The notes beneath the pieces were generated by a model. The model was not told the DNA's origin. It searched no databases and was given only the letters and a program-made list of their open reading frames with translations. Position numbers and translations under genes: made by a program. Positions 1 through 64,000 of a stretch of 64,000 bases of DNA are shown in pieces. Source of the DNA: Pseudomonadota bacterium (GTDB taxonomy: Bacteria; Desulfobacterota; Desulfobacteria; Desulfobacterales; JBDRRP01); assembly GCA_043825735.1 (NCBI GenBank), contig JBDRRP010000092.1:1-64000 (forward strand), in the 5' to 3' direction. Position 1 is the first letter of the stretch; each line of letters opens with the position of its first letter.

Positions 1-147
1 GTGAAAAAGGGGGAAACCGTGGTGGTGCTCGAAGCCATGAAGATGGAAAACGCCCTGCCGGCGCCCTGCGACGGCACCATCGCCGCCGTCAACGTGAAAA
101 GCGGCGACAACGTGGCCAAGGGCGCCGTGCTGGTCGTTATCGGGTAG
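1..147 (+). CDS. 3' end of a biotin/lipoyl-attachment domain protein (biotin carboxyl carrier domain, e.g. pyruvate carboxylase/decarboxylase subunit); partial
   Basis: Frame 1 reads VKKGETVVVLEAMKMENALPAPCDGTIAAVNVKSGDNVAKGAVLVVIG*, with the canonical EAMKM biotinylation motif. Confidence 0.9.
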   Translation: MKKGETVVVLEAMKMENALPAPCDGTIAAVNVKSGDNVAKGAVLVVIG

Positions 148-183
148 ATGGATCGGCTGAGGGCATAAGGTAAAGGGTGGCGG

Positions 184-208
184 GTAGGGCGGGTAACTAT
201 ACCCGCCC
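184..208 (+). repeat. GTAG-type REP-like palindrome
   Basis: GTAG followed by GGCGGGTA-acta-TACCCGCC hairpin. Confidence 0.55.
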
Positions 209-224
209 GCGCCAAAAAAATATT

Positions 225-337
225 CACCACGAAGAACACGAAGGGCACGAAGCGAAACTTCTTGTAATGCAGTTCTCTGCGTCTTTGCGCCTCTGCGCGA
301 GACTTCGGTTTGGATTTCCTTCGTGCACTTCGTGGTT
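225..337. repeat. Tri-heptamer palindromic element (CACGAAG type) with a nested CTCTGCG half-element
   Basis: CACGAAG x3 at 228-252, inverted CTTCGTG x2 at 319-334; ctctgcg-t-ctttgcg-c-ctctgcg-cgaga at about 275-302. Confidence 0.8.
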
Positions 338-380
338 AAATCAATACGTTCGCGGTGAACCAGCAAAAAGGGGAAGACGC

Positions 381-1541
381 GTGAAAATTCATGAATATCA
401 GGCAAAAATGCTGTTTCGAAAATTCGGTGTCCCGGTTCCCGAGGGCGGCGTGGCTTTTTCCGTCAAGGAGGCCCTTGAAGTCGCCGAAGGCCTCGACGGA
501 TTTCCCGTGGTGGTCAAGGCACAAATCCACGCCGGCGGCCGCGGTAAAGGCGGGGGGGTCAAGATCGCCAAAACCAAGGACGATGTGACCCATTTTGCCG
601 GTGCGATCCTCGGCATGACCCTGGTGACCCATCAGACCGGACCCGAAGGCCGTCTGGTGAAAAAGGTCCTGGTGGAGCAGGGGCTCAATATCGTCAAGGA
701 ACTCTATCTCAGCATTCTGCCGGACAGGGCCTCGGCCACCCATCTGATCATGGCCAGCCAGGCTGGCGGTATGGACATCGAAGAAGTGGCGGCGACCACT
801 CCGGAAAAACTCATCAAGGTGCACGTGGATCCGCTTGTGGGGATCCAGGGTTATCACTGCCGGGAAGTGATGTTCGCGCTGGCCATCCCCGCCGCCGCCA
901 TGAAGTCTTTCACCCAGTTGCTCACCAACCTTTACAAACTATTTGTCGCCTACGACTGCTCCCTGCTTGAGATCAACCCGCTGGTCATCACCGCCGAACA
1001 CGCCGTGCTGGCTTTGGATGCCAAGGTCGACATCGACAGCAACGCGCTGTACCGGCACCCGGATGTCCAGGAATTCCGGGATCTGGATGAAGAAGATCCG
1101 CTGGAGGTGGAAGCCTCCAAGTACAATCTCAACTACATCAATCTGGACGGCAACGTGGGCTATATGGTCAACGGCGCCGTGCTGGCCATGGCGACCATGG
1201 ACATCATCAAGCAGGCGGGCGCCGCACCGGCCAATTTTTTGGATGTGGGGGGCGGCGCCAGCGCCGAAATGGTGGAAAACGGCTTCCGCATCATTTTGAG
1301 CGATCCCAACGTCAAGGGGATTCTCATCAACATCTTCGGCGGAATCCTGCGCTGCGACGTGCTGGCCCAGGGCGTGGTGGAGGCGGCCAAGAAAACCAAC
1401 ATCACCGTGCCGGTGGTGGTGCGCATGGAAGGCACCAACGTGGAGGAGGGCCGCCGCATCCTGGCGCAGTCCGGCCTCAACCTCACGACGGCCGTGGACC
1501 TGAAAGACGCCGCCCAGAAGGTGGCCGATCTCGTGGCATAG
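381..1541 (+). CDS. sucC: Succinyl-CoA synthetase beta subunit
   Basis: GTG start [49 protein letters not shown] motifs. Confidence 0.96.
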
Positions 1542-1638
1542 GCGCAGCGGTCTTGGATCCGTTTTAACGGGAACGGCCAAGGCGCGTCGACGGCGGGAGT
1601 ATTTACGACCATTAAAACACTACAGCGAGGATAGAATC

Positions 1639-2511
1639 GTGAGCATATTCGTGAGCAAGGATACCCGGCTGCTGGTTCAAGGCATCACCGGCCGGGAAGG
1701 TCAGTTTCACACGAGGCAGTGCGTGGCCTACGGCACCAGTGTGGTGGCCGGAGTCACCCCCGGAAAAGCCGGCCAGAAGATGGATGACGTGCCGGTGTTC
1801 AATACTGTGCGGGAAGCCGTTGCCGGCACCGGAGCGAACTGCAGCATGATTTTCGTGCCGCCGCCGTTTGCGGCCGATGCCATCATGGAGGCGGCCGACG
1901 CCGGGGTGCCGCTCATCGTGGCCATTACCGAGGGCATTCCGGTGATGGACATGATGAAGGTGAAGAACTTTCTCAAGGGACGCTCAAGCCGGCTTATCGG
2001 GCCCAATTGCCCCGGGATCATTACCCCCGGCGAGTGCAAGGTGGGGATCATGCCCGGGCCCATCCATCAGCCCGGCGGTCCGGTGGGCGTCGTTTCCCGA
2101 TCCGGGACCCTCACCTATGAAGTGGTTTTTCAGCTGACCCAGCAGAAACTGGGGCAGACGACCTGCATCGGCATCGGCGGAGACCCGGTCAACGGCACCA
2201 ATTTCATCGACTGCCTGGCGGCCTTCCAGGATGATCCGGACACCAAGGGCATCGTCATGGTGGGCGAAATCGGGGGTTCGGCCGAAGAGGAGGCCGCCGC
2301 GTTCATTGCCGACAAGGTCACCAAACCGGTGGTGGGTTTCATCGCCGGGCTCACCGCGCCGCCGGGCCGCCGCATGGGGCACGCCGGCGCCATCGTCAGC
2401 GGCGGCAGCGGCACGGCCCAGGGCAAGATCGCGGCCATGCGCGAAGGCGGCATCCACGTCTGTGAAAACCTCGGCACTCTCGGAGAACTCTGCGCCGACG
2501 TCTTCAGATAA
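1639..2511 (+). CDS. sucD: Succinyl-CoA synthetase alpha subunit
   Basis: [27 protein letters not shown] (phospho-His) motifs; follows sucC. Confidence 0.97.
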
Positions 2512-2537
2512 ATTCGCCAAACAGCCGGCGAATTTAT
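2508..2537. terminator. Stem-loop at sucD 3' end (second copy at 15496-15520)
   Basis: ATAAATTCGCC-N8-GGCGAATTTAT perfect 11-bp inverted repeat including the stop codon. Confidence 0.6.
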
Positions 2538-2545
2538 ATATCACT

Positions 2546-2741
2546 GCAAAGGCGGTCCGCTCGGGTGCGGTCCGCCTTTGGTCGTATGGGCAGGGCGAAC
2601 ACAAGGTTCGCCCCTACATGCCATGACGAGACCGGGAGATGACGTGGGTGTTTGGCCGGGGTTTGCGGATACCGGTGATGGCGGGAATGCCGGGTTCGGG
2701 ATCACCGCGTTTAACCGCAGGGGCGAATCTTGGGTTCGCCC
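2546..2741. repeat. Cluster of REP-like GTAG/GCAG palindromes
   Basis: Minus strand GTAGGGGCGAACCTTGTGTTCGCCCT (2592-2617), plus strand GCAGGGGCGAATCTTGGGTTCGCCC (2717-2741), degenerate copy near 2546-2580. Confidence 0.65.
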
Positions 2742-2801
2742 AGGGCTTGACCCGGCAGCCACCTTGCCTTTGCGGCGGGATTCCATTAAGGAGAGTCCAC
2801 T

Positions 2802-3158
2802 ATGCACGAGATGGGAATTGCACTGGAGATCATCGATATCGCCCGGGCGTCCATACCGCCCGACATGCCGGATGCCGTGGTGGCCCGGGTGAACCTCAAG
2901 GTGGGCAAACTCTCGGCCATCGTCCCGGAAAGCCTCCGGTTCTGCTTTGAGATTGCCGCCAAGGAGACGTCCCTGGCCGGCGCAGATCTTCATATCGAGG
3001 AAGTGCCGGTGACGGCCCGGTGCGAGGACTGCGACAGGGAGTGGGTTATCACCGAGCCGGTGTTTTCCTGCAACGCCTGCGGCAGCGGGAAAATCAAGCT
3101 GCTCTCGGGCAAGGAACTGGACATCGTATCCATCGAAATTTCCCAAGAGGATGACTGA
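2802..3158 (+). CDS. hypA: Hydrogenase maturation nickel metallochaperone HypA
   Basis: N-terminal MHE, CEDC...CNAC zinc site, GKEL near C-terminus. Confidence 0.93.
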   Translation: MHEMGIALEIIDIARASIPPDMPDAVVARVNLKVGKLSAIVPESLRFCFEIAAKETSLAGADLHIEEVPVTARCEDCDREWVITEPVFSCNACGSGKIKLLSGKELDIVSIEISQEDD

Positions 3159-3972
3159 CATGCTGCATCCCGATTCACCGATCCGCATCTTTTACCACAA
3201 GGGGCATTCCCATGGTGGTGGCACCGATCACGGCCACGATCACGGCCACGATCACGATCATGATCACGATCATAAGCATGATCGTGAGGGTGCCAGAACC
3301 CGTGAGATCAAGGTCGTTCGAAACGTTCTGGACGCCAACAACCAGATGGCCGCAGCGCTTCGAAAGAAGTTTGCCGACAGTGGGGTGTTCGTCATCAACG
3401 TCATGAGCTCTCCGGGCTCTGGAAAGACCACTACCCTGATCCGGGTGCTATCGTCCCTGATGCCGCAGCTGCGCTGCGGGGTCATTGTGGGCGATATCTG
3501 CTCCACCCATGACGCCGACAAGCTGGCCACCAGCGGGGCCCCGGTGGTCCAGATCAATACCGACGCTTTCGGCGGCGACTGCCATCTGGCCGCCCATGTC
3601 ATCGACACCGCCGTGGCGGGCATGGATCTGGGCGCGCTCGACCTGCTGGTGGTGGAAAATATCGGCAACCTGGTCTGCCCGGCGGAATTCGACATCGGCG
3701 AAGATCTGCGCATCGTCATGCTCAGCGTCACCGAAGGCGAAGACAAGCCCATCAAGTACCCGCTCATGTTTCGGGTCTGCGAGGCGGCCATTATCAACAA
3801 GATCGATCTTTTGCCCTATCTCGATCTGGATCTGGCGACCGTCAGCGGCGCCATCCATCAGATCCACCCGGGAATTCCGTTGTTTCCCGTCTCCGCCAAG
3901 ACGGGCGAAGGGCTCGGCGCCTTCTGCGATTGGTTGGCGGCCCAGGTGCGTTCGAAGATGGAACGAAAATGA
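3151..3972 (+). CDS. hypB: Hydrogenase nickel incorporation GTPase HypB with His-rich N-terminus (alternative start 3160)
   Basis: SSPGSGKT, CHL, ENIGNLVCPA, EGEDKP-KYP, NKID motifs; HDH repeats. Confidence 0.93.
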   Translation: MTDMLHPDSPIRIFYHKGHSHGGGTDHGHDHGHDHDHDHDHKHDREGARTREIKVVRNVLDANNQMAAALRKKFADSGVFVINVMSSPGSGKTTTLIRVLSSLMPQLRCGVIVGDICSTHDADKLATSGAPVVQINTDAFGGDCHLAAHVIDTAVAGMDLGALDLLVVENIGNLVCPAEFDIGEDLRIVMLSVTEGEDKPIKYPLMFRVCEAAIINKIDLLPYLDLDLATVSGAIHQIHPGIPLFPVSAKTGEGLGAFCDWLAAQVRSKMERK

Positions 3973-4853
3973 ATCTATACCGAAACTGGTTTCTCGCCAG
4001 CCGTCCCTGGTCCTTTTCCATGACGGCCATCTCGGTGGGCGTCGGAAGTGCCATGGCGGCAATCGATGGGCCGTTTTCCTGGGCCCTGTTCCTTCTGGCC
4101 CTGACCAGTGCCGTTTTTCTGCACGCGGCCACCAATCTGATCAACGATTACTATGACGTGAAAAACGGTATCGATACCGTTGCGTCTGCCACGGCCCAGT
4201 ACCGACCCCATCCCCTGGTGGAGAACCTGCTGCCGGCCGAACAGGTGCGCTGGGTCGCCTACGGGCTTTTCACGATTGCGGCAGCCATTGGTCTGTACCT
4301 GACCGCCGTAAGCGGGCAGACGGTGTTCTGGATCGGATTGATCGGACTTCTGGCCGGACTGACCTATACCGCGCCGCCGTTCAAGTACAAGTACGTCGCC
4401 TTGGGGGAACTGTCCGTGTTTCTGATGTGGGGCCCGCTGATGGTGGAAGGGGCCTTCTTTGTCCAGCGGCAAACCCTCAGCGTCATGGCCCTCTGGGTTT
4501 CGCTTCCCTTCGGTGCATTGGTGGCTCTCGTTTTGCTCGCCAACAACATCCGCGATATCGACCACGACCGCAGCCGCCACATCCGGACCCTTGCCATCCT
4601 TTTTGGACGCAAAGGGGGGCTGTATTGCTATCTCCTGCTGATGGTGTCCGCGTATGCGGGAATCGTGGCTCTGGCCGGCGCTTTGACGCCCTGGGTGCTC
4701 ATCATTTTCCTTACGGTGCCCCTTGCAGTTCGTCTGCTGCGCCAGATGATCCGGGAAGTTCCCAACGATGCCGACGCCCAGACGGCCAAGCTGGATACCG
4801 CATTCGGTGTGCTGCTGGTGGCTTCCCTGGTCTTGGAAGGGCTTTTCAGATGA
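3969..4853 (+). CDS. menA: UbiA-family prenyltransferase, MenA-like (DHNA polyprenyltransferase)
   Basis: RPWSF, NLINDYYDVKNGID, NNIRDIDHD motifs; multiple TM helices; ATGA overlap with hypB. Confidence 0.8.
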   Translation: MNLYRNWFLASRPWSFSMTAISVGVGSAMAAIDGPFSWALFLLALTSAVFLHAATNLINDYYDVKNGIDTVASATAQYRPHPLVENLLPAEQVRWVAYGLFTIAAAIGLYLTAVSGQTVFWIGLIGLLAGLTYTAPPFKYKYVALGELSVFLMWGPLMVEGAFFVQRQTLSVMALWVSLPFGALVALVLLANNIRDIDHDRSRHIRTLAILFGRKGGLYCYLLLMVSAYAGIVALAGALTPWVLIIFLTVPLAVRLLRQMIREVPNDADAQTAKLDTAFGVLLVASLVLEGLFR

Positions 4854-5473
4854 ATCCGGCGACAACTCGGTCACGGTGGGTGTGGGCGACCGCAGCCCTT
4901 GCCGCTGGATTTTGGTTTGCCTCGTTTTATCTGAGTTTTTCCAACTTCTGGATCAAGATCGCGACCTCCGCCGCAACCCTGGCCGCCGTGTCCCTGTTTA
5001 TTCAGCCGCCCCGGGAAAGGCCCCGCATCCAGATCCGCGATATTGTTCTGGGTGTGGTCTCCGCGGTGGCATTATGGTTCATTTTCTGGACCGGGAAAGC
5101 GATTTCCACGGAAATCTTTCCTTTTGCGGGGCATCAGATTGGTGCCATATACGGAAAAGGAGAAGGGTTTTCTCGCTGGGCGGTGTTTTTTCTGCTGCTG
5201 CTGGTCACCGGCCCAAGCGAGGAGATTTATTGGCGGGGGTTTCTCCAGAAAAACCTCATGCAGCGCTACGGCAACCGCCAGGGATGGATGCTCGCCACAG
5301 CCATCTATGCCGGCGTTCATATCTGGTCGCTGAATTTCATGCTGATCGGGGCCGCAGCCGTTGCCGGCGCTTTCTGGGGGCTGATGTACTGGCGTTGGGG
5401 CCGCCTGGCGCCGGTGATCGTTTCCCACGCACTGTGGAGCGCGGTTGTCTTCGCGGTCATCCCCATCCCCTGA
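4850..5473 (+). CDS. CPBP family intramembrane glutamic endopeptidase (CAAX/Abi)
   Basis: EEIYWRG, YAGVH and SHALWS motifs; hydrophobic; ATGA overlap with upstream gene. Confidence 0.88.
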   Translation: MNPATTRSRWVWATAALAAGFWFASFYLSFSNFWIKIATSAATLAAVSLFIQPPRERPRIQIRDIVLGVVSAVALWFIFWTGKAISTEIFPFAGHQIGAIYGKGEGFSRWAVFFLLLLVTGPSEEIYWRGFLQKNLMQRYGNRQGWMLATAIYAGVHIWSLNFMLIGAAAVAGAFWGLMYWRWGRLAPVIVSHALWSAVVFAVIPIP

Positions 5474-5518
5474 TATCTTCACCAATTGCCGTGAACCATG
5501 AGTGTAAGCAAGTGGCTG

Positions 5519-5568
5519 TTGACGAGCGGGTTTTGCTGTATTACGATCATCTAAAAACGTAATACAGC
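5519..5568 (+). promoter_or_regulatory. sigma70 promoter with overlapping palindromic operator of the TA operon
   Basis: TTGACG-17bp-TACGAT (5519-5547); perfect IR GCTGTATTACG-N12-CGTAATACAGC (5535-5568). Confidence 0.75.
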
Positions 5569-5583
5569 CGATAGGAGACAACC

Positions 5584-5823
5584 ATGCAAGTCAGCTTGAG
5601 AGTCCCTCCCGAAACGAGTGAACAGCTGGAATCCTTGGCGGAAAAAACCGGTAAAACAAAAACCGCTTTGATTCTGGAGGCATTGAAAGAAAAATATGAG
5701 TTGGTAAAGGACCGTACACAGCTTGTTCGAGATCTGGCGGGTTGGATGCCGGTGGAAGAATGTGATGCGTTGCGCACTGCTGTTGCCGAGTTCGATGCTG
5801 TGGATGACGAGGACTGGCAATGA
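5584..5823 (+). CDS. Ribbon-helix-helix antitoxin (VapB-like)
   Basis: MQVSLRVP...LESLAEKTGKTKTALILEAL RHH pattern, acidic C-terminus, ATGA overlap with PIN gene. Confidence 0.8.
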   Translation: MQVSLRVPPETSEQLESLAEKTGKTKTALILEALKEKYELVKDRTQLVRDLAGWMPVEECDALRTAVAEFDAVDDEDWQ

Positions 5824-6212
5824 AGCTGGTGATAGATACTAATATCTATTGCGACTTTGCCGAAGGCGTCCCCCAGTCCGTGGATGTAATCGCAACCTTG
5901 GGACGCGACCTGTACCTGCCCGCCATCGTTATCGGTGAATTGTCTTACGGCTTCATGAAAGGCAACCGGCGGGAAGCAAATGAGCGAAAGCTCGATGAAA
6001 TCATTCGATTGCTGGATATCACGATCGTTGACGCCACACGGTCAGTTGCCTCTAAATACGGTCTGATCTACCTGTCTCTAATAAGGAATGGTCGAAAAAT
6101 TCCTTTGAATGACGTATGGATAGCGGCTTGTTGCATGGAGATCGGGGGGACGCTGCTAACCCGTGATCACCATTTTGATCAGGTCGAACAGATTGATAAG
6201 ATTATCTTATAA
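5820..6212 (+). CDS. vapC: PIN-domain toxin VapC
   Basis: LVIDTN, GEL, NDVWIAA, LLTRDHHF PIN motifs. Confidence 0.9.
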   Translation: MKLVIDTNIYCDFAEGVPQSVDVIATLGRDLYLPAIVIGELSYGFMKGNRREANERKLDEIIRLLDITIVDATRSVASKYGLIYLSLIRNGRKIPLNDVWIAACCMEIGGTLLTRDHHFDQVEQIDKIIL

Positions 6213-6228
6213 CAGGGTATTTTTTTAT

Positions 6229-6275
6229 AAAAATCAGTGCCGCAGCCGGGGTTTCGGCTGCGGCACTGATTTTTT
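6229..6275. terminator. Bidirectional intrinsic terminator between vapC and nifS
   Basis: AAAAATCAGTGCCGCAGCCG-gggttt-CGGCTGCGGCACTGATTTTT long stem flanked by A/T runs. Confidence 0.85.
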
Positions 6276-7446
6276 AGTGGCAGACCGCCCCGTCTTTCCA
6301 GTAGGGGGAGAGCTGTCTGAGGCGTGCGATGATGGGGGGCAGCTTTTCCAGGACAAGATCGATGTCTTTTTCGGTGTTGTAGATGCTCAGGCTGAAGCGG
6401 ATGGAGCCGTGGGCCGAGGTATAGGGGACACCCATGGCGCGCAATACGTGTGAAGGCTCCAGCGAACCGGACGTGCAGGCCGAGCCCGAGGAGGCGCAGA
6501 TGCCGAATTCGTCCATCATCAGGAGAATGGCCTCGCCCTCCACGCTGTCGAAACCGATGCTGGTGGTATTTGGCAGGCGGTTTTCGATATCGCCGTTGAC
6601 GGCGGCGCAGGGGATTGTCTCCAAAAGCCCTTTTTCCAGTTTGTCTCGCAAGGCCCGCACCCGCGTGTTTTCTTCGGTCATCATGGCCGCAGCCAACTCG
6701 GCCGCTCGGCCAAGACCGATGATTGACGCGGTGTTCTCGGTGCCGCCGCGGCGACCGTGCTCCTGGTGGCCACCGATGAGAAAGGGGGCGAACTTGGTTC
6801 CTTTTCTCACGTAGAGGGCGCCGATGCCCTTGGGGGCGTGCAGCTTGTGGCCGGAAAGCGCCAGCATGCTCACCGGGGTTTTTTTCACGTCGATGGGGAC
6901 TTTGCCCACGGCCTGTACCGCATCGGTGTGAAAGGGGATGCCCCGGCCGGTGACTTCCGCGGCCAATTCGTCGATGGGGAAGATGACGCCGGTCTCGTTG
7001 TTGGCCCACATGACGCTCACTACGGCCGTGTCGTCCGACAGGTGCTTGACAAGGTAGTCCACATCCAGCCGTCCCAGGTGGTCCACCGGGACAGCAGTCA
7101 CCCGGTAGCCCTTTTTGGAAAGGTGCTCGCCAAGGTTTTTTACCGCCGGATGCTCGACCCGCGTGGTGATGATGTGCTTTCGATCCGGGTGCGCCTCCAG
7201 GGCGGCCCGGATGGCGGTGCTGTCGCTTTCCGTTCCGCAGCTGGTCAGTACGATCTCGCCCGGATCCGCATTGATGAGGGCGGCGATCTTGTCTCGTGCC
7301 TCACTGAGATGGCGCGCCACCTGTCCGCCGAACCGGTGCATACTGGAAGGGTTTCCGTAATAGCCGGTGAGAAACGGCATCATGGCCTCGACGACTTCCG
7401 GGGCCACCTGGGTGGTGGCGTTGTTGTCCAGATAAATCACGTCCAT
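6274..7446 (-). CDS. nifS: Cysteine desulfurase NifS
   Basis: YLDNNATT, HTDAVQ, SGHKLH (PLP Lys), SSGSACTS. Confidence 0.95.
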   Translation of the reverse strand: MDVIYLDNNATTQVAPEVVEAMMPFLTGYYGNPSSMHRFGGQVARHLSEARDKIAALINADPGEIVLTSCGTESDSTAIRAALEAHPDRKHIITTRVEHPAVKNLGEHLSKKGYRVTAVPVDHLGRLDVDYLVKHLSDDTAVVSVMWANNETGVIFPIDELAAEVTGRGIPFHTDAVQAVGKVPIDVKKTPVSMLALSGHKLHAPKGIGALYVRKGTKFAPFLIGGHQEHGRRGGTENTASIIGLGRAAELAAAMMTEENTRVRALRDKLEKGLLETIPCAAVNGDIENRLPNTTSIGFDSVEGEAILLMMDEFGICASSGSACTSGSLEPSHVLRAMGVPYTSAHGSIRFSLSIYNTEKDIDLVLEKLPPIIARLRQLSPYWKDGAVCH

Positions 7447-8273
7447 CAGCGTACCTCCTCAACGATCAGCTCAGGTGTCACCAGTTCACGGAGTTTGCTC
7501 TCCACGTAGTTTTTCAGCGTGATCTGCGATTTCTGGCAGGTGGCGCAGGATCCGCGCATTCGGACGAAGACCCGGTGGCCGTCTACGTCGATGAGATCGA
7601 TGTCGCCGCCGTCCTTTTTCAGCCCTGGCTTGATCTCCCGTTCCAAAGTTTCTTCGATGAGCTTGATTTTTTGGATGTTGGTGAGTCGCGGGGTGACTTT
7701 GATTTCCATCCGTTGGATACCGGTGTGCGTGTCGATGATCTCCTGGATCCGGTCGTGGCAGTTGCCGCAACCGCCGCCGGCCTTGACGTAGTCGGTGACT
7801 TCCTCGATGGTCTTCAGATGATTTTCCGTTACGGCTCTCTTGATCTGTACATCCGTGACGCCGAAGCATTCGCAGACAATTTCCCCTTCGATCTTTTTTT
7901 CCGACTCACCGAGATAGCAGGAGATGGCCTTTTCCAAGGCATCGCGCCCCATCACGGAGCAATGCATTTTTTCCTTGGGAAGACCCCCTAGGTAGTCGGC
8001 GATGTGCTCGTTGGTGATCTCCCTGGCTTCGTCCAGGGTTTTGCCGATGAGCATCTCCGTCAGCGCAGACGATGAGGCGATGGCACTGGCGCACCCAAAG
8101 GTCTGAAACCTTGCGTCTTTGATTCGTTTGTCATCGTCAAGTTTCAGGTAAAGGGTGAGGGCGTCTCCACAGGCCAGTGAACCGACTTCGCCCACCGCAT
8201 CCGCATCCTCGATGACCCCCACGTTACGGGGATTCAAAAAATGTTCTTTTGTCTTATCCGTGTACTCCCACAT
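7446..8273 (-). CDS. nifU: Fe-S cluster scaffold NifU (three-domain)
   Basis: IscU-like domain (ACGD, FGCASA, KMHC), BFD-like CECF...CGNC, C-terminal Nfu domain GSCATC. Confidence 0.95.
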   Translation of the reverse strand: MWEYTDKTKEHFLNPRNVGVIEDADAVGEVGSLACGDALTLYLKLDDDKRIKDARFQTFGCASAIASSSALTEMLIGKTLDEAREITNEHIADYLGGLPKEKMHCSVMGRDALEKAISCYLGESEKKIEGEIVCECFGVTDVQIKRAVTENHLKTIEEVTDYVKAGGGCGNCHDRIQEIIDTHTGIQRMEIKVTPRLTNIQKIKLIEETLEREIKPGLKKDGGDIDLIDVDGHRVFVRMRGSCATCQKSQITLKNYVESKLRELVTPELIVEEVR

Positions 8274-8497
8274 GAGATCCTCCCATCAGGCGGTTCAGAG
8301 CGACTAACATCTTGTATTAACATGGCATCATAAATATAGTGGCACTGCGGCAGGGCACTCTGAATCGCTGCGCTGCCAGTTGACGCAACTATTGTAATCA
8401 CGATCTCCGAAATGAAAAGGGATTTGCCGGGTATCCGGCGCCGGGACTGTACTCATCGTCTCCCGGCCATTGACCGAGGATATAAAGGAGGTGCTCC

Positions 8498-9349
8498 ATG
8501 ACGGTGCGAAAGGCTTTGCTGGCCGGCAGTTGGTACCCGGGAATCAAATCCGAATGTTTAAAGCAGATCGATGCGTTCATCGCTCCAGCGGGTGCCGATG
8601 TCACCGAAGACGTCGCGCGCCGCGGGGGTGTGGTGCCGCATGCCGGTTGGGCATATTCCGGAAGTATTGCCTGTCGGGTGTTTCACGTTCTGGCGCAGTT
8701 GCCGCCCCCGGATGCCGTGGTCGTGTTCGGGATGCACATGCATCCATCCGCCACGGCCTGCATCATGACCCGTGGCGGCTGGGAGACGCCGCTGGGGACC
8801 GTGCCCATCCACGAAGCATTGGCCAAAGAATTGGCCGGGCGTTTCCGGTTCAACCGTGACCGGGAGCAGGACTTCGCGCGGGACAACACGATTGAGCTGC
8901 AGATGCCCTTTATCCGACATTTTTTTCCGAAGACGCCGTTTGTGCCCGTGGGGGTCCCACCGACGCCTGCGTCCTTAGACATGGGGGCCGCGGTGATGGA
9001 CATTGCCGCGGCCGAAGGGTTTACCGTGATGGTCATCGGCTCCACCGATCTGACCCACTATGGGCCCAATTACGGATTCATGCCCGAAGGCGGCGGGCCC
9101 CGGGCGCTCGATTGGGTGAGAAATGACAACGACCGGCGGGCCATCCAAGCCATCCTGGATCTTGATCCCCGGCGCATCATCCAGGAGGGCCTTCAGAACA
9201 GCAACGCCTGCTGTTGCGGCGCCGCGGCCGCCGCCGTCGCCGGGGCCGCCGCGGCAGGGGCCATCGCCCCGCGGCTGCTGGCCTATGGTACCAGCTATGA
9301 CGTCAGTCCCGGCGCGAGTTTTGTGGGCTATGCAGGCATCCTCTTGTAG
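8498..9349 (+). CDS. amrB: MEMO1-family protein (AmmeMemoRadiSam system protein B)
   Basis: AGSWYP, PHAGWAYSG, WETPLG, IELQMPF, STDLTHYG, VGYA motifs. Confidence 0.88.
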   Translation: MTVRKALLAGSWYPGIKSECLKQIDAFIAPAGADVTEDVARRGGVVPHAGWAYSGSIACRVFHVLAQLPPPDAVVVFGMHMHPSATACIMTRGGWETPLGTVPIHEALAKELAGRFRFNRDREQDFARDNTIELQMPFIRHFFPKTPFVPVGVPPTPASLDMGAAVMDIAAAEGFTVMVIGSTDLTHYGPNYGFMPEGGGPRALDWVRNDNDRRAIQAILDLDPRRIIQEGLQNSNACCCGAAAAAVAGAAAAGAIAPRLLAYGTSYDVSPGASFVGYAGILL

Positions 9350-9418
9350 GACCGATCTCAAGAAAGTCTTCGCGCTTATGCCGGATGCTCCAGCCTTTTG
9401 ACCGGTGGTTGATTTTCT

Positions 9419-9551
9419 CGGGATCGATATCGATTGGCACCGTCAGGCCGTCAGCCGTTACGTCCTATCATTTTAGGGCGCGTATCGACAGGCCGCCGAT
9501 GCCGCCATGGTCCTGCCCACGACGCCAATGGCGATTTCGATAGCGATCCCG
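9419..9551. repeat. ATCG-hexamer inverted repeat element
   Basis: CGGGATCGATATCGA (9419-9433) versus TCGATAGCGATCCCG (9537-9551), 14/15 complementary; related to 44942-45003. Confidence 0.6.
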
Positions 9552-9558
9552 TGGGCGT

Positions 9559-9966
9559 TCATTTTCGCTTTTTCTTCTTTTTAGGTTCTGCAGTAAAGGT
9601 TGCGTCGATGGGATGGATGGCGGTGACATCGATTTCGAAGACCGTGTTCAGTTCAAAGGCACCGGTGGATTTCTCGGGGATGGACAGCAGAAAGAGGGGG
9701 CTGTTTTTGCTGAACTCCTGCAACCACTGGCGGCGCTGGCTGTCTTCGCCGGTAAGCACCAGCAGTTTGTTGCCGAAGTCCGAGCTGACGCTCCAGGTGT
9801 GGTAGATTTTGCCGCCCTGATCAGCCGGCTGGGCCTTGTAGGTCTCCTTCATGAAGGTGACCACATAGTCGTTGGCCCAAGCCGGGGCGGCCGTCACTGA
9901 CATGAACACGACTGCCGCCAGAAACGCCGTCACCCGCTGCCACCAGTTTTGAGTTTCCATTGTCAT
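9559..9966 (-). CDS. Hypothetical exported protein
   Basis: Signal peptide-like N-terminus (..APAWA), GAGGAG RBS, Lys-rich tail. Confidence 0.7.
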   Translation of the reverse strand: MTMETQNWWQRVTAFLAAVVFMSVTAAPAWANDYVVTFMKETYKAQPADQGGKIYHTWSVSSDFGNKLLVLTGEDSQRRQWLQEFSKNSPLFLLSIPEKSTGAFELNTVFEIDVTAIHPIDATFTAEPKKKKKRK

Positions 9967-10031
9967 TTTCTCCTCTGGGCACCATTAAGCCAGACGGCAT
10001 CCGGCCGTATGCCTTAAATCAAAACCGTTTT

Positions 10032-10127
10032 TCGCGCAGCGGCGCGGAGGCGCAGAGAAAAAAATACAATTAAAAAATGCCGAACAGGTCGTTAATGTTC
10101 TCTGCGTCCCTGCGTCTCTGCGCGAGA
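10032..10127. repeat. Tri-heptamer palindromic element (CGCAGAG type)
   Basis: CGCAGCG-G-CGCGGAG-G-CGCAGAG / AT-rich spacer / CTCTGCG-T-CCCTGCG-T-CTCTGCG. Confidence 0.8.
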
Positions 10128-10214
10128 TAACAACTTGTTGTTTCTTTACCGGTTCGAGGTGACCCCGAACCATCAGGATCCTCCAATCAAAGGCAGATGC
10201 GGCGGCGGCCATGA

Positions 10215-11912
10215 TCATTTGGTCTGCTGCGCCTTTTCTATTTTGGCCCAGGAGTCACGCAGCGTGACCGTACGGTTGAATACCGGGTGCCCGGGCCGGC
10301 TGTCTTTGCAATCCGCACAGAAATAGCCAAGGCGTTCGAACTGCCATCGGCTGCCGGGCGCGGCGTCCTTCATGCTGGGTTCCAGGCGGCAGTCGGTGAG
10401 GATTTCCAGGCTGGCGGGGTTCAGGTTGTCGGTGAAATCGCCGCCCTCGGCAACGTCATCGGGGGCGGGCGTGTTGAACAGGTGATCGTAGAGGCGCACT
10501 TCGGCAGTGATGGCGCGTGCCGCCGAGACCCAGTGGAGTGTCCCCTTGACCTTTCGGCCGTCGGGGGCATCGCCGCCCCGGGTGGCCGGATCGTAGGTGC
10601 ACCGCAGCTCGACCACCGCGCCGTCAACGTCCTTGATCACCGCTGTGCAGGTGATGAAATAGGCATACCGCAGCCGGACCTCACGGCCGGGCGTCAGCCG
10701 AAACCACTTGCGAGGGGCTTCTTCCCGAAAATCGTCCTGCTCGATGTAGATCTCGCGGGAAAATGGGACCTGGCGTGTTCCCCGTTCCGGGAATTCAGGG
10801 TGATTGAGGAATTCAAGTTCTTCCACCTGGTTTTCCGGATAATTTTCGATGACCACCTTCAATGGCCGCAGGACGCCCATGACCCGCGGAGCGGTGGCAT
10901 TCAGATCTTCCCGGATGGTGAATTCCAGCAGTGCCATGTCCACCATGCTGTCGCGCCGGGCCACGCCGATGCGTTCGCAAAACCGGCGGATGGCCTCCGG
11001 GGTATAGCCGCGGCGGCGAAGTCCGCTGATGGTGGGCATGCGCGGGTCGTCCCACCCGTCCACGTGTCCTTTTTCCACCAATTGAATGAGTTTGCGTTTG
11101 CTCAAGACGGTGTAGGTGAGGTTGAGCCGGGCGAACTCATACTGACGGGGGCGGCTGGGCGTGTCGAGTTGATCCAGGACCCAGTTGTAAAGCTCCCGGT
11201 TGTTTTCGAACTCGAGGGTGCAGATGGAGTGGGTGATCCCCTCGATGGCATCCGACAGGCAGTGGGTGAAATCGTACATGGGGTAGATGCACCATGCATC
11301 GCCGGTCCGGTGATGGTGGGCATGGCGGATGCGATACAGGGTGGGATCGCGCATGATGATATTGGGGGCGGACATGTCGATACGAGCCCTGAGCACATGC
11401 GTGCCGTCGGGAAATTCGCCGACCCTCATTCTTTCAAACAGCGCCAGGTTTTCTTCGACCGTCCGGTTGCGGTAGGGACTTTCCTTCCCGGCCTCGGTGA
11501 GGGTGCCTCGGTATTGCCTGATCTCTTCGGCGCTGAGGCTGTCGACATAGGCCTTTCCCTGCCCGATGAGGTCGACGGCGAAGGCATGCAGGCGGTCGAA
11601 ATAATTGGAGGCGAAGTATTGCCGGTCTTCCCAGTCGAACCCCAGCCATCGCACATCGGTCTTGATGGCGTCGACGTACTCCACATCTTCCTTGGTGGGG
11701 TTGGTGTCGTCGAACCGGAGGTTGCAGCGCCCCCGATAGTCTTTGGCGATGCCAAAATTTAAACAGATGGATTTGGCGTGGCCGATATGCAGATATCCGT
11801 TGGGTTCCGGTGGGAACCGGGTGGCGATGCGGGTATGCGTGCCGGCGGCGAGGTCGGCGTCGATGATGTCTCTGATAAAATTGGTGGCGGTATCTGTGTC
11901 TGCAGATGTCAT
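10215..11912 (-). CDS. glnS: Glutamine--tRNA ligase
   Basis: [34 protein letters not shown] motifs. Confidence 0.97.
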
Positions 11913-12207
11913 TGGTCGTGTCCTGTCTTTTTTGCTCGGTGAAGCCTGTTATAGGACGCACGGTCGCACTGCGCCCATCGATGTGTTGGGATGTGTCCGT
12001 TGACAGATGCCATGTGTCAATGGACAATAGATATCACATCGTTCCGCCGGGTGCCAGACACAGCCAGTTTACCGGGGCCTGTTTTTCCTTTTGACAATCG
12101 GCTGCTTTTTGTGACCAATAGATGAAACTGCCCGCGATTTCTACCTTTTTATACGACACGGGGGAGGTAGGGGTGCCCCTTAACGCCGGCGCCCATGGAG
12201 GCCGTCG

Positions 12208-12636
12208 ATGATTTCCGTCCTGCTGCTGCGCAACCAGTACGCCGACATCGAGCGCCTGGCGCATGCGGTGATCGCCTTCGGGGAGGTGAATAACCTGCCC
12301 GAGGAGATCGTCGGCGACATTCGTCTGGCGTTGGAGGAGGTGGTTACCAATGTCATGATGCACGGGTATACCGATAACGCGCCTCACGAGATCGAGATCC
12401 GGTTTTCAGCCGTGCCCCATCGGGTATCATTCACCGTCATCGACGACGGCCAACCCTTCGACCCCCTGAGCACCGCACGGCGTGATCTGGAAAAGGGATT
12501 TGACGATGGAAAGATCGGTGGGCTCGGGATTCACCTTTACACGCAGTTGATGGACACAGTGTCCTACCAGCGGCTCAATGACCGTAACCTGCTGGTGATG
12601 GCAAAACGCATCCCCGGCCACCGTACCAGTGACTGA
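12208..12636 (+). CDS. RsbW-like anti-sigma factor / Ser-Thr kinase (HATPase_c_2)
   Basis: LALEEVVTNVMMHGY, DDGQPFDP, GGLGIHL. Confidence 0.88.
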   Translation: MISVLLLRNQYADIERLAHAVIAFGEVNNLPEEIVGDIRLALEEVVTNVMMHGYTDNAPHEIEIRFSAVPHRVSFTVIDDGQPFDPLSTARRDLEKGFDDGKIGGLGIHLYTQLMDTVSYQRLNDRNLLVMAKRIPGHRTSD

Positions 12637-12702
12637 CGCAAACGGAAGACGGTGGATGGGAGTACTTTCCGCAAATGCAGCAACGATGAAAGGAGTCCTG
12701 TT

Positions 12703-13083
12703 ATGGCGCTGGATGTCACCATTACGCAGAAGGCAGATGGGGCCTACATAGTGTCGCCCATCGGATCATTGGATACGGCCAGTTTTCAAACGTTTGACCA
12801 GCAAGTAAAAACCATTATCGACGCCGGAGCGACGTTGGTTGTGCTGGACATGGGCCAGTTGAAGTACATCAGCAGCATTGGGGTGCGTTCCATCATGCTG
12901 GTGCGAAATGGCGTGACCAAACGCGGCGGCAAAGTGTTGTTTATGAACCTGCAGCCCCAGATTAAGAAAGTCTTCGACATCATCAAGGCCATTCCATCCA
13001 TGCAGATTTTTTCCAGCGTAGCAGAGTTGGACGAATACCTGGACGCCATGCAAAAAAGCGTACTGCAGTCTGAAGGAGAGTAG
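12703..13083 (+). CDS. STAS-domain anti-sigma factor antagonist
   Basis: GSLDT, LDMGQLKYISSIG phospho-Ser motif; AGGAG RBS. Confidence 0.88.
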   Translation: MALDVTITQKADGAYIVSPIGSLDTASFQTFDQQVKTIIDAGATLVVLDMGQLKYISSIGVRSIMLVRNGVTKRGGKVLFMNLQPQIKKVFDIIKAIPSMQIFSSVAELDEYLDAMQKSVLQSEGE

Positions 13084-13272
13084 ATGCCCGCCGTCGATTT
13101 CTGGTGCCGCTTCTGCAACCGCCGGTTCACGCGCGTGGCGTTGCTCGGGGATGATGATGCGCCGTCTCGCTGCCCGGAATGCGGCCGACCGGTGCCACCG
13201 GAGGCGCTGCGGTCAAAAAGTCTATTTGATGGGATCGCCGGATTCAGCGCCCTGTCAAAAGACACCAATTGA
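13084..13272 (+). CDS. FmdB-like zinc-ribbon small protein
   Basis: MP..F.CRFC...F...CPECG pattern; starts immediately after STAS stop. Confidence 0.65.
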   Translation: MPAVDFWCRFCNRRFTRVALLGDDDAPSRCPECGRPVPPEALRSKSLFDGIAGFSALSKDTN

Positions 13273-13399
13273 ACCCGATGACCCTGCGGCGGTCTGCCGC
13301 AGATCATTGGGAAAAGACGCATCCTGAGCGTGTGCGGTCAGTGGTGCCAGTCGTTACGGCGGCTCGTAAGCACTAATAGCAAGCCCCGGGGATGTCGCA

Positions 13400-13630
13400 T
13401 CAGAGGGCTGGCGATGGTAACGGCAGTTTCTTGCGGCAGTCTCCCGAGTAATTGCCGATGAACGCGCCGCATTTGGTATTGAAGAATACCATCGCGGCTT
13501 CCACCGTGTCGAATACAATCCAGTCCTGCCGCACGATTTTCTCTCCCCGCCTGCGGATCCGCATGATTTCAGTGTTGCCGTGGTACTCGAAGAAATCATG
13601 ATGACTGTAGTACAGCTCATGCTTTCTCAT
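13400..13630 (-). CDS. Small hypothetical protein (76 aa), probably sigma54-driven
   Basis: GGAG RBS before ATG at 13630; upstream -24/-12 promoter. Confidence 0.6.
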   Translation of the reverse strand: MRKHELYYSHHDFFEYHGNTEIMRIRRRGEKIVRQDWIVFDTVEAAMVFFNTKCGAFIGNYSGDCRKKLPLPSPAL

Positions 13631-13715
13631 TGCCGAATCTCCATCACGGTTTGCGTTAGGGCGCTGCCGAACACCGGTCTTTGACTGATATATCGGTTGG
13701 TTGTGCGATAACATG

Positions 13716-13731
13716 AGCAACTGTCGTGCCA
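13716..13731 (-). promoter_or_regulatory. sigma54 (-24/-12) promoter
   Basis: Minus strand TGGCACG-ACAG-TTGCT matches consensus TGGCACG-N4-TTGC exactly. Confidence 0.8.
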
Positions 13732-13984
13732 TTTTTAAGCGATTTTGATAATATTGTTAAAAAACAGTGGGTTGCGATTATCATCCCGGGAAAGGCTTGC
13801 GGGCGGCGGTGATGCACGCGCAGGAGCCGTTAACTTATTGACGGGCCTTTACTTTTTTACCAAAGCGTTGGTACAACTGCTCACAGATGGGCATTGGGCA
13901 TCGGGAGGCGCTTTTCGGCAGATGGTTTTCGGGCACCCGCTGCGGTGAGCGGCTTTACCGGCACTGATTGCGAAAGGGCAAGGC

Positions 13985-15499
13985 ATGGCAGATCTCTACA
14001 AGGTGGTTCTCAAAGGCAAAACCATCCTGGGATGGGCACGGGCCGATGTCGTTGAAAATCTGGCCAAATTGATGAAGATCCACCCGGACAAGGCCAATGA
14101 TCTGCTTCGCGGCGATCCCTTGATTGTCAAACAGAATGTCGAACACTTTCAGGCAGAGAAGCTCATGGGGGTTTTCCGGGATGCCGGGGTGGATTGCGAA
14201 ATCATCAAGCTGGCAGCGCCCCTGCCGTCAAAGAAAAAACCCCGGCGACCCGCCAACTCCGTGGAGTGCCCCAAGTGTGGTTATGTCCAGGAAAAGGGGC
14301 TCGATGAATGCGGTGGCTGCGGGGTGCTGTTTGCAAAACTGGAAGCGATGGCCGAAGCGGAACGTCAGGCGCAAGCGGCGGCTGCGGCCCCGAAACCGCA
14401 CTTTCTTGAAGACATCACGCATTTCATCGGCCCCAAGCAGGACTATTACTTAAAACAGGTGGATCTGTTCCGCCAGCGGCAGGGCGGCTTCGTCTGGACC
14501 TGGAACTGGGGCGCGTTCCTTGCCGGTTTCTGGTGGTTTTTGTACCGCAAAATGCCCGCGGTGGCAGTGGCGGCCTTCATCGGGTTTTGCATTCCGGGGG
14601 TTAATCTGCTCGTATGGATTGCCCTGGGTGGTGTGGCCAACTACCTTTACTTCCAGCAGGCCAAAAAGAAGATCACCCAATTGCGCGAGGCCCATCCCAC
14701 GGGTGATATCGGCGCGCGTCTGGCTGCTGCCGGCGGTATTGACCGGCGGATTCCGGTCCTGGCCGCCGGACTCACGCTCCTCATCGTGGGCTTGGCGGTG
14801 GCCCTGCCGTTTTACACCCACTACCAAGTGGCGAAGCGGCTGGAGCGGATTCCCCGGACAGCCATTTTGAGACCCACCTTCCAGACCTCGGAGGGGTTCA
14901 AAGAAGCCGGTACGGCGTGCGTGATTGAGATGCCGGAATATGAGCGGTTCATGCTGCTTACCGTGCACCACCTTTTCAGCCCCGTGGGTGGGTTCGAGAA
15001 AACCTATGCCTGGAACGGTATCCGCGCACTGGTCCAGCAGGTCAACGCGACCTCACCCGCCGACCTGGCCCTGGTGGTGTCCACCAAAGAAGTACTGCAG
15101 ATACCCAAAGCGGCCGCCTTCAACGGCCGCCAGGTCAGTCGCGACCTGGCGGTTTTTCCCCTGCCGGACAGACCCCCGGTACCGGCGTTCCGACTGGCCG
15201 TCGCCCTGCCCGCAATAGAAGAGCGGGTGTGGTTGATGGCGTTTGTCGGCAAGGGGGCGGACGCCGGCAGTGCACTCCATGGGGCACGCGTCCGGCAGGC
15301 GGATGCCTCAGCGGTGACCATACAGTTTGATGATGCCGATCTTGATCTGACCGGTGCCAGCGGGGCACCCGTTCTCGATGGGTTCGGGGCTCTGGTGGGG
15401 GTGCTTGTGGCCGGGGCCGATCAAAACAAGGTGCTTTTCGGCTTCGTCAATCCGGCACCGGAGATTCGATTGCTTATCGAAGAGGGCTTCAAGCTATAA
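13985..15499 (+). CDS. Membrane protein: zinc ribbon + DUF2628-like TM domain + C-terminal trypsin-like serine protease domain
   Basis: CPKCG...CGGCG; WNWGAFLAGFWWFLYRKM; LTVHH / DLAV / GASGAPV triad-like motifs. Confidence 0.7.
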   Translation: MADLYKVVLKGKTILGWARADVVENLAKLMKIHPDKANDLLRGDPLIVKQNVEHFQAEKLMGVFRDAGVDCEIIKLAAPLPSKKKPRRPANSVECPKCGYVQEKGLDECGGCGVLFAKLEAMAEAERQAQAAAAAPKPHFLEDITHFIGPKQDYYLKQVDLFRQRQGGFVWTWNWGAFLAGFWWFLYRKMPAVAVAAFIGFCIPGVNLLVWIALGGVANYLYFQQAKKKITQLREAHPTGDIGARLAAAGGIDRRIPVLAAGLTLLIVGLAVALPFYTHYQVAKRLERIPRTAILRPTFQTSEGFKEAGTACVIEMPEYERFMLLTVHHLFSPVGGFEKTYAWNGIRALVQQVNATSPADLALVVSTKEVLQIPKAAAFNGRQVSRDLAVFPLPDRPPVPAFRLAVALPAIEERVWLMAFVGKGADAGSALHGARVRQADASAVTIQFDDADLDLTGASGAPVLDGFGALVGVLVAGADQNKVLFGFVNPAPEIRLLIEEGFKL

Positions 15500-15520
15500 A
15501 TTCGCCTGAGGCGAATTTAT
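15496..15520. terminator. Stem-loop between convergent genes (same stem as 2508-2537)
   Basis: ATAAATTCGCC-TGA-GGCGAATTTAT. Confidence 0.6.
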
Positions 15521-15532
15521 GTGATGTCGCTT

Positions 15533-17881
15533 TCACGGGATGCGTTGGGGGCCATCGACGGAGGCTTCATCGATGGCGCGCCGGACGCATTGGGCGAGTT
15601 CCCGCCGGTCCAGCGGTTTCATCAAGTAGCCTTTGAATCCTTTTGCTGCGGCCTCTTCTTCTGAAAACTTCTGGCTGAACCCCGTGCACATGATGATGGG
15701 AATGTCAGGGCGGATGGCCTTCATGCGTTCAGCCAGCATCGTTCCTGTCATGCCTGGCATTTCCATGTCGGTGATCACCAGATGGTAGCGATCCGGCGAT
15801 TTTTCAAAAGCGGCCATGGCGGCTTCGGCGGCGGTGTGGGCGTCCACACGGTATCCCAGTTTGCCAAGCAGTTGAGCGGCCAGGCGGACCAGCGCGATTT
15901 CATCGTCCACGATCAGAATCTGTTCGGTTCCTCGGGCAGGTGCATCGGTGGCCGGTGCCGGGTCACTTTCAGGGGCTGTGGACAGTGGCAGCCAGATCGT
16001 GAACCGCGTCCCTTCCTCGCCTGGACTGGTGACGGTGATGTGTCCGTGATGGCCCGTCACGATGCCGTGGACCACCGACAGACCCAACCCCGTGCCTTTG
16101 CCCACCGCTTTTGTGGTGAAGTAGGGATCGAAAATTCGGTCCATGACATCCGGGCTGATGCCGTGGCCGGTATCCTGGATCACCAATTCAGCCAGCGGTT
16201 GCGCTGACAGGTGGCGGGGCAGCAGGTCGCGAGCCGCCCCCGCTTCGATCTTTCGGAGCCTCACACTGAGCAGCCCTCCGGTGGTTTCCATGGCGTGGGC
16301 GGCGTTGGTGCACATGTTGATCATCAACTGGTGAATCTGGGTCGGCAGTGCGTCGATGATGATCGCATTTTCCGGCAGGTCGATATGGAAGCCGATACTG
16401 GCCGGAAGGGTCGCCCTGAGCAGATTCATTGATTCACTGATGATTGCGCACAGGTTCAGGGCGCGTTTGACGGGGTCGTTATCGCGGGCAAAATGCAGCA
16501 ACTGGCTGACCACTTCGGTACCGCGCTGGCAGGCAATGCGGATCTCTTCAAGGCAAGGGCTCAGCCGGTTATCTTCTCCGGCCTCATCCAGGGCCATGTC
16601 GACATTGCCCTGGATGATTCCCAGAATATTGTTGAAATCATGCGATATACCGCCGGCCAGGGTGCCGATGGATTCCATCTTGTGGATCTGCTGGAGCTGC
16701 TGGAAAAGTTGTGCCTTTTGCGTTTCAGCCAGTCGCCGCTCGCGGGACAGGTCATCGAGTTCAGCTTTAATCAGTGCGATGGCATCGAAGACATCCGCAA
16801 AGGGGTGGTCGCTGGCGATATCGTACGGCGCATGGATTCCGTCTTCTTCCCATTGGATGGTGCCTAAGTATTCAACAAGCTGCCGGGCATAGCGCGCGAT
16901 GTCGCCGGTAGATCGCTCAAGGGTATCCGGCGCTTTGGATACGCTCTCGTGGCGCCGGTGTTTTTTGATGAGATCGACCGCCTCGGGCAGACTGTCCACC
17001 ACCCGGAGTTTAAACGGCAAGAAAGGGCGCCCCAGGATGACGCCGGCGCGGATGAGCCGATTGGCCCTATAGTAAACGAGCATTTCGATCGGATACTGTC
17101 GATGCCAGGCGATCATGGACTGAGTGTATTTGCGGCGGCCCTTGTGGCTGGTGCCTTTCAATTCTTGCACATTGGCGATGATGCCTGAGAACCCGTGCGC
17201 CAGCCCCAGTTTATCGACGATCTGCTGGCGCAGATCGGTGATGGCATCCACATGCTCGGCTTTGAGGTAACCCTGGCTGACGGTATGGAAGACATCCCCC
17301 TCGATGACCTCGCAGTCCATCCGGAAGCCTTCCTGCGACAGCGTCCAGGGAAATGGCGGCCGTTTGGGGTGCCGGCTTTGTGCCGGCGATGTCGGCAGCC
17401 CGAGGGCCTCCAGCGCCGCCTGCAGGGCGCTGTCGAGGTCATTGGTGATGAGAATTTTGAATTTGACGAAACGGAACCGGCGGGCGAGCATGATGCTCAT
17501 GCGGAACTTGGGAGAGACGCCGCAAAAAATAAGGGCGCTCATCCGTTCAAGTGCGCGGATTTTCCGGATGTAACTGGTGCGGGCGTCGAGACTGGCGCCG
17601 GTAAGGCCGGACCACTCCTCGATGAGTGCAAAGGGTTTGCCCGGAGCGATGTGCCCGGCGATGATCTGTTGCAGCATTTGGAAATGGTTTTTAACGGAAG
17701 TTTCCGTTGAGGTGCCGCTGCCGTGGCAGACGATGATGCGCTCGCATACAAGTGCCACCGTGAGGCGGGCGTTCGTATCGACAGGCAGGTTTGTCCATTC
17801 CGGTCTCTGCAGGATATCGAGACCGTCACGGAGGACTTGCCCCTTCTTTGCATGGGGCGTTGGGGCGCCAGGTGGCTGCAT
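15533..17881 (-). CDS. Cytoplasmic hybrid histidine kinase/response regulator with duplicated N-terminal SpoIIAA/STAS-like domains
   Basis: GTLAGGISHDFNN H-box, NAAHAM N-box, DTGHGI, FTTK, GTGLGL; receiver ILIVDDE...ITDMEMP...KP. Confidence 0.9.
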   Translation of the reverse strand: MQPPGAPTPHAKKGQVLRDGLDILQRPEWTNLPVDTNARLTVALVCERIIVCHGSGTSTETSVKNHFQMLQQIIAGHIAPGKPFALIEEWSGLTGASLDARTSYIRKIRALERMSALIFCGVSPKFRMSIMLARRFRFVKFKILITNDLDSALQAALEALGLPTSPAQSRHPKRPPFPWTLSQEGFRMDCEVIEGDVFHTVSQGYLKAEHVDAITDLRQQIVDKLGLAHGFSGIIANVQELKGTSHKGRRKYTQSMIAWHRQYPIEMLVYYRANRLIRAGVILGRPFLPFKLRVVDSLPEAVDLIKKHRRHESVSKAPDTLERSTGDIARYARQLVEYLGTIQWEEDGIHAPYDIASDHPFADVFDAIALIKAELDDLSRERRLAETQKAQLFQQLQQIHKMESIGTLAGGISHDFNNILGIIQGNVDMALDEAGEDNRLSPCLEEIRIACQRGTEVVSQLLHFARDNDPVKRALNLCAIISESMNLLRATLPASIGFHIDLPENAIIIDALPTQIHQLMINMCTNAAHAMETTGGLLSVRLRKIEAGAARDLLPRHLSAQPLAELVIQDTGHGISPDVMDRIFDPYFTTKAVGKGTGLGLSVVHGIVTGHHGHITVTSPGEEGTRFTIWLPLSTAPESDPAPATDAPARGTEQILIVDDEIALVRLAAQLLGKLGYRVDAHTAAEAAMAAFEKSPDRYHLVITDMEMPGMTGTMLAERMKAIRPDIPIIMCTGFSQKFSEEEAAAKGFKGYLMKPLDRRELAQCVRRAIDEASVDGPQRIP

Positions 17882-18151
17882 AACGGTTACCGATCATTTT
17901 GCTGGAGGCGGCGCCCGGCGATAAAAGATCACCGGGCCGGGCGCCGGTAGACGGCTGCATCCGGTTACTGACTGCTGTTTTCAGTGTTCCGGATGTGGCT
18001 ACGCGATAGTTGCTACATAATGCGTCGCTATTTTTAGTGTTGGTATCATCATAGATTACTTTAACAAATATGCAAGCCGGTACACGGTCCATGGCGGGCA
18101 ATACTGAGCGTTTCCGCAACAGAGGTCCGGGCATGGCTCCGGCCACCGTCC

Positions 18152-18192
18152 CAAAAGAAAAAGGAGCCATGGGAAAAGACCCATAGCTCCTT
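18152..18192 (-). terminator. Intrinsic terminator after tRNA-Gln
   Basis: AAGGAGC(T/C)ATGGG stem with T-run on minus strand. Confidence 0.7.
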
Positions 18193-18201
18193 GATGTTCA
18201 A

Positions 18202-18275
18202 TGGCTGGGGGACAAGGATTCGAACCTTGGTTAACGGGGCCAGAACCCGTCGTCCTGCCTCTAGACGATCCCCCA
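18202..18275 (-). tRNA. tRNA-Gln (CTG)
   Basis: Minus strand TGGGGGATCGTCTAGAGGCAGGAC...TTCTGGC anticodon loop...GGTTCGAATCC...CCCCAGCCA, 74 nt with encoded CCA. Confidence 0.95.
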
Positions 18276-18314
18276 GAAAAGCGCGCTGAAAACTATATCA
18301 CCTGCCCGGCTTCG

Positions 18315-19730
18315 TCAAGCGCTTTTTGCCTCGCGCTCGGTGACGAAAGCGACGGCGGTATTGAGCCGGTGGATGACGATGTCTTTTCCGATGATGGCGA
18401 GAATCTCAAAAATCCCGGGGCTGGCGGTCCGGCCGGTAAGGGCCACGCGCACCGGCTGGGCGATTTTACCCAGCTTGATGTCGCAAGTGGCCATGACTTC
18501 GCCAAAGGCGGCTTCCAGCGAGGGCTCGTCGAAGGCCGAAAGGGTGGACAGTTTTTCCGTGAGCAGACGCAGCGGCTCGAGGATGCCGGGTTTCAGAAAT
18601 TTCTTGGCCGCCGCCTCATCGTAGGAGACATCACTGCCAAAATAAAACGCGGCGGCTTCGGCCATTTCCACCAGGGTCTTACTTCGGGGCATCAACGTTT
18701 CGATGACCTGGTAGATCCATGGGCCGGCCGCGGCCTCCAGTCCTTTTCGGGCCAGAAACGGGGCGAGTTGCGGCCAGAGGGTCTCCGGCGTGGCATGTTG
18801 GATATGATCGGCATTGAGGGCGGTTAGTTTTTCGATGTCGAATATGCCGGCGGCTTTGCCGATGTTTTCAAGTGAAAATTTCTCGATGAGCTCCTGACGG
18901 GTGAAAAATTCCTGGTCACCGAATGACCACCCCAACCGGACGAGATAGTTGATCATGGCCTCGGGCAAAAAACCCATCTCCCGGTATTCGATCACCGACA
19001 TGGCGCCGTGGCGCTTGCTGAGTTTGGTCCGGTCGGGCCCCAGCACCATGGGCACGTGGGCAAAGGTCGGCAACGGATGTCCCAGGGCCTTGTAGATCTG
19101 AATCTGCTTGGGGGTGTTCATGACGTGATCGTCGCCGCGGATAATGGTGTTGATGCCCATGAGCATATCGTCCACCACCACCACGAAATTGTAGGTCGGA
19201 ACGCCGTCGCTGCGGGCGATGACGAAATCATCCATGTCGGCGTTTTGGAAGACAATGGCCCCCTTGGCGCGGTCATCGAGGACCGTGGTGCCGGTCTGCG
19301 GCGACTTGAAGCGGACGACGGCCCCGTCGGTCAGCGGCAGGCCACGCTCCCGGCAGGTGCCGTCATATTTCGGATTCTCGCCCCTGGCCCTGGCGCGCTC
19401 CCGCATTGCCTCGATGGCCTCCGGGGAGCAGGTGCAGGCGTATGCATTACCGCTGGCCATTAGCTTGGAGACGTATTCCTTATAAATACCGAAGCGCTCG
19501 GACTGGAAATACGGCCCCTCGTCCCAATCGATGCCCAGCCACTCCAGGCCTTGAAAAATGGCATCCACCGATTCCTGGTTGGAGCGCTGGCGATCGGTGT
19601 CCTCGATGCGCAGAACGAACCGGCCGCCGGTATGCCGCGCGTAGAGCCAGTTGAACAGAGCGGTGCGTGCGCCGCCAAGGTGGAGAAAGCCCGTGGGGCT
19701 GGGAGGAAAGCGGGTGATTATCGGTGACAT
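18315..19730 (-). CDS. gltX: Glutamate--tRNA ligase
   Basis: RFPPSPTGFLHLGG, LRIEDTD, IRGDDH, KLSKRH motifs. Confidence 0.97.
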   Translation of the reverse strand: MSPIITRFPPSPTGFLHLGGARTALFNWLYARHTGGRFVLRIEDTDRQRSNQESVDAIFQGLEWLGIDWDEGPYFQSERFGIYKEYVSKLMASGNAYACTCSPEAIEAMRERARARGENPKYDGTCRERGLPLTDGAVVRFKSPQTGTTVLDDRAKGAIVFQNADMDDFVIARSDGVPTYNFVVVVDDMLMGINTIIRGDDHVMNTPKQIQIYKALGHPLPTFAHVPMVLGPDRTKLSKRHGAMSVIEYREMGFLPEAMINYLVRLGWSFGDQEFFTRQELIEKFSLENIGKAAGIFDIEKLTALNADHIQHATPETLWPQLAPFLARKGLEAAAGPWIYQVIETLMPRSKTLVEMAEAAAFYFGSDVSYDEAAAKKFLKPGILEPLRLLTEKLSTLSAFDEPSLEAAFGEVMATCDIKLGKIAQPVRVALTGRTASPGIFEILAIIGKDIVIHRLNTAVAFVTEREAKSA

Positions 19731-20131
19731 GGATAGGTCCTTTCGGAAAATACGCACGGAAGTTCCGCTGGTGATTGCTTATTTCTTAATGCGATTGGTT
19801 AGTAATTAGTGATTTCGCCTTGACCGCGGGCGGCGGGGTGCGCCACCTGCGGTGCGCCCCGTCGCCGCGGGACGTTTGGCTTGTGGGTCGGTTTACGATA
19901 AAAAGTTCAATCAATATTAATTTCTGTTAGTTGCATAAAATTATGGCTTTTTTTTGATTGCCGGAGGCCCTCCATACCACAGTCCTCCATCGACGACAAC
20001 ACGCGCCTTTTAAAATATTGCCAAAAAAGGTTGACAATTCACGGCAATTCAATTACTTAGGGTCCTGCTTTTTGGTAAATGAGCAATTCGGTTGAAAAAG
20101 ATAGTAAATACAAGTTGTTAGGAGATTACTA

Positions 20132-20314
20132 ATGCCACTGCCAAAGCGAAGAACCTCGAAGTCCAGGCGGGATATGCGCCGCTCTCAGCAGAAAACTGCA
20201 GCCCCCAACGTCACCACATGCCCCCAGTGCGGCGAGGCCAAACAGCCCCATGCCGTCTGCAAGGCCTGTGGAACATACAAGGGGCGCACCGTTCTCGATA
20301 CCGACGAAGAATAG
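20132..20314 (+). CDS. rpmF: 50S ribosomal protein L32
   Basis: MPLPKRRTSKSRRDMRR, CPQCG...HAVCKACG. Confidence 0.95.
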   Translation: MPLPKRRTSKSRRDMRRSQQKTAAPNVTTCPQCGEAKQPHAVCKACGTYKGRTVLDTDEE

Positions 20315-20459
20315 CAGCGCCTGAGGATACGCGCCGGACGCCACGTCCGGCCAACGGCCCTCCGTGAGAGGGGTTGGATAGTGATTTGCTTATCGCTGAA
20401 TATCAGTCACATTTTGTAATAAGCGATAAAGAATAACCGGGGTTGCAAATGGTGAAGGC

Positions 20460-21206
20460 ATGATATCCGCGAGCAGGAAAACCATTGTGGTCACCGGCGG
20501 TTCCCGGGGTATCGGTCGCGCCCTCTGCGCGGCGCTGGCCGCACCGGACGTGGACCTATACTTCAATTACAGTTCCGCCGAAGCCGACGCCCGCACCACT
20601 GCAGAGATGGTTCGCGAGCGTGGCGCTGCGGCCACGGCCCTTCAGATGGATGTGACCGATCCGGATCAGGTGGTCGGTTTTTTTCAACGGATTGTCGAGG
20701 ACACCGGGCGCATCGACGTTCTGGTCAACAATGCCGGCATTACCCGCGACGGTCTGCTGGTGCGCATGAAGGACGCCCAATGGGATGTCGTCATGGACAC
20801 CAACCTCAAGGGGGCATTCCGCTGCACCCGCGCGGCTGCCAAGCAAATGCTCAAGCAGCGCAGCGGACGGATCATCCAAATTTCTTCCGTCGTCGGCGCT
20901 ACCGGCAACCCCGGCCAGGCCAACTATGTGGCCTCCAAGGCCGGCATCATCGGTTTTACAAAGGCCGTCGCTCTGGAGTTGGCATCACGCGGCATCACGG
21001 TCAATGCCGTGGCCCCGGGGTTCATCGACACCGACATGACGGCTTCATTGCCCGAGAAATCCCGCCAGGCCATGATCGAGCGGATACCGCTGGGCCGCGT
21101 CGGCACCCCCGAGGATGTTGCAGCGGCAGTGGTGTTTCTGGCCTCTGCCCAGGCGGCCTACATCACCGGGCAGGTGATTCATGTCAGCGGCGGAATGACT
21201 ATGTAG
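20460..21206 (+). CDS. fabG: 3-oxoacyl-ACP reductase
   Basis: TGGSRGIG, NNAGITRD, YVASK SDR motifs; upstream of acpP. Confidence 0.94.
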   Translation: MISASRKTIVVTGGSRGIGRALCAALAAPDVDLYFNYSSAEADARTTAEMVRERGAAATALQMDVTDPDQVVGFFQRIVEDTGRIDVLVNNAGITRDGLLVRMKDAQWDVVMDTNLKGAFRCTRAAAKQMLKQRSGRIIQISSVVGATGNPGQANYVASKAGIIGFTKAVALELASRGITVNAVAPGFIDTDMTASLPEKSRQAMIERIPLGRVGTPEDVAAAVVFLASAQAAYITGQVIHVSGGMTM

Positions 21207-21243
21207 CTTACGAATAAAAGCTTACGAATAAAAAGGAGGACCC

Positions 21244-21474
21244 ATGTCACTGGAAGACAAGATCAAAAAAGTTATCGCGGATAAACTGAGTGTGGACATT
21301 ACCGAAGTGGTGCCGGAAGCCCATTTTGTGGATGATCTGGGGGCCGACTCCCTGGATCTGGTGGAGCTTATCATGTCCATGGAAGAGGAATTCGACATCG
21401 AAATCTCGGACGAGGACGCCGAAAAACTGGTGACCGTCAAGAATGCGTTCGACTACATCAAGGCCCATTCCTAA
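21244..21474 (+). CDS. acpP: Acyl carrier protein
   Basis: [12 protein letters not shown] phosphopantetheine motif. Confidence 0.96.
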
Positions 21475-21502
21475 CATCGATCTCAAAAAGGAGACCGGGG
21501 CA

Positions 21503-22756
21503 GTGAGGGATGCAAGCAAAAGAGTCGTCATTACCGGCGTTGGTCTTGTCACACCGGTGGGTATCGGCGTGGAGGAAACCTGGCGTGCGCTGAGTGCAGG
21601 AGAGTCGGGAATCGGACCGATCACCCGGTTTGACGCCTCCGAGCATGCCACTCACATCGCCGGAGAGGTGAAAGGGTTCCGCGCCGAAGACTTCATGGAC
21701 AAGAAAGAGGCCAAGCGCACCCAGCTCTTCATGGCCTATGCCATCGCCGCAGCGCGGATGGCCCTTGACTATGCCGGCCTTGTCATCGACGCTAAGCTGG
21801 CGCCGCGCATCGGTGTGATGACCGGCTGCGGGCTCGGGGGATTGTCCTATCTGGAGGAAACCACCCTGACGGTCTACACTAAGAGCCCCAAGCGGGTATC
21901 TCCGTTTTTTATCCCTACCATCATCGGCAACATGTCCGCCGGGGCCATATCCATCAATGTCGGCGCCAAGGGACCCAATGCCACCATGGCTACGGCCTGC
22001 GCCGCCGGCGCCCATGCGGTTGGAGAGGCCTATGAGGCGATCCAGAACGGGCATGCAGACGCCATGATCACCGGGGGCGTGGAATCGGTGATTACCCCGG
22101 CTTGCGTGGCCGGTTTCAATGCCATGAAGGCCCTGTCCACCCGCAACGACGAACCCCAGCGCGCGTCCAGACCGTTCGACCGGGACCGCGACGGATTTGT
22201 GGTTGGAGAAGGCTCCGGGATGATGGTCATTGAGCGACTGGAGCGGGCCCTGGAGCGCGGGGCGCCCATTATCGCAGAGATCATCGGTTACGGGATGAGT
22301 GGTGACGCCTACCACATGGCCTCTCCGTCGCCCGACGGGGAAGGGGCGGCCCGGTGCATGCAGGCCGCGCTGGACAATGCCGGACTCAGGCCCGAGGCCA
22401 TCGATTACATCAATGCCCACGGGACTTCTACGCCGCTGAACGATCTCTTTGAGACCCGAGCCATCAAGACGGTCTTTGGAGATCACGCCTACCGATTGGC
22501 TGTCAGTTCAACCAAATCCATGACCGGGCATCTGCTCGGTGGTGCCGGTGGGGTTGAAACCGCCCTCACCGCGCTCACGATTGCCCGGGGTCTCATTTTG
22601 CCCACCATCAACCTGGAGCACCCTTCAGAGGAGTGCGACCTGGATTATGTCCCCAACACGGCTCGCAAGGCGGAGGTCGCCATTGCCATGACCAACAGTT
22701 TCGGCTTCGGCGGCACCAATGCGGCACTGATTTTGGGGCGCGCACCGACGGCCTGA
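21503..22756 (+). CDS. fabF: Beta-ketoacyl-ACP synthase II
   Basis: TACAAG, NAHGTST, GHLLG, NSFGFGG motifs. Confidence 0.95.
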   Translation: MRDASKRVVITGVGLVTPVGIGVEETWRALSAGESGIGPITRFDASEHATHIAGEVKGFRAEDFMDKKEAKRTQLFMAYAIAAARMALDYAGLVIDAKLAPRIGVMTGCGLGGLSYLEETTLTVYTKSPKRVSPFFIPTIIGNMSAGAISINVGAKGPNATMATACAAGAHAVGEAYEAIQNGHADAMITGGVESVITPACVAGFNAMKALSTRNDEPQRASRPFDRDRDGFVVGEGSGMMVIERLERALERGAPIIAEIIGYGMSGDAYHMASPSPDGEGAARCMQAALDNAGLRPEAIDYINAHGTSTPLNDLFETRAIKTVFGDHAYRLAVSSTKSMTGHLLGGAGGVETALTALTIARGLILPTINLEHPSEECDLDYVPNTARKAEVAIAMTNSFGFGGTNAALILGRAPTA

Positions 22757-22997
22757 CAGGGCGCCGGCACATGGCCCACCACCGGTGCGGCGGGCCAGGG
22801 TCCCGGCGGGCGGAGCGCATTTTTCCCTTGTGATCACCCAGATGTCCAGATAGTATAGCGCGCTAAGGTTTTGCTGCCGCAGGGCCGCCGAAAACCGTTG
22901 TTTGCAGCGGCTCGGAGTGTGCGGCGGTTCATAGAACCATGGGCGGCGCTCGTGCTTGCGGCGGCCGCTCAATCGGATTGCCACTACGGGGGAAACC

Positions 22998-23489
22998 ATG
23001 GGCTCTGACAGCATTGCCATCATCATCGGATCCGATCACGCCGCGTTCGCGTTGAAGCAGTGGGTCAAATCGTATCTTGAAAAGCGCGGTATACCGGTGG
23101 AAGATGCCGGTGTTCACAGTGAACAGTCTGCAGACTATCCGGCATATGCCCGGGCCGTTGCAGGCCGGGTCTCTTCCGGGGAATTTCGCCGAGGCATTCT
23201 GCTGTGCGGCACCGGCCTGGGCATGTCCATGGCCGCCAACCGCTTCCCCAACGTGCGCGCAGCCCTGTGCAACGATCTTTTTTCGGCCAAAATGAGCCGG
23301 CTTCACAACGACGCCAACATTCTGGTTCTGGGCGGGCGCGTCATCGGAGACGTGCTGGCCGGCGCCATTGTCGACACCTGGCTGGACACCGATTTTGAAG
23401 GTGGCCGCCACCAGCGTCGGCTGGATATGTTCGATCGGATCGAAACGCTCAACGATACGCCAGAAGCCGGTGCAACCGGAAAAAAATGA
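22998..23489 (+). CDS. rpiB: Ribose-5-phosphate isomerase B
   Basis: [28 protein letters not shown]. Confidence 0.94.
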
Positions 23490-23508
23490 TATCACCACTA
23501 CGACCGAC

Positions 23509-24777
23509 ATGATCAAAGGACATCTCGTGAATCAGGACCTTATTGCCAGCGTAGACCCGGAAATCGCCGCCGTCATCGCGCAGGAGCACCAGCGGCAGGC
23601 GCATACTCTCGAAATGATCGCATCTGAAAACATCGCCAGCCGCGCGGTGATGGCCGTCCAGGGCAGTGTGCTGACCAACAAGTATGCCGAAGGCTATCCG
23701 GCCAAGCGCTATTACGGCGGCTGTGAATTCGTGGACATGGCCGAAACGCTGGCCATCGAACGGGCGCGGGAGTTGTTCAATGCGCCCTACGTCAACGTGC
23801 AGCCCCATTCCGGGTCCCAGGCCAACATGGCCGTCTATTTCGCCCTGCTCAAACCGGGCGATACCATTATGGGGATGAATCTCGCCCACGGCGGTCACCT
23901 GACGCACGGCAGTCCCGTCAATTTTTCGGGAAAACTGTTTAATTTCGTCCACTACGGTGTGGATGCCGAAACGGGGATGCTCAACTACGAAGTCATCGGG
24001 CGGCTTGCCGACGCCCATCGGCCGAAAATGATCGTCGCCGGCGCCAGCGCCTACCCCCGCATCATCGATTTCAAGACGCTGGCAGAGATTTCCGCTTCGA
24101 TCGGCGCGCTGTTGATGGTCGATATGGCCCACATCGCCGGTCTGGTCGCCGCGGGGGTTCACCCTTCTCCGGTGCCCCATGCACAGATCGTCACGTCCAC
24201 CACGCACAAGACGCTCAGGGGGCCGCGCGGCGGTCTCATTCTTGCCGACAGCGCTTACGGCGCCGCCATCGACAAGCAGATTTTCCCCGGGATCCAGGGC
24301 GGGCCGCTCATGCATGTGATCGCTGCCAAGGCGGTGGCGTTCAAGGAAGCCCTGGCGCCGGGATTCAAGGCCTACCAGAAACAGGTGGTGCTCAATGCCA
24401 GGGCCTTGGCCGGCGGGCTCATGGATGCCGGCATCGATCTGGTCTCCGGCGGCACCGACAATCACATGATGCTCGTGGACCTGCGGCGGCTCAATCTCAC
24501 CGGAGCGGATCTTGAAATCGCTTTGGGCCGGGCCGGGGTCACCGTGAACAAAAACGCCGTGCCGTTTGATCCCTTGAGCCCGAAGGTGACCAGCGGCGTC
24601 AGGCTGGGCACTCCCGCGCTCACCAGCCGGGGTATGGTAGAGGCGCAGATGGCCCAGATCGCCGGGCTGATCGCTTCGGTGGTGCACCACATGGACGATG
24701 CGGCCGTCATCGCCGATGCCCGGCGCCAGGTGGACACGCTGTGCGAAACGTTTCCGTTGTATCCTGAGCAGCGATGA
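23509..24777 (+). CDS. glyA: Serine hydroxymethyltransferase
   Basis: [29 protein letters not shown]. Confidence 0.97.
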
Positions 24778-25292
24778 CACATGAACGTCCACTCGAACCC
24801 ATTGGAGATGCCATGGCGCCCATGACGCCTTTTGAGCCCCGCCCGGACTGGGATACCTATTTTATGGAAATCGCCAAACTCGTGGCCAGGCGATCGACCT
24901 GCACCCGCCGCCAGGTGGGGGCCATCGTGGTCATGGACCGGCGCCTTCTCACCACGGGATACAATGGGGCGCCCTCGGGCATCGCGCACTGCCGGGAAGT
25001 GGGCTGCCTGCGCGAAACCCTCAATGTGCCATCCGGTGAGCGTCACGAACTGTGCCGGGGCATCCACGCCGAGCAGAATGCGATCATCCAGGCGGCACGC
25101 CACGGCGTATCCATTCGGGGGGGCACCCTTTACTGCACGAATCTGCCATGCTCCATTTGTGCGAAAATGATCATCAACGCGGGAATCAAGAACATCTTCT
25201 TTGCCGAGGGATATGCAGACCAGATGTCGGAAGGGATGCTGGCAGAGGCCGGTGTTGATCTCATCGGGCTCTCAGTGACCGGGAAAATTTGA
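24774..25292 (+). CDS. dCMP deaminase / ComEB-like cytidine deaminase family
   Basis: [26 protein letters not shown]. Confidence 0.9.
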
Positions 25293-25463
25293 TGGCGCAG
25301 TAAAAAGTCCGAATCTCTCGCAAAGCCGCCGTTCGACAGGCTCACGGCTCTGAGCGAAGTCGAAGGGCTACGATCGCAAAGCTAACGAGATGATATTAAA
25401 TAATGTTTTTCTTGGCGCACGTTGCGTCTTTGCGAGAAAGTTGCTTTTTTACGAGTTTGTCAA
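25288..25463. repeat. Composite palindromic element (outer GTAAAAAG IR + CGCAAAG heptamers) with nested hairpin insertion
   Basis: Near-identical to reverse complement of 61547-61680 except for about 40 bp inserted at 25329-25370. Confidence 0.85.
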
Positions 25464-25562
25464 GTTTTGGAACTGCCTGTTTTCCCGGGCTGATGATGGT
25501 ACGGCGTCGATTCTGGCTCAGCGCCGTTGCGGTTCCGACTGACGCCAGGGGGGGGAGGGACT

Positions 25563-26021
25563 ATGCGGTGCCCATTTTGCAGCGAAATTGACAACAAGGT
25601 CATCGATTCACGTCTCAGCAAAGACGGCAACGTCATTCGCCGGCGGCGGGAGTGCCTGCTATGCAATCGCCGGTTCACCACCTACGAGCAGATCGAAGAG
25701 ATTCCCATCATGATCGTCAAAAAGGACGGCCGGCGGGAAGTCTACAATCGGGAAAAGGTCTACGCGGGCATTATGCGGGCCATCGAGAAACTCGACATCA
25801 GCGTCAATGCCGTTCAATCCTTTCTCGATGATCTCGAACGGGATCTGAAGGAGACCGGCGAAAAGGAGATCCCCTCTCGCGTCATCGGTGAAAAAGTCAT
25901 GGGAAAGCTGCATGCCTTGAACGACATCGCCTATGTCCGCTTTGCATCCGTCTACCGCGAATTCAAGGACGTCAACGATTTTGTATCGGAGTTGCGAAGC
26001 CTTTTGAGCGACTCCAAGTAG
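25563..26021 (+). CDS. nrdR: Transcriptional repressor NrdR
   Basis: MRCPFC, IRRRRECLLC..RFTTYE, ATP cone, AYVRFASVY. Confidence 0.97.
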   Translation: MRCPFCSEIDNKVIDSRLSKDGNVIRRRRECLLCNRRFTTYEQIEEIPIMIVKKDGRREVYNREKVYAGIMRAIEKLDISVNAVQSFLDDLERDLKETGEKEIPSRVIGEKVMGKLHALNDIAYVRFASVYREFKDVNDFVSELRSLLSDSK

Positions 26022-27130
26022 TGTCCATGGATGATCTTGAATACATGAGAATGGCCCTGACCCTGGCCGACCAAGGCCGGGGTTTTACGTCTCCAAATCC
26101 CATGGTCGGTGCCGTGGTGGTGCGCGATGGCGTTGTGGTGGGGCAGGGGTGGCACCGGCGCGCAGGGGGGCCTCACGCCGAGGTGCATGCCCTTGACGAT
26201 GCCGGGGAAAAGGCGCGCGGGGGCGCCTTGTACGTGACCCTGGAGCCGTGCAACCATACCGGCCGGACCCCGCCCTGCACGGAGAAGATTCTGGCCTCGG
26301 GAGTGGCCCGGGTGGTGGTGGCCATGGCCGATCCCAACCCCCATGTGCCCGGCGGTGGCAATGCCGTTCTTAAGGCCCGAGGCCTCGAAGTGGTGTGCGG
26401 GGTCTGCGAGGATCAGGCGCGACGGCAAAACGAGGTGTTCGTCAAGCACGTGACCACGGGGCGTCCGTTTGTGGTGATCAAGTGTGCGGCCACCCTAGAC
26501 GGCAGGATCGCCACGCGCACCGGAGATGCCCGGTGGGTGACCGGCCCGGCGGCCCGGGCCATGGTGCACCGGTTGCGTCATGAACTGGATGCCATCATGG
26601 TGGGCATTGGCACCGTCATGGCAGACGATCCGCAGCTCACTACCCGGTTGCCGGAGGCCGCTGGCATACAGGGAAAAGACCCGGTGCGGGTCATCCTCGA
26701 TACGCATTTGAAGATCGCCCCCTCGGCCCAGGTACTGCGGCTTGACTCAACTGCCGAGACCCTTATTATATGTGGCGATTCAGTGCCTGCGAGGCAGCGC
26801 CGCCAGATCGCCCGCAGCGGCGTTCAGGTGCTGCCTGTTGCCACGGCCGGAGGACGAATCGATCTCAACGCACTCATGGGCCATCTGGTGGACCGGGGCC
26901 TCACCAGCGTTCTCATCGAGGGCGGCGCCCGCGTGCTGTCATCGGCCCTGGCCAGCGCCATCGTAGACAAGGCTCTGTTTTTTTATGCGCCGAAAATACT
27001 CGGCGGTGACGACGGGGTGCCCATTTGCTCCGGCCCGGGACCGGAGCGGATGCAAGACAGTATCCGGCTGCGCGATGTCTCCCATCACCGGATCGGAGAC
27101 GATATTCTCATAGCGGGGTACCTGGGCTGA
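26021..27130 (+). CDS. ribD: Bifunctional riboflavin deaminase/reductase
   Basis: PNPMVG, HAEV, TLEPCNH.GRTPPC, EGG. Confidence 0.96.
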   Translation: MSMDDLEYMRMALTLADQGRGFTSPNPMVGAVVVRDGVVVGQGWHRRAGGPHAEVHALDDAGEKARGGALYVTLEPCNHTGRTPPCTEKILASGVARVVVAMADPNPHVPGGGNAVLKARGLEVVCGVCEDQARRQNEVFVKHVTTGRPFVVIKCAATLDGRIATRTGDARWVTGPAARAMVHRLRHELDAIMVGIGTVMADDPQLTTRLPEAAGIQGKDPVRVILDTHLKIAPSAQVLRLDSTAETLIICGDSVPARQRRQIARSGVQVLPVATAGGRIDLNALMGHLVDRGLTSVLIEGGARVLSSALASAIVDKALFFYAPKILGGDDGVPICSGPGPERMQDSIRLRDVSHHRIGDDILIAGYLG

Positions 27131-27184
27131 TGGCCCGGGCCCACCGCCCGCCACTGCGGCGATAACGATTGGCGAACCGACATA

Positions 27185-27844
27185 ATGTTTACCGGAATCA
27201 TTGAAGGCCTCGGAACCATTGCACGCATTGCACCCAGCGGCGGCGGCCGCATGTCCATTCTCGCCGATTTCAATCTTGACGGCACCCGCATTGGCGACAG
27301 CATCTCGGTCAACGGCGCCTGCCTCACGGCCGTGAGCCTGGAGGGGCGCCTGTTCAGTGTTGACGTGTCTCCCGAAACCCTGTCCCGAACCATCCTGGGC
27401 CGGGTGAGAAACGGCGAGCGGGTCAACCTGGAGCGCGCTTTGAGACTTTCCGACCGGTTGGACGGGCACATTGTTTCCGGTCACGTGGACGATGTGGGGA
27501 CCATTGCCGAGCGGCGCACCCATGGAAACGCCATCGAGGTCACCGTGGGGGTGCCCGCTGCGCTCACCCGCACCATGATTGCCAAAGGCTCGGTGGCCGT
27601 TGACGGCATCAGCCTGACCATCAACCGGGTGGCCGAGGCGTCCTTTACGGTCAGCATCATTCCCCACACAGCGCACCTGACCACCATCGGGTTCAAAGCT
27701 GTCGGTGAAAAAGTAAATATTGAAACTGACGTGATCGGCAAGTATATAGAGCGTTTCGTTTCCGCTCCCGGAGAAGCGGCTCCGGCGCAGGCGCACGGCG
27801 GCGGAGTGGATATGGCATTTCTTAAAAAGACCGGTTTTCTGTGA
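27185..27844 (+). CDS. ribE: Riboflavin synthase
   Basis: [27 protein letters not shown]. Confidence 0.95.
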
Positions 27845-27890
27845 CCTGACGGCACGCAAAGACCGATACGAAAAGGAGACAGCAGGTCAT

Positions 27891-29111
27891 ATGTCTAGAA
27901 TTTCCATAGAGGACGCGATTGAGGACATCCGCCAGGGCAAGATGGTCATCCTGGTGGATGATGAAGACCGGGAAAACGAAGGCGATCTGTGCATGGCCGC
28001 AGAGCGCGTGACCGCCGCCCACATCAATTTCATGGCCACGTACGGCCGCGGGCTGATCTGTCTGTCGCTGACCGGAGAACGCTGCGACCAGCTCGGGCTG
28101 CGGATGATGGTCGATCACAACACCAGCCCTTACGAGACGGGCTTTACGGTATCCATCGAAGCGAAAAAGGGCGTGACCACCGGCATTTCAGCCGCCGATC
28201 GCGCCACCACCGTTCTGACCGCAGTGGCGCCGAACGCTACGGCGGCCGACCTCGTGCGGCCCGGCCATATTTTTCCCCTGCGCGCCCGGGAGGGCGGCGT
28301 CATGGTCCGGGTGGGGCAGACCGAGGGCTCCGTGGATCTGGCCCGGATGGCCGGATTGACACCGGCCGGCGTCATCTGCGAAATCATGGATGAAGACGGC
28401 ACCATGGCCCGGATGCCGACCCTTGAGATCTTTTCAGAAAAACACGGACTCGGCATCTGCACCATCGCCGACCTGGTGGCATACCGGACCCGCACCGAGC
28501 GCTTCGTGAGAAAGGCCGCCGAAACCGTCATCCCCACCCTTCACGGCGGGGATTTCCGCATCATCGCCTACGAAAACGACATTGACAACATGACCCATAT
28601 CGCCATGATCAAGGGGAGCATCGACCCGGAAAAACCCATCCTGGTGAGAGTGCATTCCGAGTGCATGACCGGCGATATCTTCGGCTCCCAGCGATGCGAC
28701 TGCGGCGATCAGCTGCACAAAGCCATGGCGATGATGGACCGCGAGGGCGCCGGCGTCATCCTCTACCTGCGCCAGGAGGGGCGGGGCATCGGGCTTGTCA
28801 ACAAACTCAAGGCGTACGAGTTGCAGCGCAAGCACGGCCTGGACACCGTGGAGGCCAATCTCAAACTCGGATTCAAGGCCGATCTCAGGGATTACGGCAT
28901 CGGCGCGCAGATCCTGGCGGACCTGGGCGTGCGCCAGATGCGGCTGCTGACAAACAACCCCAAGAAAATGGTAGGTTTGGACGGCTACGGGCTCAGCGTT
29001 GTTGAGCAGATCCCCATCGAGGTGCCGCCCAATGAGTACAATGCCGGCTACCTGGAGTGCAAGCGGCTCAAAATGGGGCACATGCTTGAGATGGAGTGCA
29101 AGTTCACGTAG
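27891..29111 (+). CDS. ribBA: DHBP synthase / GTP cyclohydrolase II
   Basis: [20 protein letters not shown]...CDC, QEGRGIG, TNNP. Confidence 0.96.
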
Positions 29112-29348
29112 TGTCCGTCCACAAGCGGCATCTTTGCCTTAGAAACCCTGCGCTGCGCGCAGGGTTCCAGGCGAAAAAGCATGGCCCTGGCGGCGTACTC
29201 GCACTTTTTGAAATCCTCGACGTAGCGGAGCTACGCCTCCGGTTTCAAAAATGCTCGGGCCTTGCCAGGAACCACAAGGTTTTATCCTGACGCCCAGCGC
29301 GCAGCGCAGGGTGTCCAAGGAAAATCTACCACTGGTGAATGGACACGA
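29109..29348. mobile_element. MITE-like non-autonomous element between ribBA and ribH
   Basis: Terminal IR TAGTGTCCGTCCAC...GTGAATGGACACGA; internal arms CCCTGCGCTGCGCGC / GCGCGCAGCGCAGGG; central CGTAGC-gga-GCTACG hairpin. Confidence 0.65.
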
Positions 29349-29372
29349 TCAAATGACGAGAGAGAGGATGAC

Positions 29373-29849
<477 letters not shown>

Positions 29850-29867
29850 GCAAGGCGGGTGTGACAG

Positions 29868-30461
29868 ATGGGAGTACGCCGCAGAGCGCGTGAGTTGGCC
29901 ATGCAGGCACTGTTTTTTCTGGACATGCGGGGGCAATCTCCTGAAACGGGGATCCCGCTGTTTTCCAAGAGCTGCGCACTGCCGAAGAAATCACTGCCGT
30001 TTTTCAGTGATCTGGTCTTTGGCGTATCGCACTGCCGTGCCGAGATCGACGGCATCATCGAGACCTATTCGGAGCACTGGAAAGTGGGACGCATGTCCGG
30101 CGTGGATCGCAACGTCCTGCGGATTGCGGTCTTCGAGATGCTCAGCCGGACCGACATTCCCCCCAAGGTCACCATCAATGAGGCCATCGACATCGGCAAG
30201 CGTTTTGGTGCGGACGAGTCGGGACCGTTTATCAACGGGATTTTGGACAGCGTCCGGATCGCGATTGACGCAGGAAAACTGGTGCAGCGCCTCAGCGGTC
30301 CCGCGGCCCCGGATCTTTCCCAAATGGTTGAAACCGTGGACGAAGACGACGAAACCCCGGCAAAGGTAGCAATCCCGGCATTTGCCGCCGTTCGCGGCAA
30401 GCGGGGGGTGGTCAAACGTACGGCGGCCGGCAAGGCCGCCAAGAAGGCGGCGTCCGAGTGA
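29868..30461 (+). CDS. nusB: Transcription antitermination factor NusB (with C-terminal extension)
   Basis: RRRARELAMQALF, DRNVLR, INEAI, FINGILD. Confidence 0.94.
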   Translation: MGVRRRARELAMQALFFLDMRGQSPETGIPLFSKSCALPKKSLPFFSDLVFGVSHCRAEIDGIIETYSEHWKVGRMSGVDRNVLRIAVFEMLSRTDIPPKVTINEAIDIGKRFGADESGPFINGILDSVRIAIDAGKLVQRLSGPAAPDLSQMVETVDEDDETPAKVAIPAFAAVRGKRGVVKRTAAGKAAKKAASE

Positions 30462-30496
30462 ACCCGCGCAGTGAGCGCATCAGATAAGGAGTGCCC

Positions 30497-31123
30497 GTGA
30501 TCATAGAATCGATGATGGTGGGACCCATCATGGCCAATTGTTATATCCTGGGATGTGATACCACCCGCCAGGCAGTCGTGATCGATCCCGGCGGCGACGG
30601 CGATCGTATTCTGGCGGCCATCGAGCGCCTGAAGCTTTCTCTGACAACCATCCTCAACACCCACGGTCATTTCGACCACGTGGGCGCCAACCGGGACGTG
30701 AGCGAAGCCACCGGCGCGCCGATTCTCATCCATGAGAAAGACGCGCCCATGCTGGCGCAGCTGACCGCGACCGCCCGCATGTTCGGGCTCCACGCCGACA
30801 ACTCGCCGCCGGCCGGGAGGTTTCTCGCCGATGGGGATACCATTGAATTCGGTGAGCAGCGCCTGACGGTGATCCACACTCCGGGCCACACCCCCGGCGG
30901 CGTCAGTTTTTTTGGTGACGGGCGCGTGTTCGTGGGCGACACCCTGTTTGCCGGTTCCATCGGCCGTACCGATCTTCCCGGCGGCAATTTCGATACCCTC
31001 ATCGCCAGCATTCAGCAAAAACTCTTCACCCTGGACGATGCCGTCAAAGTGCATCCCGGCCACATGGGAGATACCACCATCGGTCAGGAAAAAAAGTTCA
31101 ATCCCTTCTGCGGTATTCGATAA
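30497..31123 (+). CDS. MBL-fold metallo-hydrolase (glyoxalase II-like)
   Basis: THGHFDHVG, HTPGHTPG, GDTLF, PGH. Confidence 0.92.
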   Translation: MIIESMMVGPIMANCYILGCDTTRQAVVIDPGGDGDRILAAIERLKLSLTTILNTHGHFDHVGANRDVSEATGAPILIHEKDAPMLAQLTATARMFGLHADNSPPAGRFLADGDTIEFGEQRLTVIHTPGHTPGGVSFFGDGRVFVGDTLFAGSIGRTDLPGGNFDTLIASIQQKLFTLDDAVKVHPGHMGDTTIGQEKKFNPFCGIR

Positions 31124-31142
31124 CAACAAAGCAGTTTTAAAT

Positions 31143-31199
31143 GGGCCGGGTTGCCGCGCTTGAGCAGGAGCAAAGCGCGTATCTCCGGCCCCTTTTTTT
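31143..31199 (+). terminator. Intrinsic terminator closing the fab-rib-nusB cluster
   Basis: GGGCCGG...CCGGCCC stem followed by T7. Confidence 0.7.
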
Positions 31200-31409
31200 G
31201 TTATCCAAACGCTGTCGCCGGATGCAGTCGGCACCATGAGAATGAAGAAGATATTCTTTCGGCATGAAAGACGTTGAATGGGTGCTCAATGATAGGCGCT
31301 ATCGCTCGACCAACTCCATTTGCTTTGGCTATCTCAATCACGGCGGCAAAATCTCAATATTGACAGGGCGCTCAAAATCTCGGATGCTGAAAAGCAATTT
31401 CTTTATCTC

Positions 31410-32951
31410 CTATTTCCTTAAATTAAATCTGCCGGTCAATTTCTCAGGTGATGGGTTTAAGCTTGGGCTTTGTTGAACGTTGAGCTGCTTTGCCTCATCC
31501 TCAACAAAGGGTTTGATGTATGCGTAGATTTCGTTAAGATTCCTATTCCCTTCTTTAATCGCCTTAAGAAAATAGTAAGTGAAAATACCATGCCCCTTTT
31601 CCTGTGAGGATGTAGAAATCTGGTTTCCCTGCGTTGCCGTCAAAACTGCTATATTGGAAGACAAGGATGCTGTTTCCACCACCATGACAAGGGGTCTTGC
31701 TCCTTGGGCAAGAACACTTCTTCCACCGGATCCAGAGAAGCATGAATCGAGAATCACAACTACCTCCTGCACTTGCAACTGCCCCAGTATAGAATACAGC
31801 TTCTTCAACGAATAGCCTGTTACAGACAGATAATTGGGGTCTCCATCATAAGGCACCAGATAGGCTTCCCCTGTGGCTGGATCAGGGGCACCATGACCGG
31901 AATAATAAACAAAAACTCTGCTATCTTCCTTGGCTTTGTTTTTGAGCCAGATCTCAATGGTTTTTGCAATACCGGAAAGAGTAGCCTTTTCATCCGTAAT
32001 AAACTCTACATTTCTTTCCCTGAAACCCAGAGCCTTGACATATTCTTTCACCAGTCTGGCATCATCATAGGAATAATCGGATTTGGGCAGACTGCTGTAC
32101 CCCTCTATACCGATGATTACAGCCAAATCATTGTCACCCATAATTTTATCGGCAGCACTAAATTCAGGTTTGTCGATGTCTGTTTTTATGGATTCAGAAT
32201 TAACCTCCTTCTTTTGAGATTTTGCAACCCCTTCAACGGTTGCCTTAACAATACTTGCAATATCATCTTTCGTTAAAGTACTAGAACCTGATGCTGATGC
32301 CGATGAAATAGAAGGAACAATATTATTTACAACGACTTCCTCTTTAGGTTTCAATTTATGAAGATGACTGATTGCAGTCTCTATTTGAGCTTGTGAACTA
32401 CTCCCCGGATTCCTTCCAAGTTCTTCTAAATCCTGTATGGCATTATCGATATCTGCACCTCTATCAATCAGTAGCTTTACAATATCAAAATATCCGAAGT
32501 ATGCTGCGCTATACAAAGGGCAATAGCCACCCCACCCGCAATTATTTGGATTGGCACCTCGGTCCAATAAAAGCTTAACTATATCAGTTTTATGACGGAG
32601 CGTTGCCACAACGAGAGGGGGCGGTGAATCAAGAGGCTTGTAGTCTATATCACTGCCCTTATCTAATAAAAATTTAACAGCCTCAACTTGCCCATGCCAT
32701 ATGGCACAAACTAATGGTGTTGTAGTTAAATAATCAGTTCCATCGCAATCCTCTTGCTCATGTATATCAGCCCCGGATTTGACCAGCGCATCCATGGTAT
32801 TAATGTCACCCTGCGAAGAAGCTATTAGTAGAGGCGTTGTCGAGGCACAAGCATTGAGTAAGCCTATCAAGAGGCAAATGTAAGAAAGGCATGCGATACG
32901 GGATCGAAGGGCATATCCATATTTCTTGTGATTCATCGTTTCGATTCTCAC
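31410..32951 (-). CDS. Lipoprotein with 4 ankyrin repeats and C-terminal caspase-like (peptidase C14) domain, in an AT-rich island
   Basis: Lipobox LNAC; four (T/P/C)PL..A......V..L...G ankyrin-like repeats; AVIIGIE.Y, YYSGHG (His), ILDSCFSG (Cys), HGIFTYY, QSP. Confidence 0.88.
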   Translation of the reverse strand: MRIETMNHKKYGYALRSRIACLSYICLLIGLLNACASTTPLLIASSQGDINTMDALVKSGADIHEQEDCDGTDYLTTTPLVCAIWHGQVEAVKFLLDKGSDIDYKPLDSPPPLVVATLRHKTDIVKLLLDRGANPNNCGWGGYCPLYSAAYFGYFDIVKLLIDRGADIDNAIQDLEELGRNPGSSSQAQIETAISHLHKLKPKEEVVVNNIVPSISSASASGSSTLTKDDIASIVKATVEGVAKSQKKEVNSESIKTDIDKPEFSAADKIMGDNDLAVIIGIEGYSSLPKSDYSYDDARLVKEYVKALGFRERNVEFITDEKATLSGIAKTIEIWLKNKAKEDSRVFVYYSGHGAPDPATGEAYLVPYDGDPNYLSVTGYSLKKLYSILGQLQVQEVVVILDSCFSGSGGRSVLAQGARPLVMVVETASLSSNIAVLTATQGNQISTSSQEKGHGIFTYYFLKAIKEGNRNLNEIYAYIKPFVEDEAKQLNVQQSPSLNPSPEKLTGRFNLRK

Positions 32952-33473
32952 TCCATTACTGTGCCAATAAATTCGGTTAATCTATTAAACTGACTTTTGC
33001 CAGTTGAGTAGCCGTTTTTCAACTGGTACTGTAAATAGAAAGTAATTTCTTCGTTTACCGACTACCCACTTCCATGTGTCTAATATTGCATAATTCTTAA
33101 ATATCATAAAAGGTCAGCAACGATAGCTCTCCCCTGATGATATGTGATCTGTGACCCCATTTGCCCTGCTTAGTGGTATTTCAGTTGAAAATATTGGCTG
33201 GAATCGGGGCAGCCCGCCCGCCCACTATTTGCCAACGCCTCTAATATTCCGGAATTACGCATAAACCAATGGAATGAGTTAGGTCTTGCTCAGTCTGCCA
33301 AAGCCTCAAAATATTGACAAAATGTTTTTGCTGTGAAGGCCAGAGAACCACAGTCTATATCCAAAACGTGCCCATCATGCAAAGTATGCAGTGCTTCACT
33401 GGCTGTTTGTGAGAATATTTTGACGGAATAACCCCATCCCGGCCGCCGCCGCGCGCGGGTAATGCGCAGCGGC

Positions 33474-34805
33474 CTACTTTTCCTCGGCGGCAGTCACCCG
33501 GACGGGCGCTGCGACGTTCAGGTGAACGTCGCGCTGGGGGAAGGGGATTTCGATGCCGCTGTCCTTGAGCGCGTCCCATATCTTCAGCAGGACGGCGCTG
33601 GTGACGTTGGCTACGCCGTTTTCCGGATCTTCGATCCAGTAGCGGACCTGCAGGTCCACCGAACTGTCGCCGAAACCGACGAGCAGGCACAGGGGCGGTG
33701 GATCTTTCAGCACCCTCGGGGTGCCCTGTACGGCACCGAGGATGACCTCGATGGCCCGGTGGGGGTCGGCCTTGTAGGAAATGCCGACGGAAGCTTTGAT
33801 GCGCAACCGCCGGGAAGAATACGACCAGTTGACCACCTGCTGGGTGATCAAGTCCTCGTTGGGGATCAGGTATTCCTTCTCGTCGCGGGTGACGACCGAG
33901 ACATAGCGGCCGCCCATGTGGTTCACCACGCCGTAGACATCGGCCACCTCCACCACGTCTCCCGGCTTGATGGACTTGTCGGAAAGCAAAATCAGGCCGC
34001 TGATGAGATTGCCGACGATTTTCTGTAGCCCGAAGCCCACGCCGACGCCAACGGCCCCGCTGAAGACCGCCAGGGCCGTGAGATCGATGCCCACGCTGTT
34101 GAGGGCCACCAGGGTCACCACGACCATCAAGCCGATGTTGATGGTCTTGCTCAACATGAGCCGTGTCGAGGGGGAAAAATCGGTGGCGGTCGACAGCTTG
34201 TGGTCTACGATGCCGCTCAGCCATTTTACCGCCCGCAGCAGCAGCATCAAAATGACCGCGGCTTTGATGAGTGAGAGCACCGTCAGCTTCACCGAGCCGA
34301 TGGAAAAACCGATACTCTCCAGCAGTACCAGCGTTTCATCCAGAAGGCCTAGGATGTTCAAGGCAGCCAGCGTCCAGGCCACGGTTCCCAGCAAGCGTGA
34401 CCAGAACCGGTTCGACACGGTGGAGGCCACCAGCTTGATGACCACCCAGGCCGCTGACAGGTTGAGGATCAGCCGCATCAAAAATATGCCGTTTCCGGTT
34501 TTTGCAACGGCGCCGATACTCACCCAGAGCAGGAAGATGCTGACAATCAGCGGGGTCTGCCTAAGCAGGGTTCTCATCATGCGGGCAAGGGAAGGATAGC
34601 GAATGGCAATGTTGTCAAGTGGTTGTTTCAGTACCCCCTGTGCCCATCGGCCGATGAGCGCTCCAACCAGCCGGGTGGCCAGCAGCAATGCAATTTGCAC
34701 GGCGATCTGCTTCAGGCGATCCGGCATGAGGACCTGGGAAAGGAACCAACTGCGCATTTCACTTAACCATTGAATATATTGCTGCGGATCGAAAAAGGTA
34801 TTCAT
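33474..34805 (-). CDS. MscS-family mechanosensitive channel
   Basis: GAVGVGVGFGLQ..NLISG, IKPGD, IPN, IEIPFPQRDV. Confidence 0.92.
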   Translation of the reverse strand: MNTFFDPQQYIQWLSEMRSWFLSQVLMPDRLKQIAVQIALLLATRLVGALIGRWAQGVLKQPLDNIAIRYPSLARMMRTLLRQTPLIVSIFLLWVSIGAVAKTGNGIFLMRLILNLSAAWVVIKLVASTVSNRFWSRLLGTVAWTLAALNILGLLDETLVLLESIGFSIGSVKLTVLSLIKAAVILMLLLRAVKWLSGIVDHKLSTATDFSPSTRLMLSKTINIGLMVVVTLVALNSVGIDLTALAVFSGAVGVGVGFGLQKIVGNLISGLILLSDKSIKPGDVVEVADVYGVVNHMGGRYVSVVTRDEKEYLIPNEDLITQQVVNWSYSSRRLRIKASVGISYKADPHRAIEVILGAVQGTPRVLKDPPPLCLLVGFGDSSVDLQVRYWIEDPENGVANVTSAVLLKIWDALKDSGIEIPFPQRDVHLNVAAPVRVTAAEEK

Positions 34806-34808
34806 GCG

Positions 34809-36308
34809 TTATAGTCCATACCATGGGTATTGGCCGGGCGCCGGTCCGTACTGGATGTCCCGCCGTTTCAGGATGTCGTAGAAAACCGCGATCTGGTGGA
34901 TGTAGGCGACGGGCTGGGTGCCGCTGGCATAGCCGTATTTGGCGTTTCGGTAATATTTTCGAAAACGCAGCATGGGCAGCGTCTTGGTCAGGGAGGACCA
35001 CCGGTTGGGGTCCATTCCCATTCCGCGCGCCAGATTGCGGGCGTCTTCGATGTGGCCGATGCCGATATTGTAAGCGGCCAGGGAAATGTTCATGCGGTCC
35101 GTTCCCCAAGCCTTGTCGAAGTGGTCGTAAAGCGCTCGCAGGTGACGCACTCCGGCGGTGATGTTCTGGCGGGGATCGTAGACATCCGTGACACCCAGGC
35201 TTTCGGCCGTGTTCATGGTCAGCTGCATGAGCCCATAAGCACCGGCGTGGCTTTCGGCGTAGGGGTCAAAGTGAGATTCCTGGTACATCTGCGCGGCGAT
35301 CAGGCGCCAGTCGAAACCATGGCGAGCACTGGCCTCCTTGATGATGGTTTCGTATTTGGGCAGCCGCGTGCGCAGGCGTCGGTGGAACGTGTTCAGATCG
35401 ACATAGTCATACCATTCGAGGTTGGAGAAATACCGGTTGTAAATTTCGTTGAATCGTCCGTTGGTCTTGATGGTGGCAAAAAAGGTGTTCACCCGTTTGC
35501 GCAAATCGGGGGTGTTTTCCCGAACGGCCCATCCCAGTTGCTGCGCGTCGCTGATTTCAAGGACCGGTACCGCTTCCGGATAATAGCGCCGGTTGAGCTG
35601 GGCGATATGGGTATCGGCCACGGTGAGGCTGATTTCGCCGTCGGCCACCATGCGAATGAGCTCTTCGGTGGGCATGTCGTCATGGAGGCGGATGTCCACG
35701 GAAACACCCGTGGCGGCTATGGCTTCAAGTTGATCCTGGTAGGACGTGCCCCGGCGCACGTCGATGGTGCGTCCGGCAAGATCGGCGGCGCTGTTGATGG
35801 TCCACTCGCCGCGATGGGCGATCACGTGTTGGTGGATGGTGAGATACCCCGTGGAGAACGCCACCTGCTCCTGCCTGCGCGGGGTGATGGTCATGCTGGC
35901 GGCGATGATGTCTCCTTTGCCGACGAGAAGCTCGGGAATCATGCCCTCCCACTGGTCGGCGATGCGGATCTCGAGGCGGACGCCGAGAAAATCGGCGAAT
36001 GCTTTGGCCAGATCATACTCGAATCCCATGGGCTGCCCACGGTAAAGATAGTAGCAGTTGGCATTGTTGCGCGTGATGATGGTGATCTTGCCGGCCTGAA
36101 GGATGCGCTCGAGGGTGGTCGGTGGCGGCGGGGGCGCCTGGTGGGAGGTGACAAAGAGGGTGCATGCGCCCAGAAACAGGCCCACGATGACGGCGCCGGA
36201 GACCCACGGCCGCACACGCCGCCAGCGGCGGAAATATTGCGCGGCCGAAGTGGGCACTTTAGAAGGCTCCAAGCTGGCAGGGTTTGATTTTGATCCCCAG
36301 GGTTTCAC
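34809..36308 (-). CDS. mltF: Membrane-bound lytic murein transglycosylase MltF (start uncertain)
   Basis: SBP-like domain GFEYDLA..FA; SLT motifs YQESHFDP, GLMQL, AAYNIG. Confidence 0.9.
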   Translation of the reverse strand: MKPWGSKSNPASLEPSKVPTSAAQYFRRWRRVRPWVSGAVIVGLFLGACTLFVTSHQAPPPPPTTLERILQAGKITIITRNNANCYYLYRGQPMGFEYDLAKAFADFLGVRLEIRIADQWEGMIPELLVGKGDIIAASMTITPRRQEQVAFSTGYLTIHQHVIAHRGEWTINSAADLAGRTIDVRRGTSYQDQLEAIAATGVSVDIRLHDDMPTEELIRMVADGEISLTVADTHIAQLNRRYYPEAVPVLEISDAQQLGWAVRENTPDLRKRVNTFFATIKTNGRFNEIYNRYFSNLEWYDYVDLNTFHRRLRTRLPKYETIIKEASARHGFDWRLIAAQMYQESHFDPYAESHAGAYGLMQLTMNTAESLGVTDVYDPRQNITAGVRHLRALYDHFDKAWGTDRMNISLAAYNIGIGHIEDARNLARGMGMDPNRWSSLTKTLPMLRFRKYYRNAKYGYASGTQPVAYIHQIAVFYDILKRRDIQYGPAPGQYPWYGL

Positions 36309-36693
36309 AGGCGCCGCTGACGACGCGTTTGCCGATGTTCAGGGCGTCAGAAATGGCCCAAGCCTCACGGCAGGGCAACCGACCGGAGACCAGGGCTGCG
36401 CGGATGGCGGCCGCCAGGTCATCTGAGACGGACGCTGCCGGTTCGACGATCTTCTTGTGTGGCTGATACCCGAAAAGCCCGAGTTGGCAATGGGTCAGGC
36501 GGTATTCCATGAGATCGACGGTCCGTCCGACATCGGCCGGTGTCACCGCGAGGTCGTGCGCGATGGAAAATGCGGCCGCGCACGGCAGGTGTCCGTCTTT
36601 GGCCTTGGCGATCACGGCCTTCCGGATTTCGGGATTCACGGTGGTGTCGGCACCGTGTTTGGTGGCAAACGCTTTGGTCGCTCCGTCGCCCAT
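36259..36693 (-). CDS. Hypothetical protein with two internal LPC...CQLG repeats
   Basis: AAGGAG RBS; GHLPCAAAF...CQLGLF and GRLPCREAW...CQLGAF. Confidence 0.75.
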   Translation of the reverse strand: MGDGATKAFATKHGADTTVNPEIRKAVIAKAKDGHLPCAAAFSIAHDLAVTPADVGRTVDLMEYRLTHCQLGLFGYQPHKKIVEPAASVSDDLAAAIRAALVSGRLPCREAWAISDALNIGKRVVSGACETLGIKIKPCQLGAF

Positions 36694-37020
36694 GATCGGC
36701 TCCTTTATGGTGTTGATGCGGCTGTCGGCGGTCTTCGGCCAAGGGGCTCCGAGAGCGCTTCGGTTCGAGACCGCCGAGGATCCGGCTTGGAAAGTTGAAA
36801 CTATACGGCAATCGCCAGGCAATTACAAACGCGGCCGTCGGTGATTTCCCTTGAACTCGCGTCTGCCGTCTGTTAGAAATTCTTGCTGCCGCGGCGACAT
36901 CTGCGGCCGGCAGGCCGGCTGGCATGGCCCGCGCAATTGATCTCCCTTACAGATCCCCGGAAGGTGCAGCCGTACCGGTCATTCATGAGCGATTATCACC
37001 CACAGCGCACCGAAAATCCC

Positions 37021-38100
37021 ATGGCTCTGAGTATCCATCGAAAGCAGACCCGTCGCATTCATGTGGGCCGGCTCGCTGTCGGTGGCGGCGCACCCATTTC
37101 CGTTCAGTCCATGACCACCACGCTTACCCAGGACGTGGGGGCCACGGTGGCCCAGATCCAGCGGCTTGCCGACGCCGGCTGCGAGATCGTGCGGGTGGCG
37201 GTTCCGGACGCCGAGGCGGCCAAGGCCATTGCGTCCATTAAGACGGCCGTGGCCATCCCGGTGATTGCCGATATCCATTTCGATCATCGGCTCGCCATTG
37301 CTGCCGCCAGGGCCGGCGCGGACGGGCTGCGCATCAATCCCGGCAATATCGGCAGCCGCCGGAAAGTCGCCGATGTCGTGGCCTGCGCCGCCGATTGCGG
37401 CATCCCCATCCGGGTCGGTGTCAATGCCGGCTCATTGGAAAAAGACCTTCTGGCGCGTTACGGCGGTGTCACCAGCCAAGGCATGGTGGAAAGCGCTTTG
37501 CGGCACGTGAGTCAGCTGCATGACATGGATTTTCATGACATCAAGCTGTCCATCAAGGCCTCCGACGTCCCCCGCACCCTCGAGGCCTACCGTCTGCTCT
37601 CCAGCCAGACGGATTTGCCCCTGCACGTGGGGGTCACCGAGGCCGGAGGGCTTTTTGCGGGGATCACCAAATCCGCCATCGGCATCGGCATGCTGCTGGC
37701 CGAGGGCATCGGCGACACCCTCCGGGTGTCGTTGACGCGGGACCCCGTGGAGGAGGTGCGGGTGGGCTATGAGATTCTTCGGGCCCTCGATATCCGTCAC
37801 CGGGGGCCGGAAATCATTTCCTGCCCCACCTGCGGCCGGTGCCAGATCAATCTGTTTCATCTGGCCGAGCAGGTGGAAGCCGCTCTGGTCAATGTCACCG
37901 CTCCGGTTAAGATTGCTATCATGGGCTGCGTGGTCAACGGCCCGGGGGAAGCCCGGGAAGCCGATATCGGGATCGCCGGCGGCGATGGTGTGGGGATTAT
38001 ATTTAAAAAGGGCAATGTGGTTCGAAAAGTTCCCCAGGAAGCGCTGCTCAACGCCCTTCTGGAAGAAATTGAATCGTTTACGTCAACCACGCAGCCCTAG
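37021..38100 (+). CDS. ispG: HMBPP synthase
   Basis: SVQSMT, ADIHF, RINPGNIG, SCPTCGR, MGCVVNGPGE. Confidence 0.96.
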   Translation: MALSIHRKQTRRIHVGRLAVGGGAPISVQSMTTTLTQDVGATVAQIQRLADAGCEIVRVAVPDAEAAKAIASIKTAVAIPVIADIHFDHRLAIAAARAGADGLRINPGNIGSRRKVADVVACAADCGIPIRVGVNAGSLEKDLLARYGGVTSQGMVESALRHVSQLHDMDFHDIKLSIKASDVPRTLEAYRLLSSQTDLPLHVGVTEAGGLFAGITKSAIGIGMLLAEGIGDTLRVSLTRDPVEEVRVGYEILRALDIRHRGPEIISCPTCGRCQINLFHLAEQVEAALVNVTAPVKIAIMGCVVNGPGEAREADIGIAGGDGVGIIFKKGNVVRKVPQEALLNALLEEIESFTSTTQP

Positions 38101-38150
38101 CCGGTTATTTCCAGTGTTGTCAATTCCCCTGCTTGCTGCGTTGAATATGA

Positions 38151-38233
38151 ACCACGGAGACACGGAGAACACGGAGGTTTTTTTAAAAAATTAATGCTTT
38201 TGTTTTTCTCCGTGCCCTCCGTGACTCCGTGGT
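38151..38233. repeat. Tri-heptamer palindromic element (CACGGAG type)
   Basis: CACGGAG-A-CACGGAG-AA-CACGGAG / AT-rich spacer / CTCCGTG-CC-CTCCGTG-A-CTCCGTG. Confidence 0.85.
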
Positions 38234-38345
38234 GATAAAACATTCGTGACGCAAAGAGGCAGCAGCAATCTTACTTGAGCATCGTCGATAACCAGCTTCT
38301 GCCCGGCCGCCGCGGCGGACGGTAAATGGAATACGGAGAGATACC

Positions 38346-39875
38346 ATGGCCAAACAACCGAAGACAGCCATTAGCCCCACGCGTGAAGAAGACTACCCGG
38401 AGTGGTACCAACAGGTCGTCAAGGCGTCAGACCTCGCCGAGCGTTCCCCGGTGAGGGGGTGCATGGTGATCAAGCCCTGGGGGTATGCCGTTTGGGAAAA
38501 CATCATGCGCAACATGGACCGCATGTTTAAGGCCACCGGCGTCAAAAACGCCTATTTCCCGCTGTTCATCCCACTCAGCTTTCTTGAAAAGGAGGCCGAG
38601 CACGTTGAAGGCTTTGCCAAGGAGTGCGCCGTCGTGACCCATCACCGGTTGGAGAAGGGACCCAACGGCGGCCTTGTCCCTGCCGGCCCGCTGAGCGAAC
38701 CGCTGGTCGTGCGCCCCACATCGGAGACCATTATCGGCGACAGTTTTTCCCGGTGGGTCAGCAGCCACCGGGATCTGCCCATTTTGATCAACCAGTGGGC
38801 CAATGTCGTGCGCTGGGAAATGCGCACCCGGATTTTTCTGCGCACCAGCGAGTTTCTCTGGCAGGAAGGCCACACCGCCCATGCCACCGAGGCCGAGGCC
38901 GTGACGCGCACCGACATGATGCTCGACGTCTATGCGCGTTTCGTGGAAGACTACCTGGCCATTCCCGTCATCCGCGGCCGCAAGACGCCCCTGGAGCGCT
39001 TTCCTGGTGCGGTGGACACCCTGTGCATCGAGGCCATCATGCAGGATTGCAAGGCCCTGCAGGCCGGCACGTCTCATTTTCTGGGGCAAAATTTCGCCAG
39101 GGCCAGCAACATCCGGTTCCAATCAGCCCAGGAGGCCGAGGAGTTCGCCTGGACCACCTCCTGGGGGAGTTCTACGCGCATGATCGGCGGCATGATCATG
39201 GTCCACAGCGACGACGACGGCCTGGTGCTGCCGCCGCGCATCGCCTCCGCCCATGTGGTGCTGATGCCCATTTACCGAAACGATGACGATCGCCAGGCGG
39301 TGACGGCCTATGTCGAGACGCTGGCCCGGGATCTTCGCCGGATCTCCTATCACGGTGACGATCTCATCGTGGAAGTCGATGACCGTGATATCGGCGGCGG
39401 CAAGTCCTGGGAATGGATCCGGAAGGGGATCCCCCTGCGGGTTGAAATCGGTCCCCGTGACATGGCCGACGACGCGGTGTTCGTGGGCCGCCGAGACCGC
39501 AGCCCCAAAGCCCGGGAAAGCCTCCCAAGAGCGCGGTTCATCGCCACAGCCGGCAACATCCTCGACGATATCCAGCGGGAGCTCTTTGAACGCGCTTGCG
39601 CGTTCAAAGAAGCCCATACGCGGGTCATTGATGGCCGGGATGACTTCTATGCATATTTTACTCCGGAAAACGAAGAGCGTCCCGAAATCCACGGCGGTTT
39701 CGCCCTTTCCGGCTGGTGCGGCCAAAACGATTGTGAAAACCGGATCAAGGAGGACCTCAAGGTGACCATCCGGTGCCTTCCCTTTGCCCTGCCCGACGGC
39801 GTCGACGGTCAGGGGCCTTGCATCTGCTGCGGGGCACCAGCGGGCAAGCGCGTGGTCTATGCCAAGGCCTACTAG
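38346..39875 (+). CDS. proS: Proline--tRNA ligase (archaeal/eukaryote-like type)
   Basis: RPTSETII, QWANVVRWE, FLWQEGHT, C-terminal Cys cluster ending AKAY. Confidence 0.95.
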   Translation: MAKQPKTAISPTREEDYPEWYQQVVKASDLAERSPVRGCMVIKPWGYAVWENIMRNMDRMFKATGVKNAYFPLFIPLSFLEKEAEHVEGFAKECAVVTHHRLEKGPNGGLVPAGPLSEPLVVRPTSETIIGDSFSRWVSSHRDLPILINQWANVVRWEMRTRIFLRTSEFLWQEGHTAHATEAEAVTRTDMMLDVYARFVEDYLAIPVIRGRKTPLERFPGAVDTLCIEAIMQDCKALQAGTSHFLGQNFARASNIRFQSAQEAEEFAWTTSWGSSTRMIGGMIMVHSDDDGLVLPPRIASAHVVLMPIYRNDDDRQAVTAYVETLARDLRRISYHGDDLIVEVDDRDIGGGKSWEWIRKGIPLRVEIGPRDMADDAVFVGRRDRSPKARESLPRARFIATAGNILDDIQRELFERACAFKEAHTRVIDGRDDFYAYFTPENEERPEIHGGFALSGWCGQNDCENRIKEDLKVTIRCLPFALPDGVDGQGPCICCGAPAGKRVVYAKAY

Positions 39876-39907
39876 GGTCCGCCCACAGGGGGATTACGGG
39901 GGGCTTC

Positions 39908-40025
39908 TTTGATGAACCGGTAAAAAGTGATTTTGAACCACAGAGACCGCAGAGAATATTATGAGTAATTAATAGGTTATCTCTGTGTTCTCTGTGGTGA
40001 TTTCAGACTTTTTACGAGTTTGTCA
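39908..40025. repeat. Composite palindromic element (outer GTAAAAAG IR + CRCAGAG heptamers)
   Basis: TTTGATG..GTAAAAAG...CACAGAG-AC-CGCAGAG / CTCTGTG-TT-CTCTGTG...CTTTTTACGAGTTTGTCA; sister of 47262-47395. Confidence 0.8.
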
Positions 40026-40078
40026 TCTTTGGAGATAGCAATGATGTGTCATAACGTCGCGGGAACGGTTACTAGGCA

Positions 40079-42220
40079 ATGATCCGTATCAATGACATCA
40101 TTGACCGGATGTCGGAGTATCTCCCGGCAGACGAGTTGGATCTCATCGATCGCGCCTATATTTATTCGGCCCGGGTCCACGACGGCCAGGTCCGTCTCTC
40201 CGGAGAGCCCTATCTGTCCCATCCCCTGGAAGTTGCCGGCATTTTGGCGGACATGAACCTCGATGTCGTCAGTGTGGCCGCCGGCCTGCTTCACGATGTC
40301 ATCGAAGACACCCATGCCACCGCCGAGGAAATCAGCCAAATTTTTGGGCACGAAGTCGCCCACATCGTTTCCGGTGTCACCAAGCTCAGTGCCCTGACCT
40401 TCAACAGCTCCCAGGCCCGTCAGGCCGAAAGCATTCGAAAGATGCTGCTGGCCATGGCCGACGACATCCGGGTCATCATGATCAAGCTGGCCGACCGGTT
40501 GCACAACATGCGCACCCTGCAGTTTCATCGCGCCGGGCGCCAGCGGGCCATCGCCCAGGAGACCCTGGACATTTACGCACCCATCGCTTCCCGCCTGGGC
40601 ATCTACTGGATCAAAAAGGAGCTCGAGGACGCATCCTTTCGCTACCTGCAGCCCGAGGAATATGCTCAGCTCGTGGCGCTGGTGAGCACCGATCGCACCG
40701 AGCGCGAAGCCTATGTGGATTCGGTCCAGCGCCTCATTACCGCTAAAATGGCCGGCGCCGGTCTTACCTGCGAGGTGATGGGGCGTTACAAGCATTTCCA
40801 CAGCATCTACCAGAAGATGATTACCCAGGACCTTCCCTTTGAGGAAATCTACGACATCATCGCCTTTCGGATCATTCTCGACTCGATCCCCCATTGCTAT
40901 GAGGCGTTGGGACTGATTCATTCCTTGTGGAAGCCCATCGATATCAAGTTCAAGGATTACATCGCCAGGCCCAAGTCGAACATGTACCAGTCTTTGCACA
41001 CGACCGTTATCGGCCCCAAGGGGGAGCGCGTGGAGGTTCAGATCCGCACCCAGGAGATGGACCGGGTGGCCAAAAGCGGCATTGCCGCCCACTGGAGCTA
41101 CAAGGAAGGGCGCCAGTTGGATGAGCGCATGCGCGAAACCTTTGCGTGGATCCAGAACATGGTCGAGAACCAGGAACTGGTTAAAAATCCGGGCGAGTTT
41201 CTGGAAAATATGCGTCTCGATCTTTTCCCTGACGAAGTCTATGTTTTTACTCCCAACGGGGAGGTAAAGACCCTGCCCAAGGGGGCCACCCCAGTGGATT
41301 TTGCTTACATGATCCACTCCGAAGTGGGCCACCAGTGCAGCGGAGCCAAGGTAAACGGCAGGCTGGTGCCGCTGCTCAACGAACTTCAGACCGGCGATAT
41401 CGTGGAAGTCATTACTTCCAAGAATCACAACCCCAGCAAGGACTGGCTGAACTTCGTCAAGACGGTGAAAGCCCGCTCGCGGATCCGCCAGTGGATCAAG
41501 ACCCAGGAAAAGGAGCGCAGCCTCTCACTGGGGCGGGAGATGTGTGATAAAGCCTTCCGTAAGCATCGTTTCAATTTCGGTGCGTTGCTGAAAACCGATG
41601 AAATGGCGGCGGCGGTGGATCACTTCGGGTTCAAGGGACTCGACGATCTGATCGTTGCGGTGGGCTACGGGAAAATCACGCCGCTTCAGATCATCCGGCG
41701 GTTCGAACCCAAGTCGGTCCCGGAGGATACCAGCGGTTCACTGCTTAACAAGATCATCAGCACGGTGCGCAAGAAAAAAGACCAGCTGGGGGTGGTCGTC
41801 AAGGGCATCGACGACGTTCTGGTGCGCTTTGCCAAGTGCTGCCAGCCAGTGCCGGGAGACGATATTACCGGATACATCACGCGGGGGCAGGGCGTGACCG
41901 TCCACCGCAACAGCTGCATCAATGCCTTGAAAATGAACCCCGAGCGCCAGATCGATGTGGAGTGGAGTACCCAGGGTAAAGACTCGTTCCCGGTTCGGAT
42001 CCGGGTCACTTCGCTTGACCGGGTCGGTCTTTTGGCGGATATCGTCGCCAGCATCAGCAAGAACACCGCAAATATCCAAAGCGCCCAGACCGAGACACGG
42101 TCTGACGGCACTGTGGACAGTTACTTTTCCATCGGGGTGGAAAACAAGGAGCATTTGGGGCGGATTCTCACCGCCATCAAGAAAGTACGGATGGTGCAGG
42201 GGGTCCGGCGGTTGCGGTAG
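40079..42220 (+). CDS. spoT: Bifunctional (p)ppGpp synthetase/hydrolase RelA/SpoT
   Basis: LLHDVIEDT HD motif, KLADRLHNMRTL, YQSLHT, TGS, CCQP and ACT domains. Confidence 0.95.
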   Translation: MIRINDIIDRMSEYLPADELDLIDRAYIYSARVHDGQVRLSGEPYLSHPLEVAGILADMNLDVVSVAAGLLHDVIEDTHATAEEISQIFGHEVAHIVSGVTKLSALTFNSSQARQAESIRKMLLAMADDIRVIMIKLADRLHNMRTLQFHRAGRQRAIAQETLDIYAPIASRLGIYWIKKELEDASFRYLQPEEYAQLVALVSTDRTEREAYVDSVQRLITAKMAGAGLTCEVMGRYKHFHSIYQKMITQDLPFEEIYDIIAFRIILDSIPHCYEALGLIHSLWKPIDIKFKDYIARPKSNMYQSLHTTVIGPKGERVEVQIRTQEMDRVAKSGIAAHWSYKEGRQLDERMRETFAWIQNMVENQELVKNPGEFLENMRLDLFPDEVYVFTPNGEVKTLPKGATPVDFAYMIHSEVGHQCSGAKVNGRLVPLLNELQTGDIVEVITSKNHNPSKDWLNFVKTVKARSRIRQWIKTQEKERSLSLGREMCDKAFRKHRFNFGALLKTDEMAAAVDHFGFKGLDDLIVAVGYGKITPLQIIRRFEPKSVPEDTSGSLLNKIISTVRKKKDQLGVVVKGIDDVLVRFAKCCQPVPGDDITGYITRGQGVTVHRNSCINALKMNPERQIDVEWSTQGKDSFPVRIRVTSLDRVGLLADIVASISKNTANIQSAQTETRSDGTVDSYFSIGVENKEHLGRILTAIKKVRMVQGVRRLR

Positions 42221-42233
42221 CCGAACAGGCGGC

Positions 42234-42419
42234 TTATTTTTCGACCAGCCCGTTCTTGATGCAGTGGGTGCAGACGAATATTTTTTGAGTCTGCCCGCCC
42301 TGTTTGGCGCGCACCTGCTGAAGGTTGGGCTTGAAACGGCGTTTGGTGACGTTGTGGGCATGGCTGACATTGCAGCCGACCATGGGTTTCTTCCCGCAGA
42401 TTGCACAGATTTTGGCCAT
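42234..42419 (-). CDS. rpmB: 50S ribosomal protein L28
   Basis: [31 protein letters not shown]. Confidence 0.95.
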
Positions 42420-42528
42420 TTTTTGGCTCCTTATCACTGAAACGGCCGGCATCCCGCCGGCCTCGTCAATCGAAATCCGCTCTATATACGGTATCCGGTG
42501 TTCTGTAAAGGACATTTTACATTCGATC

Positions 42529-42613
42529 ACCACGAAGTTCACGAAGAACACGAAGATTTAAATTTTCCAATACTGTTAATGATTTCCTTCGTGCCCTTCG
42601 TGTATTTCGTGGT
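42529..42613. repeat. Tri-heptamer palindromic element (CACGAAG type)
   Basis: CACGAAG-TT-CACGAAG-AA-CACGAAG / CTTCGTG-CC-CTTCGTG-TA-TTTCGTG. Confidence 0.85.
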
Positions 42614-42671
42614 TGACCATTCACTGGTGCGGATAAGTCTAATTACGTTTTTTGGGCAAACGCATTGTTTT

Positions 42672-43337
42672 CTAATCCAGTGCCCCCAGCTCCTGCTGGA
42701 TGGCATATTGGCAGATGGCGATGTATTTCAGCGCTTCATACTGGATGCCCACATCCGGATAATCGGTGACGACGCTCATAAACCGTCCCAGGGCGGCTTT
42801 GTAGTGGCGGCTCTTGAAATAAAATTTGCCCACGTAGAGATCGTGCCCGGCCAGGCTTTTATAACAAATGCGTTCATGTTCCCGGGCCTTGAGTGCGTAG
42901 ACATCGTTCGGGAATCGTTCAATCAGGCGTTGAAACGTTTCCAGGGCCCGGCGCGTCTGGCCCTGATCCCGGTCGATCGTATCGATCTGGTCGAAATGGC
43001 AGCGCCCGATCTGGTAGATGACGTAGGGTATGGCTTCATTGCGGGGGTGGAGATTTTCAAACTCCTCATAGGCCACCGCCGCATCTTCAAACTCTTCCAG
43101 TTTGAAATATCCATCGGCGATCTTCAGCTCGGCCAGGATGGCATACTTGCTAAACGGGTACCAGTCCCTGAGCTGTTCGAAATTTTCGATGGCTTTCTTG
43201 TAGCGCCCGTCACGGTAGGCCTGCATGCCGGCGTCTGCCAGTTCATTGGCCGGCCGTTCGTCCTTTGATTTGAACAAGGAGCAGCCGCCGATAATGAGAA
43301 AGGCGATAATCAGTACAGCCGTTACCCGTTTGGTCAT
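42672..43337 (-). CDS. bamD: Outer membrane protein assembly lipoprotein BamD
   Basis: Lipobox IGGC, TPRs, YPFS, DRDQ, FP.S/N motifs. Confidence 0.9.
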   Translation of the reverse strand: MTKRVTAVLIIAFLIIGGCSLFKSKDERPANELADAGMQAYRDGRYKKAIENFEQLRDWYPFSKYAILAELKIADGYFKLEEFEDAAVAYEEFENLHPRNEAIPYVIYQIGRCHFDQIDTIDRDQGQTRRALETFQRLIERFPNDVYALKAREHERICYKSLAGHDLYVGKFYFKSRHYKAALGRFMSVVTDYPDVGIQYEALKYIAICQYAIQQELGALD

Positions 43338-43485
43338 GATTCATTCCCGTCCCAAATACCGACCGCCCGCGCAGCGCCCGGGATGTCGGGCTGCACGGGC
43401 GGAAAGCCGTCGGGGCATCGTTTCAGTTTTCGACCACAAGCAGCGACCGGAGCGGGGGCTGCAAGTGGCTGGGGGCGGTTATCGT

Positions 43486-43812
43486 TTATAGAATCTTTTT
43501 GATGGCCTCTTCGAGCTTGCTCTTGGCCACCATCCCGGTGATTTGATCCACCACCTGGCCGTCTTTAAAAAAGATCAATGTGGGGATGGCTTTAATGCCG
43601 TACTTGCCGGGGGTGATGGGATTGTCATCCACATTACATTTGGCGAATTTGAGGCGGTCGCCGTATGTCCCAGCCAGATCGTTGATCACCGGTGCGATGG
43701 CCTTGCACGGACCGCACCAGGGTGCCCAGAAATCAACCATTGCCGGTTTGTCCGACTGCACAATCTCTTTGTCGAAACTGCTATCTTCAATCTCCACAAC
43801 GTTTTGAGCCAT
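43486..43812 (-). CDS. trxA: Thioredoxin
   Basis: DFWAPWCGPC, IPTL. Confidence 0.96.
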   Translation of the reverse strand: MAQNVVEIEDSSFDKEIVQSDKPAMVDFWAPWCGPCKAIAPVINDLAGTYGDRLKFAKCNVDDNPITPGKYGIKAIPTLIFFKDGQVVDQITGMVAKSKLEEAIKKIL

Positions 43813-44121
43813 AATGCGCGTCCTTTCCTGGTAGAAGCCGGCCCTGCAACGCGGCGCTGCTGGGAATTTTTCCGGTGAGGGGGGGCGGACCGGGCCTGCT
43901 TAGATCAGATCCTGCGACCGGCGTCAGCCGCCGGAACACTAATTCCGGTTCACCCCTTCCGCCAAATACGCTATATATAGTGTTACCCCTGGCGCTTGTC
44001 AACCGGTCAGAGCCGGTTCTGTCAGAGGGCATCATTATGGTTAAGTCATTATAAGTTGCTGTAGATATTATTAATTACATTCCGGCGCGATTCCGGCGCC
44101 AGTGTTTTGGGAGACTCCGCG

Positions 44122-44892
44122 ATGATACGCATCGGCGCCCTGATTTCCGGAGGCGGCACCAACCTTCAGGCGATTCTTGACAGCTGCGGCGACAGGTCCA
44201 TTTCAGGAGAAGTGGTGTTCGTCGGCACCGACAATCCTGACGCAACGGGGCTTCGGCGCGCCGCTGAGCGGGGCATTCCTACGTTTGTGGTCGATTACGG
44301 CCGCTTGATCAGGCAATACCGGGAAGATCCCGCAAAATGTCCGTTGCCGCCGGATGCAGATATGGAAACCCTTTTGGTGGACCAGCGCCTGCTGCCCGCT
44401 GATTCACCGGCAACGCGCCGGCGGCAGTTTATTGCCTCCCGGGTGATCGCCGAAGCCGCCCTGCTGGCGGCCATCTCATCCCATCGCTTCGATGTGCTGG
44501 TTCTGGCGGGGTTCATGCGGGCCCTGACCCCGTATTTTATTGACCGGGTTAACCCTTCTGCCGATGCGCCGCGGATCATGAACATCCACCCGGCCTTGCT
44601 ACCGGCCTTTCCCGGCGTTGACGGCTACGGCGACACTTTCCGCTACGGCTGCAAGGTGGGCGGATGCACTGTCCACTTCGTCGATTACGGCGAGGACACC
44701 GGCCCCATCATCGGCCAGCGCGCCTTTGCCATCGCTCCGGGCGATACCCTGGATACCATCCGGGAAAAAGGGCTCAGACAGGAGTGGCGCCTTTACCCGG
44801 AGTGCATCCAGCTTTTCGCCCAGGACCGACTGCGGATCAGAACGATCGCGGGCGGCCGCCGGATCGTGGACATTTTACCGGCACAGACCTAG
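44122..44892 (+). CDS. purN: Phosphoribosylglycinamide formyltransferase (with internal insertion)
   Basis: LISGGGTNLQA, LAGFMR, NIHPALLP.F.G, GCTVH..D.G.D.GPII. Confidence 0.9.
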   Translation: MIRIGALISGGGTNLQAILDSCGDRSISGEVVFVGTDNPDATGLRRAAERGIPTFVVDYGRLIRQYREDPAKCPLPPDADMETLLVDQRLLPADSPATRRRQFIASRVIAEAALLAAISSHRFDVLVLAGFMRALTPYFIDRVNPSADAPRIMNIHPALLPAFPGVDGYGDTFRYGCKVGGCTVHFVDYGEDTGPIIGQRAFAIAPGDTLDTIREKGLRQEWRLYPECIQLFAQDRLRIRTIAGGRRIVDILPAQT

Positions 44893-45056
44893 CGTATTTG
44901 TCAGAATAATGTTCTGTTACATCCCCAAGACCTATCGGAGGCGGGATCGAAATCGGGATCGAAATCGATGTTTTCCAAGGTCGATACCGATAGCGATTTG
45001 GATGCTCACCAGGCCTTGCCGGGAACCAAAATCTACCATATTCTGGATGGACACTA
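44890..45056. mobile_element. MITE-like element related to 29109-29348, carrying an ATCG-hexamer palindrome
   Basis: Right end GGCCTTGCC(G/A)GGAACC...AAAATCTACCA...TGGACAC shared with the 29.1-kb element; imperfect terminal IR TAG..CAGAATA / TATTCTGG..CACTA. Confidence 0.6.
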
Positions 45057-45057
45057 A

Positions 45058-46227
45058 TTAGAACGCTTTGAACATCAGCGGGATGGCCACCATTGTGCCA
45101 AATGAGCTGCCAAGATTGGTGAGCACCACCACCAGCAGGATTTTGGTGACCTTGTTTCGCCAGAATCCGCGAAATGACAAGATGTCCTCGGGCAGTTGCT
45201 CGAAATCCTTCACCTTGGGTTTGCGGGTGATGGCTTCCACCAGTCCCGATACCCATCCGGCGGCGATCATGGGATTGAGCGAGGTGATGGGTGCGGCCAC
45301 TATGGATGAGAGGATGGTGTAAGGGTGGGCCAGGGCGGCCGCGGCCCCGAGTCCGGCCAGGACAGCGTTGGCAACGATCCACCACACAATCATGTCGGTG
45401 CCGGCCTGCCTGCCGCCGTAGACAAAACCCGCCACGATCAGCGCCACCACTAAAAGCGGCAGCCCCCATTTCAAGATGCTTGCCCAGCGGCTCTTTGGCG
45501 GCAGGGTTTCCAGAGCGGCGAGATCGACGGGCTGATCCCAGGCTTCCGTGATACCGGGTACGTGACCGGCACCCACTACGGCCACGATGGTGCTGCCCGG
45601 CGCCGAGCGGATCTTTTCACACAGGTAGCGGTCGCGCTCGTTGATGAGGATCTCGCGCACCACCGGCATGCTCTGCCCCACCTCGTCCAGCAGCGCGGCC
45701 AGCATGTCCTGCTGTTTCATCTTTTCGATGTCTTCGGCGCTGATCTCATCCACCTCGCCCGCTGAAAGAATCAGGTGAAACAGCAGTTTGATCTTGGCCC
45801 AGAAACCCATGGATCGCCAGGTCCGCGAGAGCGTGATGCGGATGTCCCGGTCGGCCAGATGGATGTGGGCGCCCAGGGCCTCCCCCGATCGGATAGCCTG
45901 CAGCATTTCCGCCCCCGGGGCGATGTCCAGTTTGGCGGCCAGGCGTTTTTGGAACGAGGCCAGCATGAGGTTGGACAGCAGCAGGAAGGCTTTTTTCTCC
46001 CTGATGACCTTGACGATGTCCATTTCCTGCCACTGGCTTTTCTGGGTGATGGACTGGTATCTGGACTCGCACAGTTCGACAGCCACTGTGTCCGGCTTTT
46101 CGGATGTGATGACCGATTCCACCAGATCGACGCTGTTCTGCGACACATGGGCGGTGCCGACCAAAATCACCCGCTTGCTGCCAGTTTGAAGGTGGCGCAC
46201 CATCTGGGGGTTGTGGATGACTGTCAT
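45058..46227 (-). CDS. TraB/GumN family protein
   Basis: LVGTAHVS, VAVELC, PGAEM, ERD, VVGAGH; C-terminal TM helices. Confidence 0.92.
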   Translation of the reverse strand: MTVIHNPQMVRHLQTGSKRVILVGTAHVSQNSVDLVESVITSEKPDTVAVELCESRYQSITQKSQWQEMDIVKVIREKKAFLLLSNLMLASFQKRLAAKLDIAPGAEMLQAIRSGEALGAHIHLADRDIRITLSRTWRSMGFWAKIKLLFHLILSAGEVDEISAEDIEKMKQQDMLAALLDEVGQSMPVVREILINERDRYLCEKIRSAPGSTIVAVVGAGHVPGITEAWDQPVDLAALETLPPKSRWASILKWGLPLLVVALIVAGFVYGGRQAGTDMIVWWIVANAVLAGLGAAAALAHPYTILSSIVAAPITSLNPMIAAGWVSGLVEAITRKPKVKDFEQLPEDILSFRGFWRNKVTKILLVVVLTNLGSSFGTMVAIPLMFKAF

Positions 46228-46337
46228 TGCCGGTATATTTCCTTTTTTTTTAATGGAGATCGAATATAACACTGCCATTTCTGGCGTCAATCCAATATGG
46301 CCTGTCGCGTCGACTTAATCCGCAGCACTGGATGTGA

Positions 46338-46411
46338 ACCACGAAGGCCACGAAGCGCACGAAGAAAAACAAATGGGTTAAAACCGTCGTGTCCTTCGTG
46401 AACTTCGTGGT
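46338..46411. repeat. Tri-heptamer palindromic element (CACGAAG type)
   Basis: CACGAAG-GC-CACGAAG-CG-CACGAAG / CGTCGTG-TC-CTTCGTG-AA-CTTCGTG. Confidence 0.85.
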
Positions 46412-46466
46412 GAAAATATGACGGCATTGACACCGGATACCCAACCTCGCTGGAGATTCTCAACCA

Positions 46467-47246
46467 ATGACAGAAGATGCGCCGTATTATGTTTCCCAGG
46501 GCTCGGAGATCGCACTATTCGAGGCTGCATTCGCCGGCCGGCTACCGGTGATGCTCAAAGGTCCCACCGGCTGTGGCAAGACCCGTTTTGTGGAATACAT
46601 GGCCCATCGCCTGAACCGACCGCTCATTACCGTCGCCTGTCACGAAGATCTTTTTTCTTCTGACCTTATCGGCCGCTTCCTGCTCCAGCATGAGGAAACA
46701 GTGTGGGTGGACGGTCCGCTGACCCGCGCGGTGCGGTCCGGGGCCATCTGCTATCTGGATGAAATCGTCGAGGCCCGCAAGGACACCACTGTGGTCATCC
46801 ATCCCCTCACCGACAACCGGCGGATGCTCCATATCGACCGGAAAGGCGAATCGGTGGCGGCCCACCCGAGTTTCATGATGGTCATCTCCTACAACCCTGG
46901 ATACCAGTCGGTGCTCAAGGACCTCAAGCAAAGCACCCGCCAGCGGTTTGTGGCCATTTCATTCGACTATCCGCCGGCAGACAAGGAAACCGATATCGTG
47001 GCCACCGAAGCCCGCATCGATGAAGACACCGCCCGCCGACTGGTGCGTCTTGGTGAAAAAATCAGAGGGGTAAGGGAGGTCGGTCTCACTGAAGGGGCCA
47101 GCACGCGGCTGCTGATCTACGCCGGAGAGCTGATCCGCCGCGGGATTCCGCCGGCCGAGGCCTGCCGCAGCGCCGTGGCCCTGCCGCTGACCGACGATGA
47201 TCGCATGCAGGAGACCCTGGGGGCGCTCATCGACGATCTATTCTAG
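46467..47246 (+). CDS. CbbQ/NirQ/NorQ-family MoxR-type AAA+ ATPase
   Basis: PYY N-terminus, GPTGCGKT Walker [11 protein letters not shown]alker [19 protein letters not shown]. Confidence 0.93.
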
Positions 47247-47261
47247 TGTCTATTGCCCATG

Positions 47262-47395
47262 TTTGACAAATTCGTCAAAAAGCCATTTTGAACCGCAGAG
47301 AGCGCAGAGGAACGCAGAGAATATGTTTAATAATGATTTATCTCTGCGGTCTCTGCGTCCTCGGTGGTGATTTCAGACTTATCAGATGACCATCA
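47262..47395. repeat. Composite palindromic element between the AAA+ and VWA genes
   Basis: TTTGAC..TCGTCAAAAAG...CGCAGAG x3 / CTCTGCG x2-3...GATTTCAGACTT; sister of 39908-40025. Confidence 0.8.
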
Positions 47396-50085
47396 TGTTT
47401 GACTTCAATGACCTTCATCGGTTCGATCCGGAAATGGCCGCCCGCCTGGCGGATGGCTTTGGTCGCTGGCCGCGACCGCCGGATCCGTCTCTGGTCGATG
47501 CCCTGGCCGGGGATATTCTGAAGGGGCTCTCTGTTGAGCCGACGTTCGGGCAGGCTCTGGCGGACGGGGTGACCGAAGTGATCCGCACAGGAACTCCTGC
47601 CGCAGTGGCCCGCTACCGGGAATGCGTCGCTCAATTTGCAGATGTCGGCCCGACCCTGGGGCGCATCATGGCCAGGGCACTGGTGCCGGTGACGGTTCAA
47701 GGCGATGATGCGTTTCTGGGCGATGTCCTGTCGGTGGTTGTGGTCATGCGGCGCAAGGGAACGCATACCCTGACGGATCCCCTAAACGCACTGGGGGCGG
47801 TGCTGGCCGGCGGCGACCTGCCGGCGGCCGCCGCCTATCTCAAACTCCTTTCGGCCACTTTTTCGCGCAGCCTGACCTATAACCGTGCGACCCATCTCAC
47901 CAAGCACCTGCCCAGGGCGGTGCTGTGCCTCCAGCCGGCCGCACGCGCATGGCAGATCGACCATTTGACCACTGCCATGATCGTGAGCGACTGGCTGGCC
48001 GAACGGCTGTGGGAAAGCCTTGTTGGCGGCGATCTGCGCTTGCTTTCTAACGACGGCTTGAGGGCCTTTGTCGACGACGCCTGTCGACGGTTTCAACGCG
48101 ACCCGGAGGAAGGCCTCGTCTTTGCCGCCATGCGTTCCCAACAGGGCCGGGATGCCTGTGCGGCGCTGCGGGTCGCAGTGCCGCTGACGGAGGTCCGCGG
48201 CGCGCTCAGCGCCTATGCATCGCTGCGGTTGGGCCGGGGCTGCGCCATCCGGTCCATGTCTGATCTGCCGGCGGCGGCCTCAGGTGATCAACGGATGCCG
48301 TTGGTGTGCAGTGACGGGCGGGCCATTTACCTTGCCGATGTGATGGACAGCTACCCCGAGGCGCCTCAAAACCGGGCGCTGTACCAGTGCCTGGTACGCC
48401 TGGAATGCGCCGTCCTGGAAAGCGGTACCTACGATTTTGACATGGACAAGGCCGCAGATCGCCTCGGTGCCGAGCGGCCGGTGTCAGGCGATGGCTTGAC
48501 GACAGACATTGCCTGCTGGCTTTTGCGTTATGCCTCCCCCCCACTGGCGGCCTATCTGTTTTCCGCCTTCGAATATGCCCGCATTTATCTGTGGAGCCGC
48601 AGCCGCTACCCCGGCGCGCTGCGTCAGGCGGTTCCTTTTCTTGAGACGGCCTGCCGGCAGACGATGCTGGCCTGGCCGGAGCATCCGTTTACACCACTGG
48701 CGGTCTGGCCGGCGATCTCTCGGCGGGACCATGGCGCGGCCGCGGTAATCGCTGCCATGGGGGCATTTGACGCCGTTATGACTGAAGCCAGCACCGTTGA
48801 GGATACGATGGTGTTTCTCGATGGCGTTTATCCTTCGCTATCGGCGCTGATCGGTGACGCGGCATCCGGACTGCCCGATCTTCCTTTCGGGCGGCGGATT
48901 CTGCCGGAGGGGCATGATGCCGGCCTTGCGGCTGAGCACCGCGAGGCGCGCCGCATCCAGCAGACGCTGGCACGGCGCGGGGTGTCGGTGTACCGCTCCG
49001 AGCTCATCCGGCAATATCGGGACGGCGGCAACACCATCACGCCGGAGGGGGTGCGGCAGGCTGTTTCGGCATCGGCCCGGTGTGCCGGGACGTGGGCACT
49101 GCCGGCAGTGCCGATGCGTGACGGGTTCTTGTCGGTGGACGACCTTTTTTCCGAGACGGTTCCCTCCTTGGAGGCCGATACCCTGGGTGATCCGGTTTAC
49201 CGGTACCCTGAGTGGGACGGGCGGCAGGGGGACTACCGGGGCGATCATGTGAAGGTTCGGGTCGGCACGCCGGCGGTTGCCGATGCCACGGCGTGCGCGG
49301 TGGTGCTGCGCCAGCGGCAAGACCTGGTGGCGCGCATTCGCAGGGCCTTCGAGCTGCTCCGGCCTCAGGGGTTGATACTGCTGCGGCGATGGATGGAGGG
49401 GGACGATTTCGATTACCGGGCGCTGCTGGACTTTGCAGTGGACCGGCGCAGCGGCCGCACCCCGTCTGAGCGGGTCTATCTAAAGCGCTTGAAGGCGCAC
49501 CGTGATGTGGCCACACTGCTGCTGGTGGATCAATCCCGGTCGACGGCGCATCCTGCCCTGGGGAGCCCCCACAGCGTCATGGACGTGGAAAAGGCCGCCA
49601 TCGTTTTGTTTTGCGAAGCGCTCGGCGTGCTGGGGGACCGGTTTGCCGTGGCCGGTTTTTCCGGCACCGGGCGTCTGGGCGTGGACTATTTCTGGATCAA
49701 GACCTTTGATGAGCCCATGGGCACCGGTGTGTGGGGACGTATCGCCGGCATGGCACCGCTTCGCAGCACCCGCATGGGAGCGGCCATCCGACACGCGACG
49801 GCGTCCTTCGAATCGGCGCCGGCCGCCGTCCGGTTGCTCATCGTACTTGGAGACGGTTTTCCCAATGATGTTGACTACAAAAAAGGCTATGCGATAGAAG
49901 ACACGCGAAAGGCTATCCAGGAGGCGCACGCCAGGCACATTTACACCCACGGCATTACGGTAAATATTGCCAGTGATGCCGGCCTTGATGCGCTCTACGG
50001 CGGCAGCGCCCACACGGTGATATCCGATGTTCGTGAATTGCCGGATGCCTTGTGGCGTGTCTACGCAAATCTGACCAGGCGGTGA
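47395..50085 (+). CDS. NorD/CbbO-like von Willebrand factor A domain protein (start 47386 or 47395)
   Basis: YPEWD, MIDAS DQSRS, TRMGAAIRHA, GDGFPND; follows NorQ-like ATPase. Confidence 0.85.
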   Translation: MFDFNDLHRFDPEMAARLADGFGRWPRPPDPSLVDALAGDILKGLSVEPTFGQALADGVTEVIRTGTPAAVARYRECVAQFADVGPTLGRIMARALVPVTVQGDDAFLGDVLSVVVVMRRKGTHTLTDPLNALGAVLAGGDLPAAAAYLKLLSATFSRSLTYNRATHLTKHLPRAVLCLQPAARAWQIDHLTTAMIVSDWLAERLWESLVGGDLRLLSNDGLRAFVDDACRRFQRDPEEGLVFAAMRSQQGRDACAALRVAVPLTEVRGALSAYASLRLGRGCAIRSMSDLPAAASGDQRMPLVCSDGRAIYLADVMDSYPEAPQNRALYQCLVRLECAVLESGTYDFDMDKAADRLGAERPVSGDGLTTDIACWLLRYASPPLAAYLFSAFEYARIYLWSRSRYPGALRQAVPFLETACRQTMLAWPEHPFTPLAVWPAISRRDHGAAAVIAAMGAFDAVMTEASTVEDTMVFLDGVYPSLSALIGDAASGLPDLPFGRRILPEGHDAGLAAEHREARRIQQTLARRGVSVYRSELIRQYRDGGNTITPEGVRQAVSASARCAGTWALPAVPMRDGFLSVDDLFSETVPSLEADTLGDPVYRYPEWDGRQGDYRGDHVKVRVGTPAVADATACAVVLRQRQDLVARIRRAFELLRPQGLILLRRWMEGDDFDYRALLDFAVDRRSGRTPSERVYLKRLKAHRDVATLLLVDQSRSTAHPALGSPHSVMDVEKAAIVLFCEALGVLGDRFAVAGFSGTGRLGVDYFWIKTFDEPMGTGVWGRIAGMAPLRSTRMGAAIRHATASFESAPAAVRLLIVLGDGFPNDVDYKKGYAIEDTRKAIQEAHARHIYTHGITVNIASDAGLDALYGGSAHTVISDVRELPDALWRVYANLTRR

Positions 50086-50088
50086 CCG

Positions 50089-50547
50089 GTGGGCAATTTG
50101 ACCTCAGAACAGTGCCTTTACGACGGTATTTTTGAGTGGGAGGGCTACGGCGGCGCCTTCAAGCTGGCCAGTGGCAAGTGCTACCTCAAGGTATACGATT
50201 TAACCCGGGGCTCCCAGAGCCCGGTGGCCGTTCTCAAACCGGTGATCGTATTAGCCATGGACATGCCAGATAGCCCCATGTCAGTGAGAAGCTGCATCGG
50301 GCATATTGCCACCCGGGTGGTGACGGACCACGGCATCTCGCCCGCGCGGACCCTGTTCGTGGAATACTACCCCGCGATTCATTATGGCGAACACGGCGAG
50401 CGGCACATTGCGCGCCGTTTCGAGGCGGTGGATTTCGAATGGCACGGATACCGGGCGCTGTTTCCCAAATGGCGCACCGTCCCGCTTCCCCTGCTGACGG
50501 TCATTGCCCCCCTGACCGCAGGATGGCCGGAGGTCTCCGACGGTTGA
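50089..50547 (+). CDS. Hypothetical protein, apparently co-transcribed with the AAA+/VWA pair
   Basis: Starts 3 nt after VWA stop; protein-like composition. Confidence 0.7.
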   Translation: MGNLTSEQCLYDGIFEWEGYGGAFKLASGKCYLKVYDLTRGSQSPVAVLKPVIVLAMDMPDSPMSVRSCIGHIATRVVTDHGISPARTLFVEYYPAIHYGEHGERHIARRFEAVDFEWHGYRALFPKWRTVPLPLLTVIAPLTAGWPEVSDG

Positions 50548-50647
50548 CGCAGGGTCGGCTCTCACCGAGATGCCTTCCCTGCCGGCGCAACCACTGGACG
50601 CGCTCTGGGGCCGCTGACCACCATCGCCCGCTTTGAAAGAGGCTCGC

Positions 50648-51595
50648 CTACTCGCAGGGACCGTTGAAAGCCTTGTTTCCCAGCCAGTCGTTCACGAAAT
50701 GAAGGGTCACGTCGGTGGTTTGGCCCGATGCGCTCGCAGCCTGGGCAAGAGGGCCCCTGAGGGCGTCTGCCTCCGGGGCGGCGTCGATGAGGGCATAAAG
50801 GGAGATGCTGCGTTTATAGAACCCTGCGGCTTCCCGGAGGCGGTCCTGGGTCGCGCGGATGTCGCCCATGGCTTTGAGATCGTCGGCCATGCCGCGGTAG
50901 TATCCCTGGAGATGATCGGCCGCCAGTGCTTTTTCAAAATGCGCCATACCGGCGTCAAGGTCTCCATCGGAGCGGGCCAGATGCCCCAGGGAGTAGTGGA
51001 TGAGCGCGGCGGTGGCGGTGTCATTATCTCCGACGGATGTCATCGCCTGGGCCAGCAGCGCCCGGGCCGCATCAGGGTTCCCGCGTCGCATCTGAAGCAC
51101 TGCGTCGGCAGCCAAAAGGGGCGCGGCATCGGGGCCGGCAGGCGGCCCGGCGGCGCGGGCTTCGGACAGGGCGGCATCGGCGGCATCGTATCGGCCGAGA
51201 TGCGTGAGCGCTGTGGTTTTGTTCACCAGGGTTGCGCGCATGCTGGCGGTATTGGCGCTGCCGAGATCGATATCGAGCGCTTCGTTGAAAAAGACCAGTG
51301 CACTATCGGCTTTCCCGGTGCGCAGGTAGGTGTTGCCCATGTTATTGAGGCAGACGGCCATCTCCTGCAGGTGATCGCCGGCCACCAGTTCCGGGTATGC
51401 CCTGCGGTAGTGGTGCAATGCCTTGGGGTAGCAGCCTTTGCGGTACCATGCGTCGGCCTTCTGCAGTTCCTTTACACCGGCGCTCAGATGCGGTGCGGCG
51501 GGCGTGGCCAGCTGACGGCTGCCGCCGCAGGCGACCGCGCTCATGATCAGCAAGATGATTGTCAGGCTCCGGCGGATGGGATGTGCCGTGTTCAT
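50648..51595 (-). CDS. TPR-repeat lipoprotein
   Basis: Lipobox AVAC; repeated TPR motifs (LNNMGNTY, YSLGHLA). Confidence 0.8.
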   Translation of the reverse strand: MNTAHPIRRSLTIILLIMSAVACGGSRQLATPAAPHLSAGVKELQKADAWYRKGCYPKALHHYRRAYPELVAGDHLQEMAVCLNNMGNTYLRTGKADSALVFFNEALDIDLGSANTASMRATLVNKTTALTHLGRYDAADAALSEARAAGPPAGPDAAPLLAADAVLQMRRGNPDAARALLAQAMTSVGDNDTATAALIHYSLGHLARSDGDLDAGMAHFEKALAADHLQGYYRGMADDLKAMGDIRATQDRLREAAGFYKRSISLYALIDAAPEADALRGPLAQAASASGQTTDVTLHFVNDWLGNKAFNGPCE

Positions 51596-51843
51596 GGTGG
51601 CAGGGCTCCGATGAGGGGCTGTGGTCGCATGGGGCGGATAACGTAAAAAACATACACCGTCGGCCGTGGAAAGTCAAAGCAGCCGGCAATGCCGAAGCAA
51701 TCACTGCTTGACCTGGCGGCCGGCTTGTGCTCAAAAGTTTCTGATACGCTGGGCAACCGGCTGATGACGGGGCATGTGATCCGCCGCCTTAAGGGGCCAG
51801 AGAAACGGGATGGCTGGTCGCCAGCGTGCCGGAGGAGTTGCCA

Positions 51844-52227
51844 ATGCGGGAAATCATTTGGATCGGCGCAGGGGGTTTCATCGGTGCCGTTCTGCGCTAC
51901 CTGGTCAGTGGCAGGGTGCAGGACATGAGCGGCAGCATCAATTTCCCCTGGGGCACCCTGACGGTCAACCTAATGGGATGCCTGGTGATTGGCGCACTCA
52001 CCCACATGGCCGAGGCGCGCTCACTGTTTTCCCCGGAAACCCGGATGTTTCTGCTGGTGGGCATCCTCGGTTCCTTCACTACGTTTTCAACATTTGCCAA
52101 CGAGTCCCTCAGCCTGATACGATCGGGACAGGTTTCCCTGGCCTTGGTTTACGTGGGAGCCCATACTGTCATCGGCATCTTTTTCGTGCTTATCGGGTAC
52201 GCCGGCTCGCACACCATCTGGAGATAA
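51844..52227 (+). CDS. crcB: Fluoride efflux channel CrcB/FluC
   Basis: GGFIGAVLRY, FPWGTL.VN, GSFTTFSTF. Confidence 0.95.
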   Translation: MREIIWIGAGGFIGAVLRYLVSGRVQDMSGSINFPWGTLTVNLMGCLVIGALTHMAEARSLFSPETRMFLLVGILGSFTTFSTFANESLSLIRSGQVSLALVYVGAHTVIGIFFVLIGYAGSHTIWR

Positions 52228-52229
52228 TC

Positions 52230-52568
52230 GTGAACTTACCGGAAACCGGCTGCCTGCTGCGTATTTTTATTGGCGAGTCCGATCGCGCCGACGGAAAGCC
52301 TCTATACGAGTGGATCATTCTGAAGGCCAAGGCGCATGGACTGGCAGGGGCCACGGCATGGCGGGCCATGATGGGCTACGGAGCCAACAGTCGTATTCAC
52401 ACCAGCAAGATATTACGGCTTTCGGCGGATATGCCCGTCATTATCGAAATGGTGGATGTTCGCGAAAAGCTGGAAGCTTTTCTTGACGCAATCGATCCGC
52501 ATATCCACGGCGGCCTGGCCACTCTCGAAGCCGCCCAGGTGCGCTTTTACCGGGGCAAGCCGAAGTAG
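52230..52568 (+). CDS. DUF190 (PII-like) protein
   Basis: LLRIFIGESD..PLYE...GAT..R..GYG..S..H; typical crcB neighbour. Confidence 0.88.
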   Translation: MNLPETGCLLRIFIGESDRADGKPLYEWIILKAKAHGLAGATAWRAMMGYGANSRIHTSKILRLSADMPVIIEMVDVREKLEAFLDAIDPHIHGGLATLEAAQVRFYRGKPK

Positions 52569-52608
52569 CCCATTCTTATCAGGGCGGGCCCATACCAAGG
52601 AGACGAGC

Positions 52609-52992
52609 ATGACGAACCAAACCGTTCACACGCCTCAGGCACCAGCGGCGATCGGCCCATACTCCCAGGCCATCATCAGCGGCCACCACGTGTTTGTCAG
52701 CGGACAACTGGGAATGGAACCGGCGTCGGGCAATTTGGTGGGGCCGGCGCTGGCCGATCAGGCTCGTCAGGCGTTGGCGAATCTAAAGCAGATCGTCCTG
52801 GCGGCCGGCAGCGCCATGGACCGGGTAGTGGCCGTGGACGTGTTTCTGACGGATATGGGTGATTTTATCGAGTTCAACGGTATCTATGCTGAGGCTTTCG
52901 GCGATCACAAACCAGCCAGGGCGGTGGTGGCCGTGGCGGGGTTGCCCAAGGGGGCCTGCGTGGAGATCAAATGCATTGCGACTCTGGCCTGA
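52609..52992 (+). CDS. RidA/YjgF family enamine deaminase
   Basis: PAAIGPYSQA, SGQLG, PARA, LPKG..VEI. Confidence 0.92.
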   Translation: MTNQTVHTPQAPAAIGPYSQAIISGHHVFVSGQLGMEPASGNLVGPALADQARQALANLKQIVLAAGSAMDRVVAVDVFLTDMGDFIEFNGIYAEAFGDHKPARAVVAVAGLPKGACVEIKCIATLA

Positions 52993-53049
52993 CCGCGCTG
53001 ACCGCGCCTTTCGGTGTTGCACGACCGGTCGGTGACGGGCACTCATTAA

Positions 53050-53181
53050 TGACAAACTCATAAAAAAGCAATTTTCTCGCAAAGACGCCAAGTGCGCCAA
53101 GAAAAACATTCTTAATATCAATGTATTAGAATTTCTATTGGTGCGGATTTGCGAGAGGTCCCGACTTTTTCAGGACTATCA
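53050..53181. repeat. Composite palindromic element (CGCAAAG/CGCCAAG type)
   Basis: AAAAAAGCAATTTTCTCGCAAAGA.GCCAAGTGCGCCAAGAAAAACATT shared with 61547-61680. Confidence 0.85.
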
Positions 53182-53202
53182 TTATTGGGAGATTGAAAAA
53201 CG

Positions 53203-55416
53203 ATGGCGGGCAATGGCAAACTCCTGGACGATGAGGCCGAAAAGCTTTTTCAGGAACTTCTCGGCATCGATACTGCTTATGGAAAAGACGGCCTTTCTGA
53301 GAGCCTCAATTCGGTGCTCCAGCAGCAGGATGCGCACTGCTTTATCATTATCGACCTGCTGGATCAGGTGGCTTCTTATATGACGCGTTGTGCCGACAGC
53401 GGCGTGGACCCCGTCGATGCCGAAACACTCGACAACATTCTGGGTTGCATCGACACCCTCGCCAGGGAGACCGACGGTGAACCGCACCTGGTTGTGAGAT
53501 ACTGTGGTTACAGTGAACCCGGGCAAGCCGAAGAGGTGGTCGACTACGAACTGGTGCTTCAGAATCTGCGCACCAACAGTGCCGCCATCACCGCAATGGT
53601 CAGCCGCTACGGTGAGGAGCGCGCAGGCTACGTCGATATTGCCCGTCGCGCGTTTGAGACACTCGCCCATCACGGCGTTATGAGCCTGTCCCTCAAATTG
53701 TCCACGGAAGAGGGTGCGCTTCGGCGGATGCCGCTGAGCATCACGCTACAGGTTCTTGCCCGGTTCAGGACCGCTGTCCAGACCGATGCGCCCATCGTAT
53801 TTACCCGCGGGCAGAAAACACTCCAATTGCCAGTGATCTCAGACGCGTACGGCGTGCCGAGCGAGAACCTGACCTTGCTATCGGCTGTTAATGGCATCGC
53901 TCCCCAGTCCATTGCCGCCGCCATTGCCAAACTCCAGGCCTCCGGTGTCATTGACCGCTATCTGGGTAGTTATGAAGCCCTGGTATCGCTGCATAAAAAA
54001 ACGCCCCAGCTCAGCAAACCACCCCTGGAGGTCAACAATTTCATGTGGCTGATGGCTGACGCGGATGGCGCTGAGATATCTCCGGAGCAGGCGCAGGTGG
54101 CCCGGCTGGCGGTTAAAGCCGCGCGCCATGCGCCGCTGCAGGCGGCATCGATGATTCAGGCCGTATACGGAGATGACTATGAACACATTGATGCCACCCG
54201 GTTGGGGCATCGCCTGAATGTGTCGACGGGGCTGCTCAATGCCGTCGATGAAGTGCCCGAGGGCTCGCCCATCGAAAGCGAAATCCTCAACAATCTCGAA
54301 CACCGCCTGGACGTGGTGGCCGACAAGGTGTTCGACGATCTGTTCTCAAAGGAGCGCCTGGCCGCATCCGGCGGTGGCGACTTTCTGGTGGGTCTGAACG
54401 ATAAGCTGCGGACCATGGTCAGTTTTTACAAGCGGCGCTGTGATGTCCGCCGCAAGCTTCAGCGGATCGTCCATGCTGATGTGGATTTAACCGATGACGA
54501 GTACGAGGCGCTCGCCAAGGACTACCGGATTTCGGCCGAGGACAGCCGCGAGATGATCCGTTTGCTGCGCACCTGCTTTTCGGGCGACGGGCGTTTCAGC
54601 AAGCGGGCGTTTCAGCAGGTCGTTTCCGTACTCAAACGCTATGAAGAAAAGATACTGGAGTTTCTCTGGAAATACCTCATGGAAGGCATCCATGAAGATG
54701 ACCGCATCGTGTTTCTCAACGCCCTTCAGCTGTTGATCGCCCAGATGGCCCAACCCAAGCGCTCAATCGGCATATTGCTTTCTGATTTTTACCGGGACAG
54801 CCAGCAGGTGAAGTACTCCGATGCCAAGGCCCTCATGCTCTGCTCGCTGTTGGTGCGGCGCTACACCAAGGCCCTGGTCGATGTGGAGATGACGCCCGAA
54901 GAAGTGCTGCAGATCGACGACAGTGTCGACACCGCCATCGCCGGATATGTGGCCTGGAAAATCGACAGGGATCAAAAGCGGTTTTTTGAAAAGATTCAGA
55001 CCATTCACCAACTCCTGATCGCGCTGTTGAACGCGGGCGACGCCGAGCCTACCGGCATGTCGCCGGAAACGCTTCTGGAACTCGAGCGGGAGTCTTATCT
55101 TTTTCTGGCCCTGGTGGGCGGCCTGACGGCTCGGTCGGTGATCCTGAGCGCCATCAAGGAGTACGGTGATCCGGAGTCTGTCCTTTATCAGGGGCCACGG
55201 AAGGCGGTGCCTCTTTCCGTGTTTATGAAGAACCTGCGGGTGGCGGTGCGGGGGCTTGCCCGCGTGGGCAAACCCGAAGATATCTCGCTGCTCGATTTGG
55301 TGCATCGGCACAGTGACCGGCTCAATGCCCTGGACGCCTCGCCCAAGCATCATGAACAGGTCAAGCGCATTCTGGAATGGACCCAGATGTCCACCCGTAT
55401 TATCGGCGATGGATGA
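53203..55416 (+). CDS. Large hypothetical protein (737 aa), predicted helical
   Basis: Long ORF with host-like codon usage and GGGAG RBS; no motif recognised. Confidence 0.8.
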   Translation: MAGNGKLLDDEAEKLFQELLGIDTAYGKDGLSESLNSVLQQQDAHCFIIIDLLDQVASYMTRCADSGVDPVDAETLDNILGCIDTLARETDGEPHLVVRYCGYSEPGQAEEVVDYELVLQNLRTNSAAITAMVSRYGEERAGYVDIARRAFETLAHHGVMSLSLKLSTEEGALRRMPLSITLQVLARFRTAVQTDAPIVFTRGQKTLQLPVISDAYGVPSENLTLLSAVNGIAPQSIAAAIAKLQASGVIDRYLGSYEALVSLHKKTPQLSKPPLEVNNFMWLMADADGAEISPEQAQVARLAVKAARHAPLQAASMIQAVYGDDYEHIDATRLGHRLNVSTGLLNAVDEVPEGSPIESEILNNLEHRLDVVADKVFDDLFSKERLAASGGGDFLVGLNDKLRTMVSFYKRRCDVRRKLQRIVHADVDLTDDEYEALAKDYRISAEDSREMIRLLRTCFSGDGRFSKRAFQQVVSVLKRYEEKILEFLWKYLMEGIHEDDRIVFLNALQLLIAQMAQPKRSIGILLSDFYRDSQQVKYSDAKALMLCSLLVRRYTKALVDVEMTPEEVLQIDDSVDTAIAGYVAWKIDRDQKRFFEKIQTIHQLLIALLNAGDAEPTGMSPETLLELERESYLFLALVGGLTARSVILSAIKEYGDPESVLYQGPRKAVPLSVFMKNLRVAVRGLARVGKPEDISLLDLVHRHSDRLNALDASPKHHEQVKRILEWTQMSTRIIGDG

Positions 55417-55603
55417 TGGTCGGTGACATCGTTTTCGATGGCGGCGCTCGAGCCGGGCGGCCAGAGAGCCCTTCCCCGTCGCCCCATGACAGTACCCCGT
55501 GTGATGCCGCAGGAGAGTGGTTTCGCGCGTTTTATGAATGGCATTCAGTGTTTGATTCCAACCCCACACTTTCCTCTTGACATCAGATTACAGGCAGAAT
55601 AGG

Positions 55604-55618
55604 AATGGTCAAACCATT
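55604..55618. promoter_or_regulatory. FadR/GntR-type operator upstream of the GntR gene
   Basis: AATGGT-CAA-ACCATT palindrome, downstream of TTGACA at 55577; second copy at 61736. Confidence 0.7.
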
Positions 55619-55698
55619 TTAGGGCGTTCGGGCAGCGTCCATTTTTGCCTTTATCTATCTTAAATAACTGAAATATTTATACTTCGGCCGGCTGAGAT

Positions 55699-56448
55699 AT
55701 GTTTCGCATTGCCAAACAGAACCGCATCTTTCAGGATGTGGTGGATCAGATTCAGGAGGCAATTCTCCGCGGTGATCTTCGGCCGGGGGATACCCTGCCG
55801 CCTGAGCGAGACCTCAAGGAAACGTTTCAGACCAGCCGCGGCACCCTCCGGGAAGCCTTGCGGGTGCTCGAGCAAAAAGGCCTTATTGAGATCCGGTTGG
55901 GGGTGCGGGGCGGTTCGGTGGTGAAGGCCGCCACAGGAGAGCCGTTCTCAGAGAGCCTCGATCTGTTGATCCGATCCCAGAAAGTCTCCCTCAGCCATCT
56001 CGCCGAGTTCCGCGAAGGCGTCGAGGGCACGGTCGCCGCGATGGCTGCTGCCCGGGCATCGAAGAAGGACTTGCGGATACTGGAGGCGCTCCTGGCCGAG
56101 GCCAAGCGCCACGTGGCGACCGGTCCTGCGGCTTGGGATGAATTCGTTAACGTTGACAAGCGCTTTCACCAGGCACTGGCGCGAATTTCCGGAAATCCCA
56201 TCTACATTCTGATCAACCAGATGGTTCACGACAATATCCAGCGCTACTATGATGATTTTCTGCCGATTGATAGCCGTGTGCTTACTGAAAACTATACCGA
56301 TCTTTGCCAGATCCTGGACATCGTAAAAAGCGGCGACAGCGAAGCGGCCCGGCGGGTGGCCGCTCGACATGTTCAGCGATTCAACGAGTACATGGAGTCA
56401 AATGTACAGTGGGCGGCGGCGGATATCGTCCGTGAGCGCAGTGCCTGA
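55699..56448 (+). CDS. GntR/FadR-family transcriptional regulator
   Basis: LPPERDL...SRGTLREAL..LE.KGL wHTH; FCD domain (FH, N, H). Confidence 0.93.
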   Translation: MFRIAKQNRIFQDVVDQIQEAILRGDLRPGDTLPPERDLKETFQTSRGTLREALRVLEQKGLIEIRLGVRGGSVVKAATGEPFSESLDLLIRSQKVSLSHLAEFREGVEGTVAAMAAARASKKDLRILEALLAEAKRHVATGPAAWDEFVNVDKRFHQALARISGNPIYILINQMVHDNIQRYYDDFLPIDSRVLTENYTDLCQILDIVKSGDSEAARRVAARHVQRFNEYMESNVQWAAADIVRERSA

Positions 56449-56483
56449 GGCGGTTGTTTTGCTTCCGACCCATTGAACAGTTT

Positions 56484-56569
56484 GCCACGAAGAACACGAA
56501 GATCACGAAGAAGATCTTCAACAACAATAAGTTATAAAAAGACTTCATGTGCTTCGTGAATTTCGTGGT
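56484..56569. repeat. Tri-heptamer palindromic element (CACGAAG type)
   Basis: CACGAAG-AA-CACGAAG-AT-CACGAAG / CTTCATG-TG-CTTCGTG-AA-TTTCGTG. Confidence 0.85.
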
Positions 56570-56660
56570 GATTGAAAAGCGGCCATCGGTGCGGCCGTTG
56601 ACACCACTGCGGCGCTTCATAGAGAAGCAAAACCCTAAAAAGCATGGCAGTTGACATCGG

Positions 56661-57425
56661 ATGACCCAACTTCGCCTTGACAACATCAGCGTGAGATTCG
56701 GTGGGCTTCAGGCCCTGAGCGACATTTCCTTCAGCGTCAACGCCGGTGAAATTGTCGGTCTCATCGGACCCAACGGCGCCGGGAAAACGACGATTTTCAA
56801 TGTCATCACCGGCGTATACAAGGCCTCGGACGGCGATGTGCAGTTGGACGGCAAGAGCCTGATCGGCCTTCGCCCTTACCAGATTCTGACCAGCGGTATT
56901 GCCCGCACATTTCAGAACATTCGGCTGTTTACCGTCATGACCGCCCTTGAAAATGCGATGGTGGCGCTTCACAGCCGCTCCAAAAAAGGGGTCGTGGGGG
57001 CCGTGCTGCGCACGCCCTCCCAGCGACGGGAGGAGCGATATATTCAGGAAAAGGCCTATGAGGCGCTGGAATTCATGGGCGTGGACCGGTTTGCCGACGT
57101 CGCTGCAGCCAACCTGCCTTATGGTCACCAGCGTCGGCTGGAGATCGCGCGGGCGCTCGCCTCGCAGCCGAAACTGCTGCTTCTCGACGAACCCGCCGCC
57201 GGGATGAATCCGATCGAGAGTCTGGCGCTGATGAAAGATATCGCCCGGATTTCGGATCTGGGAATCAACGTGCTCCTGGTGGAGCATGATATGAAAGTCG
57301 TGATGGGTGTCTGCCACCGGATCGTATGTATCGATCATGGTGTGAAAATTGCGGAGGGCACGCCCCAGGAAATTCAACGGGACCCGAAAGTGATCGAGGC
57401 CTATCTGGGAAAACCCGCCCAATAA
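56661..57425 (+). CDS. livG: HAAT-family ABC transporter ATP-binding protein
   Basis: GPNGAGKT, RTFQNIRLF, LPYG, LLDEPAAG, VIEAYLG. Confidence 0.9.
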   Translation: MTQLRLDNISVRFGGLQALSDISFSVNAGEIVGLIGPNGAGKTTIFNVITGVYKASDGDVQLDGKSLIGLRPYQILTSGIARTFQNIRLFTVMTALENAMVALHSRSKKGVVGAVLRTPSQRREERYIQEKAYEALEFMGVDRFADVAAANLPYGHQRRLEIARALASQPKLLLLDEPAAGMNPIESLALMKDIARISDLGINVLLVEHDMKVVMGVCHRIVCIDHGVKIAEGTPQEIQRDPKVIEAYLGKPAQ

Positions 57426-57452
57426 AAACCGTTACCGAGAAGGAGGTTCAGG

Positions 57453-58589
57453 ATGAGGAAAAAGGTTTTTCTGCTGCTGGTTGCCGGTTTGTTGCTGGTT
57501 CCGTTCATTTGTGGATCCGCTGTCGCCAAGACCCTGAAGATCGGGACGATGAGCCCGCTGACAGGGCCCTATGCGGCCGATGGCAACGACATCGCCAACG
57601 GCGCCAAGGCTGCCGTGGCCGTCATCGAAGCCGAAGGCGGCGTCCCCGGATTCGATGCCATCGAAGTTTTTCCCCAGGACACGGCCTGCGATCCGCGCCA
57701 GGCGGTCTCTTCTGCCAACAAACTCATCAATGAAGGCGTTGTCGGTGTCGTGGGGGCCTATTGCTCCTCGTCCACCATCCCGGCATCAGAAGTCCTTGCC
57801 GAAGAAGACATCCCCATGCTCACACCCGCCTCCACCAATGAAAAGGTCACCGAGCGGGGACTGCCCTACATGTTCCGCGTCTGCGGCCGCGACGATGATC
57901 AGTCCAAGATCGCCGGCCGGTTCATGGCCGAATACCTCAAAGCCAAGACCGTGTACATCGTCGATGACAAAACGACATACTCCCAGGGCCTGGCTGAAAA
58001 CGTCGCCAAGGTGGCCGCGGCCGCCGGGATGACGGTGCTCAATCATGATCACGTGAACCAGGGTGACAAGGACTTTTCCGCGGTCCTGACCAAGATCAAA
58101 TCCGCCAACCCGGATGTCTTCTACATGAGCCTGCAGAATTCGGCCACCGGCAGCCTCATGGCCATCCAGGCCAAGCGGTTCGGCCTCAAGTGCGCCATCT
58201 TGGCTCAGGATGCCGTCTACCACCCGCAGTTCATCGACATCGCCAAAGATGCGGCCGAGGGGGTCTATCTCACCTTCGGTTTCTCCGACAAGGGAACGCC
58301 GACCTACAAGAAGTACATCGATCAGTACAGCAAGATGTTCGGCAAACCGGGAGCCTATTCCGGGTATGCCTATGATGCGGCCTACGTGCTGCTGAGCGCC
58401 ATCAAAAAGGCGGGCTCCACGGACCCGGCCAAAATCAAGGCCGAGATCATGAAGATGGATTTCGACGGCGCCACCAAGCGCATCAAGTTTATGGAAAACG
58501 GTGACTCCGGCTCCGACTACGTGATCTACAAGGTTGTCGGCGGCGAGTTCAAGACATTCTGGAACCCGCTCACCGGCAAGTTGTTCTAA
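57453..58589 (+). CDS. livK: HAAT-family amino acid ABC substrate-binding protein
   Basis: Signal peptide, SPLTGPYA, DTACDP, GAYCSS, DKTTYSQGLA. Confidence 0.88.
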   Translation: MRKKVFLLLVAGLLLVPFICGSAVAKTLKIGTMSPLTGPYAADGNDIANGAKAAVAVIEAEGGVPGFDAIEVFPQDTACDPRQAVSSANKLINEGVVGVVGAYCSSSTIPASEVLAEEDIPMLTPASTNEKVTERGLPYMFRVCGRDDDQSKIAGRFMAEYLKAKTVYIVDDKTTYSQGLAENVAKVAAAAGMTVLNHDHVNQGDKDFSAVLTKIKSANPDVFYMSLQNSATGSLMAIQAKRFGLKCAILAQDAVYHPQFIDIAKDAAEGVYLTFGFSDKGTPTYKKYIDQYSKMFGKPGAYSGYAYDAAYVLLSAIKKAGSTDPAKIKAEIMKMDFDGATKRIKFMENGDSGSDYVIYKVVGGEFKTFWNPLTGKLF

Positions 58590-58603
58590 TCTGTGCAGAC
58601 CAC

Positions 58604-58634
58604 CGCTTCCCGGCACGCGATGTGCCGGGAAGCG
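58604..58634 (+). terminator. Stem-loop after the binding-protein gene
   Basis: CGCTTCCCGGCAC-gcgat-GTGCCGGGAAGCG. Confidence 0.65.
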
Positions 58635-58672
58635 TTACCCCATCTGCGTGCTGAGATGAATCAGGATCCCTT

Positions 58673-59584
58673 ATGGAGTTCTTCCTTCAACAGCTGATCA
58701 ACGGGTTGACCCTGGGCGGCATTTACGCGCTCATCGCCCTGGGCTATACGATGGTTTACGGAATCATCCAACTCATCAACTTTGCCCATGGTGAGTTTTT
58801 TGCCGCCGGCGGGTATGTGGGGGTCATTCTCCTGAGTTATCTGGCGGCAAATGGCTATCTTCAGAGTCATCCCTGGTTGTGTCTGGGCGGCTCCATGGTA
58901 CTGGCGATGGTTTACTGCGCCTTTTTGGCCATGGCCGTGGAAAAACTCGCCTACAAGCCGCTGCGTCGCGCATCGCGGCTCGCGGTGCTGCTCAGCGCCC
59001 TGGGGATGAGCATTTTCCTGCAAAATGGCCTGATGTTGACCCAGGGCGTCTACGATCTGCCTTATCCCGCGGAGTTCTCCCAGGGCCGCTTTGAACTCGG
59101 CATGATCACCGTCAGCTATCTGCAGATCGTCATTTTCGCCGTCACCGTGGTGCTGCTGATCGTTTTGAATCTGCTGGTTTTCAAGACCCGCATCGGCAAG
59201 GCCATGCGCGCCACGGCCCAGGACAAGGTCATGAGCGCCCTGGTGGGCATCAACAGCAACCGGATCATCAGTCTGACCTTCGCTATCGGGGCCGGCCTGG
59301 CGGCGGCCGCCGGCATTATGGTGGGGCTCTACTACGGTTCGGTGCGCTACGATATGGGGTTCGTGCCCGGGATCAAAGCCTTTGCCGCGGCGGTTCTGGG
59401 CGGCATCGGCAACATCACCGGCGCCATGGTGGGCGGCCTCATCATCGGGATGGTGGAGATCTTCGCGGCCGGTTACGTGTCCGGCCAGTACAAGGACGTT
59501 TTCGCTTTTATCATTCTAATCGGTGTGCTCTATTTCATGCCCACCGGCATCATGGGTGAGAATGTCGATGATACCCGCGTCTAA
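58673..59584 (+). CDS. livH: HAAT-family ABC permease
   Basis: QQLINGLTLG, INFAHGE, GKAMRA, AAVLGGIG. Confidence 0.9.
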   Translation: MEFFLQQLINGLTLGGIYALIALGYTMVYGIIQLINFAHGEFFAAGGYVGVILLSYLAANGYLQSHPWLCLGGSMVLAMVYCAFLAMAVEKLAYKPLRRASRLAVLLSALGMSIFLQNGLMLTQGVYDLPYPAEFSQGRFELGMITVSYLQIVIFAVTVVLLIVLNLLVFKTRIGKAMRATAQDKVMSALVGINSNRIISLTFAIGAGLAAAAGIMVGLYYGSVRYDMGFVPGIKAFAAAVLGGIGNITGAMVGGLIIGMVEIFAAGYVSGQYKDVFAFIILIGVLYFMPTGIMGENVDDTRV

Positions 59585-60800
59585 GAAAATCTGGAAAACC
59601 TATCTGATCGCAATGATCTGGCTGTTTGCGCTGCTCTGGCCGCTGCTCGGCATCCACAAGGACGGCACCCTGTCCGTCAAGACGACTGTCACCGTTTGGG
59701 CCTATATCGCGGTGGGGCTGCTGGTCTGTGTGCTCTTGAATCTGCTGAAAAAAAGCGGGCGGCTCGATGTCGTCATCGCACCTCTGACCACTGCCCGCGG
59801 TGCCGTCGCCGGCGGATTTTCGAGAACACCCCGCTGGTTGTTGCTCACGGTGCTGATGGGGGTGATGATCTACTATCCCTATTTCGGCTTCGTGGACCGC
59901 TACATGACCGATGTGGCCATCATGGTGCTGGTCTATGTCTGTCTCGGTCTGGGGCTTAACATCGTGGTGGGCCTGGCCGGGTTGCTCGATCTGGGGTACA
60001 TTGCCTTCTATGGGGTGGGGGCTTACACCTACGCACTGCTCAGCATACACTACCACTTTCCTTTCTGGATGGCACTGCCCGTCGCTGCCGGGATTGCCGC
60101 CATTGCCGGATGCATCATCGGCTACCCGACGCTGCGCATGCGCGGCGATTACCTGGCCATCGTGACCCTGGGCTTTGGCGAGATCGTCCGGCTGATTCTC
60201 AACAACTGGATGTCGCTTACCAATGGGCCCAATGGGATTCTCGGCATCGATCCGCCGGGGATCTATCTCCCCCATTTCGCCGGCGGTTTTTCGCTGGAGC
60301 ATCTGTGGCTCAAGAAACTTGAGTATCTCTACTATGTGATTCTCGCGCTGGCCGTGTTCACCATTTTCGCTGTTCACCGCCTCAATTTCTCACGGATCGG
60401 GCGCGCCTGGGAAGCCATCCGGGAAGATGAGACCGCTGCCGAACTGATGGGGGTCAACACGTTTATGCTCAAGCTGCTTGCCTATGCCATGGGCGCGGTG
60501 TTCGGAGGGCTTGCCGGGGCCTTCTTCTCGGCCCGGATGCGGTTCGTCAGCCCGGAGAGTTTCACCTTTATCGAATCGGCCATGGTACTGGCCATGGTGG
60601 TGCTGGGCGGTATGGCCTCCATCCCCGGGATCCTCCTCGGCGTTGCCGCGCTGATCGTTTTGCCGGAAGTATTTCGAGATTTCGAACTCTACCGCATGCT
60701 CGCCTTCGGTGCGGCCATGACCGTCATGATGATCTTCCGGCCGGCCGGGTTGATTCCGGCCAAGCGTATGGCAGGGCGCTCGGAAGAGAAGGAGGGATAG
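59562..60800 (+). CDS. livM: HAAT-family ABC permease
   Basis: GLNIVVGLAGLLDLGY, RGDYLAIVTLGFGE, AIREDE. Confidence 0.9.
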   Translation: MSMIPASKKIWKTYLIAMIWLFALLWPLLGIHKDGTLSVKTTVTVWAYIAVGLLVCVLLNLLKKSGRLDVVIAPLTTARGAVAGGFSRTPRWLLLTVLMGVMIYYPYFGFVDRYMTDVAIMVLVYVCLGLGLNIVVGLAGLLDLGYIAFYGVGAYTYALLSIHYHFPFWMALPVAAGIAAIAGCIIGYPTLRMRGDYLAIVTLGFGEIVRLILNNWMSLTNGPNGILGIDPPGIYLPHFAGGFSLEHLWLKKLEYLYYVILALAVFTIFAVHRLNFSRIGRAWEAIREDETAAELMGVNTFMLKLLAYAMGAVFGGLAGAFFSARMRFVSPESFTFIESAMVLAMVVLGGMASIPGILLGVAALIVLPEVFRDFELYRMLAFGAAMTVMMIFRPAGLIPAKRMAGRSEEKEG

Positions 60801-61532
60801 ATGGCCGAGGAGAGGCCCATTCTCGAGTTGCGGGACGTCCACACCAGCTACGGCAACATCAAGGCGCTCAAAGGGCTGTCTTTGAGAGTGTATCCGGGGG
60901 AGATCGTGACCATGATCGGTGCCAACGGTGCCGGCAAATCCACCACTTTAATGACGATTTGTGGCATCGTACCGCTCACTTCCGGCGAGATTTACTACGA
61001 CGGCCAGCCCATTCACGGAAAGGCTGCGGATCTGTTGCCGCAGATGGGGCTTTGCCAGGTGCCTGAGGGCCGCCGGATCTTCCCGCGGTTGACGGTGGAA
61101 GACAACCTGGAGATGGGGGCGTTTTTCCGCCGCAACAAGGAAGAAATGACCGGGGATATGGCGCGGGTGTTCGACCTCTTTCCGGTATTGAAGGAGCGGC
61201 GGCGACAGCAGGGGGGAACGCTTTCCGGTGGTGAGCAGCAGATGCTGGCCATTGGCCGCGCGCTCATGAGTCGGCCCAAACTGCTGCTTCTGGATGAACC
61301 GTCTTTGGGACTGGCGCCGCTCATCGTTCAGAAGATTTTTGAAATCGTCCGGGAGATCAACGCACGAGACGGTGTCACCATCCTGCTCGTGGAGCAAAAT
61401 GCCAACCTGGCGCTACAAGTCGCCCGGCGCGGTTATGTGCTTGAAACCGGCAGCATTATACTTGAAGACGACGCCAAGAGCCTTCTCCACAATCCTGAAA
61501 TTCGAAAAGCCTATCTTGGCGAAACCGAATAG
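60801..61532 (+). CDS. livF: HAAT-family ABC transporter ATP-binding protein
   Basis: GANGAGKST, VPEGRRIF, LSGGEQQM, LDEPSLGLAP. Confidence 0.92.
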   Translation: MAEERPILELRDVHTSYGNIKALKGLSLRVYPGEIVTMIGANGAGKSTTLMTICGIVPLTSGEIYYDGQPIHGKAADLLPQMGLCQVPEGRRIFPRLTVEDNLEMGAFFRRNKEEMTGDMARVFDLFPVLKERRRQQGGTLSGGEQQMLAIGRALMSRPKLLLLDEPSLGLAPLIVQKIFEIVREINARDGVTILLVEQNANLALQVARRGYVLETGSIILEDDAKSLLHNPEIRKAYLGETE

Positions 61533-61546
61533 GGTCAACGTCCAGT

Positions 61547-61680
61547 TTTGATGGTCCCGTAAAAAAGCAATTTTCTCGCAAAGAGGCCAAGTGCGCCAAG
61601 AAAAACATTTTTAATATCAACTTTTTAGCTTTGCGATCTCTGCGGCTTTGCGAGAGATTCGGATTTTTTACTGGACTGGT
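61547..61680. repeat. Composite palindromic element (CGCAAAG type)
   Basis: TTTGATGG..CGTAAAAAAG...TCGCAAAG...CTTTGCGAGA...TTTTTTAC; sister of 25288 and 53050. Confidence 0.85.
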
Positions 61681-61735
61681 TTTTAAAAACGGCTATCAAC
61701 ACACAACCCGGCGATGGAGTGGTGTTTGCGGCACG

Positions 61736-61750
61736 AATGGTAAAACCATT
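61736..61750. promoter_or_regulatory. FadR/GntR-type operator upstream of putA
   Basis: AATGGT-AAA-ACCATT, 14/15 identical to 55604-55618. Confidence 0.7.
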
Positions 61751-62003
61751 ACAGTCCCACTATCATCCCGACAGCCAAATCAATCGCTTTTAGGCGGCGG
61801 CGTGAGGCGCACCGCCATTACATGAATTCTCTGCCGTTATCGGCAATGCCCTCACCTTAGTCCTTCGATTCATAAATACGCCAATGTATTTTATTGACTC
61901 AGGACTAGGTGCTGCCTGCGACGAGCTCAGCCGCGACGGTAAAGGTCCTCATACGTAAAACACGTCACTTTAATTGGGAATTGAAGCACTTAGGAGGCGC
62001 GCT

Positions 62004-64000
62004 ATGGACAGACAGCAGGAAGAGCGCATCATTCAAGACGCCATCGCCCAGGCCGAGGCATGGCAAAACCGGGCCAATGAACTGCTGACCCGGGAAGAAA
62101 AAGGCATCCAGGAGCAGATGAAGCGGCTGCTCACCCATCCCATGGACAAGGTCGTTCTCACCAAGATGATCGATCAGAGTTTTCGCTCCCACGATCCTGC
62201 GCGCATCGCCGATCAGGTCAATGCCATTTTGGGCGAATGCGGCGTTCCTGATTTCTTCAGCCGGGTGGAAAAATTGCTGGTTCAGATGTTCATGGGGGTC
62301 GGCCGCCATTTTCCGGATTTCGCCGTTCCCAAAATGATCGACAAAATGCGCCAGAATTCCAGCCGTGCCATCATCGCGGGTGAAAAAGAGGCCCTGCACG
62401 CGCATCTGGAAAAGCGTCGGGAACAAGGCGTGCGCATGAACATCAACCATCTGGGAGAGGCGGTGCTGGGAGAAGACGAAGCGGCCCACCGGTTGGAAAT
62501 GTATCTTGCGGACATGAAGGATCCGGATATCGAGTACATCTCGGTGAAGATCTCAACGATTTATTCCCAGATCAGCTCACTGGCCTTCGAGCATTCCATC
62601 GCGGTGCTCACAGAGCGTCTTTCCATCCTTTACCGGGAGGCGAAGGCCAATTTTTACACCCGTTATGACGGCACCCGGGTGCCCAAGTTCGTCAATCTGG
62701 ACATGGAGGAGTACCGGGACCTGGCGATCACCTCCCAGGCCTTCATTCAGACGCTCGATCAGCCGGAATTCGCCGACTACTCCGCCGGTATCGTGCTCCA
62801 GGCCTACCTGCCCGATTCCCACGGCATCCAGCGGCAGTTGACCGACTGGGCAAAAAAGCGGGTGGCCGCCGGCGGCGCCCCGGTCAAGCTCAGGATCGTC
62901 AAAGGGGCCAACATGGAGATGGAGCAGCTCGAGTCCGCCTTGTTCAACTGGCCCCTGGCTCCCTACGACAACAAACTGGACGTGGACGCCAACTACAAGC
63001 GCATGGTGGTCTACGGCATGAAGCCGGAAAACATCCGGGCCGTCAACCTGGGCATCGCCTCCCACAATCTTTTCGAGCTGGCTTACGCCTATAAAGTGGC
63101 GCAGGCCTACCAGGTCCCCGAATACTTCTATTTCGAAATGCTCGAGGGGATGGCCGATCACGTGCGACGGGCCCTTCGGGAGATGTCCGGAGACGTGCTG
63201 CTGTATGCCCCGGTGGCGACCAAGGATGAGTTCATCAACGCCATCGCCTACCTCATCCGTCGGCTAGACGAAAACACGTCACCGGAAAACTTCCTGCGAT
63301 ACGCGCCCAGCCTGACGGTGGGTTCCGGGGAATGGGAATTTCTAAAGGAAGGGTTCGTGGCTTCCTGCGCGCACCGGGACGCGGCCCCGATGACGCCCAA
63401 CCGGGTCCAGGACAGAAACACCGAAACGGCTGCTGAAAAAGCCGGCACTTTTTCTACCGGGGAATTCATCAACGAACCGGACACGGACTGGTCCCTGGCC
63501 GCCAATCGGCGCTGGGCCGAGAGCATCCGCGCGCGCTGGAAGAAATCGGCCGGTGATGCCCCCATGGACATCCCGGTAGTCATCGGCGGCGCCGCGCGTT
63601 TTGAAGACCGGGAGATCATCTCGTGTATCGACCCCAACCAGCATCCTGACATCGTGCCGGTGGCGCGCTGTGCCATGGCGAGCCGCGAAGATGCCCTGGA
63701 TGCGGTCACCGTGGCAACGGCCGATCCGGACGGCTGGCGCCGGCTGTCATCGGCCGCCCGCCACGAAATCCTTTCCCGGGTCGCCTGTGAACTGAGAAAA
63801 GCCCGAGGCGATCTCATCGGTGCCGCTGCCGCCAACACCGGAAAAGTTTTCTCCGAGACGGATGTGGAGGTCTCCGAAGCCATCGACTTTGCCGAATACT
63901 ACCCGCTGACCGTTCGCCAGTACGATGCCATCGGCTCGGTGACCGTTGCGGGAAAAGGGGTGGGGCTCGTCGTCTCGCCGTGGAATTTTCCGGTGGCCAT
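62004..64000 (+). CDS. putA: Bifunctional proline dehydrogenase / P5C dehydrogenase PutA (runs off window)
   Basis: AGGAGG RBS; NLDMEEY, LQAYLP, RIVKGAN, ASHN, FEMLEGM, YLIRRLDEN; ALDH part EAIDFAEYY, SPWNFP. Confidence 0.93.
   Translation, partial: MDRQQEERIIQDAIAQAEAWQNRANELLTREEKGIQEQMKRLLTHPMDKVVLTKMIDQSFRSHDPARIADQVNAILGECGVPDFFSRVEKLLVQMFMGVGRHFPDFAVPKMIDKMRQNSSRAIIAGEKEALHAHLEKRREQGVRMNINHLGEAVLGEDEAAHRLEMYLADMKDPDIEYISVKISTIYSQISSLAFEHSIAVLTERLSILYREAKANFYTRYDGTRVPKFVNLDMEEYRDLAITSQAFIQTLDQPEFADYSAGIVLQAYLPDSHGIQRQLTDWAKKRVAAGGAPVKLRIVKGANMEMEQLESALFNWPLAPYDNKLDVDANYKRMVVYGMKPENIRAVNLGIASHNLFELAYAYKVAQAYQVPEYFYFEMLEGMADHVRRALREMSGDVLLYAPVATKDEFINAIAYLIRRLDENTSPENFLRYAPSLTVGSGEWEFLKEGFVASCAHRDAAPMTPNRVQDRNTETAAEKAGTFSTGEFINEPDTDWSLAANRRWAESIRARWKKSAGDAPMDIPVVIGGAARFEDREIISCIDPNQHPDIVPVARCAMASREDALDAVTVATADPDGWRRLSSAARHEILSRVACELRKARGDLIGAAAANTGKVFSETDVEVSEAIDFAEYYPLTVRQYDAIGSVTVAGKGVGLVVSPWNFPVA

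Follow-up and report, generated by a model that had tools for sequence, protein, structure and literature searches.

Intergenic heptamer palindromes of a Desulfobacterales bacterium are mostly carried in MITE shells and very probably descend from the arms of GxxExxY nuclease cassettes

The window is a stretch of 64,000 nucleotides of DNA (positions 1 to 64,000 of contig JBDRRP010000092.1), along which eleven palindromes are dispersed; all eleven elements of a preliminary description were found again. The core of each is a mirror-image pair of rows of a CRCnRAG box, the arms being tandem rows with the outer consensus wTTYAC. Each element is built in two layers, the heptamer core and, on most copies, a MITE shell. 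The earlier statement that the window holds no transposase or integrase agrees with the 48 ORFs scanned of its 208, and comparison with Rfam yielded only a tRNA at gathering level within the window, together with sub-threshold miRNA hairpins between 37900 and 62000.

The positions first given for the elements mark the right places, but those for 25288, 39908, 47262, 53050 and 61547 begin with an outer transposon end, a feature missing from the earlier description. These copies are IS1182-like MITEs (no strand is assigned to any element). The MITE at 25290..25462 (173 bp, flanks AATT/AGTT) has a CGCAAAG core, with a small REP-like hairpin inserted between its boxes at 25331-25368. That at 39910..40025 (116 bp, exact 4-bp duplication TCTT) has a 2+2 core of CACAGAG/CGCAGAG. 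The copy at 47264..47395 (132 bp, exact 4-bp duplication TGTT) lies at the start of the downstream gene, and its empty site was found in a contig of a related organism. The MITE at 53050..53181 (132 bp, flanks TTAA/TTAT) has a CGCAAAG/CGCCAAG core, and that at 61549..61683, of a 133-bp subfamily, combines a CGCAAAG core with a decayed right end. At 38101..38294, three CACGGAG and three CTCCGTG boxes (38153-38231) sit in a decayed IS1595-type MITE with a right end at 38274-38294 and a truncated left end; the box is the arm box of a GxxExxY cassette elsewhere in the genome (G000:C27:14549-15034). One IS1595-type end (56613-56629) accompanies the CACGAAG x3 core (56486-56567) of the element at 56484..56629. 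Two further CACGAAG x3 cores, at 42528..42614 (no clear shell end) and 46337..46412 (shell end not detected), have flanks resembling the IS1595-wrapped CACGAAG subfamily, and the former is missing from the orthologous spacer of G001. No shell was detected around the CGCAGAG-type core at 10032..10125 (1,1 spacing; boxes 10043-10057 and 10100-10122) or around the hybrid core at 225..337, which joins CACGAAG x3 (228-252) to an inner CTCTGCG-type arm (275-297) and an outer CTTCGTG arm (319-334). The right arm had been said to track the left arm of the same copy; this needs correction for the hybrid at 225 and for 53050, where the right arm has decayed.

The shared architecture proposed from the window recurs throughout the 6.8-Mb source genome (G000). 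A strict pattern of 2-4 CRCNRAG boxes with 1-2 nt spacers detected 627 left and 639 right arrays, forming 348 pairs within a limit of 120 nt, compared with 6-18 arrays per side and 0 pairs in three 4th-order Markov control genomes. The box word and the box spacing are kept; variation falls on the spacers, on the loop and on the fourth base, which is frequently unpaired (0.47-0.83). Of 198 3+3 elements, 182 have mirrored spacer lengths, which had been described as equal on both arms. Spacer pairing is at about chance level or below it, in line with the claim that the short spacers usually cannot pair. The elements are intergenic, as reported, with just 12 of 310 overlapping a gene called by a simple gene finder of our own.

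Most of these copies lie beside transposon ends. An IS1182-like or IS1595 MITE end was present on the flank of 235 of the 310 copies (background 57/1500), and many of the other 75 have flanks in common with wrapped subfamilies. IS1182-like shells are bordered by an exact 4-bp duplication in 48/108 cases (3.1 when shuffled) and, in a second set, in 56/138. For IS1595 shells, where the duplication offset was located by scanning, an exact 8-bp duplication was observed in 9/40 (shuffled 0.2) and one with at most two mismatches in 23/40 (shuffled 2.0). The cognate IS1182-like insertion sequence (G000:C38) has TGATGACCTCGTAAAAAC ends and encodes a 559-aa protein with DUF772 and DDE_Tnp_1_6, a domain pair that we take to denote IS1182. 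Such ends are found on both sides of 9 of its 19 homologue loci, and 3 of these 9 full loci have an exact 4-bp duplication. The transposase was reached via an unpaired end; none was found between strict IS1182-like end pairs or by an IS1182-like end in viral contigs. IS1595-type shells share their ends with PF12762 elements (L126, L127, L132, L133, L141), and no transposase was found by such an end in genome contigs.

Presence and absence at orthologous spacers, a check proposed with the preliminary description, showed the elements missing at 7/7 spacers in a genome of the same genus. The metagenome contigs matched to 37500-57400 derive from other organisms, and a single informative junction could be read from them. 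The suggested mobility is borne out by 4- and 8-bp target duplications, matching transposases in the genome and one empty site; what can be shown to move in the source genome are ordinary DDE-type MITE shells. We regard MITE carriage of the gene-less palindromes as highly probable. IS1182-like shells in G000 and G001 also hold unrelated REP-like cores, indicating that the shell does not need the heptamer core. At the heptamer-arm ends of 116 copies without IS1182 ends, no clear duplication peak appeared in a scan that detects the shell duplication with a z of 14. Neither shell-free copies nor cassettes yielded an empty site exact to the base.

A link between such palindromes and GxxExxY genes, proposed earlier, is supported: arms bracket GxxExxY genes in 70 of 112 loci and in 0 of 77 controls. 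The full cassette has the order arm-gene-arm, without target duplication and without IS ends. No IS1182 or IS1595 end was found near any of the 112 loci, and the ends of 69 cassettes gave no clear duplication peak (top z 3.0 over ~1150 offsets). The modal box is identical on both arms in 52 of the 70 bracketed loci (10.5 when shuffled), and spacer lengths are mirrored in 52/52 cassettes. The other 42 loci are not bracketed by the CRCnRAG box, and distant GxxExxY homologues have other box words. All 7 GxxExxY genes of G000 have arrays on a flank, 3 of them with complete left-arm/right-arm brackets; judged by eye, the only genes neatly enclosed by matched arm pairs 151-1600 nt apart were three GxxExxY genes. 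Other candidate partners in this genome were rejected, with arrays at 0/8 Y1_Tnp, 0/3 IVP (four-helix-bundle) and 0/4 GIY-YIG genes. Viral contigs contained only 3 GxxExxY loci. Box type clusters on a quick protein tree (24 changes vs 44.9 shuffled), a figure overstated because kin share labels. Taken together, the gene-less palindromes very probably descend from GxxExxY cassette arms; CACGAAG, the commonest box in shell-free G000 copies, matches 0/7 cassettes of that genome. No mention of the link between GxxExxY and the repeat was found in the literature accessible to the search.

The partner genes belong to the GxxExxY/PDDEXK_3 family (TIGR04256, PF13366), in which 7,987 of 8,000 scored candidates pass E 1e-10 and whose function is entered as "Unknown" in the portion of PMC3424549 consulted. 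The protein of 125 aa gave a predicted model with a pLDDT of 96, which by fold and motifs is a PD-(D/E)XK nuclease of RecB/Cas4 type. In fold it comes closest to Cas4 SSO0001 and to restriction-type nucleases, which are tied at a modest Z of 7.5 (for SSO0001, rmsd 5.0 over 101 aligned residues); the matches are weak, none reaching Z 8 and Foldseek E being at best 5.7e-3. His-21, Glu-30, Glu-80, Lys-82 and Gln-94 are invariant, and Asp-70 and Tyr-98 are conserved at 90% or more. These include RecB/Cas4-type motifs I (E), II (D) and III (ExK) and QxxxY, and the RecB motifs of Cas4 match the conserved GxxExxY residues (PMC8610317). A PDB sequence search found no solved relative, and an Atlas feature search returned nothing beyond the GxxExxY family itself.

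Among relatives, array abundance follows the gene. A GxxExxY gene is present in 18 of 19 genomes with at least 20 triple arrays, a threshold fixed after the counts were seen, vs 16 of 41 others; the Fisher test of this difference is overstated because kin share labels. G043 has 67 arrays and only a GxxExxY gene fragment. Triple-array matches number 823 in G000 vs 3 in G001. With 546 and 270 array matches, G015 and G047 show hardly any IS1182-like or IS1595 ends (on array clusters, 0/14 and 1/18), and their arrays alternate like BIMEs. Because arrays multiply nearly shell-free in these two relatives, the GxxExxY nuclease would likely spread the palindromes itself.

These counts bear on an alternative in which the palindromes are passive debris of GxxExxY cassettes, spread only by DDE MITEs, slippage and recombination, with a nuclease inactive on them. 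The frequency of IS ends and wrapped-subfamily flanks in G000 fits such passive spread, as do the shells that do without the heptamer core. The nearly shell-free arrays of G015 and G047 and the association of abundance with presence of the gene do not, and neither does the conservation of the boxes. In copies found via IS ends alone, box positions hold the consensus at 0.96-0.98, spacers at 0.80-0.85 and the loop at 0.82-0.84; boxes are as conserved as transposase-read positions. They relax only where a second palindrome is present: outer-arm mismatches average 0.2 in 20 simple copies vs 2.0 in 11 with an inner palindrome, at equal flank divergence. Conservation (0.94) extends to the paired stretches that separate the IS end from the boxes, and pairing or copy-to-copy conversion could therefore explain part of it. 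On this evidence we consider passive spread unlikely. The decay of boxes once a second intact palindrome is nested inside also counts against the earlier view that structure, not sequence, is conserved.

Another reading takes the elements as RNA hairpins of three helices and symmetric loops that serve in mRNA termination, stability or processing; in the cassette, pairing of the arms would loop the nuclease ORF out, after the manner of intervening sequences. The single-stranded DNA folds stably (z -2.4 to -8.9 for 10 of 11 window copies folded), elements are enriched between convergent genes (59/292 vs 387/2835 gaps) and lie at a shorter distance from the stop of the gene upstream (a median of 64 nt vs 114 nt), and the innermost left box of cassettes often adjoins the start codon. 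The mirrored spacer lengths are equally compatible with a hairpin and with a symmetric protein complex. However, a scripted covariation test found compensatory changes within subfamilies at chance level (5 vs 3.7 and 0 vs 0.3), in-register identity in 52 cassettes (0.88-0.92) is about that off register (0.89-0.91), the mRNA strand of 110 elements has no G-U bias (39 G-U vs 60 A-C), and the 133-bp family retains a mid-helix mismatch, with 46/78 cells unpaired. The arms match because all six boxes copy one founder word. An RNA role is accordingly rather improbable, and the 7-base boxes are likely binding sites of the GxxExxY nuclease, not components of a conserved RNA fold. Least probable, to the point of being a marginal candidate, is that the boxes are bound by a nucleoid protein or regulator of the host such as IHF/HU, as already suggested for a Geobacter metallireducens repeat in the part of PMC2700814 available. 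Sequence-specific conservation and intergenic position would suit such sites, but they are not conserved at orthologous spacers within the genus, differ in number between G000 and G001 as given above, are depleted between divergent genes (33/292 vs 592/2835 gaps) and are tied to one gene family across metagenomes.

We somewhat favor the reading that the elements are gene-less copies of cassette arms, mostly in IS1182-like or IS1595 MITEs, whose boxes are putative recognition sites for cutting and spread by the nuclease. That the nuclease is itself the box-specific binder and spreader is an evenly balanced proposition. The 125-aa protein would bind the three-box rows on both arms and cut nearby; repair might then copy arms or cassettes to further intergenic places rich in A+T, leaving no duplication, in a manner comparable to the seeding of REPs by RAYT. 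Some palindromes would have been captured between IS ends and then multiplied by DDE transposases, and the mismatched spacers every 8-9 bp may avert a long, perfect and unstable palindrome. More tentatively, and with odds somewhat below even, GxxExxY cassettes could be a widespread class of self-spreading elements without a DDE or HUH transposase or a recombinase, in which a minimal RecB/Cas4-type nuclease reads three-box rows, moves both its own cassette and the gene-less palindromes, leaves no target duplications and still acts on MITE-captured copies, which would favor MITEs that retain one intact palindrome.

In integron attC sites, cassette arrays are accompanied by an integron integrase, RYYYAAC/GTTRRRY ends and extrahelical bases; here the loops are symmetric, not extrahelical, and copies stand singly between housekeeping genes. 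A repeat of the present kind has been published before, which makes the repeat as such less novel. A 2009 catalogue lists a gene-less repeat of G. metallireducens as "class 2 predicted global regulator binding sites", putatively IHF/HU, in which tandem rows of three TCTCCGTS[Y] repeats on one strand are paired with rows on the other and by eye match 38151 and the CACGGAG subfamilies (Figure S4 of PMC2700814, a source available in part). The class 2 arms, CTCCGTG-NN-CTCCGT(C/T)-T-CTCCGTG, have the 1,2 spacing of copy 38151, and differ from the window copies in having 21 pairs, longer loops and a middle box one base off CRCNRAG; box types other than CACGGAG differ from class 2 in word. In the available portion of the description, we noticed no mention of a nuclease gene or a MITE shell. 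As far as the accessible parts of PMC8266576 and PMC3733652 describe them, REP/BIME/REPIN-RAYT (TnpA-REP) systems and TIRtrons likewise place a small nuclease gene between inverted repeats, with the repeat also gene-less in intergenic DNA, singly and in alternating clusters, and with repeat type tracking protein clade. Unlike RAYT, the partner here is PD-(D/E)XK and not an HUH tyrosine transposase, and each arm lines up three 7-bp boxes instead of forming a small stem-loop with a GTAG/CGTC tag; no 20-40 bp palindrome with either tag was found in the arms. This is a REP/RAYT-like system with a different enzyme class. The shells share with bacterial MITEs (Correia, Nezha and Chunjie of Geobacter uraniireducens) IS-shared terminal inverted repeats, target duplications, empty sites and strong hairpin folding, but their interior is the repeat of a second, unrelated system, and duplications are 4 and 8 bp here vs 9 bp reported for Chunjie (PMC3184786, in the parts available).

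The contribution of the window lies in the tests it allowed and the prior art it was tied to. Its shells are ordinary MITEs, and the nested copies form a natural experiment in which the boxes prove to be still constrained within the shells. The arms give the very large GxxExxY family a concrete candidate substrate, and since the box word differs between clades, its specificity is directly testable. If GxxExxY mobilises its repeats, the REP/RAYT idea would extend to a second enzyme class, and intergenic repeats annotated in 2009 as regulator sites would be explained.

All 11 palindromes of the preliminary description, at positions 225, 10032, 25288, 38151, 39908, 42529, 46338, 47262, 53050, 56484, and 61547, were confirmed, and the family is real. 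A strict search of the 6.8-Mb source genome (G000; window, C92:1-64000) for arrays of the 7-base box CRCnRAG yielded 627 left and 639 right arrays, with 348 pairs ≤120 nt apart, compared with no paired arrays in three Markov control genomes. In 182 of the 198 complete 3+3 elements, the two arms mirrored each other in spacer length, and an Rfam search revealed no corresponding family. Among 310 elements with loops of 13–62 nt lying away from contig ends, 12 overlapped genes called by a simple gene finder; the others lay in tandem (200), convergent (59), or divergent (33) gene gaps or at contig edges (6). The window also contains a tRNA gene (18205-18275, minus strand) and encodes an ankyrin-repeat protein with a caspase domain (31410-32951, minus strand).

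The palindrome core, a pair of mirror-image arms, belongs to cassettes in which the arms enclose a GxxExxY gene (TIGR04256, PF13366). A link to such genes had been suggested in the preliminary description, and our survey substantiated it. We collected 119 GxxExxY loci, 112 with sufficient flank, and found the gene preceded by a left arm and followed by a right arm at 70 of the 112 (16/35 from the source genome and relatives and 54/77 from metagenomes and viruses) versus 0/77 control stretches. The metagenome loci are the best matches to our own alignment and hence lean to one part of the GxxExxY family; in distant homologues, the repeated words are different ones. Both arms had an identical modal box at 52 of the 70 bracketed loci (10.5 when shuffled), and spacer lengths were mirrored in 52 of 52 complete cassettes. 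All seven TIGR04256 genes of the source genome have arrays on at least one flank, three within a complete bracket, and the cassette at C27:14549-15034 has the same arms as window copy 38151. No such arrays were found at genes of three other families in this genome (0/8 Y1_Tnp, 0/3 four-helix-bundle (IVP), and 0/4 GIY-YIG). Among 60 relatives, 19 had 20 or more triple-array matches, and 18 of these carried a GxxExxY gene over its cut-off, versus 16 of the other 41 (Fisher p 4.5e-5, for a threshold chosen post hoc and kin that are not independent). In a quick tree built from 92 proteins, box type was clustered (24 changes versus 44.9 shuffled), for which co-inheritance alone could suffice. We found no target duplication at the ends of 69 cassettes and no IS ends near the 112 loci.

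In a comparison of the gat operon across 30 genomes, arrays were present in 5 of 25 spacers downstream of gatA, two of which hold a cassette; the rest are array-free. In relatives, spacers around gatC and gatA (L156-L158, L248, and L256) are repeatedly filled by GxxExxY cassettes, gene-less palindromes, and further small genes accompanied by different short repeats; those of the source genome contain two GxxExxY genes. Tandem GxxExxY domain pairs occur in longer frames (260-932 aa) of three relatives (G015:C178, G047:C53, and G044:C610). The IVP genes at C15:27890, C151:12274, and C152:24563 of the source genome are flanked by inverted rows of different 7-9-mers, a parallel architecture.

Many cores are carried by MITEs. 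Five window copies start with TGA(T/C)-N6-GTAAAAA (25290, 39910, 47264, 53050, and 61549). Genome-wide, 48 of 108 short elements between such ends showed an exact 4-bp duplication (shuffled, 3.1; another count gave 56/138), the surrounding target resembles TCA-ANNT-TGA, and 89 of the 108 contain heptamer arrays. A 559-aa transposase on contig C38 with DUF772 and DDE_Tnp_1_6 domains has the same ends, as do 9 of 19 loci of its homologues; from this domain pair, we take transposase and shell to be IS1182-like. The target consensus resembles this element's own ends (L072/L073, C38), so that both junctions look alike. Copy 47262 has an empty site: a related organism's contig joins 47245 to 47419 with one ATGTTTGA. 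The MITE there (47264-47395) sits at the start of an 899-aa gene without a Pfam match, and the duplication restores a downstream ATG. The MITE at 25290 has a small REP-like hairpin between its boxes (25331-25368), comparable hairpins occur in other shells of the genome, and some sites hold tandem IS1182-like MITEs.

A second shell type has ends like TACGCTTATGCAGAAAGCGCCAG, which match IS1595-family genes in the source genome and relatives. Its 8-bp duplication was exact in 9 of 40 elements (versus 0.2) and present at ≤2 mismatches in 23 of 40 (versus 2.0); window copies 38151 and 56484 retain one such end. Shell ends among 310 elements were IS1182-like in 150, IS1595 in 76, of both types in 9, and absent in 75, against a background for IS ends of 57/1500. 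The presence/absence comparison proposed earlier showed the palindrome missing at all seven orthologous spacers examined in the same-genus genome G001, which has 164 IS1182-like ends yet only 3 triple arrays. Its ispG-proS spacer, that of copy 38151, holds an IS1182-like MITE of independent origin whose core is REP-like (L047:14062). In relatives G015 and G047, arrays are plentiful and occur singly or in alternation; 0/14 and 1/18 of their sampled clusters, respectively, had an IS end, and in G030 IS1595-wrapped copies occur at 5 of 28, indicating that spread without these shells occurs and that shell capture recurs. The top consensus-free 8-9-nt periodic words in the source genome are AACGATC/ATCCCAA-type tandem repeats, commoner than the boxes.

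Within shells, the box sequence proved constrained, as judged from copies gathered by IS ends alone (47/48 at 135 nt and 26/28 at 133 nt). Consensus was kept at box positions to 0.96 and 0.98, comparable to the fixed end positions; it fell to 0.66-0.85 in spacers, loop, and six free end positions, and the paired segment from end to boxes was also conserved (0.94). In one IS1595-wrapped family, CACGGAG arm mismatches averaged 0.2 in 20 simple copies versus 2.0 in 11 with a second palindrome in the loop; flank divergence was equal in the copies whose end is in register (10 and 9, respectively). It seems that one intact palindrome is retained per element, the copies not being independent. That the palindromes are passive cargo is unlikely.

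The palindromes can fold, and pairing across arms at variable box positions was 0.84 versus 0.47 with shuffled partners. However, compensatory changes within the two largest subfamilies were at chance level (5 versus 3.7; 0 versus 0.3), and G-U did not exceed A-C on the mRNA strand (39 versus 60, 110 elements), making a role as RNA hairpins quite improbable. In-register pairing (0.91, 0.75, and 0.85) resembled off-register pairing (0.80-0.88) and similarity within one arm (0.83-0.89), and in-register and off-register values were equal across the 52 complete cassettes, which come from many sources (0.88-0.92 versus 0.89-0.91). The apparent covariation therefore arises because a single founder word is present six times. 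The earlier view that structure, not sequence, is conserved was not supported: what is conserved is the CRCnRAG word together with its phase. Recognition by a host regulator is less probable still.

The GxxExxY protein is a predicted nuclease; PMC3424549 gives the function of PF13366 as unknown. Its AlphaFold2 model (pLDDT 96) gave modest fold matches, all of PD-(D/E)XK type, topped by Cas4 SSO0001 (Foldseek E 5.7e-3; Z 7.5 with 101 aligned and rmsd 5.0, a score shared by restriction enzymes); a PDB search by sequence found no relative. His-21, Glu-30, Glu-80, Lys-82, and Gln-94 are invariant in 70 sequences, and Asp-70 and Tyr-98 nearly so; these residues correspond to the RecB motifs of Cas4 in PMC8610317, and nuclease activity is predicted on this basis. 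We propose that this nuclease would bind three-box rows and cut nearby, and that repair may then copy arms or cassettes without duplication; in a variant, the gene would home into a gene-less palindrome at its loop. Against this proposal, no shell-free copy yielded a base-exact empty site, and the CACGAAG box, dominant among shell-free copies of the source genome, was found in none of its cassettes.

The shells are ordinary MITEs, a well-known type of element (PMC3184786 and PMC11602168). The repeat has been catalogued once: the published account of Geobacter metallireducens describes, as putative IHF/HU sites, 21 pairs in which each strand carries the repeat TCTCCGTS[Y] three times in tandem (Aklujkar et al. 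2009, PMC2700814); as described there, these are gene-less elements of this same kind. REP/RAYT and TIRtrons, as presented in PMC8266576 and PMC3733652, offer a working analogue, but the partner in the present family is no HUH enzyme, so the family is not a REP/RAYT member. Searches of the openly accessible literature found no paper on a GxxExxY-repeat link. The partner, a predicted nuclease, comes from a large family with no assigned function, and the arms offer a way to test it.
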